Of a stretch of DNA of 64,000 nt, positions 1 through 64,000 are shown piece after piece. Numbering within the stretch: position 1 is the stretch's first letter; every line of letters begins with the position of its first letter. The position numbers were made by a program, and so were the translations under genes. The notes beneath the pieces were generated by a model. It worked only from the letters and a program-made list of their open reading frames with translations. It was not told the DNA's origin and made no database searches. Source of the stretch: Amoebophrya sp. A120 (Eukaryota; Protista; Dinoflagellata); NCBI GenBank assembly GCA_905178155.1, contig CAJINV010000008.1:2857303-2921302 (forward strand). The letters are read 5' to 3'.

Positions 1-291
1 GACGGCACCGACACGAATAACATGAAGGACACGGCGATCGTTATCCTCGCGGTGTGCGTCGGTGTAGCCCTCTTTGGGATCCTGTTCGGCAGCGTGGCCG
101 TGTTGAACCTGGTGAAGCTCACACGGCAGCACGGCAACGGGCTCAGCGGTGCGTCCGGCAAATCCAGCGAAGAATCGTCTACGAATCTAGCTACTGCAAA
201 GCCCCTGGACTGTGTGGGCGAGACGGTAAACCCGGACGCAGTTCTTGTGTCTATTTCGCGCGGGGAGCAGGCAAGCAAACCCATCAAGTAA
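1..291 (+). CDS. 3' end of tandem-array type I membrane protein (variant A tail)
   Basis: Matches 6958-7248: TM segment AIVILAVCVGVALFGILFGSVAVL, tail ...SRGEQASKPIK*; truncated by window start. Confidence 0.8.
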   Translation, partial: DGTDTNNMKDTAIVILAVCVGVALFGILFGSVAVLNLVKLTRQHGNGLSGASGKSSEESSTNLATAKPLDCVGETVNPDAVLVSISRGEQASKPIK

Positions 292-1733
292 GCCGGTCCA
301 ATGATGTGAAAAGGAAACGCTTCTGTATAAGTATTTCGCTGTTTGACTGTAGACTGATGCATAGCACTGAATTGCAAAACGGTTTCACGTGTTAACGTCG
401 TTGCAATTTTCACTACTCAACGTTGTTCATTGATCGACTTGTCTCTTCCTCGTATCTGAACGCGAAATACAAATACGCCAGAAAAGCAGGTCGCGAGAGT
501 AGCATCATCCGGCGAGGATTCCGTATACCACAGATCAGTTTTGTCCATATCAAACGTTTGTAATCATGTACACGCTGAGCCGCACCCTGTGCGAATTTTC
601 CTTCCGTTTCCAATGTCGTTGCAGTCTTCCCAGCGGCTTTTTTCGGAAACGCTATACCTGGCAGACCTGTCATACTTACTTGAACTTCTCGGAGCGACAT
701 ATTCTACTGTTCATAGCATTTCATTCGAGGAGGAGGACAGTGCCTGTTACATAAACATGAAAACAAAAACTTTGATTCGTATCGAAAATTTTTCAAAAAG
801 CATTTCATTGCGCGTAGCGCCATATGTCGCCTGATTCCCTCACTAATCACAAGGATTAAGTCCAGACTTCTATCTACTTTTTTTTTGCCGAAGTCTTGAG
901 GCTGTTTTCTTTTCTTTTCGTCGTTTATGTGACGGTGAGAACGGCACCCACGACCCCGCTATGCTTTTCCGTGCGTGCTCCTATCACGACAGTCGCACGA
1001 AACGACAGCCAATTTCTCATGCGCCAAAACTTTATCTTGTTTAGTATTTTTTTTTGCCGATGATGGTGCAACAAGCCAGTGCAACTCATTCTTCAAAGAA
1101 ACCATAACAAAAATGAAAATGAATTCAAAGGTTTTTCCTGTTTAAGGTAGACTGAATATCCATAATTTATTTGAATTTTTGAGTGTTCAAAACGACGACG
1201 AACTGAAGCTGTAGTAAAACGCAAAGATGATGTGATGCGACTACTTACATGCTAAGGTCCGGCAGTAGGAGGACGGGGTTTCTAGCATGAAAACATGTTC
1301 AACATGCAGAAATGCCTCAAATTTAATTAGAGACCTTTATGAATGTGATTGCTGGTGGCGACACTGCTAAAAAGTGCGCACGAGAGATGACGCCAATGAT
1401 TTACTGGGCCTTTCAAAGTAGTCAGCACGACCGTCAAAAGACATAAGAGAGCAAAGTCAGCTGCTGCAGGTCTGCTGCAGAGACGAAGCGTCAAAGCTGC
1501 ACAAGTTTTAAATTCAAGCTCAGGACTCCAGGGCCGGCGCAACAAGATTCCGGATGCGCTACGGTCCGTGTCGCAGACTGATATGGACGCATTTGTGCCA
1601 CTTCAATCTAAAGCGCTGCCTTAGGTCTTTTGGGTGCAGAAGGTGCGCGTGTGTCTTTGTGTCGTGCAGCAGCACTAAGTACTTGAAATATTCATACTTT
1701 GCCTTGAGTTTCGCGTCTGCCCGTGAAGACAGG

Positions 1734-3771
1734 ATGTGGTCGCGCTCGTTGCGGATGCTTCCGATCGCACTGCTGCTGCAGGGCACTTCGACGGCAGCCA
1801 CTGGCAGCTGCACCGCTAGCGAGACCATTCAGAGTGAAGTCGGCGGCTACGTGAACCAAGTCATGGCCGAGATGGTGCAGCGCGGGGCGATGTCCGTCGA
1901 TGCTGCGATATCTATGGCGGGGAAAGTGAAGAATGATACTCGTGACGGGTTGCTGACGACGCCGCAGACCGCGATGCCGTCGCCGCTTCCGTACAAAGAT
2001 GTGGCGTTTACCGCGGCCGACGTTTTGCAGGAACTAAATACCCACTACCAGCCGTCGGACTGGCGCTGTACAAAGCAGGCCAGTCTGTTCGCTTCTGGGG
2101 CGCGCCTGGTGGTTCCGCAGCTGGTCCTGGAGGATTACCTCGGCTCCCAGCTACTTCCTTCTGCGGATTTCAGCTATTTGCGTGAGCCGGAAATGTGGAC
2201 GCGCACCGTGGTGGCCGAGTGCATGATCCGGGAGGTTTTTTCGGCCGACACGATTGCCGAAGCGAAGCAAAACGCCCTGTACCTCAACTCCGAGCTGTTG
2301 ACAATGACGCGCGAGCAGTGGCTAGTGTGGGAAGCAGTGTCGGCCAGTACGCCCTTCGACGCGTCCGCTCTCACTGAAGATCTGTTTGAACACAAAATCC
2401 GCATGTATCAAGCCAAGTACGGACCGGCGTTCGAGCAAATGACTTACAAGAGCGCCATCATCACTGTGGCCTTTCGGCAAGCACATGCCCGCAGCATCGG
2501 GCTCGATACCAGTACGGACTCGGAGATGCTGTACCAAAACGTGAAGTGGGCGAGTGACGTGATGGCAACCTACGGTGGAAATGCGCCCGCGCACCTGCGC
2601 AACATCCAAGTCGGCAGATTGGTGGAGACGCTTTCGCGTGCGTCGGCTTTCACCGCCTCCGCGGACCGGCGCAGTGTATCCCTGTACAATCAAGCAAACG
2701 GAATTTCATCCTTGAAGGGGTACGAAACTTACTACGCGGCCTTGAATTCCTTCTTTATCGTCAAGTTCGCCGACTTTCTCTTCAAAACCGTGTTTGCAGC
2801 CTCCTGTCCCCACTACCAAGACTGGATCTCCACTAAATATCACTATGCATTGCAAATATCGGCTCTGGTCTGGAAACATGCAAGTTTGCGATGATCGTTC
2901 TGTGTGGCTGGACAGGAAAAATAAAAAAAGGCATGTTTTATGACAGGAGGTAAATTGGTTAGACCCATTTGTTTCTTGCCGCGCTGCAGCAGAGAGGGGA
3001 TCATTTGTCATGCCGTGACTACAGATTCACTTTTTTTTTTATGCTTTATTGCCTTTGATTTTGATAGCCGAAAAAGACGAACAACGACGACAAGGCATTG
3101 AATCTCCGATGTCATGCGGAGTAAAAATAATGAATTGCAGCGGTCTTGGAGGACGTGTGATGCTGTGCCATCATGCAATTGAGACTTCTTTGGGCATGCT
3201 GGAGTACTACAGGCAAGGCTAGCATGAATAGCGTCTGCATCGTTCCAGACCCGGAGATGTTATCCTTGCAATGCATACCTTCATTACAAACTTGATTGCG
3301 CCGCTGATCAAGAAAGGGTCTGGAGTGGAAAACTACATGTGGTTCCGTGCCATGGCGTTGGAGGCGCGCGATTTGTGGGGAGACTACACAGCCTGCGGAG
3401 ATAAACCGTCGAAGCCCCTCATCCCGAAAATCGAGCAGCTCATCAACCAGGGGCAGGTCGTTTCTGCCACAACTTCCGGAGCCGGATCATCGGGAAGTAG
3501 TGACGGCACCGACACGAATAACATGAAGGACACGGCGATCGTTATCCTCGCGGTGTGCGTCGGGGTAGCCCTCTGCGGGATCCTGTTCGGCAGCGTGGCC
3601 GTGCTGAACCTGGTGAAGCTGACACGGCAGCACGGCACCGGGCTCAGCGGTGCGTCCGGCAAATCCAGCGAAGAATCGTCTACGAATTTAGCTACTGCAA
3701 AGCCCCTGGACTGCGCGAGCCCCGACTGTGTTTTGGTGAAGTTGCCGGCCACTGGGGAGGCGAAACAATAG
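1734..3771 (+). CDS. Putative type I membrane/surface protein, ~532 aa, 2 exons (1734-2843, ~3283-3771), variant B tail
   Basis: ATG 1734 with signal-peptide-like MWSRSLRMLPIALLLQG; ORF 1554-2894 joins ORF 3271-3771 in frame after removing the TIR element; S/G/T-rich stalk then hydrophobic TM segment. Confidence 0.7.
2844..3277. mobile_element. TIR intron element, diverged family A relative
   Basis: TATGCATTGCAA...GGTCTGGAA / TTCCAGACC...TTGCAATGCATA; flanking 5-mers no longer match (atcac/ccttc) but element+5 nt removal is in frame. Confidence 0.75.
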
Positions 3772-5189
3772 TTGGACAAGATGGAGGAACAACACAGGCG
3801 AACGGGGCTGGCGTTCTCGAGTCAGCTCGTCGCGACGCGTGGTACTAATTTGTTCCTGGAACGCCTGATATGATTGTGCAATAGTAGCGCTTCTTGATCC
3901 TCTATTGCAGCTTTGTGATTTTTTTCTGCGCACTTCGTGCCGGCAGCCTATTCTCTTCTCTTAATCAGGTACTACGTTTGCAAAGGCAAGTGGATACCAG
4001 CCCGGCCTTCTTGACGAGGAGTGCGACAGTCACCACGTAGTCTCTGTCCGCTGCCGCTTTCGTTCTCAACAAGAAAGCTTTCGCATTTATATTTTTGTTT
4101 ATTCCTTCGTTTGTCCGTATGCCTACATGTAGATGTACATGCGATCTATGATAGGGGTAGCTCGTCTCAGCATAACTTTGCGTTTTTTCAAAATGGTTGA
4201 AAGTACAAACGTCGATAATAGGGTCCACGAAGCTTGGCCTTCTGTTGCATGTTCGGACTTTTTAGAAGGCTTGGAAATTTGTCATGTATAGTGTAGGCCG
4301 TCCTCCTACACTGTTATCGTTTATTCTTCAGGGTCAGATCAGTAGCTCTAGCTCCTGCTACACCTTTTATTTTTGCATGACTCTTCGCTGTAATTTCTCA
4401 TGGTCAGTTCGGTAGCATCAGCTACTCCTTCTAGTTTTACCCTCGTTTTTCTCCTCCAGGGACGCTGGGAACCTCGCCACTGATGAGTTCACCAGGGTTC
4501 TTTGAGCTATTATGGGTTTCGCTGTGCATTGTTATATTTTTCTGTGACACATCTGAGAAGGAGGAAACTTGACATGAATAGGGTTCGAGGTCGTTACTTT
4601 TTTTTTGCATCCTTGTCCCCGACGAAACATAAAAATGAACGCCAATCACACACCAAGACTCATATTATTTATAGAAAACTGCATTGCAGCTTGCCTAACG
4701 ACCGCGCAATTAGTGTCGGCGGATCAAAATAGATCGCCCCACTGCTTAGATTTGGGCCTATGCAAAAAATTGTTCTGCAGATTCTGACTCACTTGCCAGA
4801 ACAAAGCGCCACATATTTTTTATGCGCGCGAGAGAGGACGCCATGGGCTTACTGGCCCTTTCAAAGTAGCTAGTACCCTTAAAAGGTAAAGAGGGCAAAG
4901 TCTGTCAGCTGCTGTAGCTTTGTATCTGTTGCAGAGAGAAAACGTCAAAGCTGCATAAGTTTGACTCAAGCCCAGGACTTCTCCAGGACCGGCGCAACAA
5001 GATTCCGGATGCGCTACGGTCCGTGTCGCAGACTGATATGGACGCATTTGATGTGCCACTTCAATCTAAAGCTGCCTTAGGTCTTTTAGGTACAGAAGGT
5101 GCGCGTGTGTCTTTGTGTCGTGCATCAGCACTAAGTACTTGCAATACTAATACTTTGCCTTGAGGTTCGCGTCTGCCCGTGAAGACAGG

Positions 5190-7248
5190 ATGTGGTCGCG
5201 CTCGTTGCGGATGCTTCCGATCGCACTGCTGCTGCAGGGCACTTCGACGGCAGCCACTGGCAGCTGCACCGCTAGCGAGACCATTCAGAGTGAAGTCGGC
5301 GGCTACGTGAACCAAGTCATGGCCGAGATGGTGCAGCGCGGGGCGATGTCCGTCGATGCTGCGATATCTATGGCGGGGAAAGTGAAGAATGATACTCGTG
5401 ACGGGTTGCTGACGACGCCGCAGACCGCGATGCCGTCGCCGCTTCCGTACAAAGATGTGGCGTTTACCGCGGCCGACGTTTTGCAGGAACTAAATACCCA
5501 CTACCAGCCGTCGGACTGGCGCTGTACAAAGCAGGCCAGTCTGTTCGCTTCTGGGGCGCGCCTGGTGGTTCCGCAGCTGGTCCTGGAGGATTACCTCGGC
5601 TCCCAGCTACTTCCTTCTGCGGATTTCAGCTATTTGCGTGAGCCGGAAATGTGGACGCGCACCGTGGTGGCCGAGTGCATGATCCGGGAGGTTTTTTCGG
5701 CCGACACGATTGCCGAAGCGAAGCAAAACGCCCTGTACCTCAACTCCGAGCTGTTGACAATGACGCGCGAGCAGTGGCTAGTGTGGGAAGCAGTGTCGGC
5801 CAGTACGCCCTTCGACGCGTCCGCTCTCACTGAAGATCTGTTTGAACACAAAATCCGCATGTATCAAGCCAAGTACGGACCGGCGTTCGAGCAAATGACT
5901 TACAAGAGCGCCATCATCACTGTGGCCTTTCGGCAAGCACATGCCCGCAGCATCGGGCTCGATACCAGTACGGACTCGGAGATGCTGTACCAAAACGTGA
6001 AGTGGGCGAGTGACGTGATGGCAACCTACGGTGGAAATGCGCCCGCGCACCTGCGCAACATCCAAGTCGGCAGATTGGTGGAGACGCTTTCGCGTGCGTC
6101 GGCTTTCACCGCCTCCGCGGACCGGCGCAGTGTATCCCTGTACAATCAAGCAAACGGAATTTCATCCTTGAAGGGGTACGAAACTTACTACGCGGCCTTG
6201 AATTCCTTCTTTATCGTCAAGTTCGCCGACTTTCTCTTCAAAACCGTGTTTGCAGCCTCCTGTCCCCACTACCAAGACTGGATCTCCACTAAATATCACT
6301 ATGCATTGCAAATATCGGCTCTGGTCTGGAAACATGCAAGTTTGCGATGATCGTTCTGTGTGGCTGGACAGGAAAAATAAAAAAAGGCATGTTTTATGAC
6401 AGGAGGTAAATTGGTTAGACCCATTTGTTTCTTGCCGCGCTGCAGCAGAGAGGGGATCATTTGTCATGCCGTGACTACAGATTCACTTTTTTTTTTATGC
6501 TTTATTGCCTTTGATTTTGATAGCCGAAAAAGACGAACAACGACGACAAGGCATTGAATCTCCGATGTCATGCGGAGTAAAAATAATGAATTGCAGCGGT
6601 CTTGGAGGACGTGTGATGCTGTGCCATCATGCAATTGAGACTTCTTTGGGCATGCTGGAGTACTACAGGCAAGGCTAGCATGAATAGCGTCTGCATCGTT
6701 CCAGACCCGGAGATGTTATCCTTGCAATGCATACCTTCATTACAAACTTGATTGCGCCGCTGATCAAGAAAGGGTCTGGAGTGGAAAACTACATGTGGTT
6801 CCGTGCCATGGCGTTGGAGGCGCGCGATTTGTGGGGAGACTACACAGCCTGCGGAGATAAACCGTCGAAGCCCCTCATCCCGAAAATCGAGCAGCTCATC
6901 AACCAGGGGCAGGTCGTTTCTGCCACAACTTCCGGAGCCGGATCATCGGGAAGTAGTGACGGCACCGACACGAATAACATGAAGGACACGGCGATCGTTA
7001 TCCTCGCGGTGTGCGTCGGTGTAGCCCTCTTTGGGATCCTGTTCGGCAGCGTGGCCGTGTTGAACCTGGTGAAGCTCACACGGCAGCACGGCAACGGGCT
7101 CAGCGGTGCGTCCGGCAAATCCAGCGAAGAATCGTCTACGAATCTAGCTACTGCAAAGCCCCTGGACTGTGTGGGCGAGACGGTAAACCCGGACGCAGTT
7201 CTTGTGTCTATTTCGCGCGGGGAGCAGGCAAGCAAACCCATCAAGTAA
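5190..7248 (+). CDS. Second full copy of the membrane protein gene, ~539 aa, 2 exons (5190-6299, ~6739-7248), variant A tail
   Basis: Near-identical to 1734-3771 at offset 3456 bp, including the intron; C-terminal tail differs. Confidence 0.7.
6300..6733. mobile_element. TIR intron element, duplicate of 2844-3277
   Basis: Same sequence at offset 3456. Confidence 0.75.
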
Positions 7249-8707
7249 GCCGGTCCAATGATGTGAAAAGGAAACGTTTCTGTATAAGTATTTCGCTGTT
7301 TGACTGTAGACTGATGCATAGCACTGAATTGCAAACGGTTTCACGTGTTAACGTCGTTGCAATTTTCACTACTCAACGTTGTTCATTGATCGACTTGTCT
7401 CTTCCTCGTATCTGAACGCGAAATACAAATACGCCAGAAAAGCAGGTCGCGAGAGTAGCATCATCCGGCGAGGATTCCGTATACCACAGATCAGTTTTGT
7501 CCATATCAAACGTTTGTAATCATGTACACGCTGAGCCGCACCCTGTGCGAATTTTCCTTCCGTTTCCAATGTCGTTGCAGTCTTCCCAGCGGCTTTTTTC
7601 GGAAACGCTATACCTGGCAGACCTGTCATACTTACTTGAACTTCTCGGAGCGACATATTCTACTGTTCATAGCATTTCATTCGAGGAGGAGGACAGTGCC
7701 TGTTACATAAACATGAAAACAAAAACTTTGATTCGTATCGAAAATTTTTCAAAAAGCATTTCATTGCGCGTAGCGCCATATGTCGCCTGATTCCCTCACT
7801 AATCACAAGGATTCAGTCCAGACTTCTATCTACTTATACTTTTTTTTTGCCGAAGTCTTGAGGCTGTTTTCTTTCATTTTCGTCGTTTATGTGACGGTGA
7901 GAACGGCACCCACGACTTCGCTATGCTTTTCCGTGCGTGCTCCTATCACGACAGTCGCACGAAACGACAGCCAATTTCTCATGCGCCAAAACTTCATCTT
8001 GTTTAGTATTTTTTTTTGCCGAAGATGGTGCAACAAGCCAGTGCAACTCATTCTTCCAAGAAACCATAACAAAAATGAAAATGAATTCAAAGGTTTTTCC
8101 TGTTTAAGGTAGACTGAATATCCATGATTTATTTGAATTCTTGAGTGTTCAAAACGACGACGAACTGAAGCTGTAGTAGCACGCAAAGATGATGTGATGC
8201 GACTACTGACATGCTAAGGTCCGGCAGTAGGAGGACGGGGTGCGTCATTCGTGCCTTTTTGTGTCTTCGTTTGCTGTCTTTGTGTGCACCAATGACGAAG
8301 CAGTAGCTATTGGGAATTTACGTTCACAATGTTTCCAATAGCTCTTTGCGCGGCGTGTAGTCGAGCAGTGTCTTACTCAGTAATATGGTCTGTGGACCAG
8401 AGTAGAAGCGAGAAAATGGAGTGAAGCAGCAAAGGTCCGAAAAACCTGCCCGTTTTGTCGAAATCAAATTGCAACCCGACTTCCAAAGTGGAATCGAGAA
8501 GCACAGAAGCCTTGTCAGCACGTGAATATACTTTTGAAAAAAGGTGGTAGGAAGTAGAGAACTACGAGGGAAAGGAGCAAAAAAACTATAACCAGCCAGC
8601 ACTTTGTCCACAGCGTTTTTTTCTCCGCTTTTGTTGAAGTAATTCTAATTGCAGTTGTTACAGGAAACCGAAACACACAGTCGTGCTCTTGGGGAGAACA
8701 CTACATC

Positions 8708-11700
8708 ATGCCCGAGCTGAAGCGCGATTCCGCGGAGCAGGCGGCGGAGGAGCCGCCGCAGAAGCTCGACTCGCCCGAAAAAAAGGCGGAATCCAGTCCA
8801 GACGGGGACATGAGCCTCGGCGATTGCGGTTCGTCGGCCAGCAAGCCCGCAGCGTTGAAGAAGCGGGAGGAGGAACACTCCGGGTGTCCTCTTGCCGAGG
8901 TGGAACTACACGGACCAGCCGCAGGGGAAGTGGTAAATGGTGCGATCATCCAGGAGTCTGCAGGATCGTCGTCTAGCGCCGCAGCCGTGCCGGCGGTCGA
9001 CGAAGTAGAAGTACAACAACCCGTGGTGAACGAAGATGAGCTCGACCAGGCGAAGATCGGTGGTGCAGTCGACGAGGACGTGACTGGCGAAGCTGCAGGA
9101 GCCGCCAGCAGCAACGAGCCGCAGTTCGTCCCAAACGACCCGGTCGGGATTACCACCACGGCGCAAGAGCAGGAAACCGGTAACAACAGTACCGTCATGA
9201 CGCCGATGTTTGGTTCCGCGGCACCCGTGGGGCACACCCCGGGCGACACCGAAAGCTTCGTCGCGTACAAGGAAACCAGCAAGGCCTCCGAGGTCGTGCA
9301 GGCAGGGAAAGAGGAGAGCGAAAGAAAAGCAGAGGAAAGCTGTCCAAAGAACGAAGTGGAGATAGAAGATGACAGCGTGATGATGGGCGAAGCAGAGGGA
9401 GTATCAAATGTAAAAATGTCTGGGTCTGGAAGATTACGAGATTTGTCATGCATATTTCGGATCACGCAAATGGCGTCTGATGCAGGCAAAAGCATCACAG
9501 GTTTTGAGCACGCCTCATGATGCCTGTCCCGCATGAGAAACTTCCTACTTGCGGGCCAAGAAATGGCCAGCTTTTGGCGCTCATGCAACACAAGATTTTG
9601 CGTGTTCCAGAGTTTGCATCACAAGTTCCAACTCTTCCAGACCCAGACATTTTTGCATTTGATAGGGAGCAGCAGCCGCTGCGGGTGCCAGCGGTGTCGA
9701 AGAAGACGAAATGGCAGACCTCCACGTGATCCATGCGGTGGATGAAAGCGCTCCCGCTGAAGCGCCGGCGAGCGGAGCGGCAGAGCTCGAGGCGGAAGAG
9801 GCGTTGCCGTCGGGAGCGGAAGGGGAGACAAAGCAGGACGAGGTGGACGACAACAATGCCATGGAGGTGGAAGAAGAAGGCCTCTCGAAAGCGGCGGAGT
9901 CGGTTGCGGTACCGGCGGACGCAGTGGCAGCGGAGGTACTTAGTGATTTTTTCCTCCACAACCTGGGTCGAGACCCTGGATTTCGTTTGCTCCGCTACAT
10001 CTTTATTCCGCAGGAGAGGACATCAACACTAGACTATTGATTCCTTCTTGGTGTATGTTGTAGCAGAGCAGCTCACGACGGCAGGGCAGATAAGATATCG
10101 AAGTACAGATGTTCTTGTGTGTACAGTGCCAGTGCAGCTGGTCAGGTTTGTCAGATGAAGGCATCATGGTTGTGATTGGTGCAACTCTTATCTCACAAAC
10201 ACAGGTGGAAGCGGCTTTTTCGGAGGACATTTCCATCATCAAGGAGGAGGAGGACGAGTTGCCCGGACAGGAGTCCGAACCCGCGGTAGCGGAAATCGTG
10301 GCCCCCGCGAAGGAACCGGAAAAACTCGCCCCGGCGACCAGCAACAAGCCGGCTGGGCTCGCGAAGTCTTCCTCCTCGGCTGCGGGCTCCTCCAGGACAC
10401 CCCGACGCGCGGAAGGGCCGCCAGCCTCCTCGATGGCGACCGGTGCGGGGGTAAAACCGGTGCAGCTTCTCGGAGCTGCTACGAAAAAGCGACCGGCCGC
10501 TGCGGAGGTCGAGCCACGATCGGCCAAGCGCGTTAAGACGGCTCCGGGGGTAGATAGTGATAGATAGATACACAAAGCTTTTTGTTGGCACTTATGTTTT
10601 TGTTCATAGTACTAGAGACGTGGTATAGATTGGAGAACTGATGCTTTGACGTGGTATCGATTGAAAAATACGCATGCCTACACCAGACCGGCCTGACACC
10701 GGCGCGGCGGGCCGAGCGGCTCGCGGCCGAGCAGGCGCGCACCAGCAAGTTTCAGGAGCAACTGTCAACGAAGCAGGAAAAGGCGGAGGAAATGCAAAAG
10801 AAGAAGGAGGACGCGAAGGCGGCGCGGGAAAAAATCAAGGAGATCGCGGATCGCATCCACTCCAACCTGAGTACAAAGCTAGTCAAGAAGAAGGGAGAGT
10901 ATGTTGTCCCCGGAGGTACAGTTGTTGAAAAATAGTTCTACTTTTCGCAATACTTTCTGTGTTAAGTTGCAGCACAGTTGTACATAGGGGCGTTTGCTGT
11001 GTGGGCCGTTCCTGCGGGTGAAGAAGCGAGCGGTTTTCGTCCGCGGGTTGTTTCACAGTTCCGAAAAGGGGGCCAAGCTCGTCCATACCGTGGGGCTTGG
11101 GCCTTGCGTGCCTCGCAGGAAATTTTCGCGCGCGCAGCGTCCGGGCGCTTGCTCTGGTGTTCACCGGGCGAGGGAAGGAGTGAGTGGCATTTTGCCGTGG
11201 GCATTTCGATTGTTCCGAAAAGGCGGCCAGGCTCGTCCATACCGTGCGGTTTGGGCCTTGCGCCGACTTCCTGTTTGGGTTGTAGCCCACGTACATACAG
11301 CAAGAGGTCGCGCCCCACGCAAAGAAAATGTGGCGCCTCTTTAGTACCCCCTAATATAGTGGTTCTACTAGGACGGGTTGGAATTACAATTATTGGAAAC
11401 AGATTGCGCGCGTATTATATATGCTGTTTTGTTTCTATTTTGCAGGAAGCGTCCAGTTCCAGGCGGAGCTGAAGGTCCTGCAGACGATGTGCCCGCCCCC
11501 GCAGGCGGAGCAGCAGACGGGAATCACCTGGACCACCACCGTGGTGAACGAGGGGGCCAAGCCGCAAACCATCCGGACCATCACGCTGACCAAGCAGGCG
11601 TGCTGCCAAATTTTCGGTACCGGGAAGATGCGGGGCGGTTCGCAGAACGTGAAGGGGGAAGTGGTGAAGATGCAGCTGGTGCACAAGCAGAAATCGAACC

Positions 11701-11735
11701 TGTGCGTCACGTACGAAACCGGGGCGGTGCAGTAG
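8708..11735 (+). CDS. Hypothetical acidic low-complexity protein with C-terminal coiled-coil/basic region, 5 exons
   Basis: ORFs 8708, 9711, 10109, 10651 and 11421 join in frame via the TIR intron at 9402-9664 and GT-AG introns 9936-10204, 10550-10686, 10916-11445. Confidence 0.6.
9402..9664. mobile_element. TIR intron element, family A
   Basis: TATCAAATGTAAAAATGTCTGGGTCTGGAAGA ... TCTTCCAGACCCAGACATTTTTGCATTTGATA; TSD GGGAG (9397-9401, 9665-9669). Confidence 0.93.
11058..11262. repeat. Imperfect 51-bp direct repeat (period 154 bp) inside a GT-AG intron
   Basis: gttccgaaaagg.ggcca.gctcgtccataccgtg.gg.ttgggccttgcg at 11058-11108 and 11212-11262. Confidence 0.75.
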
Positions 11736-13011
11736 AAGACGAGGAGCTGGACGACGACCAGCGGCTACTTCGACAATTTTGATCCACCGCTCAGAACACG
11801 ACAGGAATTTGTCGTCCTTTTTGGGATGTGTCACGACGATTCATGTGACAGAAGCGATTCGACTGACTTTTTTGTAAATTTTTATCCAAATCCTCCACCA
11901 GCTCTTCTCAACTGGACAGCAAAACAAGTTAAAATATCACTTGCAAAAACTGATAGAATTTGAAACCAGCAGCTCGCTGCGTGAACCTCATCCGATAAGG
12001 AGCTGATGCTTGCGATATGGAGATTACGGCAGAGACAGACCCTGCCGAAGCAGCAGAGGTAAAGCTAATCTTTCGCCAGAAACTAAATTTTTAATTTTTT
12101 TCAGAACCTCAAGAAGATGAAAAATTCATACTAGAAAGACGGATCGTTGTGCAAGCAGTGATTAGACCTGTGGATGACTCCATCGCTAAAGGTGCCTTGC
12201 TTTTCTCATACATCAGACGTGCCCTTCGACGCACTGTAATTTTTTTGTATCGGCAGTCAGGTCGTGTTTTTTATTTTTTCACACTTGACTGAATTCCGAT
12301 GCTGCAACTGCGACCCTGTTATACAACCATACGAGCCGTCGGAGACGATTTCTCCCAAATAAAATCAATTTGAATGAACACTGCCAGAATGATCGTATTC
12401 TACCGCCATCGCTCGTGCGAGCGTCGGTGCGATTTGTAATCCTTCGGACAAACACGCATATGCTGTGTGCGATTTTTTTCGCTGGGTGAAGCAGCTCAAA
12501 TCAATAACTAACCACCCGCTGACTTATTTTTTCTTTTCGTTCTGGTAAGAGTTCGAGAAGGCTGAAAAAAATCTTCGTTTGAAGAAAGTGAAGGGCTCGA
12601 GTCGATGAAAAGCACCAACGGGCGCGGGGAACGACTTCCTCAGGTGTATGCGGAAATGAGACGACCAGGAGACGGTGGAGCAAGGTGCTCCATTTTTAAA
12701 CGCGATCTCTGCAAAGGAAAAGGAGTTTGTCTCGGATCAGAGCACGCAGATCAATGTTATTCTTGTTGGCGCGGTGACGACAATACCACAATCACGAGCT
12801 GTGTGATCCGCTTCTTGTGGCCTTTTTTTTTCGCCGGCGTCGACTTTTATTAAAAGACTCCTGAAAGACTGTAGGCGCTCAACAGAGATCGTAACCGGTG
12901 CGACACCAGAGTCAATGCATGTTTGAGTAGTGTTGTTTTATTTCTACCCCTGCTTAGTTTTCTGTAGCACGAGGACTTCTTGGTAGCTTGTCCACCGCTG
13001 TCCTGCGTGCC

Positions 13012-15978
13012 ATGTTTGTGAGTGCTCTTCTGCTGATTGCTGTGTTCTTTTTCCAGGATGAGTGCCTCTGCATTAAGGTGGGTGCGACGATCGCAGCGAA
13101 GCCGTTCCTCTCTCTACCGGAGTTGCAGAGGACGAGGCAAACGTGCCGGCTATCCCATGGGTGCTTTGGTGCCGGACCGCTGCCTCCAGCGGCGTTTGAC
13201 GAGCGGGTGGGGGAAAGCGGCAAGCAGGCTGGTTTTTTGGGAGGCACGCTGCAGCCGCCGCCGCACGCTCGTGGGGATGATAGCAACTCTTCAGCGGTGT
13301 TTCTGCAACGCGCCGACGCTGGCTCTGTGCAGCTAGCAGCAGCAAGACCCCGCGAAGATGCAGGAGCAAGCGAGGGGCCGCAGGATGGCTACTTCGGCGG
13401 CACGACTCAAGACCTAATCGGGGATGATTTCGCATCGGAAGTAAGGTTACCACCCGTGGAAGTTGCGGTGGATCGTGCGAAAGTTGGTGTTTCCGGGTCA
13501 CGTCCACGGAATTATAAAGAAGGTAGCGCTTATTTCCACGTTCCAGCTCCTCTAGACGACGACTGGGATGTTGATCCCGACCAGCTGGAGGAACAGGCTT
13601 CTACCTACGCCAGTACAGCATATTGTTCCCCCGCGACGCAAACTGCCTCGCCTTTATCGACGGATCATGCAAAACTGTCTCCCACCCACGACGATCGCTA
13701 CAGCTTCGGCCTGGCGACGCTGCTGCCCGAGCCGACTGCACAGCCTGACACGACAGAGGGCAGCCCAGTATTTGGATCTGCGGCCGCAGCGACGCCGTCA
13801 CGTGAAGTCGACACAAGTGCTGGCATGTCGAAGAATGGGAGACGAATTACGGTGCCCGCGAGCGACCAAAGTTCGTTTTTCGAGGCGGTAATTTCTGCAG
13901 AACAAGCACACAGTACGTCTACCGGCCGAAGGCTACCACTGCAACCTTCCGCCCAATTCCAGCCGTTCCAGTTTAGGCCTGACTCGCGGAAGGAGTCCAT
14001 TGTTGCACCATCCGTTCGGCATGCCAAGGAAAAACTCAGCGGGACGATGAAAGGCGAGGCGGCGTTCGCAATGCAAAAAGCGTCATCGCCGTCGGGTCGG
14101 GAGCCAGGCAATAGACTGCAAGGCGCGGTAGAGCGTCGCGGGACGTCGGCCGGGGACGCGTCTGTGGGAACTGCTTTCTTCACCAGACCAGACCACGCGG
14201 AGAGCAGCCCCATACAAGAGTTGCGTGCAACGAGACCACCAAAGTCAATGGATCCGTGCGCCAGGCTGCTGCGGGATCGGATCCTCGAGCCTGGAGAGAA
14301 TGATGATCGAGTCGTAGCTCCTCATGACGATGCTGCTGGTGCTGGCGCTTCTTGCCGGAAAATGGAGCAGCAGAAGTACCCCCTCTGCGCGCTCTTATTC
14401 GATTTGCTGGAGCCTGTCGGGATCAACCCAAGATCAGCTGCTTTCAGTGCGCCGCGCGCGGGTAAAATTGAAGAGGCTGAGAGTTGTGCGGGCATTTTCC
14501 GTGGCGGGTGTGCTGTTGATGGGAATTTGTCGGAAGGAACAAACCTTCAGCGAACTAGCAGCTCCAGTTCTTCCTCAGGCGCGTCTACTGCTGCAAGTAG
14601 TTCGGCACAACAACCTGGCGGGAGCGAAAGCAGAAGCGGTTTCACCTCACAAGCTGGCAATGTTGTCGCAGCTAGTACCACGAGGACCCCGGCGGTTCCG
14701 TGTTACGAGTGGATGCTGCAACAAGCAGGGACCCACGGCCTGCTAGCACAGGAAGCGCGAAAATCCGACGCGCGCAAAGCCCGAGCCCGGGAAACCAGAG
14801 TCACAGATTTGCGTTCCTGTCTCGCGCCACCGCCGGCAAAGTTGGTGCGCGCCACCTGCTGCCCGATTGAGCAAGCTCGGTTCCTGTCTGCGCTTTACCG
14901 CCCGTTCAACGAGGTTCTACCGATTTACAGTGGGTCTGGGAGGGCACAACAACCAAGCGGCGCAGCAGGACGGGCAGCAGTACTGGTCCCCACAGATCAT
15001 AATTCTGGCGCGAGTAAAGCGGAGGAAACATCATTGGGCGAAACGCCTGTAGAAAGTCTGTCCTCTTCAACATCTGCGATCGCCACGTTTCTCAAGGTGT
15101 TACTCCTTTCCGACAAGGTGTCGCGAATCCTTGCGCTGGAGGAGGACGGTGATGATTCCGGACCACCTGCTTCAAGACCCCCATCTACGTCTCAGGCGCG
15201 CTGCCTCAGAGGAAGCACAGACAACAAAGTGTGGAAGACGTTTCCGCGCCTGCTGCGCAAAAACCACGGCCCCGGGCAACACAAGGGGCGACAGGGACGA
15301 AAGGTGAAGAAGTTTCTGGTGTACTTCTTCTCCGAAACACAAAAAGCACCAGGGAAAGCAAACCAGACCGCATCTTCTCGAGGGGGCGGGGGTGATACCA
15401 CTGCACCTTATGCCGTAGCGCCTTTGCTGGATCAGCTGGCGGGGCCGCTGGGGCAGATAGCACATCACATGCTGGGGGGCGACGAGGTCGGAAGACCTAC
15501 TGCTAGTAGTTCTACCTCTGGTCCACCTTGTTCTGGTGCGGGTCCCGTCGATGAATTAGGCTTCGGCCTCTACTTCGAGCAAGATATTGGCTGTGCTCCT
15601 GCCGGAAAGGCGACAGGAATGGCAGCAGAAAAAGACGATATATCGTCCCGTAGTTGCTGCAAAGCCGGATCAGCGGGAGCGTCCGATGTAGCTGTATTTT
15701 TGCACGACGAAGCGGGCCACGTCGTGCATGCGGGTGAAAATAAGGAAATAAAGTCCGGCGACGACCAGGAGCAGTCGCCCTGCGTGCGCGCGGTTCTCTG
15801 CAACGTACGTGCCTACCAGGTTCCGGTAATGCTTCCTTTGTTGGAGCAGCTGCGCCGCGCTGCGGCCTTCCCAGACCAGGTCGAGCGGGAACTGCAGACG
15901 GAGTGCAGTCTGGCCACCGTGGAGGAAAGCGTCCTGCTGCACTTGAGTAGAATGCTGCACTGCAGTCCGGAATCGTGA
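13012..15978 (+). CDS. Hypothetical secreted low-complexity protein (~988 aa), single exon
   Basis: Long uninterrupted ORF; ATG 13012 followed by hydrophobic MFVSALLLIAVFFF; no domain recognised. Confidence 0.6.
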   Translation: MFVSALLLIAVFFFQDECLCIKVGATIAAKPFLSLPELQRTRQTCRLSHGCFGAGPLPPAAFDERVGESGKQAGFLGGTLQPPPHARGDDSNSSAVFLQRADAGSVQLAAARPREDAGASEGPQDGYFGGTTQDLIGDDFASEVRLPPVEVAVDRAKVGVSGSRPRNYKEGSAYFHVPAPLDDDWDVDPDQLEEQASTYASTAYCSPATQTASPLSTDHAKLSPTHDDRYSFGLATLLPEPTAQPDTTEGSPVFGSAAAATPSREVDTSAGMSKNGRRITVPASDQSSFFEAVISAEQAHSTSTGRRLPLQPSAQFQPFQFRPDSRKESIVAPSVRHAKEKLSGTMKGEAAFAMQKASSPSGREPGNRLQGAVERRGTSAGDASVGTAFFTRPDHAESSPIQELRATRPPKSMDPCARLLRDRILEPGENDDRVVAPHDDAAGAGASCRKMEQQKYPLCALLFDLLEPVGINPRSAAFSAPRAGKIEEAESCAGIFRGGCAVDGNLSEGTNLQRTSSSSSSSGASTAASSSAQQPGGSESRSGFTSQAGNVVAASTTRTPAVPCYEWMLQQAGTHGLLAQEARKSDARKARARETRVTDLRSCLAPPPAKLVRATCCPIEQARFLSALYRPFNEVLPIYSGSGRAQQPSGAAGRAAVLVPTDHNSGASKAEETSLGETPVESLSSSTSAIATFLKVLLLSDKVSRILALEEDGDDSGPPASRPPSTSQARCLRGSTDNKVWKTFPRLLRKNHGPGQHKGRQGRKVKKFLVYFFSETQKAPGKANQTASSRGGGGDTTAPYAVAPLLDQLAGPLGQIAHHMLGGDEVGRPTASSSTSGPPCSGAGPVDELGFGLYFEQDIGCAPAGKATGMAAEKDDISSRSCCKAGSAGASDVAVFLHDEAGHVVHAGENKEIKSGDDQEQSPCVRAVLCNVRAYQVPVMLPLLEQLRRAAAFPDQVERELQTECSLATVEESVLLHLSRMLHCSPES

Positions 15979-18073
15979 AGGAAGCAACGGGAAAGGACGC
16001 TCGCCTGGTACGGTTGTTTGGAGCTGCAGCACCTGCGAACCATCGTCGCAGAGAGGAAACCAAGAAACCCTGGTTTGGGGCAGTGTTTCGTTTTGACATC
16101 AGGGGTTTCTCATCGATGGCGCATTGATTTTCGGAAATAAACCGTGCAATCACGAAAGAGTCGCAGTTATATTATGCTACATGAGACGAAGCGGAGATGG
16201 TGCATCCCTCCGGGTTTGGAACATGGTCTTGGTGACAGTGGTGCGTGGCGGTTTTTTCTGCTTTGCAGCCCAACGTCTGGGCTGTGTCCTCCTCGGCAAC
16301 AACCTTTTTGAATAATTTAGCTTTTTTAGAAAAAATGTTTCGTCCGTCCAAATGCAAAGTTTTTTTGAGCAGGTAAGAAGTTACGATTGACCTCCCGCAC
16401 TTCGTTCATACGTTTGTGGAAATGGGAGAAATGCTTTGCGCGAGGACGCAGACGTGTTTGTGAGGGCCGTAGGGACACTAGTAATTGGTGTTGTTTTTAC
16501 TTCTACGTTCCTACATACAAGCCAGGTAGTTGCCTCGGGTTTTTTTCATTTGTTTCCCAAATGAACTCCTACGCGATCTTCAGCTGATGTACGACTGCTT
16601 GCACCCTCTCCCCCTTCTCACCACCATACCATCGACATGCAACAGCTGCTCTTCAACATGCCTCATGTTACGGCGATTTCGGAGACAGCGGCCGAAATCT
16701 CACCTGCAACTCCACTCCCCGCCCGACCAGCTCAACTACCGACTCAACTGCCCGCACACCGCAACCCTATTCCCGACGGTACGGTGGACACGTACGCTAC
16801 GACACCTTCCTCGCGTCCCTCTTTGCAGTGCCATCGGTTTTTCGGACCCCAGCGCAGCAGTCACCAATTTTGTGCCGATTTCCATCTCCGCAGACACAGG
16901 CGGGCCCTTGCCCTACTAATTTTAGCCCGAAGCTGCTGCTACTTAGTTTGTGCTTCCAGTAGGGAAGTTCTCTGTGCTCTTTATCCTTGCAGCGTGATCT
17001 GAATGTTGATGGAAATGCATCACAAATGCGGTACTCCGGCGAAGCCGCGCGGCAATGAAGATCTTCGATGAAGTGACTGCTCTACCCGGAAGGAAGAAAA
17101 AAATAGTCCTAAAAAATTTAGCTTATGCGATCAACAGGCTCGAAGATTCGTCTCCGGAAGTCAATTTCAGCACGCCTTCCATTAAGTCCCCTAGGGTCTG
17201 GTCTTCTAATCCAGGCGGTACAAAACATTTCGTGCTTGGCTTCTAAACGAGTTTCCTTGCCTCTCGGCGGTAGTCCGTCTAATAAATAGTCCCCAGTTCT
17301 AGGTGGCGCCGCTTGTGGCTGTCACGAGGTGACTCGCACCTCCCCGGAGTGAGAGAAGGTTCGTTACCGGGTTTCAGTACCTTCCGTCTGGCCTGGGCTC
17401 CTGGTGCTGCAATCACCGTTAGGAGTATAAGAATTAAGAACATAAGCCATTGACCACTGGGTCGCTGTGGCGAAGCGTCTGCGCGCACCATCAGAAGTGC
17501 GTTGACGTGCCTTGCTTTTCTCTCGTGCACCATCAGAAGTGCACTGAATCGCGAGCGTATGCTATGCTATGCTATGTTGCTGTTGCAGCTTGTCTGTATA
17601 TCGGCTTTACAACTTTTTCTTTTTGTGGAAATGAAACAACCACGGAAGTCGAGTACTCTGTGGCATTATGGTACTGCGTTTCTACAACGAACTGTCCCTC
17701 TGAGAAATAAGCATCACGTGGCAACGTAGACGATGCGGCGCATTGCTTCGTAGTCTCTTGCATGCTCGGTGACACCGCACTCGCAGACGTAGGCACGGCA
17801 GCATGCTTCCCGAGTAAGAGCGACCGCAAGGTTCCTGCTCCAGCGAGGTTCCTGCTTCCTGCTGCGGCGAGGCCCACATTGGAAATTGCGACGCTCAACA
17901 CGCCGTCCAGTGTTTTGCCGTTGCAGTCAAATGAACACTATGACCAGCTGCGTGGTGTCTTGTTGTACAACTGAACAAGTGATGCAGTAGTTGTCCTCCT
18001 CTTCCTGATTCAGTTCTAGTGAGGAGCAGCAAAGCCAGCTTCCTGCTAGGTCTTCTTACCCGACGGGCAATCG

Positions 18074-20824
18074 ATGACGGACCAGCATCGTGCCCGCTTT
18101 CTTGCCGCGGAAAAGCAGGATGGTGTGCGGTTTTCCTGGAACATTTGGCCGTCGAGTCGCATCGACGCCACGCGCATTGTCATGCCGCTCGCGTGTCTGT
18201 ACACGCCGCTGAAGAAAACGGACCAGCTGCGGGTTGTGAATTACGACCCGCTGAACTGTCGGAAGTGCGGAGCTGTGATCAATCCGTACGCCGTTCTGGA
18301 CTACCGGCGGAAAACCTGGCGCTGCTGCTTCTGCGACAGCGAGAACGCGTTCCCGGGTTTCTACGCCGAGCGGTTGTCAGAGCAAAGTCTCCCCCTGGAG
18401 TGCCAACTCTCCACCATCGAGTACATTCTCCCGAACCAGAGGTCCAATCCGCCGTTGTTTCTCTTTGTCCTGGACCGCGCGTTGAACAATGCGGAGGACG
18501 AGCTGGAGTTCGAAAAGGCGAAGGACGCGCTGCAGGAGGTGTTCACGTTGCTGCCGCCGACCGCGCTCGTCGGCTTTATCACGTTCGGGCACCTCGTCCA
18601 GGTGTTCGAACTCCGTTTCGAGGACCTGCCGAAAAGCTACGCCTTCAGCGGGGCGAAGCCCTACACCGCGGCGCAGGTCAGTCGGCAGCTGTTCCTGCGG
18701 CGCGACTACTACGGCAGCACCTCGGGCGGGTACGGTGGTCACAACAGCAGCGGGCAAAATGATCGCTTTGCATCTTCTTCGAGCGCCGGGGTGGGCGGGG
18801 GCCCAACGACGACAACTTATTCCACTCCCGACAGCCGATTCGTGGCGCCGGCGCAGGAGTGCGACTTCATTTTCCGGTCGATTCTGGACGATTTGACCCC
18901 GGACCGCTTTCCCCGCGACGGGCCGTCCGCGCGCGTGAACCGTTGTACCGGCGCCGCCATTTCCGTCGCGGTTTCGCTGGCCGAGAATTTGTCCGCGCTG
19001 GTCTGTGGCACGCGGATCGTGCTGCTCACCTCCGGCCCCTGCACGGTGGGCCCCGGGCAGGTGGTGGTGAAAAACAAAGCGGAGTGTCTGCGCTCCTGGC
19101 ACGACATCCAGAAGAACAACACCAACGCCCAGCCCTGCAAGGCCGCGACCCGGTTCTACGCCGAGGAGCTGGCCCCGCGGTGCGCCCGCGACGGCATCGC
19201 CCTCGACCTTTTCGCGTGCTCCCTGGACCAGGTGGGGATTTTGGAGATGCGGTCTTTGTGCGAAACCACGGGGGGGATGCTGGTGATGAGCGACGCGTTC
19301 TCCATGCACGTCTTCCGTGACAGTTTCCTGCGGATGTTCATTAACCTGGACCCGGCCTCGAACGCGGAAGTTCATCGGAATTCCGGCCGCAACGCGCGGA
19401 TCACCTGCACCGCCTCCAAGCAGGTCAAGCTCGCGGGGGTCGTCGGTGGCTGCAAGTCGCTGCAAAAGAGGCACGCGTGCGTCTCGGAGATGGAGGAGAT
19501 TGGGGAGGCGCAGACGAACGAGTGGGCGGCGGCCGTGCTGGACGAGGACAGCAGCTTTTGCTTTTTTCTCGACAAGACACTGAACGAAGCATCGGAGCAG
19601 ATAGAGGTCCCGCACCAAGGAGGAGCCGGGACAAATTTTCAAGTCGGCTACCTCCAATTCCGCACCTTTTACACCGACCTGCAGCAGCAGAAGCGCGTGC
19701 GCGTCACGACTCTCGCGCGGGGGTTTGCGGACCCCAGCCTGTCGGACATCGCCACCGGCTTCGACGACGAGGCGGCCACGGTGGTGCTGGCCAGGTACGC
19801 GGTGTCGCTCTTGGACCAAACCGCGTTTTACGGGGAAACGGATGAAATTCTGCGAAAGATCGACCGGATCCTGATCCGCTTGATGTCGCGGTTCGCGCAG
19901 TACAACAAACACGAGTTTGAATCCTTCCAGCTGCCCGAGGAGTTCACCAGCTTCCCGCAGTTTGTCTACAACCTCCGCCGGTCCGCGTTTCTGAATTTCT
20001 TCAACTGTTCCCCCGACGAAACCGCCTTCTACCGGGCGCAGCTCCGCCAGCAAACCTGCCAGAACAGCCTGCTGATGATCCAGCCCACGCTGGTTTCCTA
20101 CGGCTTCGATTGTCTGTACGGCCGCAGTGTGCTGCTCGACTCGACCAGTCTCGACAAAAAGGTGATCCTGCTCCTCGACACCTTTTTCCATGTCGTCCTG
20201 TGGCGGGGCGAAACGATTCAGCAGTGGTTCGAGGCGAAGTACCACGAGATGCTGCCGGAGTACCAGAACTTCAAAGACTTACTAGAACAGCCAGCCCGGG
20301 ATATCCTAAGTAAAAACGTACCCACACCAGAGTCAGGATGGGGATTTTGCAACACAAACCTAGGAGTTTTGTGAGTCACGCATGACAAGTTGCGCTATGC
20401 AGTGTAGTGCAGGTTAGCAAGTGCAGCCGCATCACAGATTTATCTGCTCATCCTGTTCACAGCATCACAAATTCCAAAACACGACTGGAAATGGCTCTCA
20501 TGGGGATGCGCATTACAAGTCTTCCTGTCTTTGCATATCTGCATTTACAACTCTGGCGTGGGTACGTTTTTACTCAGGATACGGGACGCGCTCCTGCTGC
20601 TGAAGCAGCGCCCCCTGGTCCCGAAGTTTGTCCAAACCTACGCGAACGGGAGTCAGGCCCGGTTTCTGGTGAACCGCGTAAACCCTTCGTCCGCCTCCGG
20701 GGCGGGCGGCGCGGGGATGGGCGGCATCGTACCAGAGCAAGCGACGGTGTTGACCGAGGACGTGGGTATGCGCGGCTTCATGGAAAGTCTGATAAAATAC
20801 TGTGTAGAGTCGGAAGCCTCTTGA
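18074..20824 (+). CDS. SEC23: COPII coat protein Sec23, 2 exons (18074-20301, 20587-20824)
   Basis: DGVRFSWNIWP, zinc finger CRKC...WRCCFC, GPCTVGPG, DLFACSLDQVG, FPQFVYNLRRS, SPDETAFYR, LLLDTFFH; after the intron GSQARFLVNRVNPS and VLTEDV. Confidence 0.96.
20302..20581. mobile_element. TIR intron element, family B
   Basis: TATCCTAAGTAAAAACGTACCCACACCAGAGT / ACTCTGGCGTGGGTACGTTTTTACTCAGGATA; TSD CGGGA. Confidence 0.93.
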
Positions 20825-21515
20825 TCTTCGGGGAGATGAGCTTCATTCAATAGTAAGTACCCTTCCTTGTTCGCGATGTTGCGGTGGAGCACAGAGATGG
20901 TATCTAATGTTATCAGTACAGTGTGTTCGCAGCATGACGACCCACATTTTGCTTCAAACCGTCTGTTGACGGTTTGAAGCAAATAGCAGCAGAAAAGGTT
21001 CCACACCTGTCTTGATTTGTTACAATGAGAAAGTATTCTTCCTCGGGTCTCAAATTTGTTTGAATTGCCGCTCCAGATGAAAATAATTCAAATTCTCCAG
21101 TACCACCACCATTCCAGTAGACAGCAAATCATTGCATTGGAGAAAGTGAATGCATGGTTCTCTAAGTAGATTTTTTATCCTTGACATGACTCCGTTTTTG
21201 CGAAAGCTGGATCGCTTTTTTTAGCGTTTCTGTGCCGGAAAATCATCCTTTAGTATCTCCTTCACGACTACAGAATTTAATACAGTCGACACTTTTATTT
21301 TTTGACCACCACACGCACACGCGCAGGCTACCACGCTGCACTAGGGACCATACTGTTACGGACTTTTTGGCACGTTTACAACACACATTGATCATTCCAT
21401 TTGTGCTGGAACAGTTAGCTCGCGCGTCTTGACAGCGAAAGCAGCCTTAATATCGGCGGAAAGCTCATACATTCCTATTTTTTATACATCGGAAGAAAGG
21501 CGGAGCAAAAAAACC

Positions 21516-23702
21516 ATGTTTCGTTCTCTTCTCCCCATTCTGCTCGTCTCCACTTCTCACCTCTCCCCGGTCTCAGCCAAGAAGAAATGTCCCGGGCACT
21601 TTGGCGGGAAAACCAACGTGGCGAATCTGTGCGAGTCGCACTTTCCGGACAAGGCTTCTGAGAAAATATGGTTCATCAAGTTTTACGCCCCCTGGTGCGG
21701 GCACTGCAACAGCATGAAACAGGCTATCCTTGAGAAAAAAGCTAGCCCCTCACCACGTAATGCAGATGCAGAAATATTATATGCATCACAGAAGAAAATG
21801 TCTCTTCGATTTGCTATTTTTTTACATTATTGTTGCATTACGACCTTTATTGATGTGCTATGCTAGCAATTTTCTGCGTGATACAGCCCTGGATGGATTT
21901 GGGCAAGGAGTTGAAAGACGACAAGGAAATCGGAATCGGCGCCGTTGACTGCATATGCACTGCAAGTGTTTCTGGGTCGGGATAATGTGATGCTCGTTTT
22001 GTAAGTCAACAAGATATGCCGTAATGCATGTATGCGTAGGATAGGAGTGGCGAGTCTTTCCTTTTTCGTGGCGCACTGCAGGCCAGGTTGTCAGACTCTT
22101 GAAAGTACTAGATACAGATGATGTAGAACGACATTAATAGTCTTGGTATGCAGCTGTCCCTCTCACGTCGCAGAACTATCGAAGAGACCGCCATTTTTCT
22201 AGTTGCACGCAAGAATCAGCAAGACAAAGCACCCGTTTTGAGACCCCGTCGACATGTTTGTACTTGATACTGCGACAACGAGGGCAACAAACCTCTGTGC
22301 GGCAAGTACGGCGTGCAGGGCTTTCCGACGATCAAGGCAATAGTGGCAGGAAAGACGAAGGCGTACAATGGCGCCCGGGAAAAGCCGGCGTTCAAGCAGT
22401 ACATCCTGGATTTGAAAGCAAAACGAGGCAGCAAGGGCGGGAGTGCGAAGTGCGCGAAGGGCATCTTCAAGTCCACGCTGAAGGATTCCGTCTTGCCCCT
22501 GTGCGCAAAACACTTCCCGGACGAAAAATCAAAGTTCTCCTGGGTCACTGTCCTGTACGAAAAGGAAAAACTCGAGAAAAGCGACGTATTATTCGAAAAG
22601 TTTTGGAAGATTTTTTGTAGAAGTCGAACAGTGAATGTGAATGTGAAATGCAAAACTAACTCAACTCGAAGTTGTAGTAGGCGCAAGTATAATAGTAGAA
22701 GCGGTGCCTGTTCCAGGATGCTCAAGTACATAACAAGTTGTAAATCGTTGGACTTGTGAATTTCACTCTTCAGGAATTCAATCGGCTTGCGTTGGAGTTT
22801 GGCAATGAGCCCGCGGATAAAAACAAGTCTTTGAAGAGCAACAAGAAGCAATCGGAGCGGTTATCCGAGATCAAGGAGAAGTATTCAGTCAAGGCCGACG
22901 ACGGAAAAAGAAAGGCGGGGAAAAGTACAACTACACTTGTTGTTATTCTTTTTCTACTCCCAGGTAGGTGGTAGTGTACGGCAAGCATCTTGTTCGGAGG
23001 ACAGGCAGCATGCGGCCTGCATCTTGCCTGAGAGCAACAGAAGATTTGCCTGCACGACTCGCTTCACTAGAAAAAGAAGCCGGTACTATGAAAATTGAAG
23101 GAGCTCCAGAATGTTGACAGTCGACTCGTCTAATTAAAAAATCTATCATCTTCAAAAAATCAGGCAAAGACGCGCTCGCAAAATTCGGTGCGGTGTGCTG
23201 CGACTGCGAGAAGGAGAAAGACGCGAAGTGCGAGGGGCTGGAGAGCAAGGACCTGCCGAAGTTTTCGGTTTATAACCACGTTTCGAAAAAAACGTTTGTC
23301 TTCGACCAGAAGTACGACGTGGATCAGCTCACCGGGTTCACACTGGAAAAGCTGCAGTTTGTAGCGGAAGGGGGAGTATCAAATGTAAAAATGTCTGGGT
23401 CTGGAAGAATGCAACTCGTCATGCTAAATCTGAAGCATGCAAAAATCTGTGTTGCATGATTACCAAAAGTCGTCCAGTTTTGACCAAGTCGGGAGGGAGT
23501 TTCTCATGCAGCATAGGCATAAGAGAGATCGCACAGAATCTGTCATGCTAGGTCCTGCATTCCAGACCTCATGGGTCATGGAAAAGCTGCATGACAAGAA
23601 GTCGCGCACTCTTCCAGACCCAGACACTTTTACACTTGATAGGGAGCTGCCGCTGCGGCGACAGGGAGTGCGGGGGCGAAGAAGAAGAAGGAAGAGCTTT
23701 AG
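21516..23702 (+). CDS. Protein disulfide isomerase/thioredoxin-domain ER protein ending KEEL, 6 exons
   Basis: Signal peptide, FYAPWCGHC, IGAVDC, KYGVQGFPTIK; three TIR introns plus probable GT-AG introns 22586-22773 and 22925-23163; last exon gives ...AGAKKKKEEL*. Confidence 0.85.
21725..21883. mobile_element. TIR intron element, decayed
   Basis: TATCCTTGAGAAAAAAGCTAGC / GCTAGCAATTTTCTGCGTGATA; TSD caggc/cagcc; can be read as a GC-AG intron 21723-21886. Confidence 0.8.
21954..22269. mobile_element. TIR intron element, decayed family A relative
   Basis: TATGCACTGCAAGTGTTTCTGGGTC ... GACATGTTTGTACTTGATA; TSD ctgca/ctgcg; removal restores VDC-xNEGNKPLCGKY. Confidence 0.75.
23377..23641. mobile_element. 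TIR intron element, family A
   Basis: Family A TIRs; TSD GGGAG (23372-23376, 23642-23646). Confidence 0.93.
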
Positions 23703-24313
23703 GTATGAGTGTGAATCCCTTCCCCACGACCCCTTTGAATCAATTCCCCAAGCACCACCACCCGACCCGGATCACTACCCCACATCCCCCGCGCCGGCTG
23801 GCCTCGAAGATTCCCTTCTCTTCGCGATGCGTCTCCCGTCCGAGCTCCGTCCCTTCCCGCCACCCCGTGGGCCTTAGCTTCTTCCTGGCCCTTATCCTTT
23901 GCGCTCTTTGCCATCCATATTGCTGTTATGCCCCCGTCGTGTTTCCGTGCCGTATCTCCTTGCGGTATTGCGTGCCCCGTCGACTATAAGATAACGGATC
24001 AGTCACGCAGCCTGAAGACTCAAGCACGTTGCAGCAGATACCTGCATCTGCATGACTCCGAAGTAGATCGCACAGCAGCAAGGCTGCAATCCTCCAGGCG
24101 CAGTCGCGTTGTGGTCGACACTCATCAAGACCTTCGTCGACCAGGAGTGCGACGTGGTGAAGTGCAGCGCAGTGGGGAAGTGCTGGACGACGGGGATGTG
24201 CGGTGGTGGAGAGGTGAGGTTTGACTTCTCCACCTGCCTACCACTGGGGTAGTACCTCCCCAGGGTGGGGCGGTGGGGAGCTGATGCGTGCGGAGGTGAT
24301 TCACACCATAGCC
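23702..24313. mobile_element. Mutator-like non-autonomous element with 9-bp TSD, inserted in the stop codon of the PDI-like gene
   Basis: TSD AGAGCTTTA at 23693-23701 and 24314-24322; ends GG-TATGAGTGTGAATCCCTTCCCCACG vs reverse complement GGCTATGGTGTGAATCACCTCCGCACG; degenerate pairing continues ~80 bp. Confidence 0.65.
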
Positions 24314-25101
24314 AGAGCTTTAGGCGGGGACCTTGCTTTGGAGATCGGAGTTTTCACTTGTTGTAAATGTTAACTTTGTTGTATCATGTCTCCTGAGCCG
24401 AGTACGGCTTGATAACAATGACGACAATAGACGACCAAAACGCAGGATGTAGAATTTGAATCGAACTGAAACCTATGTTCACGTACATGGGTCTGCATAT
24501 TCTACATTTGCGGTCTATGGTTTTATCACCACCAGAAACCTGTTCTGTTGATTTCAATGGCAGTGACGAATGAATTTTACTAAACGGCTTAACAAAAACG
24601 CGGTGCATTTTCACTGCCCCGCTGACTCGGTGATGCTGAGCGGAAGTGTTCTATGAGATTACGGCTTGCGCAAGCTCGAGCATGTGCCTTGCAAAGATGC
24701 CAAAATGTAAAGGGAGGAAACTCTTGTCCCATGGTTTATAGCCCAAAAAAGAATCGTCTAGCACGTAGACGCTGACCTCCAAGCACCGAGAGCAAAGTCA
24801 GCTGTTGCGAATCCACGAAGAGGGAAGACACCAAGAAGAAAGTTGGCGCAAAAGCTGAAACGCTTCTACTGAGGTACGGGGGCACTCAAATCAAAAAAAA
24901 TTGCTGCACTGAAGTGGCGCGAACTATTTTATACGAGAAACAAACGGATGAAAAATGAATATTGTTGTTGTAGGTGCGAGCGATGTCTGTTGTTAGAGCC
25001 CTTTTCTATCGGTTTCTGTTCCAAGGGTAAAGCTGCAGAGCTAAACAAAGGTATATTGAAAGGCACTAATAATCAGGACTTAATAGTTATGCTTATGAAC
25101 G

Positions 25102-28100
25102 ATGGATCAAGCGCTTAGGTCTCGTCTACCACACGGGACCGGGGCGTTTCAGTTTTCCAGATTCGTCCATCCACTGAGGTCACTCTGCTTCGTGGCTTGC
25201 GTTACACCCCAGTTTGGTGTGCTTGCGGTAGGGGCAAATGCTCGTTGGACAGTTGAGGCTGGCGGAGTGGACTATCAGCACGATGGGCATACACGCACGA
25301 GGGTTCCACGCGAGGTGTGGCATCGGCTCGAAGATGCACCGAGATTCTACTTCCGTTTTCCCCTTGCTTTGGGAAAACAAGGCATTCGGCTTTCCGATGA
25401 TAAGACGAAAGTTTTCTTTCCGCTGGATGAACCCTCATTGCACATCCATTTTTTGCGGTACCTGAACGGTGGTCTGGGGGGAGCTCGAACCAATGCGCGG
25501 GAAGCTGGATACGGATATGGTTTTTTTATCCCCTCATCAGGTCTACCAAGTGATATGCTGGCGACCAATGTGGGTGGTATGACCTTCGAGGAAACGGTGA
25601 CCGAATCAAGTGGTGGGTCTGCGGTATCGGAGAAATGGAACACGCAGAAGGCGGCCAATTCGACGTGGCGCGACCCGGTCCTTAGACAGCAGTCCACAGA
25701 TCCGCGCGTTCGAGAAAAACAAATTTTAGCAGCATCTCGAGTCACGTTTAATTCAAACCTGCTGAACCGCTACCACACGATACACAATCCGGCACTGATG
25801 GATCGTCTTATGGAGTACACTGAAGGCGAAGCACAGTTCGATCCACAAAACGTCGCAGCAAGTTCGATGGGCGAAAAAGTTCATCGATTTTCGGAAAGCA
25901 TCACCTCCATGCGCAGAGAGCTGGACGAGACAGACCTCGCTGCCACGCCACTGCAAGTGCAGTCCCATTACATCTATTGTATGCACTTTGCACGACACAA
26001 GGACATTAGCTTTCACGACGTTGAGAGGCGCCACATCGCCGGCGGCTCCGTAACGCGGAAAGGTGGGTGGGTGAGCCTGCGTCAGCTGCTGGTGGTTCGG
26101 CGCGCTGACTTGTCCGGAGCTCCCCTACCATTTATGGATCACTTTACCGGAACCGTTCACTTTACGTATGACGAAGAGCGCGACACGCTTGAAGCGCTTT
26201 GCGTCTGGCACGCCGCGGCTCATTTTGACTCTACGCCGCCCGTTTACACCGACGATCCACCGCTGCCGCTTGGGCAACGCAAGGAAGTGCCCCCTGTTGC
26301 CTACTACCGCGAGTTTCCTGTGCCGGGCTACTTGGAGAGTGCGGTGGTGCGAGACACTCGCGTGCGCGACAATAACATGTGGCAATCAGCGGTGGCGAAA
26401 TACTGGTACCAAAAGATGTGGACGTACCCAGTGGATTACACGTACTTGTGGCCGGAAGATCCGCGTGCTGGAGCGCTTCGGTGTCCTGACAATTACCTTG
26501 AAGTAGAAGTACTGGACGAGATCGAAAAGTGGAACTTCACCGAGCTCCTGACAAGGACCAAGCGGCCGGATGCAAACATCATCACTTCGGAAGAGCCGAC
26601 GGAAAAAAGCTATTCACAGGCGAGGCAAGCCATCTTTCGGATTCTTCGCAAATCACTGAACTGCATGACTTTCGGAGCAGGAAACCCGGAGGATCGCTTT
26701 GGTTACGGGATCAGCCATCTCTGGATTGGCATGGTTGTGCATGCGTTAGACGAAATCACATACCTTCCAAGACACCTCGTGCGCCGCATGTTCTCGGCGA
26801 CGTTTTTCCAGCGCGCAAAGTGGATCCCGAAACCGAGGCCGTTTCAGCCGGCACAGATCGCGGACCTTGCCGGCATCCAGGGATTGGCGGCCAGCTTGAA
26901 GTCGCAGCGTCCAGAGCACAGCTACCGGTTTACATTGGAACAAACTGGACAAGCTAGTTTAAGTGCTGCTCAGCCAGACAGAGCCGAAAAACTGGTTGTG
27001 CCACTCGGGCACCTGGATTTTGACCTGCTGGAAAGTCCACCTTTGCAAATAGGAAAACGGGACCGCGAAGTGCAAAACTGCCTCTTCTTGAACGACGACG
27101 CAATCATGAATTTGCGGATCGCAGCGGAGACGAACCTCTTCCCCTTTACCAAGGACGTGTACGCTGACCCAGTAGTGAAGCAGTCCATCGGCGCACCTGA
27201 AGTACTTTGGAACAATGCGCGCACGCTGAGTGACAGCAGGCAACCCACGTCCTCGTCAGAGGTTGCTACTCGTTCTGGTGCCGTTGTTTTCACACCTGCC
27301 GAACAAGCCGTTCTGCTGGCCAGCGATGATATGTTGATTCAAGGCGTTGCAAGTGTTAACGATTTGCGTGCTAGCGTGACGGACAGCACCATCTGGCGAA
27401 AGGATCTCGTATACCACGATTGGCGGTTCCGTCGCACGCCTAATGGTCGTCCCGACGTAAAGATGTTCGAACGTGAAGCACAAACCAGTTTCTATCCGTG
27501 TTCCGTCATCCGCAAGAAGCACACTGAGTTCGTTTCCAGTTCCTGGTCTAGCATCGGCATCGAAGACGGCATCGGGCAGCACATATCGCAACTAGTAGCG
27601 AACTCATCCTCTACAAGAACCGCAGCGGAGGCTTCGATTTGTGACGTCGTTCAGCAACACTGTGCCTCTGCTTTGCAACAATTTGCCTCAGTGGCCGCTT
27701 GTCGTGCGCATTATGGAGCTTTGCCTCTGGAGGATTCAGCCTGCAAGACTGCGCGAGGAGATGGCGCGAGCACGTACAAGAAGGTTCTGAGCGGCAATTC
27801 CTTCTCTTGCAAGTGGACCCAGAGCCACTTTGTCAAGATCGCACCGGAGACGTATTGCCCTTCGTTAGGACCGTCCTCTCCTGAAGGTGATCGATGCAGT
27901 CCATCGATTTGCAGCACTTCTTCGCTACAAGAACAGCAGCAACAGCTAGTAGTCGCGCCAAATGTAACAGTAACTGCGGTGCTCTCATCTTGCGAACCAG
28001 ACACAAAATCGGACATCATCGCCTCCACGCTAGATTCTCTTCCTTTTTGCCTCCCGTCTTTAGTCGGAAGCTCAAGCTGTTCTGCAAACTGCACCCAGGC

Positions 28101-31100
28101 GTTGAATACTTTCTTGGCGAAGCACGTCCAGAGCGGTGCCATGAAGCAGTGTGAAGGGGATCCGCTCGGAATTAGCGAGACCGATGGGACCGGGTCCCAC
28201 CTGTTGCATCTGCTGCAGGTCAACGCACGAACTTTGATTCATCGCTGTCTGCATTCCGGCGGCCCGGAGCGCCGAGCTGCTCAGAGTACTCCTTACACTC
28301 CGCAACCGCAGTTGCTTTTCGCGGTGGACTCTGGCTCCAGTGAAGGCGAGCGTGGCCGTGACGCATCAACAAGCGATAACAGCTGGGGCTACAGGGGCTG
28401 CGTTGACCCGCGCTTGTACCTTTCCGAACGTGGCTGCCGATCGCTGGATTGGGCAATCTTGGCCCGCGAAATAATGAACGAGTGGAGCGGTAGCGGTTTC
28501 AAGATGCAACGCCCGCAACGCATCACGGCAACAGAGCAAATAGCGTGGCGCGATGAGAAATTGTTTGACCTGTTCTTGCAGCCGTATTTCGGATTCCGGA
28601 CCATGGCAGAAACAAAGGCCCAGCTCATGAGGAGAAATGCATATGCGTCGAGTGCCAGCAATGAGCTCTGGGTCTTCGGCAATCCCGAACGAGGGGCCAT
28701 CAGATATACTGGTTTCGAAAAATCCTATGAAACGCTCATCGCTCGGTCACCAACACGAGCGCGACACCCAGCACTGGAATTCGGCTGGAGCGAGCGTTTT
28801 CCGCTCTTTTCTCACTTTCTTTCTGGTTTTCATCCCACGTACAGCCGATCATACAACGCAACCCGGGAGTTGCAAAAGCGCCACATCCGACCGTTTGCCG
28901 ACGTGGATCCGAAAGCGGTTTCGCGTCGCTCTTCTCTGTACGGCTCCGACCTGTGGGATGATTTGCGGTTTGAAGCCGGAAAAGCAGCAATCACCACTAC
29001 AATCAGCGAGCCAACTATGACGAAGAGTGACGAAGAGAATTTGCGCGATTTGTCCAAGATAGTGACGGGTATAGCAGTGCCTGGGCATTGGCACCGGTCG
29101 CACGGATACCTTTTGGGGACAGGTCTTTTTTCGAAGTTGGCAGCCGCCATGGAAACCTTCAAGCGCACTCGAAAAGTCGAACTATTTGATTCGGTCTTGG
29201 CAATCGTCGATGACCTAAAAGCGGACCTGCCGAAGGCGCTGCCGATCTCGCACTTTTCGCCGTCGTGGAACGCGGAAATAACGACTATCAGGGAGCAGGC
29301 CTTTCTGTACGAAACCCTCCACAGTTTTTTTTCGGGATCATTCGTTCTTGCTAGGCTTGCGAGAGGCTTGATCGAGCAGCTACGAGAAAATTGGTGCGAA
29401 CTTGGTCAACACTGGTTAGAGGTTCCCTATGGGACTCATCCGGAGCATTTTCGTGGCAGCAAAAAAGCAAGGATTCTGCTCGAGCATATTCGTATTCATA
29501 CGAGCGACTTCCAAAATACCAAGATTGAAGCTGATCCTCGAAATCCCGCGCAGACACGCGTAGTGCGTTACAGCAGTAAATTATAAAAGTGCAGCATAAC
29601 TCCCCCTCCCCCTCAAAATCAAAATCGCCAGCCACTTTTTGTCCGCCAAAAAAGCAACTTTTTGGGCTCGAAATGTGCGTGCCGCAAAAAAGCAAAAAAA
29701 TGATCGTGCTTTGAAGGCTAATCTCCATGCTATAGGCCCTCTCCCCCTCATGAGGGGGAGTGGGCCTGGGCCCATAGCATGGGGATTAGCTTTCAACACC
29801 AGCCCACTTTTCAGCCAGTTTCTGAGCTCGCTGATTTGTCGCTTATTTGACGACGCAAAACGTCGCCATGTGGCGAACATTTGCCGGAAATTCTGCAAGG
29901 GAGCAAGTTTTTTGCTTACGTTTTGGGGGCTAATCCACATGCTATGGGCCCACTCCCCCTCATGAGGGGGAGCGCTTCTTTTCATGAGGGGGAGTGAGCC
30001 CATATCGCGGGGAGTCACTTCCAATATGTTGCGAGGGCCTTTTTTGGCGGCTGGGCCGGAGGCTATGCCAGCCCCAAGTCCCCATGCTAGGGCACGGGCC
30101 CAGATGCCGGAAGGCGCCCCGAGTGGTCCAGCTGTTCAGCTTCTGCCCTCTCTTTAGTTGGCCAAAATCAGCCACGTTTTGAAGGCGAAACACCGTGCCA
30201 GAGGGCCACTCCCCCGCATGAGAGGGGGCGCCCTTTTTGGCGCCTGTGGCGGATGGTTATTCCAGTCCCGCGACCCTTTTGTCACACAAAACGCACTCGA
30301 CGCAGATGATTTCCTCAACCGAAACGCGTCCGGTTTGATAACATAAAAGCGCAGCATTTGGCAACGTAGAAACGCGTTATTTGGTAACCAAAAAAATGGC
30401 CAAAGTTGGCCATTTTGAGGGGGAGGGGGAGTTGTGCACTTGTATATCAGTCGCATCATTTGCGGGACGACCTTTTCCCCAATCCGGACGAGTTCGATTT
30501 CAACCGCGACAATCTGGGGAAGATATCTTTTTGGGGAATGCTCGAGGAGAACACGGGAGTCTTGCCGAGCCTAGAAGTAACGGGAGGCGCGGCGACAGCC
30601 GTAAGTCAGCCGGTTGATGTGCAACTGATGCCGCCACGTGTGCAACGCGACTCGGATCGGTTTCGTCGTGCACAGCGAAAGTGCCTTGGCCGCAATACTG
30701 CGATCCGCTGGCTTTTCAAGAATGTTGACAAGTATTTGCCTGCTTCGCCATTTTCAGCTGGGCCTTACCAATGCAGCCCGGGAAACCCGAACTTTGTGCA
30801 TCACGGTGTTGCGTTGCTGCGCCAGTTGATTCGCGTTGAGTCTACATCTGCAAATAAAACCAATGCGTTTCTCATCGAAACGTTCGTCCACGGAAAAGCG
30901 GTGCAGGACAATCTGCCAACTGGACGACCGTGGACCAAATTCAACACAAATGGAGAAGACACGGACGGATCACTGTTTCTGTTTTTGAATGGGTTCCCAC
31001 ACGCGCCTCAGTCCTGGGCAAGAGTGCTCAAGCACTTGCACGAGAGACGCCCTGGCTCGACGTCCGCTCTGCTTAATGTGCCAGGGTGGGGAAAAGGCGC

Positions 31101-34100
31101 TTCGCGGCTATTTGACGCACCTGCTTCGGATTGTTCCTTCCTAGGGAAATCCAGTGACATTCTACGGGATCTCATCGTCGACATCAAGCTTCGCTCTGGT
31201 AGTGCTAGCTCGTGGGACCGCATCTTTTTGATTGGGGATTCAACTCCTGTAGGCTCCGGGCTTGCCTGGGCAGCAGCACACAAACTCAACGTGTTTGACG
31301 AGAAACACCTCGTGGGCCTGATTTCTCTTACCCCGCATCCAGAGTTGATGCTCCGCCCGGCGATGAATACAGCGGACCCTCGTCAATTTCCGTTTTATTC
31401 ACTGCTCTCGCCCATCATTGGGGAAAGTGCTATCGGCATGAAAGACTTCGCGGCACTCAAGTCACAGATGGAGGATGACTTCGACGACGGGACGTTTGAC
31501 GATGGCACGATGATGCGAGCAGAGTATGTCAAGTTTTGGAGAAACACTGGCGCGAGATCACTGACGTGTTATTTCCGTGATAACTTCGAAGTTAAAGACG
31601 GGCGGATGCATGCAGTACCACGCTCGTTTTCATTTTTTAGCTCCACGTGAACACATAAAGGAAAGAAATCTCATCTATTTCTGGTAACCATATCACGAAG
31701 TACGAGAATAATTCTATTGCTCACTGCGAATCGAAAACGAAATTATTCATTGGGAACGCTCTGTCATTCCGGACGTTGATTTTTTGACTTTGAGTGCACT
31801 AAATTGATACAGGTTGGCGACTGGTTCGCTGACCTGCACCCGAAGCACCCACACATCCTGCTTCTGAACGCAGAGCGGGAAATCTCCTACCGGAAGGAGC
31901 AGTGGCTAGGCTCTTTCACCATGATTCCCCGCGAGCTCTCGCGACACCTGCGAATGCACACGGTGTCGGACGCCAGCAGTAAAGATCTGCTCTTTAGCGA
32001 CAAGCATAGCGAAGAACTGGCAGAGGAAATTTCCGCTTTCGCCTGGAGCGTGCGTATGACGGAATACCCGTGGCTGCTAGGTGTGGCGAAGATTGTGGTC
32101 GTTCCACCGGTACTGACGGGGGGGCTTGCGTACGACACGGAGAAGAACATCGCCCTTGGGTTATGAGGTGTAAAAACGTACGCACCTCCCCATAGGTAAA
32201 CTGCGACTTCACGAGTTTAGGGAACTCGGCACGACAAAATCGAAAGTTGAACACAAAGCATAATCGTGCTTAGCTATGAAGTCCGCATTTTGGGTTTCAT
32301 TGGTCATATGTTGAAGTCCGCATCACAAAAGCACTCTCTCATCCTGCTTGGACGATCAGAGCATCACAAATTATCAAGGAAGGGGAATCTGCAAATTGAG
32401 TTTGTGGTTTCGGTCGGTTTAAGCATCCCAAATTATCAAGCACTAAACCTTCATCTATGCGCGAAAATGTCTCCCACAAGAAGCTGCATGAGAGATTTGC
32501 CGGGCATGCAAAAACGCAGCACAAAGCTGGGGTGGCTACGTTTTCATTCCGGATATGGGTTTGCACTTTTCGCTGCGGCCTTCTCCGTCTTTGCTGGACT
32601 TTATCTCGAGCGGAATCTCGGATCCATACTAATTCGCACGACAAACAAGGAAGTTTACTGGCGCTTCGGTCAAGTGGCAATGGTGCCAATTTGTCTGGCG
32701 TGCATGGCATCGGCATCCTGGTTAGGATTGCCTCTGTGGTTTGCGGCTCTGTACAAGTTCGGGTTTCCGGAAGTGACGACGTTATTGTTGGCTCCGTGGC
32801 TGCTACGCGGAAAGGAGCATTGGGTCGACGTTTACGCGCGTTTCTTCGACGGAGTTGGCCACTTCATTCACCACACTGGGGCCTCCATCATCTATACTGC
32901 GATTCTCGCAAAGATGGTTTCGCCATTGCTCTTAACGGCCGCGATCCCACTTTCCCTGCAGCACGCGGTTTCGCCGCTGAAGTACCAGAGTACACGGATA
33001 CACGGGGCTTTGCTCACATTGTTAGAGGTGTGGTACCAATTCGAGTTTTTCCACATTCTGCCGCAGCTCCGCCACTGGGTGCCTGTTATGGGGCTGTGCA
33101 TGCTGACCTTCGCGCACTGGTGGTGGTTGGCTCGCCAGCTGGTTTGGTTGCCTCTAGCCTGGTTCTTTTCCGTTCCCGGGGACCGGCAGCGCACTCCAAA
33201 AGTACGCGCGTCGGTTTTTATGACGTCGATGCGTGTGTTTCGTTTCGCGGTCCGCCACGCGGCCTCTACGATTCGTAAGCGTAGTCAAGTGCGATTTTCC
33301 GGCGTGTCCGATGGGATGTTTTCGACGGCGGGTCGTTTCGAAGAAGACCAGATTTTCGAGCCCGATAACGACGGGAGCCCGGCTCTGATGCTAGAGGAGG
33401 CTGCACCACGGGATCAAGGACTGGACCGATTGCACGGGCGCCTTTCTGCAGGAAATATGAAGAATCAGGAAGGCGAGAGAAGTGGCTCCGCCGGTGCAGG
33501 GACAGGTACTCCAGTCCCTTCGTCGGGGGTGATCCAGCTTAGCAACCCGGACAGCGCGTCCGGACTAGCGTCTGCAGGTGTGAAAGACGTCGACACGGTG
33601 TCATTGATCTCCAGAGAAAGCGATATCAAGGAGCGACTGCAGTTCTTGGAGCACGATGCGGGAACCTCTTCGGACAGCCACGAGGTAGCAGGCGGGTCCA
33701 GTAGCGCGAAGGCCGCTCATCTTGTCGTGGCAGTCAGTAGGCACAGCGTCGCTGCCGCATCTGCAGCGACCGGTCAACAACATGCTTCCACCATAGTGCA
33801 AGCGCAGCGCCGGATCTCGAACACGACGTCGCCTTTGCCCGCGATGGATCATCGGGGGGTCTTGAACAACACTTCTGCGGGAAGCGCAACCGCCCCGAGA
33901 AGCTTAAGAACGCCGACGGGAACAACTGGAACCTCGACAGGCGTCACTAGTCCAAACAAAACCAGTACCCGAACGCAGCCTGCTGGCGGGCAGAACAATT
34001 TGTTCCCATTGATGGCATACTAAGTGCAAAAATGTCTGGGTCTGGAAGATTCTGACACTTGTCATGCACGTTTTGCATGAGCCATGATGTCTGTGATGCA

Positions 34101-34395
34101 TACCCTAGCAGTACAGATTTTCTGAGGGCTTTCCGATGCCTATTCCGCATGACAAATGCCTTCTCAGCGGAGCAAAAATTGCCTTCCCTTTGGTACTCAT
34201 GCAATACAGATTTTTTTGGAATCCAAATGCAGCATCACAAGTTGCATTCTTCCAGACCCAGACACTTTTACAGTTGATATGGCACCGTCTGCCACGACGT
34301 CGTCCTCTTCGCCCAGATACAACAGCCAACTCACAGGAGGGAAGCGACGTGAAAACGCGAGTAGTCCCGTGCAGCGCCCGATACTGAGTGACTGA
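25102..34395 (+). CDS. Large multidomain protein (~2519 aa): Cys-rich region, cytochrome P450-like region, alpha/beta-hydrolase-like domain, multi-TM domain; 5 exons
   Basis: Exons 25102-29581, 30452-31614, 31813-32161, 32561-34017, 34285-34395 sum to 7560 nt in frame; motifs EHIR, FPNPDEFDFNR, RKCLG, LNGFPHAPQSW, LIGDSTPVGSGLAW. Confidence 0.6.
29582..30446. mobile_element. Large (865 bp) TIR intron element with internal palindromes, related to family C ends
   Basis: TATAAAAGTGCAGCATAACTCCCCCTCCCCCTCAAAAT / ATTTTGAGGGGGAGGGGGAGTTGTGCACTTGTATA; decayed TSD taaat/tcagt; in-frame removal. Confidence 0.82.
32162..32555. mobile_element. TIR intron element, family B relative
   Basis: TATGAGGTGTAAAAACGTACGCACCTCCCCA / TGGGGTGGCTACGTTTTCATTCCGGATA; TSD TGGGT. 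Confidence 0.82.
34018..34279. mobile_element. TIR intron element, family A
   Basis: TACTAAGTGCAAAAATGTCTGGGTCTGGAAGA / TCTTCCAGACCCAGACACTTTTACAGTTGATA; TSD TGGCA. Confidence 0.9.
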
Positions 34396-37300
34396 TGTCG
34401 CAATGATACGTCGCAATCTATATGCAGATCGTGCTAATCAAAAAAAATAAAAAAAAGTAGTCCCGTGTCCAGCCCGAGCAGCGCCCTCCTTCCGAGCGCA
34501 GCTTTCAGAATCGGCACGCCTGGGACGAACCGACCCGAGCAAGCCACGCCGCTTTTGGGGATGTACCCTAAGATTCAAGTGCCAAACTTCAATGGGATCA
34601 AGTATACAAACATGCTGGCAAGCACGTCGCAGCACCGCGGTGCCGCGGGACCAGGCTCGACGACGCCCGACGCAATGAAATAGCATTTGCAATGCATTTT
34701 ACAAATTTAGAATTTGCCAGAGCTTTCGTTTCCAATTTTGGAAATTTGAGCGATTCTGGAAATTTGACCTGACAGCGGCCACGTAAGCAGTCTTCCTTGC
34801 TGCCACTAGCGGGGACAACAAATTCATGTTGCGCATTTCATCTTTATGTGACTTTTATACCAATATGCAAGTTTTGTCATCGATATATAGTTTATTCTGC
34901 CCTGCAATGATGTTTCAGTTTCATGGTACGCCCTCGGGCCGGAACACTTCTGCTAGATGAATTTCAATGGCACACTCTCCATAAACAAGCGAAGAATCCA
35001 TAGGAATGGTGTATACGTATTGCAGGAGGAGGGAATTTAACGTCTAGAAGTTTACTTCCAAGAAGTAGCACTGACAGATAAAAGTTTTAGGCCGGGGTGT
35101 TTGATGCTTTTTTCTCCTTTGAAATTTTTTGAAGTATCTCTCACCCGTTAGTGCTTTTTTTGTTACATTTTTTTGAATTCCCCCATTCAAACCTCTAGCA
35201 ATCCATGCTAGTAAAATGATAATGAACAAGATAATGACGATTTTTTCAAACATAGTGCTCCAATGCATTGCTTCTTCTCGCGTGTCGTGAGTTTACAAAA
35301 ATAGCGTTTCGTTTCGATCTTTGTTACCACTACAGAAACAGTTTCATCACAAGGTTAATGCACTCTAGCGTATTGCCCCTCCTTTTCGTGAAAATGACAG
35401 GTCCCAAAGTAAAGCTTCAGTAGAGATCCAACAAAATTCTACAAAAGAGAATACAGACTTTTACATTTAACGTTTATAGTTTTTATCTTTAGATACTTTG
35501 TCTTGCAGCATCTTCGTAGGCTTGAAGTTCCCTCTTCTACGAAACTTATGAAGAAAACGCTGTGAGCAGAGGCGCAGAACCTGCTCGCGTTGACCCTCCC
35601 AAAAACGTGAGCGGATTGATATACCCTGCCCGCTTGCGTGCGGCTCGCCTTTTTATGGCAATCTAACTATAGAAAAGTCATATCTGTGATAGACAGAGAG
35701 GTAGACTGGTGATCGTAGGCTTTTTGCCATTCTTTTTTTGCTTCCATCAGGTTGCGCAACTTCGACAGCTGCTAGCACACCGCACCGTATCTGTAGCTTG
35801 ACGAAGTGTTTGCAGTTACTACAATGAAGCTGCTACGTCTCGTACTAGTCCAGCGGCTACCTCGCACATCAATACAAGATCTATTCGCATAGAAGCACAG
35901 ATATTTTCGAAGTCACAGAGAGACGACGAATTGCACAGATTTCAGTGACGCCAATAGGATTTATTTCGCGACGTTTTCCCGGCGACGTGCTGCAGCTTTG
36001 CCTGGATTCCGCTGCACTTCCCGGAAGACTTCTTTTTGATTTAAACATGCAGGTATATTCAGTAGCATACCAGAAAGACGCCTTATGTCATAAGACGTCT
36101 CATGTGATACATAAGACGTGCGTCCTATGACATGTTTAGGACATCGTGATCTGATATGTTGAAAGAATAAGAAGTGCCAGAGAGGTATCTCCACCCAGCC
36201 GAACTATGTTTGTTCAACAAATAGAGTGCTGTTGTGTTGTTGTATAAAATGAATTGCCACATACTCCGAAAATAAATGCTAGTCTCTACCATCGTGATAG
36301 AGCGTTTCTAAGCAAGGTAGCTGTTCCTGTTGCCGCAATTTTTGCTGCAGCTGAAAGGTGCAGACTCGCCGGAGAGTACCGGGGAAGTACTTACATTCCA
36401 GCCGCATACATAGTACCCGGGAGCCGCATCCTCCCTTGCTGGGTATAAGCGAATTCGCCCGCTGAGGTCCCGCCTCGGTGGACTGAAAAAAGCCGCAGTA
36501 TGTTTATTCAGTAAAAAGAACTTAAGATTATGTTTCGTGTTTGAGATCTCTTTGATCTAGAGCCGAAAAATAGAAAACATTCGACGATCCGAGGAGGGTG
36601 ATCTAGTGAATATTTCCTCGCGGTGATGCAACGCCGATGATCGTGGAAGACTAGCATTTCCTTCTCTACCGTGAGGTAGCACGGTATTAGGTCCGTATCA
36701 GAAGAAAAAAGATCAACCTCAACGGAACTGTATTTGGTGTTTAGGTATGGCAAAAACGAAGCATGATCAGTCTTGAGGGCCCCAGGTCCAAAGGTTCAAC
36801 ATACTTACGCCGAGCAATGCTCTCGGTGTATATTAATCTGGTGTGCAAGGGAGCATGAACATGATCATAGTACGAAGTTGAACATCTTGTTGAACAAATG
36901 GTTGACTTCACAGCGATGATCAGATTATTTTGAACCGCGTTTTCAGAAAACATCTGCTTATCACATAGGACCAGAACAAGACAACAATTTTTGAAACTAG
37001 AAAACACCTTTCCTGGTCCTCCAAAATCAATTTGTAAGATTACTTTATAGAAGCACAGCACGGTTAAAAACATCGCATTTTTGTAGGATGATTCTTGTAA
37101 AATATTGGCACAACTCTTTTGCATAGCAACTTGATCTTGACCTCCAAGTGTTATCTGAGTCTAGTTGTAGTCTACCTGTATGAAAAATATAGTTATATTT
37201 ACTCCGCGGTGGTTATTTAACTCCCGGGATGCACCAGCATTGGCTTTTTGTATCTAGTATTGCGAAAATCATCTACTACACAGAAACTAAACTACATTGT

Positions 37301-37405
37301 GAAAAATTACCTTTTCACCAGAAAATAGAAATACCACTGTACAATACCTGTTGAAAAATCAGAAGAAGCGGAGAAGAATTTTTCCAAAGGTCCTTCTCGG
37401 GTGCT

Positions 37406-40400
37406 ATGACCCTAATGAAAGGAACTTCGCGACGAACAGCAGCCGTCGGGCCGTTCCTTCTTTTTCTCACTGCGACACTTTCCGGGTGGGATTTGGTGTC
37501 GGCTTCCGCCCCGGATGCCGGCCCGGATGCGGAAGCGGCTGCAAGCAGCGCAGGTGGTGCTGTTGCTCCTGCTGCTCCTTCTGAAGCTGCTGCAGCAGCG
37601 CGGGTGAACGTGAACCCGACAGATGAAAGAACGGGACGAGCAGGACAACTACATCAATACGGAGCTGCTGCGCCCGCTGAGGATCGAAGCGCTGCGTTGC
37701 CACGACTAACCAAGGCTGTCCAAGTCCTTTCGACGGCGTACGATCTGCACAACCGGGTGGCAGTTGAGGTCGGACGTGGAGATGGTGAACCACCACTGGC
37801 TACTAGTATCGAAGCAGGGGTTCCTTCCACCGGTGGACGAGGGTCGACCGACGCAGCGGTGCGAGTCGGCCGAAAACCTACAGCCTCTCCGGCGGATTTC
37901 TTTTTCCAAGCTGTGGACGAGGATCTCCTGGCGGCGGCGCGTGGAGGTCAGTGGGAAGCGGCTCCTCAAGGTGGCGGCGAAGCAGGGAGAAAGCATTACT
38001 TTTCCACAGAGCAAGCGCATTCTGTGCAGAAGATCCTCAATCTTCTACAGCCCTCGCTTTATAATTCATCGGGGGTTTATAATTTCCAACAGGTCAATAG
38101 AACCGGGCAAGCTCAACCTCAAGCAGGCGGCTCTGCGTTGTCGCCGGAAAGTGGTGGTGGGACCACGGAACAACGCCAAATCCCTGTCGTGGCGGGCAAG
38201 CGACAGCTGCTCGCTTTCCGCGAACTTGTGCCGGGGAAGCTAATGGCGCTGCTCACTGGCGATGGGAGCATGACCTATGTGGAATTTAACAAAACAACGG
38301 CTTTTCCAATGTTCACAGTGTTGAAAACGCAGCCCAGCCCCTGGGAGGCGTTCCTTGATCTGCACTTGTTTGACGGCCATGTCTGCAAAGAATGGCTGGA
38401 GAAAACGAGAACGAAGCCAGGAGGAGGTCCACCACATTATTCCGCTGGACAGGCGATGCCAAGTGTCGCTGGTACTAGAGCAGACGTGGTGTTCTCATCC
38501 GTCGAGCCCGATGCCGGACTACCTCCACAGAGCACGACGACGCAAAAAATGCTGAAGTTCCATCTGTGCCGCAGCAAATACGAGGAATTTCTGAACGCCG
38601 TGGTGGACAGTTACACGAAAGTTGCGCCGGCTCCTTCAGAGACAACACCTGCAACTGGAACTGGACAAGCATCTTATGCATTGCAAATATAATATGCTTG
38701 GGTCGGCGGGATCGGGAAGGCTGCAAATTTGTGATGCTCGTCCGTAACTACATGATCCAGCTGCACACAAAATAAAGTGTTGCGCGAACAGCAGAAGGTA
38801 CTTGCGTAGGACAGGGAGCATGACTTCTGATCTGGAATTTTAGGCACTGCAAGGCCCGCGAAAATAAATCTGTGATGCTGTGATGCTTGGCCATGCATTC
38901 GGTATATATCAAGCGGAGCATACAAGCGCTGCATGACACGCGTCTGCATTTTTGTTCCCGTAGACCCAGACCGCATATAATTTGCATTCGATACATTTTC
39001 CGTGGAAGATGAAATTACGCAGTTTCAGATCCTTCAAGTGTTGTTTAGTTTCGCGGAAACGAAACTGATGCCAGCGGTACTACCCAATTTTCGTGGAGCA
39101 GCAACACACGGTAGTCGTGCATCTGGTCCGGAAGAACAAGCAGAACCGGTACTGGATGTCGAACCTACTAGTGGTGGAAGCAACCAGGCCCGGCCGCCCT
39201 TGCATCTGTTCGCGCATGCGAGTGCTTCCGTCGCACTGGGGCAGCTGCACGAATCCGCCGAGTCGTTGTTGAAGTCTTTCAGTGCAGTAGATGAGGTTCT
39301 TGACTCGACTTTTCAAGTAGTGCCGCTCAACGGCACGCCGGCTGCCGCGGAACGCCAAAGGAGCAGGAGAGGCTCTAGAGCCGCAAAAAGAAGAACTCTC
39401 GCAACTTCGCTGCGCAAGTTTCTGCAGCTGGAAGTCCGGCCTTTTCTAGCCTCGCTTCAGAAGCCAAGCCACCGCCGAGCCACGAAGGCGCCAAGAACAA
39501 AAGAGAGCGACTCCGGTCCTGACGCAGCTGTTGTTTGGGATTCGTACGACAAAGCAGAACGCATTTTGGAGCAAACCGAGCTTATGTACTGGAAAGCGAA
39601 GTTTGCCGCGCACCGGCAATACAAGTTCGAGGTGCCGAGGGAAAGTAGAAATCTTCATTTGGCGAATTCACATGCGGATTCTACACTCGGCGCACTATTC
39701 GAGAAGCGCCTGGTGCCACAAAAAACTACTATGACTCGTCGGGGAGGATCGGAGGTCCGTCAAGATTCTCGTCCTCTTGCAGCTCAGGGACGACAGCAGG
39801 CTAGAAAAGGTCCAGAAGATGAAGAACACGTGTTCTCCACGACCTCCACTCCTGTGGAAAAGCTTCTGCCAGTCTTTTCAAAAGCCGCGTCTTTCGAAGC
39901 CCAGTTGACGGAATACGAAACCAAGTGCGCCGGCGAGGCGTTGTTCTCGCAACGGGGCGGACGACCGAAGGATTACAGCGAGTTTCGCGTCGCGTGCTTG
40001 CAGTTCTTCGACGACGTATTGGTCCAGTTGGTGAACAGCGACGCAGGGGGGATGTTGGGGCTCCGGGAAGGTGAAGTAGGTGCACATGACCTCCCAAAAG
40101 AAGGTGCCGGATTTTCATTTGCAGCCGTGACTTCCGGAGATCATGGTAGGCTCCTGCTCCGTCTGTGGACGGCTTTTTCAAACACCTACGAGCCGTGGGG
40201 GAAAGATTTGTTAAGCTCGTTGATCGTGGATCTGAGCGTCGAGATGGTCACGGTACCACAGGGGACAACTTTAGCCGCGCTGCGGTCTGAGGCACAGCTC
40301 CAGCGGAAGCGCGTCCTTTCCATCCGAAATCTGAAGGACCCGGCGGTCGTGCGGAGTCAGTTCTACCTGACGAACTTTACCATGTACGCAGTTCTGTACC

Positions 40401-43400
40401 ATTTCGTGACGCAGAGAGCGTTTGATGATTTTGCTGTTGCTTCTCAAAAAACATCTCAGGATCATGTCGACGTAGGCAGTGAAAGTCGAAGTGCGGGGAA
40501 CAATAACCTCCCGGAGACCGCAACGAGAACAACTCCACAGAGACCAGTATCTCCGTTCTCGACCTTCGCGCCAATTCTGAACGAGAACTGGCTGGACTTT
40601 CTCGTCCTAGACACACAAGACGCGCGGGACGCAGCGGCACGAGTGCGGGATTGGGTGGTGCGAAACACAATGTATCATGATTCTTCTAGCTCGTCGACTA
40701 CCACCCGCGTAGTTGTAGAAGAAGCTGCGCCTGCTCCTCCAAAACGACCGCTCTTCCACCCGAACGACGCCGAGGGGGCGAAGGAATTTTCTCTCGCATT
40801 TTACCGCGCGTTCAAATCCAGTAACGTCGTCCAAGCCGTGCTCGACAAGGCAGCGCGTGACTTTAAGCAGCAGCAGGAGAGCTGGGCACAAAACTTCTTC
40901 CTCGCGGAGGTCGGGAAAAAGCTGAAGAAAGAAGAGTTTGCGATGGGGGTGATAGCCACGAAACTGGACGCCTTGCAAGTGGAGCTGGAGCTGAAGACCG
41001 AAGAGAAAAAGCGTTATTCTGAGCTCGCAGAAGCCTGGAAAACCGCCGCACGGAATCGGCAAGCGGAGCAGGAGGCCGAATTCGTCAGCGGTCGTGCGGA
41101 CCACGGGGCGAGGGGACGAGAGGCACGACCGCCACCAGCAGGCGGCGACCCGCAGCCACCGAGAGGTTCCTCTTCGGAGCTCGTCTGGACAACTTCTGAA
41201 GAACAGCAAAAGGGGAGAGAATATGAGTTGGAGGCGCAAAAACTGGAACAGGAGCGGAGAAAACTTCGGGACGATATGAGCAAACTGCGGATGGACAGGG
41301 ACGATATGACCAAAAGAGTAGGCAGGAAACAACTTTCTTGGTACCGTGCGGGCGATTCGTTTTATGCCCAGAGGGTGCCCGTAAGGCCGTTTGTTAACGA
41401 GGACCAGCTCTGGAGGGAATTATTATACGTTGACTTCTCCCAGGAAAAGAGAGAGCAGCTGTATCGTGAAGCAGAAGCGGACAACGCGTTCCTCCTCGTG
41501 TTTTGCTACTTGTTGTCGCGTGAGGTCGACCCGCTCTTAGCGGCCGGCTCGACCACAACTAATGTCGAGGACCTGAGCCTGTTTTTTGTCCAGAAGCTCG
41601 CGCACTTTTCCTCCAATTTAGTCTCGCAGTTCGTATTCGACACGACGGCGGTGGGAGCTATGGAGTCGCAGAGGGGCGCGGATTTGCTGGCCCTGCAACT
41701 CGGGGTCTCGGTTAGTGGCAGCTTTGCGCCAGTCATCGATAGTACTGGTATCCTCAACCACGCTGAACAGGCCCTGTCAAGAACACCTGGGGCGGGGGGA
41801 ACACCGGCGTCACCGGGGGCGTCACCTTTGGAAGAGGAGAGGCAGAACAGCGACGCAGAGGACTTTGCCAACGTGTTTTGCAACAACCAGTTTCAGCTAG
41901 CGGCGGGGGGCCGCTGGCGACGAGTGTTCGAGGAAGTTCAGGAGGAAGGTCTCCTGGGGAAGTTGAAGAATGGCGCATCAGCATTAATATGGGGTGAAGT
42001 TGTAAGAGAGTCGGAGGCGCACCAAGAACCGGCCTCTGACCCGACCTCGGTGTTTCTTTTCCAGCTGGCGCGCGAAGTGCGCAGGGCAAAAATCGAGCGA
42101 GGTGAGTTGTTCACCGATAGTTCTTTAACGCAGTTTCAGCCCGCCTCTCCGAGTCCAACTGCTGGTTCCGATCATCCGGAGCCGGATCTCGATCTGTCCA
42201 ATGCCGCGACCTCTGCGAAGGTGCAGAAGCTTCAACGGTTAAAAGCAAAGCACGCACAGCTAAATTCTTTGTTCACACCCCGCACCGCGAAGGAGCGTGG
42301 AGCCGCAGCCGGGCCACGGCAGGCGGGCACGCCAAGTGGCTCGTCGTTGCCGTTTGGTGCGACGGGTGTGGAACAGCTGCCGAGGTATCCGAAGACGGAC
42401 AAGCCGTACCTGGAAATCACGGAGGCCGAAGTGTCGGACGCTGAGGTGCTGCAGAAGTGCCACGACGAAGCGGTCCGGTTTTACCACCAAAGGCGCCCGG
42501 TACGCGGTATCTCCGCGCGGGCTGTTTTCCGGGCGGTGTTTGTCGAGCCGCCGACAGCTTCACCCGAACGACCTCCAAAGCCACCGGTCAGTGTCGGGCT
42601 GACTTTCAAGACGCAATCCGTGCGCGAAGCGATGGCTGCAGGCGGCATGAACCACATGCGGCCAATCAAGGTTTTGGATCCGTGGCAGGGGGGCAAAACG
42701 ACTGCGTTGCCGCGCGAGATATACGAACGGATGAACGCCGCGTTTCACCTGGAACTGCCCGCGGAACTTATTGATGCGGCTGCCATTTACGAACTCGAAA
42801 ATTACCCGTCGATCGCAGCCGCGAGAGCAAGTAGGCAGGAGGCGGCTCTCGCGCCAACTGGCGGGTTTTTTACCCGCACGGTGAAAAACGTGGTTTCGTC
42901 AATCCGAACAAGAAATGCGGACGACCACGAACTTCAAATCCGCGCTCGCAGGGCAAAGACAGCGGCCACGGTAAAAAATCAGTTGCAGTGGAGCTTCCCC
43001 CAGCTCCACTGGAGTTTTCGAAGCAGCGCCTCTGCTTTTCACCCTTCTGCAATAGACGGTCGAGTGCGAAGCAACCTGCCTCTGCTGCGCGCGCTCGACC
43101 GCAAGTATCGACCGGAGTGGATGTCGCCTGAGGCCTATGTGGATTTCACTTCCCTCTTTCTGGCGGCGCCGTCTATGGGGCTGCGAGTCGTCGGTGGTGC
43201 AAAATCGTCTCCAACAGCACACACTTTGTTAGGCAAACAGAACATGATCACCGGTAGTTCTGAAATTGTCGAGAGCAGCAGGTGGAACAACCTTCACCAC
43301 GACGACGCACAGAATCTCTTCCTCCTCGAGTCGTTCGCGTCCGCTTTGCGACGGCGGCACCTTGCAACGGACTCCGTGCTGGTGTGGCAGTGGATGCGCC

Positions 43401-46400
43401 AGCTATTCTGGCAGGTCATCGCAAAAGCAAGGGTCGTTGTTCGTGGTGGCGACTCAGGGATGAAGATGTTGGTAGAAGACGCTTTTATTTCGTCGAATCT
43501 GGCGAATATCTTGCTGCAAGAGCTGGACCAAATTGCCGCTGCAGCGTTCCAGGTCCCGCGCCACCCGTCCACCGTGTTCGATCTGCATTTCGCCGTGGAG
43601 GTTTTGACGAATTTGGCGACTCTAAATGAACAAGTGCACAAAAAATCTCTCCTCGCGGACGACGGAGGTCTTCTTGCAACAAGAGCAAGAGCTACTCAGG
43701 ACGATGGACACGCAGGCAGAAGGACGACCCAAGATGACGCGGAACAAGAGCAGCGCCAGGCGTTCCTCGAGCGACCTCTCACCCAGCTGCTCACCCTCGC
43801 GGAGGAAGCGGTTCACGCAGGCTTCGATGCGCTGGACGAGCTGGAAAGGTTGCAAAAGAAGAAAAAGTTCGCGGTCGAAGCGGCTCTCGACAGCGCAGAG
43901 GGTAGCAGCCTCGAGTCGGAAGCAAGCCTGCTTGAAGACACCGAATCGATGAACGTGGTTGCGCTGTCCGCGAAGGGGCTGTTTCTTTCCGCGGCGCGGG
44001 GCTACTTGGAGATTCTCCTGCTGGTGGATAGTAGAGAGACAACAAACGCCAAAAGAACTGCAGCGCCTCCTGAAGACGATGTTGAACAAAGAGACACCCG
44101 CCGAAGCTCGTCGCTGCGGGCCGTCGTAGGTGAAAAGAAGCTGCCTGCGAAATTTCTGCAGTGTCTCCTACTGCTCGACGTGATCGAAGTCGACGAGGCG
44201 GGGTTTCATCTCGGCATGGAGCTACACGAAGGGAATTCATCGCACGACAATCTCCGCGAAAAGCAGTCTCTTCTCGCAAGTTTGAAGGATGCCGAGAGGC
44301 ACTTTTTCCACAGACTCCGCGAAGCGCACCGGAGCCTGGTTTCGGAACCGACCGGCGTTTTTTCCGCACTTTCCTTTCCGCAGCACTTGTCCACCGCTCT
44401 GCTCTCGAACGAGAAAGCGCGCCAGGCGGTGTGTCTTCCCCTGGACCGCTCGACACTGAAAAACGGGGTCCCGCACCACGAGAATATTTCTACCGAGGGC
44501 GAACCAAGAACACCGGCCGACACAGTGTCCTATCTTTCCGAGTACACTGTCGTGTTGCCGGGGCTCAGTCCTGCCTCTTCTCCGCGGGGGTCCAGTGGAG
44601 GTAATAGATTGGCTACAACCACGTTGCAGCAGCATGCGGCGAAGAAAACCATCGCGGTGTCTTTCTTGACGGGGAGGCTCTACCTAGACGGTGAAGTGTG
44701 CAAGAAGTCAGATTTTCTACCGCGGGAAATTCGCGAATCAGCGGAATTCAAAGCCGTTTTCGGGGTTGGGCCAGGTGCTAGCGCCTCCTCTACCTCCGGC
44801 AGAATGGACGAACAAACCACTCCTGCGCAGCAGACCAACAAAAAGGATCGTGCTTCTCCGGTTCATCTCCAAGCGGACCAAGGCCTCGCGATTGCGAGTT
44901 CCCTGTCGGCACACGTCGAGGGTCACTGGAAAATCGTCGGAAGTCCTCTGCTATCCAAGAAAAAAACTGTGTAAGTGTAAGTCTGTGATGCAGAAAATGC
45001 AAAACAGTTATGCTTGTCATGCTCCACATGCATGATAGGCTCGTGTCCTACGTGTTTTCCCGTCCTATCTGCGCATGACAAGTTTTTCCTGTCATGGCAG
45101 ACGAACTTGTGATGCTGTTTTCCCAAAAGACCTACACTAACACAGTTTTTTTCTTGGATATCTGCGTGAGGACGGCCGAAGCGCTAGTAAAAACGGAGAA
45201 GACGATGTTGGCCAGATCTTCAATAATGGAAGTGATCCGCTGTACTCAGTGAGCCTGAACAACACGCCTTTTGTCACCGATAGCATTCTCGGGGCAACTA
45301 CAACTATATCGGGAAGTAGAACTACGCCGACCAGCCGTGCTTTCCAGGACGTCAAGATGTACTTTCAAGTCAGTGACGGGATCGCTCAAGAACAAAGCAT
45401 CGTCCCGACGCAGCAAGCAGAGGAGTCTGGTGCTTTTTCACCTGCTGCACTTCTGCCAAGAGAGGAAAGCGCGGGAGGACCACCGCGAGCGCGGCCGCCA
45501 AATCCTCCACGTACTGTCGACATTTTTCTGCAGCTCCGCACGCAGATAAGCGAGAAGCTGTCCAGCGCGCAGGACGTTTTGCTAGAATTTCTCCCCGACG
45601 AAAAATTTCCCGAGGCGGAGCGAGTCCTGCCACAGAGCCTGAAGGAAAAATTGGTGCATTGGCGCGTGGTGACTGCGGATAGAAAATCCAGCAAGTACTA
45701 CCGTTACATCATATCGTTCTACAAGAAGGAGTTTGTGGGCGACGCGCCGCACGCCCGGGAAATGTTAACGTTTCAACATACGACTGTTGGCGATCAGAAA
45801 GGGCGCGCTGACCTTTTGAAGATCTTTCCGGAGAAGATTCCCTTTGTCTGGCGGCAGGAGGTGGTTTTATTGGAAATGGAGCAGGAGACGAGAACTACCG
45901 CGACTGCACCGCGATTAGGAGAGTTGGAATTTCTGAAGCTGCCGATTCACGTACTTCATACCAACGCAATGAGCTTGTTGCGGTTGCTATCCGCCGGAAA
46001 CGATCAAATGCTGGAAAGGCTCATCTTCAGCGGGACGAGCATGCAGCTCGTACAGATGGAAGATCTACCGGACCCCACCACTACTGCTCGGGGAGCAGAT
46101 GATGATCCTGCGCTTTCTCATCTTCCGGATTACCTCCGCGTGTTGCAAAATCTGTTTCCGAGAACGAACGAAATTAGTGTTGCTGGGGAACAACAGGTAG
46201 TAGATGAGCATAGGCTCCGGCAGCAGAGCTTCAGTTGGGTGAAGGACGAAGTCGAGGTGTGGCGCCCGTACGAGACTCGAGTTACGGAAGATGGCATGAT
46301 ACCGGCAGATGAACAGGAGGGCAGAATTGGTGACCCTTCAGGTGCAAGCGCTTTCTTGGAAATCGTCTTACCCAGGTTCAACCTCAAGTTCGAGTTGAAA

Positions 46401-49400
46401 CAGGCTGATAGCGATGCAGATCCTACGAGCGCAGCACCAGAAGGTGGTGCACCCCGAGGACCAGAACGTCCTGCCTCTACTTCCACCGGGAAGCTCCTGG
46501 GCAAGGGCGCGCTCTACGGCTACGAAGTATGCGCTGACCAGCGTATGATGTTTGCCGCTGTCGTCCCTCAAGGGCGGGTGCAAGTGGCAAGAGAAGGAAG
46601 CGCAACGAACACGGTGCAGCAGGAGCGTCATCCTCTCCGCAACGCATTTTTCTTCGAGCTCGTCGAAAATTCCTTCCCGCATATCTGGCTGGAGAAGTGT
46701 CAAGAACAGAGCGCGACGAGGACTTCCGGGGACGAGTCGAGTACTAGATCCTGCGAGTACAAAGTGCTGGTACTGTACACGTCCAACGGGTCGTCCTGGA
46801 CACCTACCTCGAGAACGACGACGACTGGGAGAACATTGGGGGAGGATGAAATGAGTGCAGCGTCGAGCAGTTCCGAACAATCTTCCGAGCGCCACTTCTT
46901 CATTTATGATGTTAAAGGCGACGCCCTCGGTAGTGTTCTTCCCGGACCTGCAGCGGAAGATCGGGATCGAGCAAATTCCGCTGGCAAATTAACCCAGAGG
47001 ATGGACCACATCCGTCTGCACACCGACCACAGCGCAGCAAACTTTCTGCTGGCGTATCATTTACTGCAAGCAGACCTTACAACCACAAGGACGGCAGGAG
47101 ATGATAAACGCCAGGAAGATTCTTCTGGCCACTTTTATGCTGCACCCCCGGATGAGCGAAAAATCCAGGAAGTACTGTCCTCGATCCGCTCTGCCTGGCG
47201 CGAAAACTATGAGGATTACGGGATGACAAAGGCGGAATTTCGGCTCGAGCGCGAAATCTTCGGCAGCCTGGTAGCCGTCGTGAAACAGCTCCTGAAGCAA
47301 AGCGGCGTCATGTTCCTGGACGAAGATAATTCTCAAGGTGCTGCGACCGCAGCGAGACAGTACCCTGCGGGGGCCGCACAGATGAAGAGATCCTCTCCAT
47401 ACGTCACGATCTACTACCTGCTGTGCCAGTTGGCGAAGGAGCGCTCCTTGCTGCAGTTTTTGTACGACAGTTCTAAGCAGCTGGACGTTTTCTCCCGGGT
47501 TGCGCAAGAGTTGGATGTGGCGACACAGCTGTATCTGGACACCTTCAATAGAAGCGCTCCTATCGAGGTGGAGCTACAAGAAGAGACACCACTAGCGGAC
47601 GGTGGTCGGACCAGCACAAGTGGGCCCCTTCTAAATTTTTACAGAAATCTGACAGCAGAGGAACGGCATTCGTTCCTGCCATACGCCCCGTCGCTCGGCG
47701 GGGACAAGCTGGCTGTGCAGCAAGAAGCACGCGCTGATGATTTGTTTGGTGCCGACGGAGAGTTTATCCCACCTCTCAAACAAGAATCGGCCAGAACGCC
47801 AACAACCACCCCTGTGCGGCCGGGAGAAGGGCAAGGAGCACCATCTGACTCCGTTTACAAGATCTCCGAGCCGCTGCAGAATCTGTTGCGCAAACGAGGT
47901 GAAGGAACTCTGCCCTCGCCGCTTTTTGCCGTCAGAGAGGAAGACAATTTGAGTGTGACGCAGAAGCTGGAAAGACTGCTAATGAGAAAAGTGTTGCTTC
48001 CGGTTCATCGCGAGGTGGACACGGCAAGAGTTAGTGTGCCGGGGAAAATTAGTGCAGCAGCAGCAGCAGCCGCACAAGGTCTCTGCGGCGTCCCATCGGC
48101 GTCAGCAGTTTCTGCTTCCGAAGCGAGCCCGGTCTTTGACCGCCCGCTCGGAAAGGAGCTGAAGGAGCAATTCGAGGCATCTCTGCAGAAAAACCACGAC
48201 GCCTGTGTGGAAAGAGGAGCGGCTCAGGTGTCTTTGCAGCTTGCTGATTGGGAGAGCTTGTTTCATTCCCGAAACGAGGTCGTTCTGCGCGAAAAGAACC
48301 AGCGGATGGAGTTCTTGTTGGCGCAGCAGGGGAAGTTCCTCGACGGAGAAGTTCTACTTCCAAAAGCACATCCCCTGCAGCTTACGGCGTCGGAAAAGGA
48401 GCGCTTTGAAGAAAGCGCACTACACTACCTCGTCCACGACCATGCTGGCACGACCACGTCGGCGGCGATCCTGGACTCCGTCGTGAACTACTTCGAGTTG
48501 GTCATTCTGGAGAAGAAGCTGCAGCAGTTGGAAGCTCTTTGGAAAAGAGTGCAAGCCGAGACGAGCACAACAACTCACCTAGGAGAACTACCGCCATCCC
48601 CTGTCGGTCAGGTGTCATCCTTGGCCGCTCCCGTGCTCGGCCTGGCTGTGCAGAGGAAGCAAGCCGTCCTCCTGGACGACATTCGTGACAAGCTGGAGAC
48701 CGTGAGAACGTTCAGCTCGAAGCAGTTCCCCTTTTGGCTCGCCCTGGAAGTCGTGCAGGGGCACAAGCAGATCCGGCCGAAACAGGTGCAGGTGGCGCTG
48801 CAGTTGATTCTAAAGAACGGCACCGTGTCGCAACTGAACATGGGCGAGGGGAAAACGTCCATGATCATCCCCATGCTCATTCTGTACTGGCGCAGTCGGA
48901 AGACGATCGGGTATAAAAAGCGGCTGGGCGGAAGTGAAGACGAGGTCGTGTTTTTGGACGCCGAGATGAAAAGAGATGCAGACAGAGCGGGAGGATCATC
49001 CGATGAGCATCAAGATGAACATGCCACTTATACATACGGCCCCACGCTTGCCTTTCAACCAGAACCATCGGGCGCTTCCGCGCAAAATGGTAATCCACCG
49101 GACGGTGCCTTCGAATTGGTCTCGCAACCGATCAGGTCGCCAACGGAAAGGACGCATTTGATTCGGGTGTTTTTGTTGCCTTCCTTGATCCAGGACAATT
49201 TCAAACAGTTCCACAAACTGCTCTGGCAAAGCGTCTTCAAGGTGCCGATCTGCACGCTGCCTTTCCGCAGAGAGCACTTGCGATTTTTCTCCGCAGCTGA
49301 GGGGACGAAAATATACGACGAGACTTTATCCTTGCACGAATCTGCGCGAGGGCACACCCAGACCACCGCCCTTCACGCTGAAAACATGCTTCTATCAAAT

Positions 49401-52400
49401 GTAAAAATGTCTGGGTCTGGAAGAATACGCGATTTGTCATGCAGCTTTTCCATGACCCATGAGGTCTGGAATGCAGGACCTAGCATGACAGATTCTGTGC
49501 GATCTCTCCCATGCCTATCCTGCATGAGAAACTCCCTCCCGACTTGGTCAAAACTGGGCGACTTTTGGTAATCATGCAACACAGATTTTTGCATGCTTCA
49601 GATTTAGCATGACAAGTTGCATTCTTCCAGACCCAGACATTTTTACACTTGATAGCTTCGGAAGCTGGACCACTGCAAGACGCGCGGGGGCGTGGTGTTG
49701 CTGCAGCCGGAGAACTATCAAATGTAAAAATGTCTGGGTCTGGAAACTTGTGATGCTGGGTGGCATCTCATGATGAGGCCACAAGTGCTGGCTCAGCATG
49801 ACAAATTTCTGAGCTTGTAGGTGTTGCCTATTCTGCATGACAAACTGCGTTTCTGCATCACAGAAGAGTTGAGCTCTTCGGTAATGTGCATGACAGATTT
49901 TAGAGTTATGTCAGACAAGCATGACAAACATGCATTCTTCCAGACCCAGACATTTTTACACTTGATAAGAACCGGTACAGTGTGCAGCTGAAATTTTACG
50001 AGCTGGCGCTGGAGTGGAAGGAAGCGCGGGAAAAGTTGTTGAAGAGACAAAAGGACTTAGAAGCGGCATCTAAAATGTCGTCGGCCGAAGCCGAACGACG
50101 AGAAGTCTTGGACGACGAGGGCTTCGAAGACGCCGTGGAGGTGGATTCGAGTAACGAACAGGCGCAGATTTCTACTTTGATGCAGGATACAGTCGCCGCT
50201 ATGAAGAGAACTGTTACCGCTTTGCAGAAGGTTCTGAACTTGCCCTCCATCACGATCATCGACGAAGCGGACCAGATCTTGGCCCCGACCAACCAGAGCC
50301 TATTCTCCTACGGCAAGGGGTCGCCTCTGTCCGACCGGCAGGAACGAATTCTGGCCATCCACACCGTTTTCAAAGCAGCCACCCTGGTCGTACAACGAGA
50401 GCAGACGACCACGAAGCCGCATCATGCTGGGGCTGCGCAGCGCGCAAGAGGCAGAGCAGAAGGCATGCGCGAACAACCGATGGAAGAACAAGCGCAAGTA
50501 GGACGACCCTTGAACCAGAAGCTTGCGGATGCTGCGCGTGCGGCGTTCAAAAACTTCGAGACGGATGCAGCGAAGACGGAGTTCAAGAGAAAAGTGGTAG
50601 ACAAGCTTTTCGCACAACATGCTGCAACCCGGGAAGGCAGCGCAGCTGCAGCAGTGTCCCGCGGACCTTTCTTTTCCTTCACGAACGCGGGGACACCGAG
50701 GTTCGTCAAGTTTTTGCAGAAAGTCGGGGCTCGCGCGGACGCGACAAGAAAAGCGCTAACCGACTTTGTGCTGAACGTGACGACCTCGGAAGAAATAAGA
50801 TCTCGGCCTTTTCTTGTTGAAGAAAGGCCTCAACTTCCAGTTGTAGTCACGGACGCAGACGTTCTGTGGGGAAACGTGCTCGCGACAGCGGAAAAAACGG
50901 GCATTCTATACCGCGGTACATCCTCCTCGTCGTCTGCGGTCGAGGACCAGCCGGCGTATGACGGCGATGGGTTTGTGCAAAGCGTAATCGGTCCGCAGAT
51001 CCGGATCCGCAGAAGAGATGTGGAGGACTTCCACACATTTGCCCTCGCTCTGCGAGGTTTCGTCGGGAATGACGTTTTGGTGCACGTTTTGGCGGACATG
51101 CGTCTGAAGAAGCACTTCGGACCGCGCGGAGGAGGTGGAAAAATAACCAGGCCAGAGGACCGTGGAGATGTAGTTGGCGCAGGAGGTAGTCCTCCAGGAC
51201 GAGCAACTACTGCAGCCACGACGAACAGTAATCCGACCGAGCTCGCCGTCCCCTACACAGCGGCAAATCTCGCGTCCACAAACAGTGAATTCGCCCACCC
51301 GGACGTACAGCTGGCGTTGACCCTGCTGATGTACTACGAGGAGGGCATCAGCTTCTCGCAGTTTTCCCGTGTCTTGAAGTTTCTGATACGGAAACTACAG
51401 TCGAAGGCCAAAGTCCACGAGGACGAACATGTGCGCGACGCAGCCAAAAATTTTTTTCGCAGCCAGGAGCAGGACGTCGCGGAACGGGACCAGGAAGAGG
51501 TGAAAAATCTTTTGGACTTCGACGGCGGCGGCTGGGCGGGGGCGGTGCTGGCGCAGGGCTCGCTCCTGGACGCGCAGCAGCGCGGACGAAAAGATCAGGC
51601 ACGACAACTTTTCGAGGAGCGCAAAGCCAAAGAAGCTGAAATGGAATCACTCGCCGAAGACTTTCGGCATACCAGCCTGCAGAAGATCGTGAACGAGCCC
51701 GAGCAGTCGCGAAAGTACTGGGAGGTGCTGCAAAAGTTTCCGGATCTCATTGCGTTTTTCCTCACGTTCACGTTGAAGCACGCGAGGGACAAGTACCACT
51801 TTTCCAAACAGTTGGTGGCAAACCCGTGGGACCTGGCCGGAGATAGGTTCCGGAAAATTGAAAACGTGTTTTTGGAGGACCGAGAAGATGGGCCGCTCCT
51901 GCAAGCAGAAGTTCCGGCAACCTATTTGGTCGCAGACAATCACGTCGCGGGTTTCTCGGGCACATCCACGAACGCGAAGTTCCTACTTCCCCTCCCATTA
52001 AAAGCGGAGAACCTGCCGCAATTGGAGCACACCAACGGGAGAATTATCTCGGTTCTGAAGCAGAAAGAGGAGGACTTCAACCTGGCTGCGCTCACGGGAG
52101 CTCTCACGGGAACACTAGCAGAGCATTTCCGCCTGTCGTCGCCAAGATATTCATCCGTCCCTGGAAGCGATCATGATGCTGGTAGCAATTCAGGAGAGGA
52201 TGACTTTAGCACGCCGCGCAGCAGTCGAAGTAGCTCGCCTAGTACTTCTAGCGGTTATCACAGCAGCGGCACGTCGACCTCTTCACGTGGCCTTCTGAGT
52301 GGCTCGGCCCTTCCCACACATCTTCAAGCATTTCAGATCCACTCCAACACTGAAAGTAGCCGTGCGTCCAGCCGGTCTTCCGGGGGGTCTGCGCGACGTC

Positions 52401-55400
52401 GTGCCTCCCCAAGCAGGACCATGTTGAAGATCTTCTCCACTGCGAGCAGCGACGCAACTTCTACCAGTGAAAATAACCTACCAAGCTCTGCTCATTCGCT
52501 GCATGCGTCGACTGCGTTGAAACTTGCGCAACTTGCGACCGCGTTCCCAGAGCTTCGCGCGATCATGGACTCCGCAGGCCTGTTTGCCGGCGTTCCGAAC
52601 CGGGAAGTCGCGCGATTGATCGCCGAAAAGTTCTTTTCCGTCGAAGGTGCGGACTTCTACGGGGAACCGCAGTGCGTGCTGTTCAAGGACACAGAGGTGG
52701 TGTCTACATCATTATCACCCGCCACAGTAGATGGTGGCTTCAGCAGTGCGGGCCTTCGTGCACCGTCGAAAACATCAAGGACCAGCACATTTTTACACCA
52801 GCAAACCAATTACCTGAACGATTGGGCCGTGTACGATCACCGGCAGCACACGATAAACCGATTCGACCGCGAGGGAGCAGGTGCGGAGCAGAGCAGCGCC
52901 TCGGAGTTTTACCACCTGTACAAAGAAAATTCCGACACCGTCCCATGCTTCGTCTATTTCGACGATCGGAACAACCGCGGCGCGGACTGGCAGCTGCCGG
53001 CGAACGCGGTCGGCGCGGTTTTGTTTAACGAAATGAGCACCTTCGACCAGGTCGCCCAGGCCTCCTGGCGGTTGCGGCAGCTGGAGCTCGGGCAGAGCCT
53101 CAGGTTCGCGGCGTGGACCACTTCCACGCATCAGGAACAACGCGACGCGGGGGCGACCACGCGAGGACTGTCGTCGTTGCAGTCCGTTGACGACCTCATC
53201 CAGTTTCTCCTGGAAAAATCCGCGGTCGAGAATATGTAGAGGAAAAAGAAGTGTTGCAGTTGTGATACACATGATGTTGTTCTTCGCGCACCAGGTCAAG
53301 CAAGACAGACATTCTCTATCATACTGGATCATGATGTGCTCTGAACCCCGGGTGTACCACCCTGGTTGCATGCGTGTTTTCTCTCATGGTTATATCAGCA
53401 TTCATTTTGCAACACGTCAAGCCTCTTGACATGATGTAGATCAAGTTTATTGTGTTGCTGATGTTAGTACTAGAAAATAGAATCTCAATCCACTTTACAT
53501 CGTGTAATACTTTTTTTCTTTCATAGAGAACGAGCGGCAGTTAATCCTCTACGCGCACCAGGCCGAAACACACCTGCACATTGGGGACGACCCGGATTTC
53601 GCACTGCTCGAGGAGAGTTCGTCCGTAAGAAGCATGTATGGAAACAGTCGGAAGTCGATCGCGCTAAATGAATTTGTCGAGGCGAGTTTCAGGCGGAAAT
53701 TTTTCGGGGATGAAAATGTTCACGTTGTTGAACAAGAACCGAAAGCAACAACAGCGCAGGGACCTGGTGTTCGTCGTGATGTCGGAGGTCCAGCCACCCC
53801 TTCTTCAAGTATCTCCTGGATGGCGCGGATGTGGAAAAAGAAGTCGTCGCGGCATTACGTGGTATCAAATGTAAAAATGTCTGGGTCTGGAACAAAGCAA
53901 CTTCTCGTGCTAAATCTGAATCATGTAAAAATCTGTGTTGCATGATTGCCAAAAGCTGCCCACTTTTGACCTAATCGAGAGGCAGTTTCTCATGCAGGAT
54001 AGGCATGATAGAACGCTCGCAGAATCTGTCATGCTATGTCCTACATGCCAGACCTCATCGGTCATGGAAAACCTGCATGACAAGTCTGGCACTCTTCCAG
54101 ACTCAGACATTTTTGCAGTTGATGCGTGGCGTTGCGGGACGAAATTTTACAGAAGATCCAGAAATATGGCACGAATGTGGCAACCACTACAACCACCATT
54201 CCGGCGTCTACTACTTCGCGCCCGCACTGCAGCGCCTCAGAACATGAGCAGGCGGCTTTTATCTCCGCAGCAAACGCCTCCTGTGCGGGGGCTTTAACCG
54301 CAACGATCACCGTTGAGACGGACCATACGGCTGAAACCACCACCGAGCAGGAGGTGGACCAGGATGTGAACATGAGTGTGCAAATGTTCGTGAATCAACA
54401 CCGGCACAGCCCGCGCTACCCGTTTCCCGAAGTTGGGAACGAGTTAAAACCGTTTGTGGAAAAGGACTGGAGCTTCGAACTGGTCCGACTGAATGCAGCT
54501 CCTGCTGGTCGCCCCACGTTGGAGAAAAGCAGGACAACTAGGACGAGTACCCTCGGTAGCACGCTCCTGCTGCAAGAAGCGGAACGGGTGTTGGCGATCT
54601 TTGAGGACAAGATGCGACAAGCCAGGGACGAAGCAAGCCCTAGTAGTACCGGCACACGACCGAGTGCTGCAAGAATTGTCACTTCTCCGAAGACGAACTC
54701 GTCACCCTCCTCCCGCCCGATCGTTCGGCAGGGGCTCACGCTGCCGAAACTGGTGCCGCTCCGCGAGCTGCTGCAGGCCAAACGGGCCGAAATAAATCGT
54801 CCAAAGCTAAACTCCGCCGACTCTGACTCGAATGCGGAGGAGAGCGATGGTCGCGATCCCGCTGTGGTGCCGAGCGAGGAAACGGAACAGAAATTATTGT
54901 ACGAACAGCTTCTCAAGACCAAAACCTTGGCTCGGGTCTTCGTCACGGAAAACTTCGCGAACGTTTTCGATGTCTCGTCGGGAAATAACGCTTACGGCTC
55001 CCGGTCGAGCAGAGGACCATCGCTTGCGTCGCGGTTGTTTCGTAGATCACCAGCGGGGTCGACGTCTTCAGACGAGGACTCGGATTACACAAATGCTGCA
55101 AGAAGTATCCTCCGCCGCCCGCAGAACGCCCTGTGGCTTCCGGACGACGAAACGACAATTCTCCTGTCCGACCGCGAGGCGGCTTTGGTGCAAGAGCAGT
55201 TGTTCGAGGAAGACGCGACGAGAACCGCGGAACTGGACGAGGACAGAATTGCGGATTTCGCTGCGTTCTGGGGAAAGAAACTGAAAGTGACCGTTGTGGC
55301 TCCTAACGTGGAGGTCGCAGGGTTTGATGCTCTACTTCCCCGCGAACTACAAGAAGTAGACTGTAAGTTGGATGTGAACCGCAATTCCGCCAAGGAGATG

Positions 55401-58101
55401 AAAGCTGTCAACGGTGAAGTTGTGGATGCGGATCACCACGTTGGTGGTTCTCGTACGAGCAGCTCCGTTGGAGCTTTATTCGCCAGCATGATGAGTCCTT
55501 TCTCGTGGGCGACGACCTCCGAGGCCGACAGCGCTGCGAGCGATTCATTCGAGAGCTGCGAGGCGAAGCTGATGTTCCTTGAGAAGCAGTTCCTCGCTGC
55601 GCAAACAGTGCGGCAAACACGGAACAACGTCGCAACACAAAAATCGGGCGCCGCGGCCCTTGTCAACATCAAGCTTCAGGCTGTGCCAACTAGAAGTATC
55701 GCCGACGAAAGGGATTTGGTGGAAACCAGGCTGACGAGCAGCTTCACGAGCTTCAAAAATGCGAAGGATTTTTTGCAGAAGGTGAGCAACAGGGCCGCCT
55801 TTGAGGACGACAACGCGTTTAAAACCAGAATCGCAAGCTTTTACTCGTGGTTGCGCTCGTCATCAGAGGAGAAGCAGATCACGGAGATGAGCAGTGGCAC
55901 GGCTAGCGGGACCTCCGATGGTGCAGGAACCCTTCGTCGCGCGATTTCTGCGGCGTCATCCTCCGGAAGTAGATTCGACACCGCTTCTGCCTTCTGGAAC
56001 ACTCACTTCGCCGCGATTTCGTGGCGCGAAACGGACCCGGACGCGGACGCTGGAACAGAGGAAGAAGAGACTGTTGCGGCAAAGGAAGGAAAACCTCCTT
56101 CAACTACCTCCGGCTGGTTCTCGTGGGGCTCCTCACGTGGAGCGCACGGCAGTAGTGGGAAGAACAGCGCGACTCCCAGTGGTAAAACTAAAAACCCTTG
56201 GCACCATTGTGTCCGGAAAAAATTTGTTGACCCCACAGTGGCAAATTCGAGTTCATATTGGGCATTGCGCTCCTGGAGCCGGACATCCCTGTTCGGCGCT
56301 GGCGATGCAGCGGAGCCCCCCGCTGAGGAAGAGTTTGAGGCGTTGGAGGGCTTTGCGAAACAGTTTTTGTTTGGTTTGCCTACGACTCGTGGCGGGCCCA
56401 AAGTCGGGAGCGGCTGCGCGGCCTTCGCCGAACAGATCCACGCGAAGATGTTTTTGAACAAACAAAACGACAACGACCCGACGGAGCAGGACGCGATGAG
56501 CAAACCCAGCGACGGAGAAGATTTGACGCAAGATGAACCGAAGAAAAAACTGATGTTGAACGGAAATAAGCCCTGCCTAGGTTCCACGGACCCAGAACTC
56601 TGCGCGCGGACGAGGATTTCTGTGAAGCTGGAGTTCGACGGCCGCGTGATCCCCGGAGCCGTGTACCTCCACAATCTGCGGCCAGATCAGGTCGTGCTAT
56701 CAAATGCAAAAATGTCTGGGTCTGGAAGAATGCAAGATTTGTCATGCATATTTCTCATGACCCATGATGCCTGTAATGCATGGCCTAGCATCGCAGACTT
56801 TTAGAGGGCGTTCTGATGCACCTTCCGCGTGAAGATTTGTCATGCAGATTTCTCATGACCCATGATGCCTGTAATGCATGACCTAGCATCGCAGACTTTT
56901 AGAGGGCGTTCTGATGCACCTTCCGCATGAGAGATGCCCTGTCCCTGTAGCACAAACTGTACCCCTCTACTTGCTGGCCATGCAATACAAATTTTTTTAC
57001 AGTCCAAAAACAGCATGAAAAGTTGCAATCTTCCAGACCCATACATTTTTGCAGTTGATACGTGCAGGCGGTGTACAAGAACTGGGTTGCCGACGAGTCC
57101 GATTTGAAGTCGAGTGTGGACGAAAGAATCTACACCCCGGAGTTCCTGGACAAGATCCTCACAACTAGTACAACAGAAGATGATATCGCAAGAAAAAAGT
57201 GTTACAGTTACACATTGTGTTGCAGGCCAAGCAAGACAGACAAGCTCTGTCATGCCGGATACGCATAGAAGCCTCGTTTCATAGGTGTTTTCCCGTAGGA
57301 TTTCTACATTACAAGTTGTCTCTCTCATGCAGAGAAATTTGTGTTGCTGAATTGACTACAAACGTGTAACTGTAACACTTTTTCCGTGGGATAGATGAAG
57401 TAGACTGGCAACGTGACCGGTCCTTGTACAGACGAAGTGGCTCCTCGGGCGGCCCGGCGCCCACTAGTAGTACAACTATGAGTTCTGAGGGTAAGATTTT
57501 TCTCGTCAATTTGACCCTTGCGCAGCGCAGCCTTCGTACAAATCTAAAGGGAGCAAGAAGTGGCTCTGGTGTAGAAATTATGAGTCTGATGTCGGCATCA
57601 AGCGAGGCTTCAAGCGAGGAAAAAGCCACGGAAGAACGAGAGTCGATCGCAGGAAGTGGAAGAGCAGGACGTACGGGTGGTTCCCTGTTTTTGCCGAACC
57701 GTGGGACGACCTCCACGCGGACCGGGCAAGGGACTAACGCACTTGTCCAAAGCAGGCCTGCAGCGAAGACAGTCGTCCCAAAGTGGCTCAGAGAGTTCTG
57801 CATGAAGGGCAAGCACCACTGTCCGCAGCCGTTGCAAAGTGGCCCGGCATCTTCGCAGTACCAAACGAGCAGTTTCGTGCGAGAATTAGAGGTCCTGCGA
57901 CCTCGTGCAGCCGTGAGGATTTCGACCACGGCAACTCCCGAAGTAGGAGGGCATGGCACTTGTGCGGTGCAGAAAAACTTTTTACCTGGACCAAATAAGG
58001 GAGAGCACTTTTACCTCGGACTTGGCAGCGAAGAGCACGAGCCAACAAAGTTGTTGCCGCCGCCCGCAGTCGTGCGGGCCGTGCTGGCAATTGTAAAATG
58101 A
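37406..58101 (+). CDS. Giant (~6161 aa) DUF3638/DUF3645-like P-loop protein with N-terminal signal peptide, 9 exons
   Basis: Exons 37406-38674, 38999-44951, 45166-49392, 49660-49715, 49973-53232, 53531-53862, 54130-56697, 57066-57183, 57399-58101 sum to 18486 nt in frame; motifs QLNMGEGKTSMIIP, GGVVLLQPE, IIDEADQIL, AVPY...SEFAHPDV, GFSGT, RGADWQLP, QASWRLRQL. Confidence 0.8.
38675..38993. mobile_element. TIR intron element, diverged family A relative
   Basis: TATGCATTGCAAATATAATATGCTTGGGTC / GACCCAGACCGCATATAATTTGCATTCGATA; TSD catct/cattt. Confidence 0.8.
44952..45160. mobile_element. TIR intron element, family D
   Basis: TATCCAAGAAAAAAACTGTGTAAGTGTAAGTCT / AGACCTACACTAACACAGTTTTTTTCTTGGATA; TSD TCTGC. 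Confidence 0.92.
49393..49654. mobile_element. TIR intron element, family A, opposite orientation to 23377-23641
   Basis: Family A TIRs; TSD GCTTC; interior is the reverse complement of the 23377 copy. Confidence 0.93.
49716..49967. mobile_element. TIR intron element, family A ends with a different interior
   Basis: Family A TIRs; TSD AGAAC. Confidence 0.93.
53233..53525. mobile_element. TIR intron element, decayed family D-like
   Basis: TATGTAGAGGAAAAAGAAGTGTTGCA / TGTAATACTTTTTTTCTTTCATA; TSD GAGAA; in-frame removal. Confidence 0.8.
53863..54124. mobile_element. TIR intron element, family A
   Basis: Family A TIRs (terminal base A>G); TSD CGTGG; same subfamily and orientation as 23377. 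Confidence 0.92.
56698..57060. mobile_element. TIR intron element, family A, with internal 98-bp tandem duplication
   Basis: Family A TIRs; TSD CGTGC; the unit at 56734 repeats at 56832. Confidence 0.92.
57184..57393. mobile_element. TIR intron element, family D
   Basis: TATCGCAAGAAAAAAGTGTTACAGTTACAC / GTGTAACTGTAACACTTTTTCCGTGGGATA; TSD GATGA. Confidence 0.92.
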
Positions 58102-59433
58102 AAATACTTAATAAACTACTGGGTTGTCGTGAGACAACGCGGCATGTATGATTTTTTTGCATAAAATTAGGTTTTCGAATTTTGACGGTTCCTTTTCCCG
58201 AATATATTTTATATTTTCTGTCTAGTAACTACATCATGTATAAAAATTACCACATTGTGACCATGATCTTTTTATGCCTCTCGCTCTACCAGGCGATTTT
58301 TTGTAAAAAATAATTGTTGACAAGAAGTCCTATTTGCTACTTATTCGGCTGTATGATCTTTATCTTTATGCCGAGCAAAAATACGAACTCGAACACTTGG
58401 TACTCGTTCAATGTAAGATGGTGCGTAACTATGTATAGCAGTCTGACAGAAGAACGCGAATGAGGAGCAAACAGCTGCCCAGAAGGCTGGCGTCGGCAGA
58501 TTGCTAAAATTAGCTGTATTTGCGCGCTACCGCGCGTGTTCGACCACTGCAACCGTGATCGGTGAGTTAGCATTCCAAGTCAAGATTTGCTCGGTTCTTT
58601 TTCTTTTTTCATCTTGTGTTTTTGGATACGCACTATTGCCGCCAAGAATTACATGGCTCGTACTTGCAAGCAAAACCAAAATAATTCGGAAAATGGTCGT
58701 CGAGTTGTAATTGAAGATACTCTTTGTAGATGAGTCTAGCAGCTGCGTCGTCATCGTCGGTGCTGGAGCTCTCCGCGTGGTTTTTCGGACCCAAAAAAGA
58801 AGTCGATGAGACTGCAACACACGACCTTCTCGGTAAAAGGTGCACCTAAAATACCACTCGGCTCGAGAGAATTCGTGCTTTATTCGCGATCTTGCATGCA
58901 TGCTACTTCTCGCTGTCGCTAGAGCACTCGTTTTGACTATCAAGCATACAAGAAAGTCTGCTTTTTGCAATGCAAATCGTCGAAGGCACGATCTTCAATG
59001 GAAATTAATGGTAACTCACTCAAGACAGGTCCAGGTGCAGGTCTCCGCTTTCGATCCCTAGGTTGCAGTAAGGTAGGGGTACTTGGTACACCATCTCCAA
59101 ATAACGCGAAACGTCGTAGCGACGCGACATAAATTTTTGGATTAAGTGTACAAAAAAACAGTTGTTCAGCCTTTTTGCAGTTGTATCCAGTTGTTGTATA
59201 GATGACCCCATAAGAAACAAGTACCCGGGCCTGCCTTTCAGATTTGTATGGGATAGTGCAAACTTTCCCAGCAGCTCCTATACTTGCTATCTCTCTTTAT
59301 TGTTTCATCACCTCCCCGCCCAAGGAAGGCGAAATTGTTCTGAAAGATTGTCGCATCATGATTACGACTTTCATTACTTCAACCATAAACTACCCCTAAC
59401 ACCAATTATAGCATCGAAAATTAATCAAAAACC

Positions 59434-62400
59434 ATGACGACCTCTTTCTCCTCCTCCAACGCATCCGCCCTCTCGGCTCTGCTCGTCCCGGCGTCCGCGG
59501 CGGTGGGCTTCTTTCTAGGCGCATACTACGCAAAGGCCGGCGGTATCGGCTCGACGAAAACGAATAATTCCCCTACCAATGAAGAAGAGGAGAAGCAAAA
59601 TGAAGGCAAGAGTGCGCCGTCGAATTCCGGCGAAAGTACAAGCACATCGGCTTCTACACCGGGCGGAACGTCAAGCACTTCTTCTTCCTCGAATAAACTG
59701 AAAAAAACCGCCTCCTTCCAGCCGACGGCGGACAGGAATGTCGCGCTCGCCGCTGACGAGCCCGAATTAGTCCGGGGGAGAACCCTTTCGGACACGCCGT
59801 CCGTTCCCTCGATCTCAGCCCTCTCCAGGAAACCCTCGTCCGTCGCAGCCATGGACATGTTGAACCGACTAGATGAGCAAACCGCGACCGCTATCCTAAG
59901 TAAAAACTACGGGGCCCACCACAACACCGCCCCATAGTCAAGTTTAGACGCGAAGAAATCTGCTACAACTACAAGTCCAGAACCTTCGTGCTGTTCATTT
60001 CACACGTAGTGCAGTCGTGCTTGGCTGTGAAAGGAAAAGCCGCAAGACGCAACAAATTGGCCACCTTCTTGTTAATACTTTTTTTCGTTTGATGACCATG
60101 GCCGATTCTAGTACATGCATTGACATCTGTTTATTCCAAAACACGATATAGAAAATTCTCCTCATTTCTTGGCTGCGCATGAGAGACAACATCCTGGGCT
60201 GCAACATGTAGATTTGCATGGCAAATAGGGCCGCTTAGGGACGTTTTTACTGAGGATAGCCGCCATCAACGCGTTCGAGATGACGGAAGAGAAGAACCGG
60301 GAACACAGTTTTCTCCTCTACAGTCTGTACGGAATCTACTTTTACCCGGGCTACCTCTACAACCGGTTCTCCGAGCGCAAGAACCACGTCGTGAAGCTGC
60401 AGTTGCTGGCTGAGCTGCTCGGAAGAAAATACCTGGAGGCGCAAAAGTACATTGTGGAGGTGCAGGACCGCGTATCGCATTGAAATAAAGTGCACCCACG
60501 TCGAGGACCCTAGAACTTGATAGCTCCTCTTCGAGATATTGCAACGGCTTCCCACATCTACGGGAATGTTTCCAATATGTTCTTGCGAATGAGGTTGCCG
60601 GCCTCGGATTAGCAAAACGAAAAGTTTATTTCACTTGGAAGCTTTGCATCAGGATGAAATTTTGCAGCTTCCGGACTTCGACGTTGGTGCATTTTTCACT
60701 GTAACACGTTGAAACCCTTCTCGAATCCTACCGGTCCCCCAACACGAGCAAGTGGCTGAAATACGAGGCAAAGGACATACTGGACACGCGGTTGCTGTAC
60801 ACGCTGAAGAAGCTGAAGCGAAAAATGTACGGAACCGCGGCGGAGGGGGTCGATCTGGTCAACAACAATGGAGCGGGGGTAAAGCAGGAGCTGCAACCTG
60901 TTCCTCCTGTGTCTCCGAACAGCTCCCCGCTGCAGCGCACTGCGTCCACAGGGTCGGACTACAATCAGACCAAGTACAAGCCTGAAATCGTGGACGGTAC
61001 GGTCATTTCGGAAATCGCGGACGAGGTGTACCGGTTTCCCACTATGCATTGCAAATACGTTTGGGTCTGGAAGAGTGCAACTTGTGATGCTGAATTTAGA
61101 TGCTAAAAAAAACTGTATTGCATGAGCAGCAAGGGGAGTCAAATTTGGCTACGCGGAGAAGGCATTTGTCATGCGGGATGCGCATCGATAAGAGCTCAAA
61201 GAATCTGTGATGCTAAGGCATACATCACAGACATCACGAATCATGAAAAATGTGCATGACAAACTTGTCCTCTTCCAGACCCAGACATATTTGCATTTTA
61301 TACCCTCTTTGTCCAAGCAAATCTGCGACGAGTTGCTCGTCGAGATCGAGCTATTATCCTGTGCAAAAGTATCGTACTCGTACCAATTGCATTTATGCAT
61401 TACAAATCTCTTTCTCAAGGCAAATCAGCATTAGAAATTCGATTTGTAATGCTGGGCCAATTTGTAATGCAATTTATACTAATACGATGCCTTTGCAATT
61501 CATAGCTGTTTCTCGAGTGGCAGGAGAAGCAGATCCAAATGAAGAAGCCGGGCAGTCTACCAAAGTGAGAAAAGCCCCCACCCCAAAGCAAAATGGAAAT
61601 TTGTGATGCTGATTTGTGGTCACAAATCAGCTTTGTGATGCTGGACGGGAAGAGATGCGGATTGTAGTGCTGGCTGGCGCAGAAACGCCTTGCGTCTTTA
61701 GCATGACAGAAAGCAACTGGAAACGGGAAACAGCATAAGAAACTGCCTCCAAACGAGGGAACAACTGCGTCTCTTGGCCTTCTAGCAATACAAGTCCATT
61801 TGTGTACTCAAATACAGCAACACAGGTTCGGTTCGTTTCCGATATGGGGAGGGGGGATTTTTCCTCACAATACAGTCACTTGTTGAACACGAAACTCTGC
61901 GTCATCGACCACATCAACCACATCGGGCCGCACCTGCTCAACGTGTTAAAGGACGCCGTGGTCGACCCGTTGATGACGGTTTTGTACCCAGCCGTGTCGC
62001 AAAACACCACCTTCCAAGGGAAGCTGCTCGAGCCCGTGCCGAAGCTCGGCAGCACCGAGGCGAAGAAGTTTACCACGCACGAAGAACTGATGCAGACCGT
62101 GCAGAAACCCACGGACTTTCGTTACGGATTCAGCATCGGGTACGCGAACAGAAAGCGGGAAACGAAGGACTCAAGAAATATGGATGTGTCAGGTTTGAAA
62201 TCGACAAAGTTGAAATAACTTGTAATGCATAAAATCGATACCAGTTGGAAGCCCAATTTCTAAGCGGTGCATGACAAATTTCGGCACCGTCTAAATCCAG
62301 TTTGTCATGCTGTTTAGGGACAGAAGGCGTCTCTTGTCCTGCTGCTTTAGCATCTCTGTCGCAGACCCCAAACAGGCTGACAGTCGGCCTGACTTGCCAT

Positions 62401-64000
62401 CCCTGCAAGAGAGGCACTCTTTGCCTTGCATTTTATGCATGAGAAATTATTTCAACTTTGACGATTTCAATCCTGACGCATCCATAAGAAACATCTCCAG
62501 GGTCGGCCTGGACTGCCACACCGATGATTCAGAGGTACAATGTTGTGTTATGCTTACTTGTTTGATCAGCTCCTATGCTGTCAGAAAGCGGCGTTGTTTG
62601 ATGTGTCATCACGGTTGCTCAACCATCGCCTATCTTGTTGTTGAATCGCGCTTCACCGTCATCGATACGTTGTGGTGTTTCCCAGCATGATGATGGTGCG
62701 ATGCAGCTGTTGCAAGAAGAAGAAATCACAATGAAAAATCATGTAGTGGTCCAGCGGTCTGCCTTTGCGATCATGGACGTATGAATATCGTGATGTGACT
62801 CATCTGCCCTTGCCTGTGCGCGCGCCTCGCCCTTTTTTCCATCACAGGAGGATTTCCGCTTGCCGAGGCTGCCCAGGCGTGCCCAGGCTGCCCAGCGTGC
62901 TGTTGTACTACTAGAGCACACGCACGCCGTATTGTGATTCTAACGACAGGTAATGATGTGATATCGCAGCAGGGTCGTTGCGTTCAGATTATTTAGTCCC
63001 CCGGGCATGCGCCCTTTGTTTCCCTTCATCAACCATGATTTCGCGATGAAATACCAGAGAAATTTTCCGTTCCGTTCTTGTTGCGGCTTAGACCTCTTGA
63101 ATTTTTCGTCAACGCTGAAAGAATTAAAAACGATTGTGTGAGATACACAAGATGCATAGAGGGATCGATCATGCAGTAGAGCGATGAAGGGTGCTTACTA
63201 GAGATCATGACAAAAACAAGTACGAGAGCAATTTCTTTTAATTCCTGTCCCAGGTCTCCCTGACCATTCGACTGGGCAAAGAGTATTCCGTATCGCAAGG
63301 AAAAATCCCCCCTCCCCATATTGAAGAGGTAGGTTTTCGAAAATTTGTGTTGCTGATTTGAGGTCACAAATCACGTGTGTGTTGCAAGAAGACAAGGGCA
63401 GCAGCTTCCGTCCCATTATGGAGCCGGTTTGTCATGCTGTTGAGCCAACATCGCGGACGCTTTTCATGCTAAGCGCCTAAGTCAAAGCCTCTCCATTCAG
63501 GCTTGATATGGGTCTGCAGTCCTCTCCAGCAAGACAGATGCGATTCGTGTACTCAAATACTGCATCACAAATTTCGTTTTCGATATGGGGAGGGGGGATT
63601 TTTCTTTTTGATATTCCGGCGGCGCGGTCGGGCTCCGGTGGAAGGTGGGCGACGATATTGTGAGGAAAAATCCCCCCTCCCCATATTGAAAAGGTACACT
63701 TTTGGAAATTTGTGATGCTTATTTGTGGTCACAAATCGTCTCTGTCTTGCAAGGAGGCAAACCCAGAAGACTTCCCGCATTATGCCAGCGGTTTGTGATG
63801 CTGTTGGGACTACGGCATAGACTTTTGTCATGCTGACCGCCTAGGCTAAAACCTCTCCGCTCAGGCTTGCTATGGGCCTGCAGTCCTCTACTGCAAGACA
63901 AAGCTGATTCGTGTACGCAGATCCAGCATCAGAAATTTCGCTTTGATATGAGGAGGGGGGATTTTTCCTCGCAATAGACGAGAACGAGGGCCAGCTCCAA
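59434..64000 (+). CDS. OGFOD2-like 2-oxoglutarate/Fe(II) dioxygenase with N-terminal TM segment, at least 10 exons, runs off the window
   Basis: Spliced product has VYRFPTLSKQICDELLVEIELF, DPLMTVLYP, GLDCHTDDSE-VSLTIRLGKEYSGG (HxD and GG motifs); 8 TIR introns plus GT-AG intron 62535-63253. Confidence 0.78.
59892..60258. mobile_element. TIR intron element, family B
   Basis: TATCCTAAGTAAAAAC / GTTTTTACTGAGGATA; TSD accgc/gccgc. Confidence 0.85.
60473..60706. mobile_element. TIR intron element, decayed
   Basis: TATCGCATTGAAATAAAGTGCACCCACGTCGA / TCGACGTTGGTGCATTTTTCACTGTAACA; TSD decayed (ccgcg/cgttg); in-frame removal. Confidence 0.75.
61043..61302. mobile_element. TIR intron element, family A
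   Basis: TATGCATTGCAAATACGTTTGGGTCTGGAAGA / TCTTCCAGACCCAGACATATTTGCATTTTATA; TSD cccac/ccctc. Confidence 0.88.
61355..61504. mobile_element. Smallest TIR intron element (150 bp)
   Basis: TATCCTGTGCAAAAGTATCGTA / TACGATGCCTTTGCAATTCATA; TSD gctat/gctgt. Confidence 0.8.
61558..61872. mobile_element. TIR intron element, family C (left TIR decayed)
   Basis: Right end ATATGGGGAGGGGGGATTTTTCCTCACAATA; TSD CAGTC. Confidence 0.85.
62179..62486. mobile_element. TIR intron element, distinct family with 40-bp TIR
   Basis: TATGGATGTGTCAGGTTTGAAATCGACAAAGTTGAAATAA, 3 mismatches to the right end; TSD AGAAA. Confidence 0.93.
63291..63613. mobile_element. TIR intron element, family C
   Basis: TATCGCAAGGAAAAATCCCCCCTCCCCATAT / ATATGGGGAGGGGGGATTTTTCTTTTTGATA; TSD TTCCG. 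Confidence 0.9.
63656..63976. mobile_element. TIR intron element, family C
   Basis: TATTGTGAGGAAAAATCCCCCCTCCCCATAT / ATATGAGGAGGGGGGATTTTTCCTCGCAATA; TSD GACGA. Confidence 0.92.

Follow-up and report, generated by a model that had tools for sequence, protein, structure and literature searches.

Inverted-repeat introner elements in coding sequence of Amoebophrya sp. A120: a likely fixed cut register and candidate routes of removal

Described systems and the elements of the A120 window

Non-canonical introns supported by RNA-seq were reported for Amoebophrya by Farhat et al. (2021; PMC7789003), whose text describes introners of many families with non-canonical borders and direct repeats of 3–5 nt, the repeats of strain A120 starting with TAT, seven variable bases and AAA. 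Gozashti et al. (2025; PMC12130899) described inverted-repeat (TIR) DNA introner families, among them family 38 of A120, of about 808 bp, tabulated as "Ginger, 5-bp TSD, TA/TA termini" and carrying ORFs like those of the LTR elements Copia and Gypsy. According to two accounts (PMC12501133, PMC11282704), euglenid nonconventional introns likewise show an inverted repeat that joins the ends, direct repeats at the borders, fixed asymmetric offsets and a MITE origin. The introns of Fritillaria borealis, as summarized in the second of these accounts, a review, are also MITE-derived and are removed despite non-GT-AG ends.

We analysed a 64,000-nt stretch of Amoebophrya sp. A120 DNA (the window). Since four of its host proteins, Sec23 among them, are deposited A120 proteins that are 100% identical to the window exons, its elements are the published introner elements of Farhat et al. 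(2021); a first-pass annotation had considered the class probably known from that work, and organism and elements are indeed the same. The principal host genes were as follows.

18074..20824, + strand, Sec23 host gene (A120 protein CAD7958275.1)
21516..23702, + strand, PDI-like thioredoxin protein host gene (CAD7958277.1), three elements and two GT-AG introns
37406..58101, + strand, 6161-aa DUF3638/DUF3645 host gene, eight elements
59434..64000, + strand, P0121 host gene (CAD7958293.1), eight elements and one GT-AG intron within the window

As the first-pass annotation had stated, the window holds 26 elements of 150–865 bp, spanning 2844..63976, which start with TAT (24) or TAC (2) and nearly always end with TA (ATA in 24, ATG in one, ACA in one). 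All of them lie inside coding sequence of the + strand. A scan for TIRs with a 5-bp target duplication (TSD) gave 20 matches in the window, 14 with an exact duplication, versus 2, 2 and 4 matches (0, 1 and 0 exact) in three shuffled windows. Seven GT-AG introns, one of them near 10550, were counted, as in the earlier ratio of about 26 to 7. The elements at 2844 and 6300 are 100% identical and represent a single insertion copied by tandem gene duplication, leaving 25 independent insertions. The elements are listed below.

2844..3277, in copy 1 of a tandem-repeated membrane-protein gene; TSD decayed, 1/5; of the possible cuts, only -1/+4 and 0/+5 agree with deposited P0137
6300..6733, in the second gene copy; 100% identical to 2844–3277
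9402..9664, family A; exact TSD; orientation as 49393
20302..20581, family B, in Sec23; exact TSD; P0001 (821 aa) lacks element+5, no extra residue in homologs
21725..21883, in the PDI-like thioredoxin gene; TSD 4/5; Ala kept and shared with the A25 ortholog (Pro under the GC-AG placement)
21954..22269, in the PDI-like gene; TSD 4/5, mismatch at base 5; the downstream repeat supplies an Asp that A25 shares, which limits the cut to before TSD base 5
23377..23641, family A, orientation opposite to 49393; 94.7% identity to the reverse complement of 49393–49654; fold z -7.2
29582..30446, singleton of 865 bp; TSD 3/5; palindromic repeats inside; four ORFs, no Pfam match
32162..32555, family-B-like ends; exact TSD
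34018..34279, family A, starts TAC; exact TSD
38675..38993, first of the eight elements of the 6161-aa DUF3638/DUF3645 gene; TSD 4/5
44952..45160, family E; exact TSD
49393..49654, reference copy of family A, interrupting the DUF3638 domain; exact TSD; fold z -10.6
49716..49967, family A-related; exact TSD
53233..53525, element with no family given; exact TSD
53863..54124, family A, orientation opposite to 49393; ends ATG
56698..57060, family A with internal duplication; exact TSD
57184..57393, family E; exact TSD
59892..60258, first of the eight elements of the P0121 gene; TSD 4/5, mismatch at base 1; upstream copy kept
60473..60706, decayed element, ends ACA; TSD 2/5; fits cuts -2/+3, -1/+4 and 0/+5
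61043..61302, family A, orientation opposite to 49393; TSD 4/5, mismatch at base 4; upstream copy kept
61355..61504, family D, 150 bp; TSD 4/5, synonymous difference
61558..61872, family C, starts TAC; exact TSD
62179..62486, family F; exact TSD; no A run at ends
63291..63613, family C; exact TSD
63656..63976, family C; exact TSD

The elements are short, bounded by TIRs, flanked by TSDs, multicopy and, for the four ORFs of the longest one, without Pfam match, as expected of MITEs. Up to 160 matches per family were found (138 loci, L001–L138), and the median element length in these fetched loci was 262 bp. The TAT start followed by seven variable bases and an A run, described by Farhat et al., was recovered: A occupied positions 11–13 in 202–207 of 208 oriented copies, a figure that partly reflects scanner design, and the A run was absent from the elements at 62179 and 29582. 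An internal 8-base motif was common to 23 of the 26 elements. Six longer elements in the loci (481–1148 bp) contained short frames only and, judged by eye, appeared to be internal expansions. The likeness to family 38 (PMC12130899) is one of description; that family carries Copia/Gypsy-like ORFs, whereas those of the 865-bp element matched nothing in Pfam. An Rfam search of the window found nothing.

Target duplication, coding location and frame restoration

The direct repeat at the borders measured 5 bp, within the published range of 3–5 nt. It had been described as flanking each element; its length held, but it was exact in only 16 of 26 cases, with 4/5 matching bases in six, 3/5 in one, 2/5 in one and 1/5 in two. 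Among 391 elements of the fetched loci, found without a TSD criterion, an exact 5-bp duplication was present in 291 and a 6-bp duplication in none. The coding share of the window is 0.71, and the chance of 25 out of 25 insertions falling in coding sequence is 1.6 × 10⁻⁴. The earlier statement that the elements occur only in coding sequence is therefore valid for this class within the window, but is not strict elsewhere: flanks were coding-like for 275 of 328 copies in another assembly, versus 241 of 567 background positions, and some copies outside the window look non-coding. The element-masked window matched the 138 loci only via a Mutator-like element, and thus offered no ortholog for presence/absence comparison.

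Removal of the element plus one repeat (element+5) restored the frame in 26 of 26 cases, and the flanking exons bore out the earlier reading that they are free of stops, Sec23 included: the 6161-aa gene had no internal stop once its eight elements were removed, and downstream exons of the Sec23, PDI-like and 6161-aa genes were open and conserved. Retention of the element produced a stop in all 22 cases tested in the gene's own frame (the elements at 49716, 61558, 63291 and 63656, read in another frame, are outside this count). In a six-frame test on the loci, which fixes length modulo 3 only, removal of element+5 opened the frame at 118 of 283, +2 at 119 and +8 at 113, with 41–56 for the other offsets. 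The proposal that MITE-like insertions are removed as non-canonical introns of the kind reported by Farhat et al. (2021) is supported.

Orientation, terminal hairpin and cut register

Element copies were found in both orientations (27 versus 48, 9 versus 10 and 13 versus 12), and near-identical copies occupy genes in either one. Terminal stems were strong in both orientations (fold z -10.6 for 49393 and -7.2 for 23377); the predicted stem is about 45 bp long, and the proposed donor would be buried inside it. Because spliceosomal introns are polar, introns that work backwards would be unusual.

Junctions were taken from deposited gene models and conservation. At all 13 junctions in the four deposited proteins, removal of element+5 reproduces the deposited sequence, and the only cut common to all 13 lies one base before and four bases after the element (-1/+4). 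The upper bound of this register is set by two cases, 21954 (model and conservation) and L048, a PseB-like gene (conservation only); the retained residue is supported by homologs at both and at 21725. The deposited models remove element+5 even where the repeat has decayed to 1/5 or 2/5. By eye, the downstream base at position 4 gives the more natural reading of L078:8299, one of 23 listed mismatched junctions; L010:5809 is ambiguous. For the exonic TSD copy, a codon-model test gave no signal (15/31 and 7/15), and an AT-drift test was uninformative.

Under the -1/+4 register, all 26 introns start with NT, with the T and A of the element always at intron positions +2 and +3; six of the seven canonical donors in the window start with GTA. 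As the first-pass annotation had noted for the repeats it tested, sliding the junction yields no GT-AG pair: the 156 exact-removal placements (26 × 6) contained no GT-AG and one GC-AG, at 21725. Among 208 oriented copies, G occurred at intron +1 in 68 and AG at the 3' end in 18, both at background, and the elements thus lack the GT/GC...AG ends of canonical U2 introns. At +1, decayed TSDs had not shifted towards G (5 gains or retentions versus 7). Private mutations were rarer in the terminal three bases than in the interior (4/444 versus 380/10041 cells, p = 4 × 10⁻⁴), in a pooled count that excluded families E and E2 (4 and 5 copies) and, for search bias, A and A2. From these sequence comparisons, the elements are likely cut from the RNA at -1/+4 relative to the terminal hairpin, without GT-AG signals, although the junctions may reflect a mix of 0/+5 and other cuts.

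According to the text of Farhat et al. (PMC7789003), the splice position is variable or unknown, whereas the deposited models here fit one register; their Table S4 and the splice-site counts of Gozashti et al. can reflect the aligner's choice within the repeat. Orientation, a fixed register and an internal motif were not found in the main and supplementary text of Farhat et al. In the published accounts compared, we did not find a single -1/+4 cut, both orientations, removal in gene models despite 1/5 repeats, or the internal 8-base motif. The system is published and its removal mechanism is stated there as open; a fixed cut that operates on elements in either orientation and does not depend on the direct repeat yields concrete, testable predictions.

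Candidate machinery for removal and mobilization

We favour, with moderate confidence, the reading that these non-autonomous inverted-repeat transposons, which lie in exons on either strand and duplicate 5 bp of their target, are removed by the spliceosome of A120 itself; neither the first intron base nor the final AG would any longer be checked. All families would be mobilized by an integrase-type DDE transposase of the IS3EU/GingerRoot/Ginger clan that binds their TA(T/C) ends and common internal motif. The RNA would be cut between TSD bases 4 and 5, making the intron N + element + NNNN. The TA of the element would serve as donor +2U/+3A, the terminal stem would join the ends, and the 3' cut would be measured four bases beyond the terminal ATA. 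With the same signal at both ends on opposite strands, the element would function whichever way it points, and removal would leave a single TSD copy and an exactly restored gene. As described in the text of Farhat et al. (PMC7789003), 83 of 89 spliceosome proteins were found and U1 snRNA was not detected; their Table S4 lists NT- starts in all nine predominant A120 classes and TT- starts in all nine of A25, whose repeats begin with TTA and are unrelated. T is thus at +2 in both strains. Since the transposase determines the TA ends, chance may explain the +2U/+3A match (about one register in six). The review covering Fritillaria (PMC11282704) provides a precedent for a relaxed spliceosome, with AG-AC and AG-AT ends prevailing and spliceosomal removal reported; in A120, spliceosomal removal is a proposal. 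The families showed no evident shared branch-point motif; a branch point at the 3' TTGAT fitted family A, did not fit the AGGAT or TGCAT ends and was rejected. The earlier claim of removal independent of splice sites goes too far: it holds as to GT and AG, but the deposited proteins fit one register, with the element's T and A at +2 and +3.

A dedicated, spliceosome-independent RNA machine that recognizes the terminal stem, cuts one base before and four after it and then joins the exons, on the model put forward for euglenid nonconventional introns, is a less probable but serious alternative. It agrees with the orientation independence, the strong stems on either strand, the lack of dinucleotide preference at both cuts and the undetected U1 snRNA (PMC7789003, text); Euglena introns are likewise cut at fixed asymmetric distances (3 and 5–6 bases) from an inverted repeat and, as reviewed (PMC11282704), reportedly leave circles without a lariat. 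Against it, T occupies +2 in both A120 and A25 despite unrelated repeats, the deposited models still remove old elements whose stems are imperfect (60473, 21725), and there is no candidate enzyme. The euglenid signature as described (PMC12501133, PMC11282704), N3CDG...CH'G N5-6|R, is also absent, the A120 elements being N-TAT...ATA-N4 with offsets of 1 and 4. Held with similar reserve is a broader possibility, that of a second, sequence-blind splicing route that would measure from the RNA hairpin (1 before, 4 after) and scarlessly remove tens of thousands of insertions in either orientation; exons might then be a safe haven for a new branch of integrase-like transposons with 5-bp TSDs and TA ends, whose shared motif, spaced by about 31 bases, would be recognized by either the transposase or the excision machinery.

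Three other explanations appear improbable. Excision at the DNA level during part of the life cycle, as for ciliate IESs, or polymorphism with transcripts from empty alleles, agrees with the TA-bounded ends, the exact restoration of the target and the presence of elements in essential genes (Sec23 in the window, Rpb1 at L054). Yet the A120 assembly contains the elements in place, the same families lie in genes of the contigs behind L001–L138, and a cut that is fixed and asymmetric with respect to the transcript strand is not expected from symmetric DNA excision; moreover, both terminal TAs are removed here, which TA-IES excision is not known to do. Slightly less credible still are reverse-transcriptase template-switch artefacts across the hairpins, with genes inactivated or read through: a hairpin between direct repeats is a setting reported for such artefacts, and the published support is short-read cDNA, but retention gives a stop in every case tested while downstream exons stay open and conserved, the models remove element+5 even at 1/5 or 2/5 repeats, and coding sequence is favoured rather than avoided. 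Least probable is ordinary splicing at nearby GT/GC-AG sites with a few codons gained or lost; in-frame GT-AG pairs lie within 20 bases for 18 of the 26 elements, but not for the other eight, and they are unused at all 13 deposited-protein junctions, including a -1/+1 GT-AG at 23377 and the exact GC-AG at 21725.

As to the mobilizing enzyme, IS3EU/GingerRoot elements (PMC10045372) have similar TA..TA termini (window elements start with TA in 26/26 and end with TA in 24/26), but their TSD is usually 6 bp, compared with 5 bp in 291/391 and 6 bp in 0/391 A120 elements. The A120 elements share the 4–5 bp TSD of Ginger2/TDD elements, but differ in their TA..TA ends. The termini of Ginger2/TDD are of the TG..CA type. 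A Pfam search of 163 frames of at least 220 aa from the fetched loci returned host domains only and no IS3/IS481-like DDE transposase, and two TIR patterns had no matches in viral contigs. A single prokaryote match to one TIR pattern (20 bases, without partner end or internal motif) was judged to be chance. The enzyme was not found in these frames; it is, however, less open than the first-pass annotation stated, as Gozashti et al. (2025) describe an A120 TIR family with TA/TA termini, a 5-bp TSD and LTR-element-like ORFs. The TA..TA ends, 5-bp TSD and shared internal motif provide a search image for the missing transposase. A TIR element of a different class, with GG..CC ends and a 9-bp TSD, was also observed at 23702–24313, at a stop codon.

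Elements in the window and in related loci

A scan of the window for segments starting with TA, with inverted ends and a 5-base repeat at the flanks, gave 20 matches, 14 of them with an exact duplication; shuffled sequence gave 2–4 matches, 0–1 of them exact. Once an end profile and inspection were added, 26 elements of 150–865 bp were obtained, the same number as in the first-pass annotation. They started with TAT (24) or TAC (2) and ended mainly with ATA (24), the others with ATG or ACA. The 5-bp direct repeat (TSD) reported at their flanks was present, but was exact in only 16 of the 26, with 4/5 matching bases in six and 3/5 or worse in four. As previously claimed, taking out the element plus one repeat copy regained the frame in 26/26 cases, and none of the exact-removal placements of the 26 elements had GT-AG ends.

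A larger sample was assembled with one terminal inverted repeat (TIR) pattern, which yielded at least 138 loci (581 kb) on contigs JACKZZ01*, all selected for family A; the window families recurred there at up to 96% identity among the matches listed. A second scanner, which ignores the TSD, detected 391 distinct elements in the 138 loci listed, with an exact 5-bp duplication in 291 and a 4/5 match in 61. In these loci, no clear sequence preference was found at the insertion target, and element lengths, from an earlier pairing of ends, were even modulo 3 (96/89/83). Coding-like flanks were observed for 275 of 328 copies versus 241 of 567 background positions, using a coding classifier that scored 93% on training exons with 16% false positives. 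Corrected for this error, about one-eighth of the copies were estimated to lie outside coding DNA, so that the location within CDS noted for all window elements is a preference, but not a rule, in the loci listed.

A protein deposited for Amoebophrya sp. A120 matched the Sec23 exon of the window with 100% identity, and three further host proteins correspond to deposited A120 records. Excerpts of Farhat 2021 (PMC7789003) describe A120 introner elements in which the initial TAT is followed by seven variable positions and then a run of A, with direct repeats of 3–5 nt; they give non-canonical introns as 65% of RNA-seq-supported introns and the spliceosome as nearly complete, with U1 snRNA not detected and no transposase reported in A120. 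Excerpts of Gozashti 2025 (PMC12130899) refer to 58 tabulated introner families for A120; among 41 table rows is family 38, a Ginger with a 5-bp TSD and TA/TA termini, to which Copia/Gypsy-like ORFs are ascribed. The window elements are real and, given these protein matches and descriptions, already known, as the first-pass annotation had thought probable. Three testable refinements are added, namely orientation independence, a fixed register and a motif; these were not found in the literature text searched (scope without Roy 2023, Curr Biol), and Fig. 3 and S19-S23 of PMC7789003 may already show the register.

Orientation and position of the cut

Element 23377 matched the family A reference copy 49393 (49393..49654) in reverse complement, at 94.7% identity, with both host genes on the + strand; family A was split 5 versus 3 in the window. 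The host strand was assigned with confidence for 208 of the 325 copies in the loci listed; among these, five families were split 27/48, 9/10, 4/8, 13/12 and 8/3, family A being mildly biased (p 0.02). A long terminal stem was predicted on folding either orientation, and neither G at intron +1 (68/208) nor AG at the 3′ end (18/208) was enriched in these oriented copies. Therefore, it is the symmetric part of the element that must hold the removal signal.

When the repeat is exact, the mRNA is identical for six placements of the cut, and its position can be read from decayed repeats only. In gene models and homologs, from which (rather than from reads) the register was derived, the sole cut common to 13 junctions in four deposited proteins started 1 base before the element and ended 4 bases after it (-1/+4 register). 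The upstream copy was required through base 4 at 2844, 21725 and 61043, and the downstream copy at base 5 at 21954, the upper bound coming from two cases. In agreement with this register, the residues in the ortholog from A25, a related strain, are Ala (21725) and Asp (21954), and at L048:5513 the solved homolog 2gn4 reads Met-His-Gly-Gly, best fitted by upstream base 1 plus downstream base 5. Judged by eye, L078:8299 favoured the opposite placement, and a codon-model test gave no signal for the register. Canonical alternatives on offer, GC-AG at 21725 and in-frame GT-AG at 23377, were left unused in the models.

At 29582-30451, bases 1–4 of the downstream TSD copy are TCAG, so that the predicted 3′ cut coincides with a CAG. 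In this single case, it is as though a canonical acceptor had been acquired by an old element. A PseB/FlaA1-like UDP-GlcNAc dehydratase gene (L048:2900-7300), with about 10 elements plus several missed by the scanner, is a good locus for a register test.

Removal and mobilisation

In the -1/+4 register, every element intron begins with N-T-A, and 6/7 canonical donors in the window are GTA. The A25 repeats, according to excerpts of PMC7789003, are unrelated and begin with TTA, the predominant A25 intron classes all being TT-. Since the N-T-A starts resemble GTA donors, the A25 classes are TT- and the spliceosome is nearly complete, we lean slightly towards relaxed spliceosomal removal as the predicted mechanism. 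A Euglena-like route, in which an enzyme measuring RNA structure removes the elements, remains a serious though less likely rival, because it would need no polarity and because the stem would hide the donor. Template switching or microhomology excision might also be proposed, but in the deposited models elements are taken out even where the repeat retains a match of just 1/5 or 2/5, which argues against either.

In 8.1 kb of element sequence, the motif TGT[ACG][AT]TGC or its reverse had 86 occurrences (23/26 elements), compared with five in 39 kb of exons and five in 16 kb of other DNA. It was present in 346/349 locus copies, although it had been chosen from the window and the loci, holding the same families, are not an independent discovery set; its first occurrence was 30–45 bases from each element end, and the commonest spacing was 31. 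Private mutations were rarer in the motif (45/2256) and the terminal three bases (4/444) than in the interior (380/10041), which is only suggestive because alignment error raises the interior rate. The motif is interpreted as a putative transposase-binding subterminal repeat.

IS3EU/GingerRoot elements share the TA..TA ends but usually have a 6-bp TSD (excerpts of PMC10045372) rather than 5 bp. Since a 6-bp duplication was found in 0/391 elements of the TSD-blind scan of the loci listed, membership was dropped and the elements were not filed there. Pfam searches detected no transposase in four ORFs of the longest element or in 163 long frames of the loci listed. By analogy with A120 family 38, an integrase-like enzyme may mobilise the elements.

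Other features at the locus

Features of the window, and one copy in locus L054
1-8230: gene for a 532-aa protein in a tandem array with a period of ~3.46-3.48 kb
10981-11360: segment inside a GT-AG intron; inverted ends short and imperfect; internal direct repeat of 51 bp
23702-24313: TIR element of another class, 612 bp, GG..CC ends, exact 9-bp TSD, at the stop codon of a PDI-like gene
37406-58101: single gene (6161 aa) holding eight elements; domains DUF3638 and DUF3645
62535-63253: GT-AG intron, 719 bp, longest of seven canonical introns in the window
L054:5001-5972: family A copy, 972 bp, exact TSD, adjoining an RNA polymerase Rpb1-family frame

The array protein had no Pfam match, and its relatives were A120 records only; an N-terminal signal and a C-terminal membrane segment were predicted. 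The element within the array is older than the gene duplication. No 5-bp TSD was found at 10981-11360, nor any relative in the loci listed. The 719-bp intron possibly holds a decayed insertion. The 612-bp element, which resembles the Mutator-type A120 family 65 (excerpts of PMC12130899), has GT near its left end and AG just beyond its right end, and a relative was present in L043 with an 8/9 duplication.

Follow-up and report, generated by a model that had tools for sequence, protein, structure and literature searches.

Introner elements have been described in Amoebophrya sp. A120 by Farhat et al. 2021 (PMC7789003) and Gozashti et al. 2025 (PMC12130899). In the sections of these papers drawn on here, they end in TAT followed by 7 nt and at least three A, form a hairpin, are removed at non-GT-AG boundaries with a 3–5 nt direct repeat at the exon/intron junctions, and lie in blocks of co-oriented genes. 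More than 60% of Amoebophrya introns lack GT-AG, and the mechanism of their removal has been an open question since 2021 (PMC7789003); no mechanistic study was among the papers that our searches listed. The elements that we examined in a 64-kb window, that is, the whole stretch of DNA analysed, are these already known non-canonical introner elements. They share the ends, the hairpin, the boundaries and the gene orientation; their direct repeat is 5 nt long and exact in 7 of the 8 copies, with one mismatch in the copy at 61043; and removal at non-GT-AG boundaries was matched in RNA-type contigs by 3 of the 8 (53863, 56698 and 61043). The Sec23 and PDI-like ORFs of the window were 100% identical to Amoebophrya sp. 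A120 proteins.

Spliceosomal introner classes of Polarella form introns either way, and Aureococcus is cited likewise in the part of the preprint used here (Roy et al., bioRxiv 10.1101/2020.10.14.339549). The introners of Polarella glacialis and Aureococcus anophagefferens resemble the A120 elements in being short, in producing target duplications, in inserting in either orientation and in leaving the length of the message unchanged. However, they are described with GT, GC or GA donors and an AG supplied by the element or by the duplication, whereas the A120 elements showed no AG requirement, and all their classes are biased towards one orientation, whereas the A120 elements showed no significant bias. 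The nonconventional introns of euglenids, according to the portions consulted of two reports (PMC12501133; PMC11282704), are also abundant and non-GT-AG, carry inverted ends and direct repeats, and extend further past the paired motif at the 3′ than at the 5′ side; circles are reported for them. The euglenid code, 5′-N3CDG...CH′GN5-6|R, was not found in the A120 elements, which run from TAT to ATA (N|UAY...AUA-N4), and the purine that follows the euglenid joint was not seen as a rule in them. The introns of Fritillaria borealis are MITE-derived, with inverted ends and duplications, and are attributed there to an adapted U2 spliceosome; they prefer the ends AG-AC and AG-AT (PMC11282704, in part), whereas the 3′ dinucleotide of the A120 elements is free.

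Eight copies with a common inverted repeat were identified, starting at 9402, 23377, 34018, 49393, 49716, 53863, 56698 and 61043, the typical copy being ~260 nt long with 30-nt inverted ends and 5-nt target duplications. Three copies lie in what we call orientation A, namely 23377..23641 (265 nt, duplication GGGAG), the final intron of a PDI-like gene with a product ending in KEEL, 53863..54124 (262 nt, CGTGG) and 61043..61302 (260 nt, CCCAC/CCCTC). Orientation B was assigned to 49393..49654 (262 nt, GCTTC), which is the reverse of 23377 and 53863 and lies in a DUF3638/DUF3645 gene, to 34018..34279 (262 nt, TGGCA), which is the reverse of 61043 and starts with TAC, to 9402..9664 (263 nt, GGGAG) and to 56698..57060 (363 nt, CGTGC), in which a 98-nt internal tandem duplication was detected. 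The copy 49716..49967 belongs to a 252-nt subfamily sharing the common inverted repeat (duplication AGAAC), and its orientation relative to the others is uncertain. The terminal inverted repeat at 23377..23406 on the + strand (30 nt, TATCAAATGTAAAAA) is of the TAT-N7-AAAAA type, starting with TAT followed by seven variable nt and an A-run, and is mirrored at the other end of every copy. End positions 1–3 and 11–15 were conserved across families, and positions 4–10 varied.

The first-pass annotation had claimed that one element occurs in both orientations within genes of the same strand, and the comparison bore this out. In interior-only BLAST, with 35 nt removed from each end, the interior of 49393 matched 23377 on the minus strand, at 97.3% over 186 nt (E 1e-89), and 53863 likewise, at 86.8% over 189 nt, so that the wording "near-exact" suits 23377 better. 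The interiors of 61043 and 34018 also matched on the minus strand (82.3% over 186 nt, E 2e-50), and those of 23377 and 53863 on the plus strand (85.6%). A codon model, applied to 14 elements of the window, placed every one in a + gene, as had been annotated, with small strand margins (3.7–3.9) for 34018, 63291 and 63656; the + strand is also backed by Pfam matches on + and by two published proteins. In a second assembly, all 11 tested subfamilies occurred in both orientations and none departed from 1:1. Inverted ends alone would lead one to expect two-way insertion, which has already been reported for other introners, but neither the 1:1 orientation nor the fixed cut register described below was found in print for the A120 elements. 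The small ORF MQKSVLHDYQKS begins on + at 23437 and occupies 49373-49594 on −, as previously noted; it was rejected as a conserved gene, since 53863 reads ATG TAA there and 34018, 61043 and 9402 differ.

Removal was examined in contigs X3–X6, which come from one sample, are presumed, though not recorded, to be RNA and carry no efficiency information. A total of 267 nt at 53863, 368 nt at 56698 and 265 nt at 61043 were missing from X3 and X4 contigs, the removed length always being the element plus 5 nt, and both 53863 and 56698 were skipped in one 4869-nt X3 contig (0 other letters). As 53863 and 61043 lie one way and 56698 the other, both orientations are removed, and the junctions of sense and antisense copies fall at the same position. 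In case of 23377, the published A120 protein P0121 fits removal of the element plus 5 nt and no other offset from 0 to 8. The intron status of 9402, 49393 and 49716 was assigned from the reading frame, with 281 + 123 open codons at 9402 once the element plus 5 nt is removed and a restored frame at 49393 and 49716. Among the joints listed, 15 of 123 in the second of two comparisons, none was an RNA-type joint at 34018, 44952, 49393 or 49716. The weakest intron case is 34018, with 36 open codons past the joint and no bridging contig among those listed. The reads obtained from raw RNA (28 for run X9, 3 for run X10) all came from elements and were uninformative on splicing. For all 33 elements whose flank frames were chosen independently, the extra bases removed must number 2 mod 3, and Sec23 aligned gap-free across its own joint.

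The longest host gene, 38981..58441 on the + strand, has 5744 open codons after removal of seven elements, with copies of both orientations among them, plus 5 nt each; removal of the element plus 4, 3 or 0 nt yields at most 2020 codons. Its product matched Pfam DUF3638 and DUF3645, the DUF3638 halves flanking 49393, and its 3′ part is covered by one X3 contig spanning four joints. No annotated protein spanning 49393 was found among the proteins of 2481–5000 aa, the predicted protein being longer. Locus L110 was considered as the same locus as 49393-49967 and was rejected. The gene at 21516..23702 (+) encodes a PDI-like thioredoxin protein, as identified by Pfam and a published protein, and contains introner-type introns at 21725-21883, 21954-22269 and 23377-23641 in addition to two GT-AG introns. 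In RNA-type contigs, the host gene region 59180..63400 (+) shows one GT-AG joint besides six that are non-canonical.

The element plus 5 nt was removed in all 10 non-canonical joints in contigs, which come from the 15 joints listed out of 19, with one GT-AG and four repeat-to-repeat joints set aside. Only offsets −1 and 0 were common to all ten, and the cut is polar relative to the transcript, falling 0–1 nt before the 5′ arm and 4–5 nt after the 3′ arm. Such short fixed tails (−1/0 and +4/+5) are euglenid-like, although the pairing is sometimes weak. The joined form at 61043 retains the 5′ copy of its mismatched duplication. The choice between the two offsets depends on one published gene model, at 21954, where the duplication differs at base 5 and which fits offset −1 or lower but not 0; PDB relatives gave no decision on the D/N residue at this joint. 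Hence the most likely cut register is N|UAY…AUA-NNNN. This −1 register predicts NT-NN sites, and the commonest A120 splice sites in Table S4 of Farhat et al. are all NT-NN (PMC7789003, in the part consulted).

With the −1 register, all 16 dinucleotides were present at the 3′ end of 174 elements, with AG in 12 and GT-AG in 3, and any GT/GC-AG register was available in just 13 of the 174. Nowhere in the duplication did AG depart from background. TG at duplication positions 3–4 (23 against 10.8 expected, p=0.0007) was lost after 144 comparisons. The GUAY donor pattern depends on three GT-AG introns, supported by contigs or gene models, which start with GTAT, GTAC and GTAC; the elements start with N-TAT or N-TAC. 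At p<0.01, the 5′ end and the mirrored 3′ end of the 174 elements differed at none of 20 positions, and an invariant 3′ branch A, suggested by the ten joints, failed as a sense-specific signal in the 174 elements, the −7 A being absent from three of them (these without an RNA check). An internal YTRAY motif within the last 60 nt was found in only 3 of 69, and a terminal TTGAT-like match, in 71 of 174, was family-specific. The predicted pairing probability of the terminal three pairs was at most 0.10 in 4 of the 10 joints (53233, 61043, 61355 and 61558), which nevertheless keep the same register, and this favours the reading of a motif over a pure stem ruler. Young copies have predicted stems of ~30 bp with pairing probability near 1.

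The fixed cutting position likely points to an unusual splicing machine. We give an even chance to the view that the A120 introner elements are cut out by an adapted spliceosome reading signals in the inverted ends. A transposase or integrase would insert the element via a 5-bp staggered cut, regardless of gene direction. Either orientation gives the same transcript ends, a 5′ TAY-N7-A-run and a 3′ U-run-N7-AUA; the consensus by orientation is the same over the first 30 and last 30 transcript nt, which include a U-run and an A close to the 3′ cut. A cut at N|UAY ... AUA-NNNN, placed by ten joints and narrowed by the one gene model, would take out exactly 5 nt beyond the element and give back the original message for any target sequence. 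U+2 and A+3 may be read as in host GUAY donors, with the first base freed; the putative branch A would lie in the terminal AUA (−7 or −5) behind the U-run; the 3′ cut would be set by distance instead of AG; and pairing of both ends may help to join the sites, lariat chemistry being putative. Against an adapted spliceosome speaks the lack of a G at +1 and of an AG at the 3′ cut, the bases by which a standard spliceosome docks the 3′ site. In addition, the stems of young copies would leave neither site accessible, the conservation of the end motifs may be due to transposase binding instead of splicing, and the ends lack sense-specific conservation, including the −7 A.

It had been argued from the two orientations that an oriented branch point or pyrimidine tract cannot be needed for removal; this is not supported, as inverted ends give the same oriented signals, including U-run and A, either way. 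The proposal that strand-symmetric features are read stands in that the interior holds no signal, but the ends still carry transcript-oriented signals and the cut is polar. Likewise, the elements differ from standard spliceosomal introns in having no GT/AG rule, although two-way insertion alone does not make them non-spliceosomal, since the spliceosomal introners of Polarella and Aureococcus insert either way.

Nearest to the first-pass annotation, and analogous to what has been proposed for euglenid nonconventional introns, is removal by a dedicated non-spliceosomal machine, in which an endonuclease that binds the paired ends, together with an RNA ligase, would cut at fixed offsets and release a circle or linear hairpin. 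We consider this a serious possibility, though less probable than an adapted spliceosome. It agrees with the free dinucleotides at both cuts, the absence of orientation bias and of 5′/3′ asymmetry of conservation, the median ungapped stem of 33 nt, and the Euglena introns, for which a short 5′ tail, a 5–6 nt 3′ tail beyond the paired motif and circles are reported in the parts consulted (PMC12501133, PMC11282704). On the other hand, the excess of G-U pairs (178) over A-C mismatches (148) on the sense strand was not significant (p=0.11), leaving selection on an RNA stem unsupported; terminal pairing is predicted to be weak in several of the removed introns; and the 5′ end of the element resembles host GUAY donors. 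The A120 inventory bears on both readings, as 83 of 89 spliceosomal proteins plus U2, U4, U5 and U6 are retained while U1 RNA was not detected, according to the section used (PMC7789003). Normal splicing of each orientation at its own cryptic GT/GC-AG sites, the mode of two-way introners in Polarella (Roy et al., bioRxiv 10.1101/2020.10.14.339549, in part), could apply to the 13 elements that have some such register, but no possible register of 53863, 56698 or 61043 is GT/GC-AG, which contradicts it for those three, and AG is at background; the same element plus 5 nt is removed both ways, and we consider cryptic sites highly improbable.

Equally improbable is somatic DNA excision in part of the cells, such that the message never contains the elements. 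Removal does give back an exact empty site, like clean excision, but contigs of the evenly covering run X1 pass continuously from exon to element at 34018, 44952, 49393 and 49716, and X3 also skips a GT-AG intron; contigs drop rare forms and 15 of 123 joints were listed, so that a rare empty site may exist. Template switching is classically favoured where a hairpin occurs together with short direct repeats, and the joints were seen in cDNA-type contigs only, so a reverse transcriptase might have jumped the hairpin during library making with no removal in the cell. Yet all three joints with a choice (60473, 61043 and 61355) use the shorter shared stretch (1, 2 and 2 nt against 2, 3 and 4 nt) and sit at the common register, retention would break long genes such as that of 5744 codons, and the frame requirement of the 33 elements and the gap-free Sec23 alignment also speak against it; we regard it as very doubtful, if marginally less so than the two preceding explanations.

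The results add three testable constraints on the mechanism, namely that direction is irrelevant, that the cut keeps a single register with respect to the end motifs and that the 3′ dinucleotide is free. These point to the terminal AUA for the branch point and to mutations worth scoring, and mismatched duplications genome-wide could fix the splice sites exactly. Tentatively, they may reflect a second genome-wide splicing system with a symmetric code, in which any insert with TAY-N7-A-run inverted ends, regardless of target sequence and direction, would be cut out with 5 extra bases by a non-spliceosomal nuclease-ligase or by a spliceosome without terminal-dinucleotide readout, a reading that we find possible but somewhat improbable. 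If true, an entire class of transposons would go unnoticed by genes, and the system would have arisen independently of that of euglenids.

If the ruler matches the duplication in length, this would also explain the spread of tens of thousands of elements without gene damage. The elements have the traits of MITEs or non-autonomous TIR DNA transposons, being short, with TIRs and a constant target duplication and without conserved coding capacity. No autonomous element with the same ends was found in the loci examined (≤6.3 kb), where the longest paired copy was 972 nt. Among 154 paired copies, with overlapping loci counted twice, 150 were 200–299 nt long, and the exact 30-mer was present at at least 131 loci in one other assembly.

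We scanned the window with the 30-nt ends of the intron element and found 8 left and 8 right ends pairing into 8 elements, here named by their start coordinates (9402, 23377, 34018, 49393, 49716, 53863, 56698 and 61043), which agrees with the coordinates that the first-pass annotation had given for its copies. With the ends stripped, 49393 matched the minus strand of 23377 (97.3% over 186 nt) and of 53863 (86.8% over 189 nt), and 61043 that of 34018 (82.3% over 186 nt), so that the inverted relation it had described was recovered for each pair. Based on these interior matches, 23377, 53863 and 61043 were assigned to orientation A, and 9402, 34018, 49393 and 56698 to orientation B; 49716 forms a separate subfamily with an uncertain direction relative to the other copies. 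A small ORF noted earlier on + at 23437 and on - at 49373-49594 was found in both places, but it is not conserved among the copies.

An exact 5-nt direct repeat lies outside the TAT...ATA ends in 7 of the 8 copies, with one mismatch in 61043. The available text of Farhat et al. 2021 (PMC7789003) describes A120 introner elements with direct repeats of 3-5 nt and inverted repeats made of TAT, seven variable bases and at least 3 A; the window element is this introner element, and its occurrence both ways round is real and belongs to a family that has been described before. The Sec23 ORF at 18050 and the thioredoxin-fold ORF beside 23377 each match, at 100% identity, a protein recorded under the name Amoebophrya sp. 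A120. Two opposite-orientation copies in unrelated genes (9397-9683 and 23372-23660) have GGGAG as their duplication in common, together with a similar flank downstream that codes for Ala-Ala-Ala-Ala, either by chance or by target preference.

Contigs assembled from two sequencing runs of one sample (X3 and X4), whose RNA status is guessed, skip 267 nt at 53863 (A), 368 nt at 56698 (B) and 265 nt at 61043 (A), in each case the element plus one 5-nt duplicate. Thus, both orientations are removed in probable-RNA contigs. A single 4869-nt contig spans the joints of 53863 and 56698 with no other letters, and the GT-AG intron at 62535 is also skipped in X3 and X4, which fits spliced RNA. Contigs of a third run, X1, which has even coverage, continue from exon into element. 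The published protein at 23377 fits only the removal of the element plus 5 nt, and it ends in KEEL, as does a homologue; the published gene models and the probable-RNA contigs are perhaps not independent sources. If seven elements are removed together with 5 nt apiece, 5744 codons stay open, against at most 2020 with 4, 3 or 0 extra nt. A DUF3638 domain is split across 49393 and 49716, and this, with the restored frame, suggests that both are removed, neither being present among the joints listed; 34018 is the weakest case of the eight. The 56698 element carries a 98-nt tandem duplication (56734-56929) and is still precisely skipped, so interior length is not read. Removal of the element plus 5 nt was likewise found in RNA-type contigs for 7 of the 14 other-family elements of the window with TAT...ATA ends and a 5-nt duplication (20302-20581, 21725-21883, 21954-22269, 32162-32555, 44952-45160, 53233-53525, 57184-57393, 59892-60258, 60473-60706, 61355-61504, 61558-61872, 62179-62486, 63291-63613 and 63656-63976).

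An exact 30-mer search returned at least 131 loci totalling 385 kb; every one belongs to a single other assembly, and the best copies are 83-96% identical. When the three bases at each terminus were left unconstrained, a scan of window and loci yielded 414 candidates (289 with TAT...ATA); 101 were dropped for ends far from TAT/ATA or overlap with a better call, and 288 were left after duplicate removal. The final set of 174 (10 from the window) had a clear host strand, called by a codon model for which the window served as training set, and a frame open across the joint; strands agreed in 41 of the 42 loci holding more than one confident element. Orientations were 52 versus 57 in the loose chain-linked family (p=0.70), and pairs at least 90% identical were 27 same-way and 27 opposite. 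Under tighter clustering, both orientations occurred in 11/11 subfamilies with at least 4 confident members, none departing from 1:1 (p at least 0.23; small biases remain possible). The subfamily of the copies first noticed gave 9:8, and loci copies directly matched to window copies 31:21 (p=0.21). With flank frames set independently of excision, 33/33 elements need 2 mod 3 extra bases removed; for the main family these comprise 10 elements of each orientation. The other assembly shows the two subfamilies of 49393-49967 adjacent once more, arranged alike and 50-60 nt apart, at an unrelated locus (L110, 1-552). The longest paired copy found (L027, 3001-3972) is a 972-nt insert that shares the ends of the element and carries a CGCCG duplication.

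The 15 joints listed, of 19, comprise 4 repeat-copy-to-repeat-copy, 1 GT-AG and 10 non-canonical joints, and all 10 of the latter, from several families, remove the element plus 5 nt. The only placements that suit all 10 put the 5′ cut directly before TAT or 1 nt ahead of it, with the 3′ cut correspondingly 5 or 4 nt past the last base (registers 0 and -1). At 21954 the duplicates differ at base 5, and the published gene model there is compatible with -1 or lower but not with 0; the commonest A120 intron sites in the available text of Farhat et al. 2021 (PMC7789003) are all NT-NN; the intron form is therefore likely N|UAY...AUA-NNNN. At register -1 all 16 3′ dinucleotides are present, AG in 12/174 and GT-AG in 3/174; GT/GC-AG in any register occurs in 13/174. 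That the joints reflect template switching is argued against by the three joints with a choice, all of which use the shorter shared stretch.

The first-pass annotation had held that removal must read strand-symmetric features, unlike standard spliceosomal introns. The interior indeed cannot matter; however, the first and last 30 nt of the transcript are alike in either orientation (consensus by orientation) and the cut has a polarity, which leaves room for oriented signals, supplied twice. Nor does two-way insertion point to a non-spliceosomal route: in the portion of Roy et al. (bioRxiv 10.1101/2020.10.14.339549) available to us, Polarella introner classes, like those of Aureococcus, create introns either way round; they favour one side and use ordinary splice sites. 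Such insertion is therefore neither new nor proof of that route. The orientation contrast is thus true, and what was drawn from it goes too far.

We give even chances to removal by an adapted spliceosome, at which the 5′ end of the element would be read like the GUAY donors of the host (3/3 supported GT-AG introns). This reading is favoured by that likeness, by the presence of a U-run and an A shortly before the 3′ cut, by the little terminal pairing predicted for some removed introns, and by the nearly complete set of spliceosomal parts kept in A120, U1 RNA being undetected (PMC7789003, in part). Against it, the cuts lack a fixed G+1 and AG, the -7 A is missing in 3/174, young copies have long stems, and no sense-specific end conservation was seen (n=174, with strongly degenerate ends filtered out, which limits the test). 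A dedicated nuclease-ligase is a somewhat less probable agent of removal. Selection on the RNA stem was not seen (G-U versus A-C 178 versus 148, p=0.11). A GT-AG intron at 22586-22773 starts with G-TAT-N7-AAA like a -1-register element, without the mirrored end, and is possibly an old element turned canonical.

As far as their available text goes, the search of Gozashti 2022 (PMC9860276) allowed for opposite-orientation insertion, and Gozashti 2025 (PMC12130899) attributed the introners of A120 to a range of transposons, among them TIR elements with Copia/Gypsy-like ORFs. The nearest geometric parallel to A120 elements is the Euglena intron code (PMC12501133, in part). The sections available of PMC11282704, PMC12621601 and PMC13326754 hold no Amoebophrya orientation data, and no report of 1:1 orientation or a fixed A120 register was found in the literature text searched; one may stand in subscription papers, Farhat figures S19-S25 or further supplements. 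What this adds to an open problem is a precise splicing code that can be tested.

Elsewhere in the window, about 2.3 tandem copies of a unit of about 3.46 kb, with a 400-460 codon ORF on +, occupy 1-8136, and three 51-nt repeats, set apart from each other and accompanied by local inverted repeats (29710-30228), lie directly past a 1495-codon ORF.
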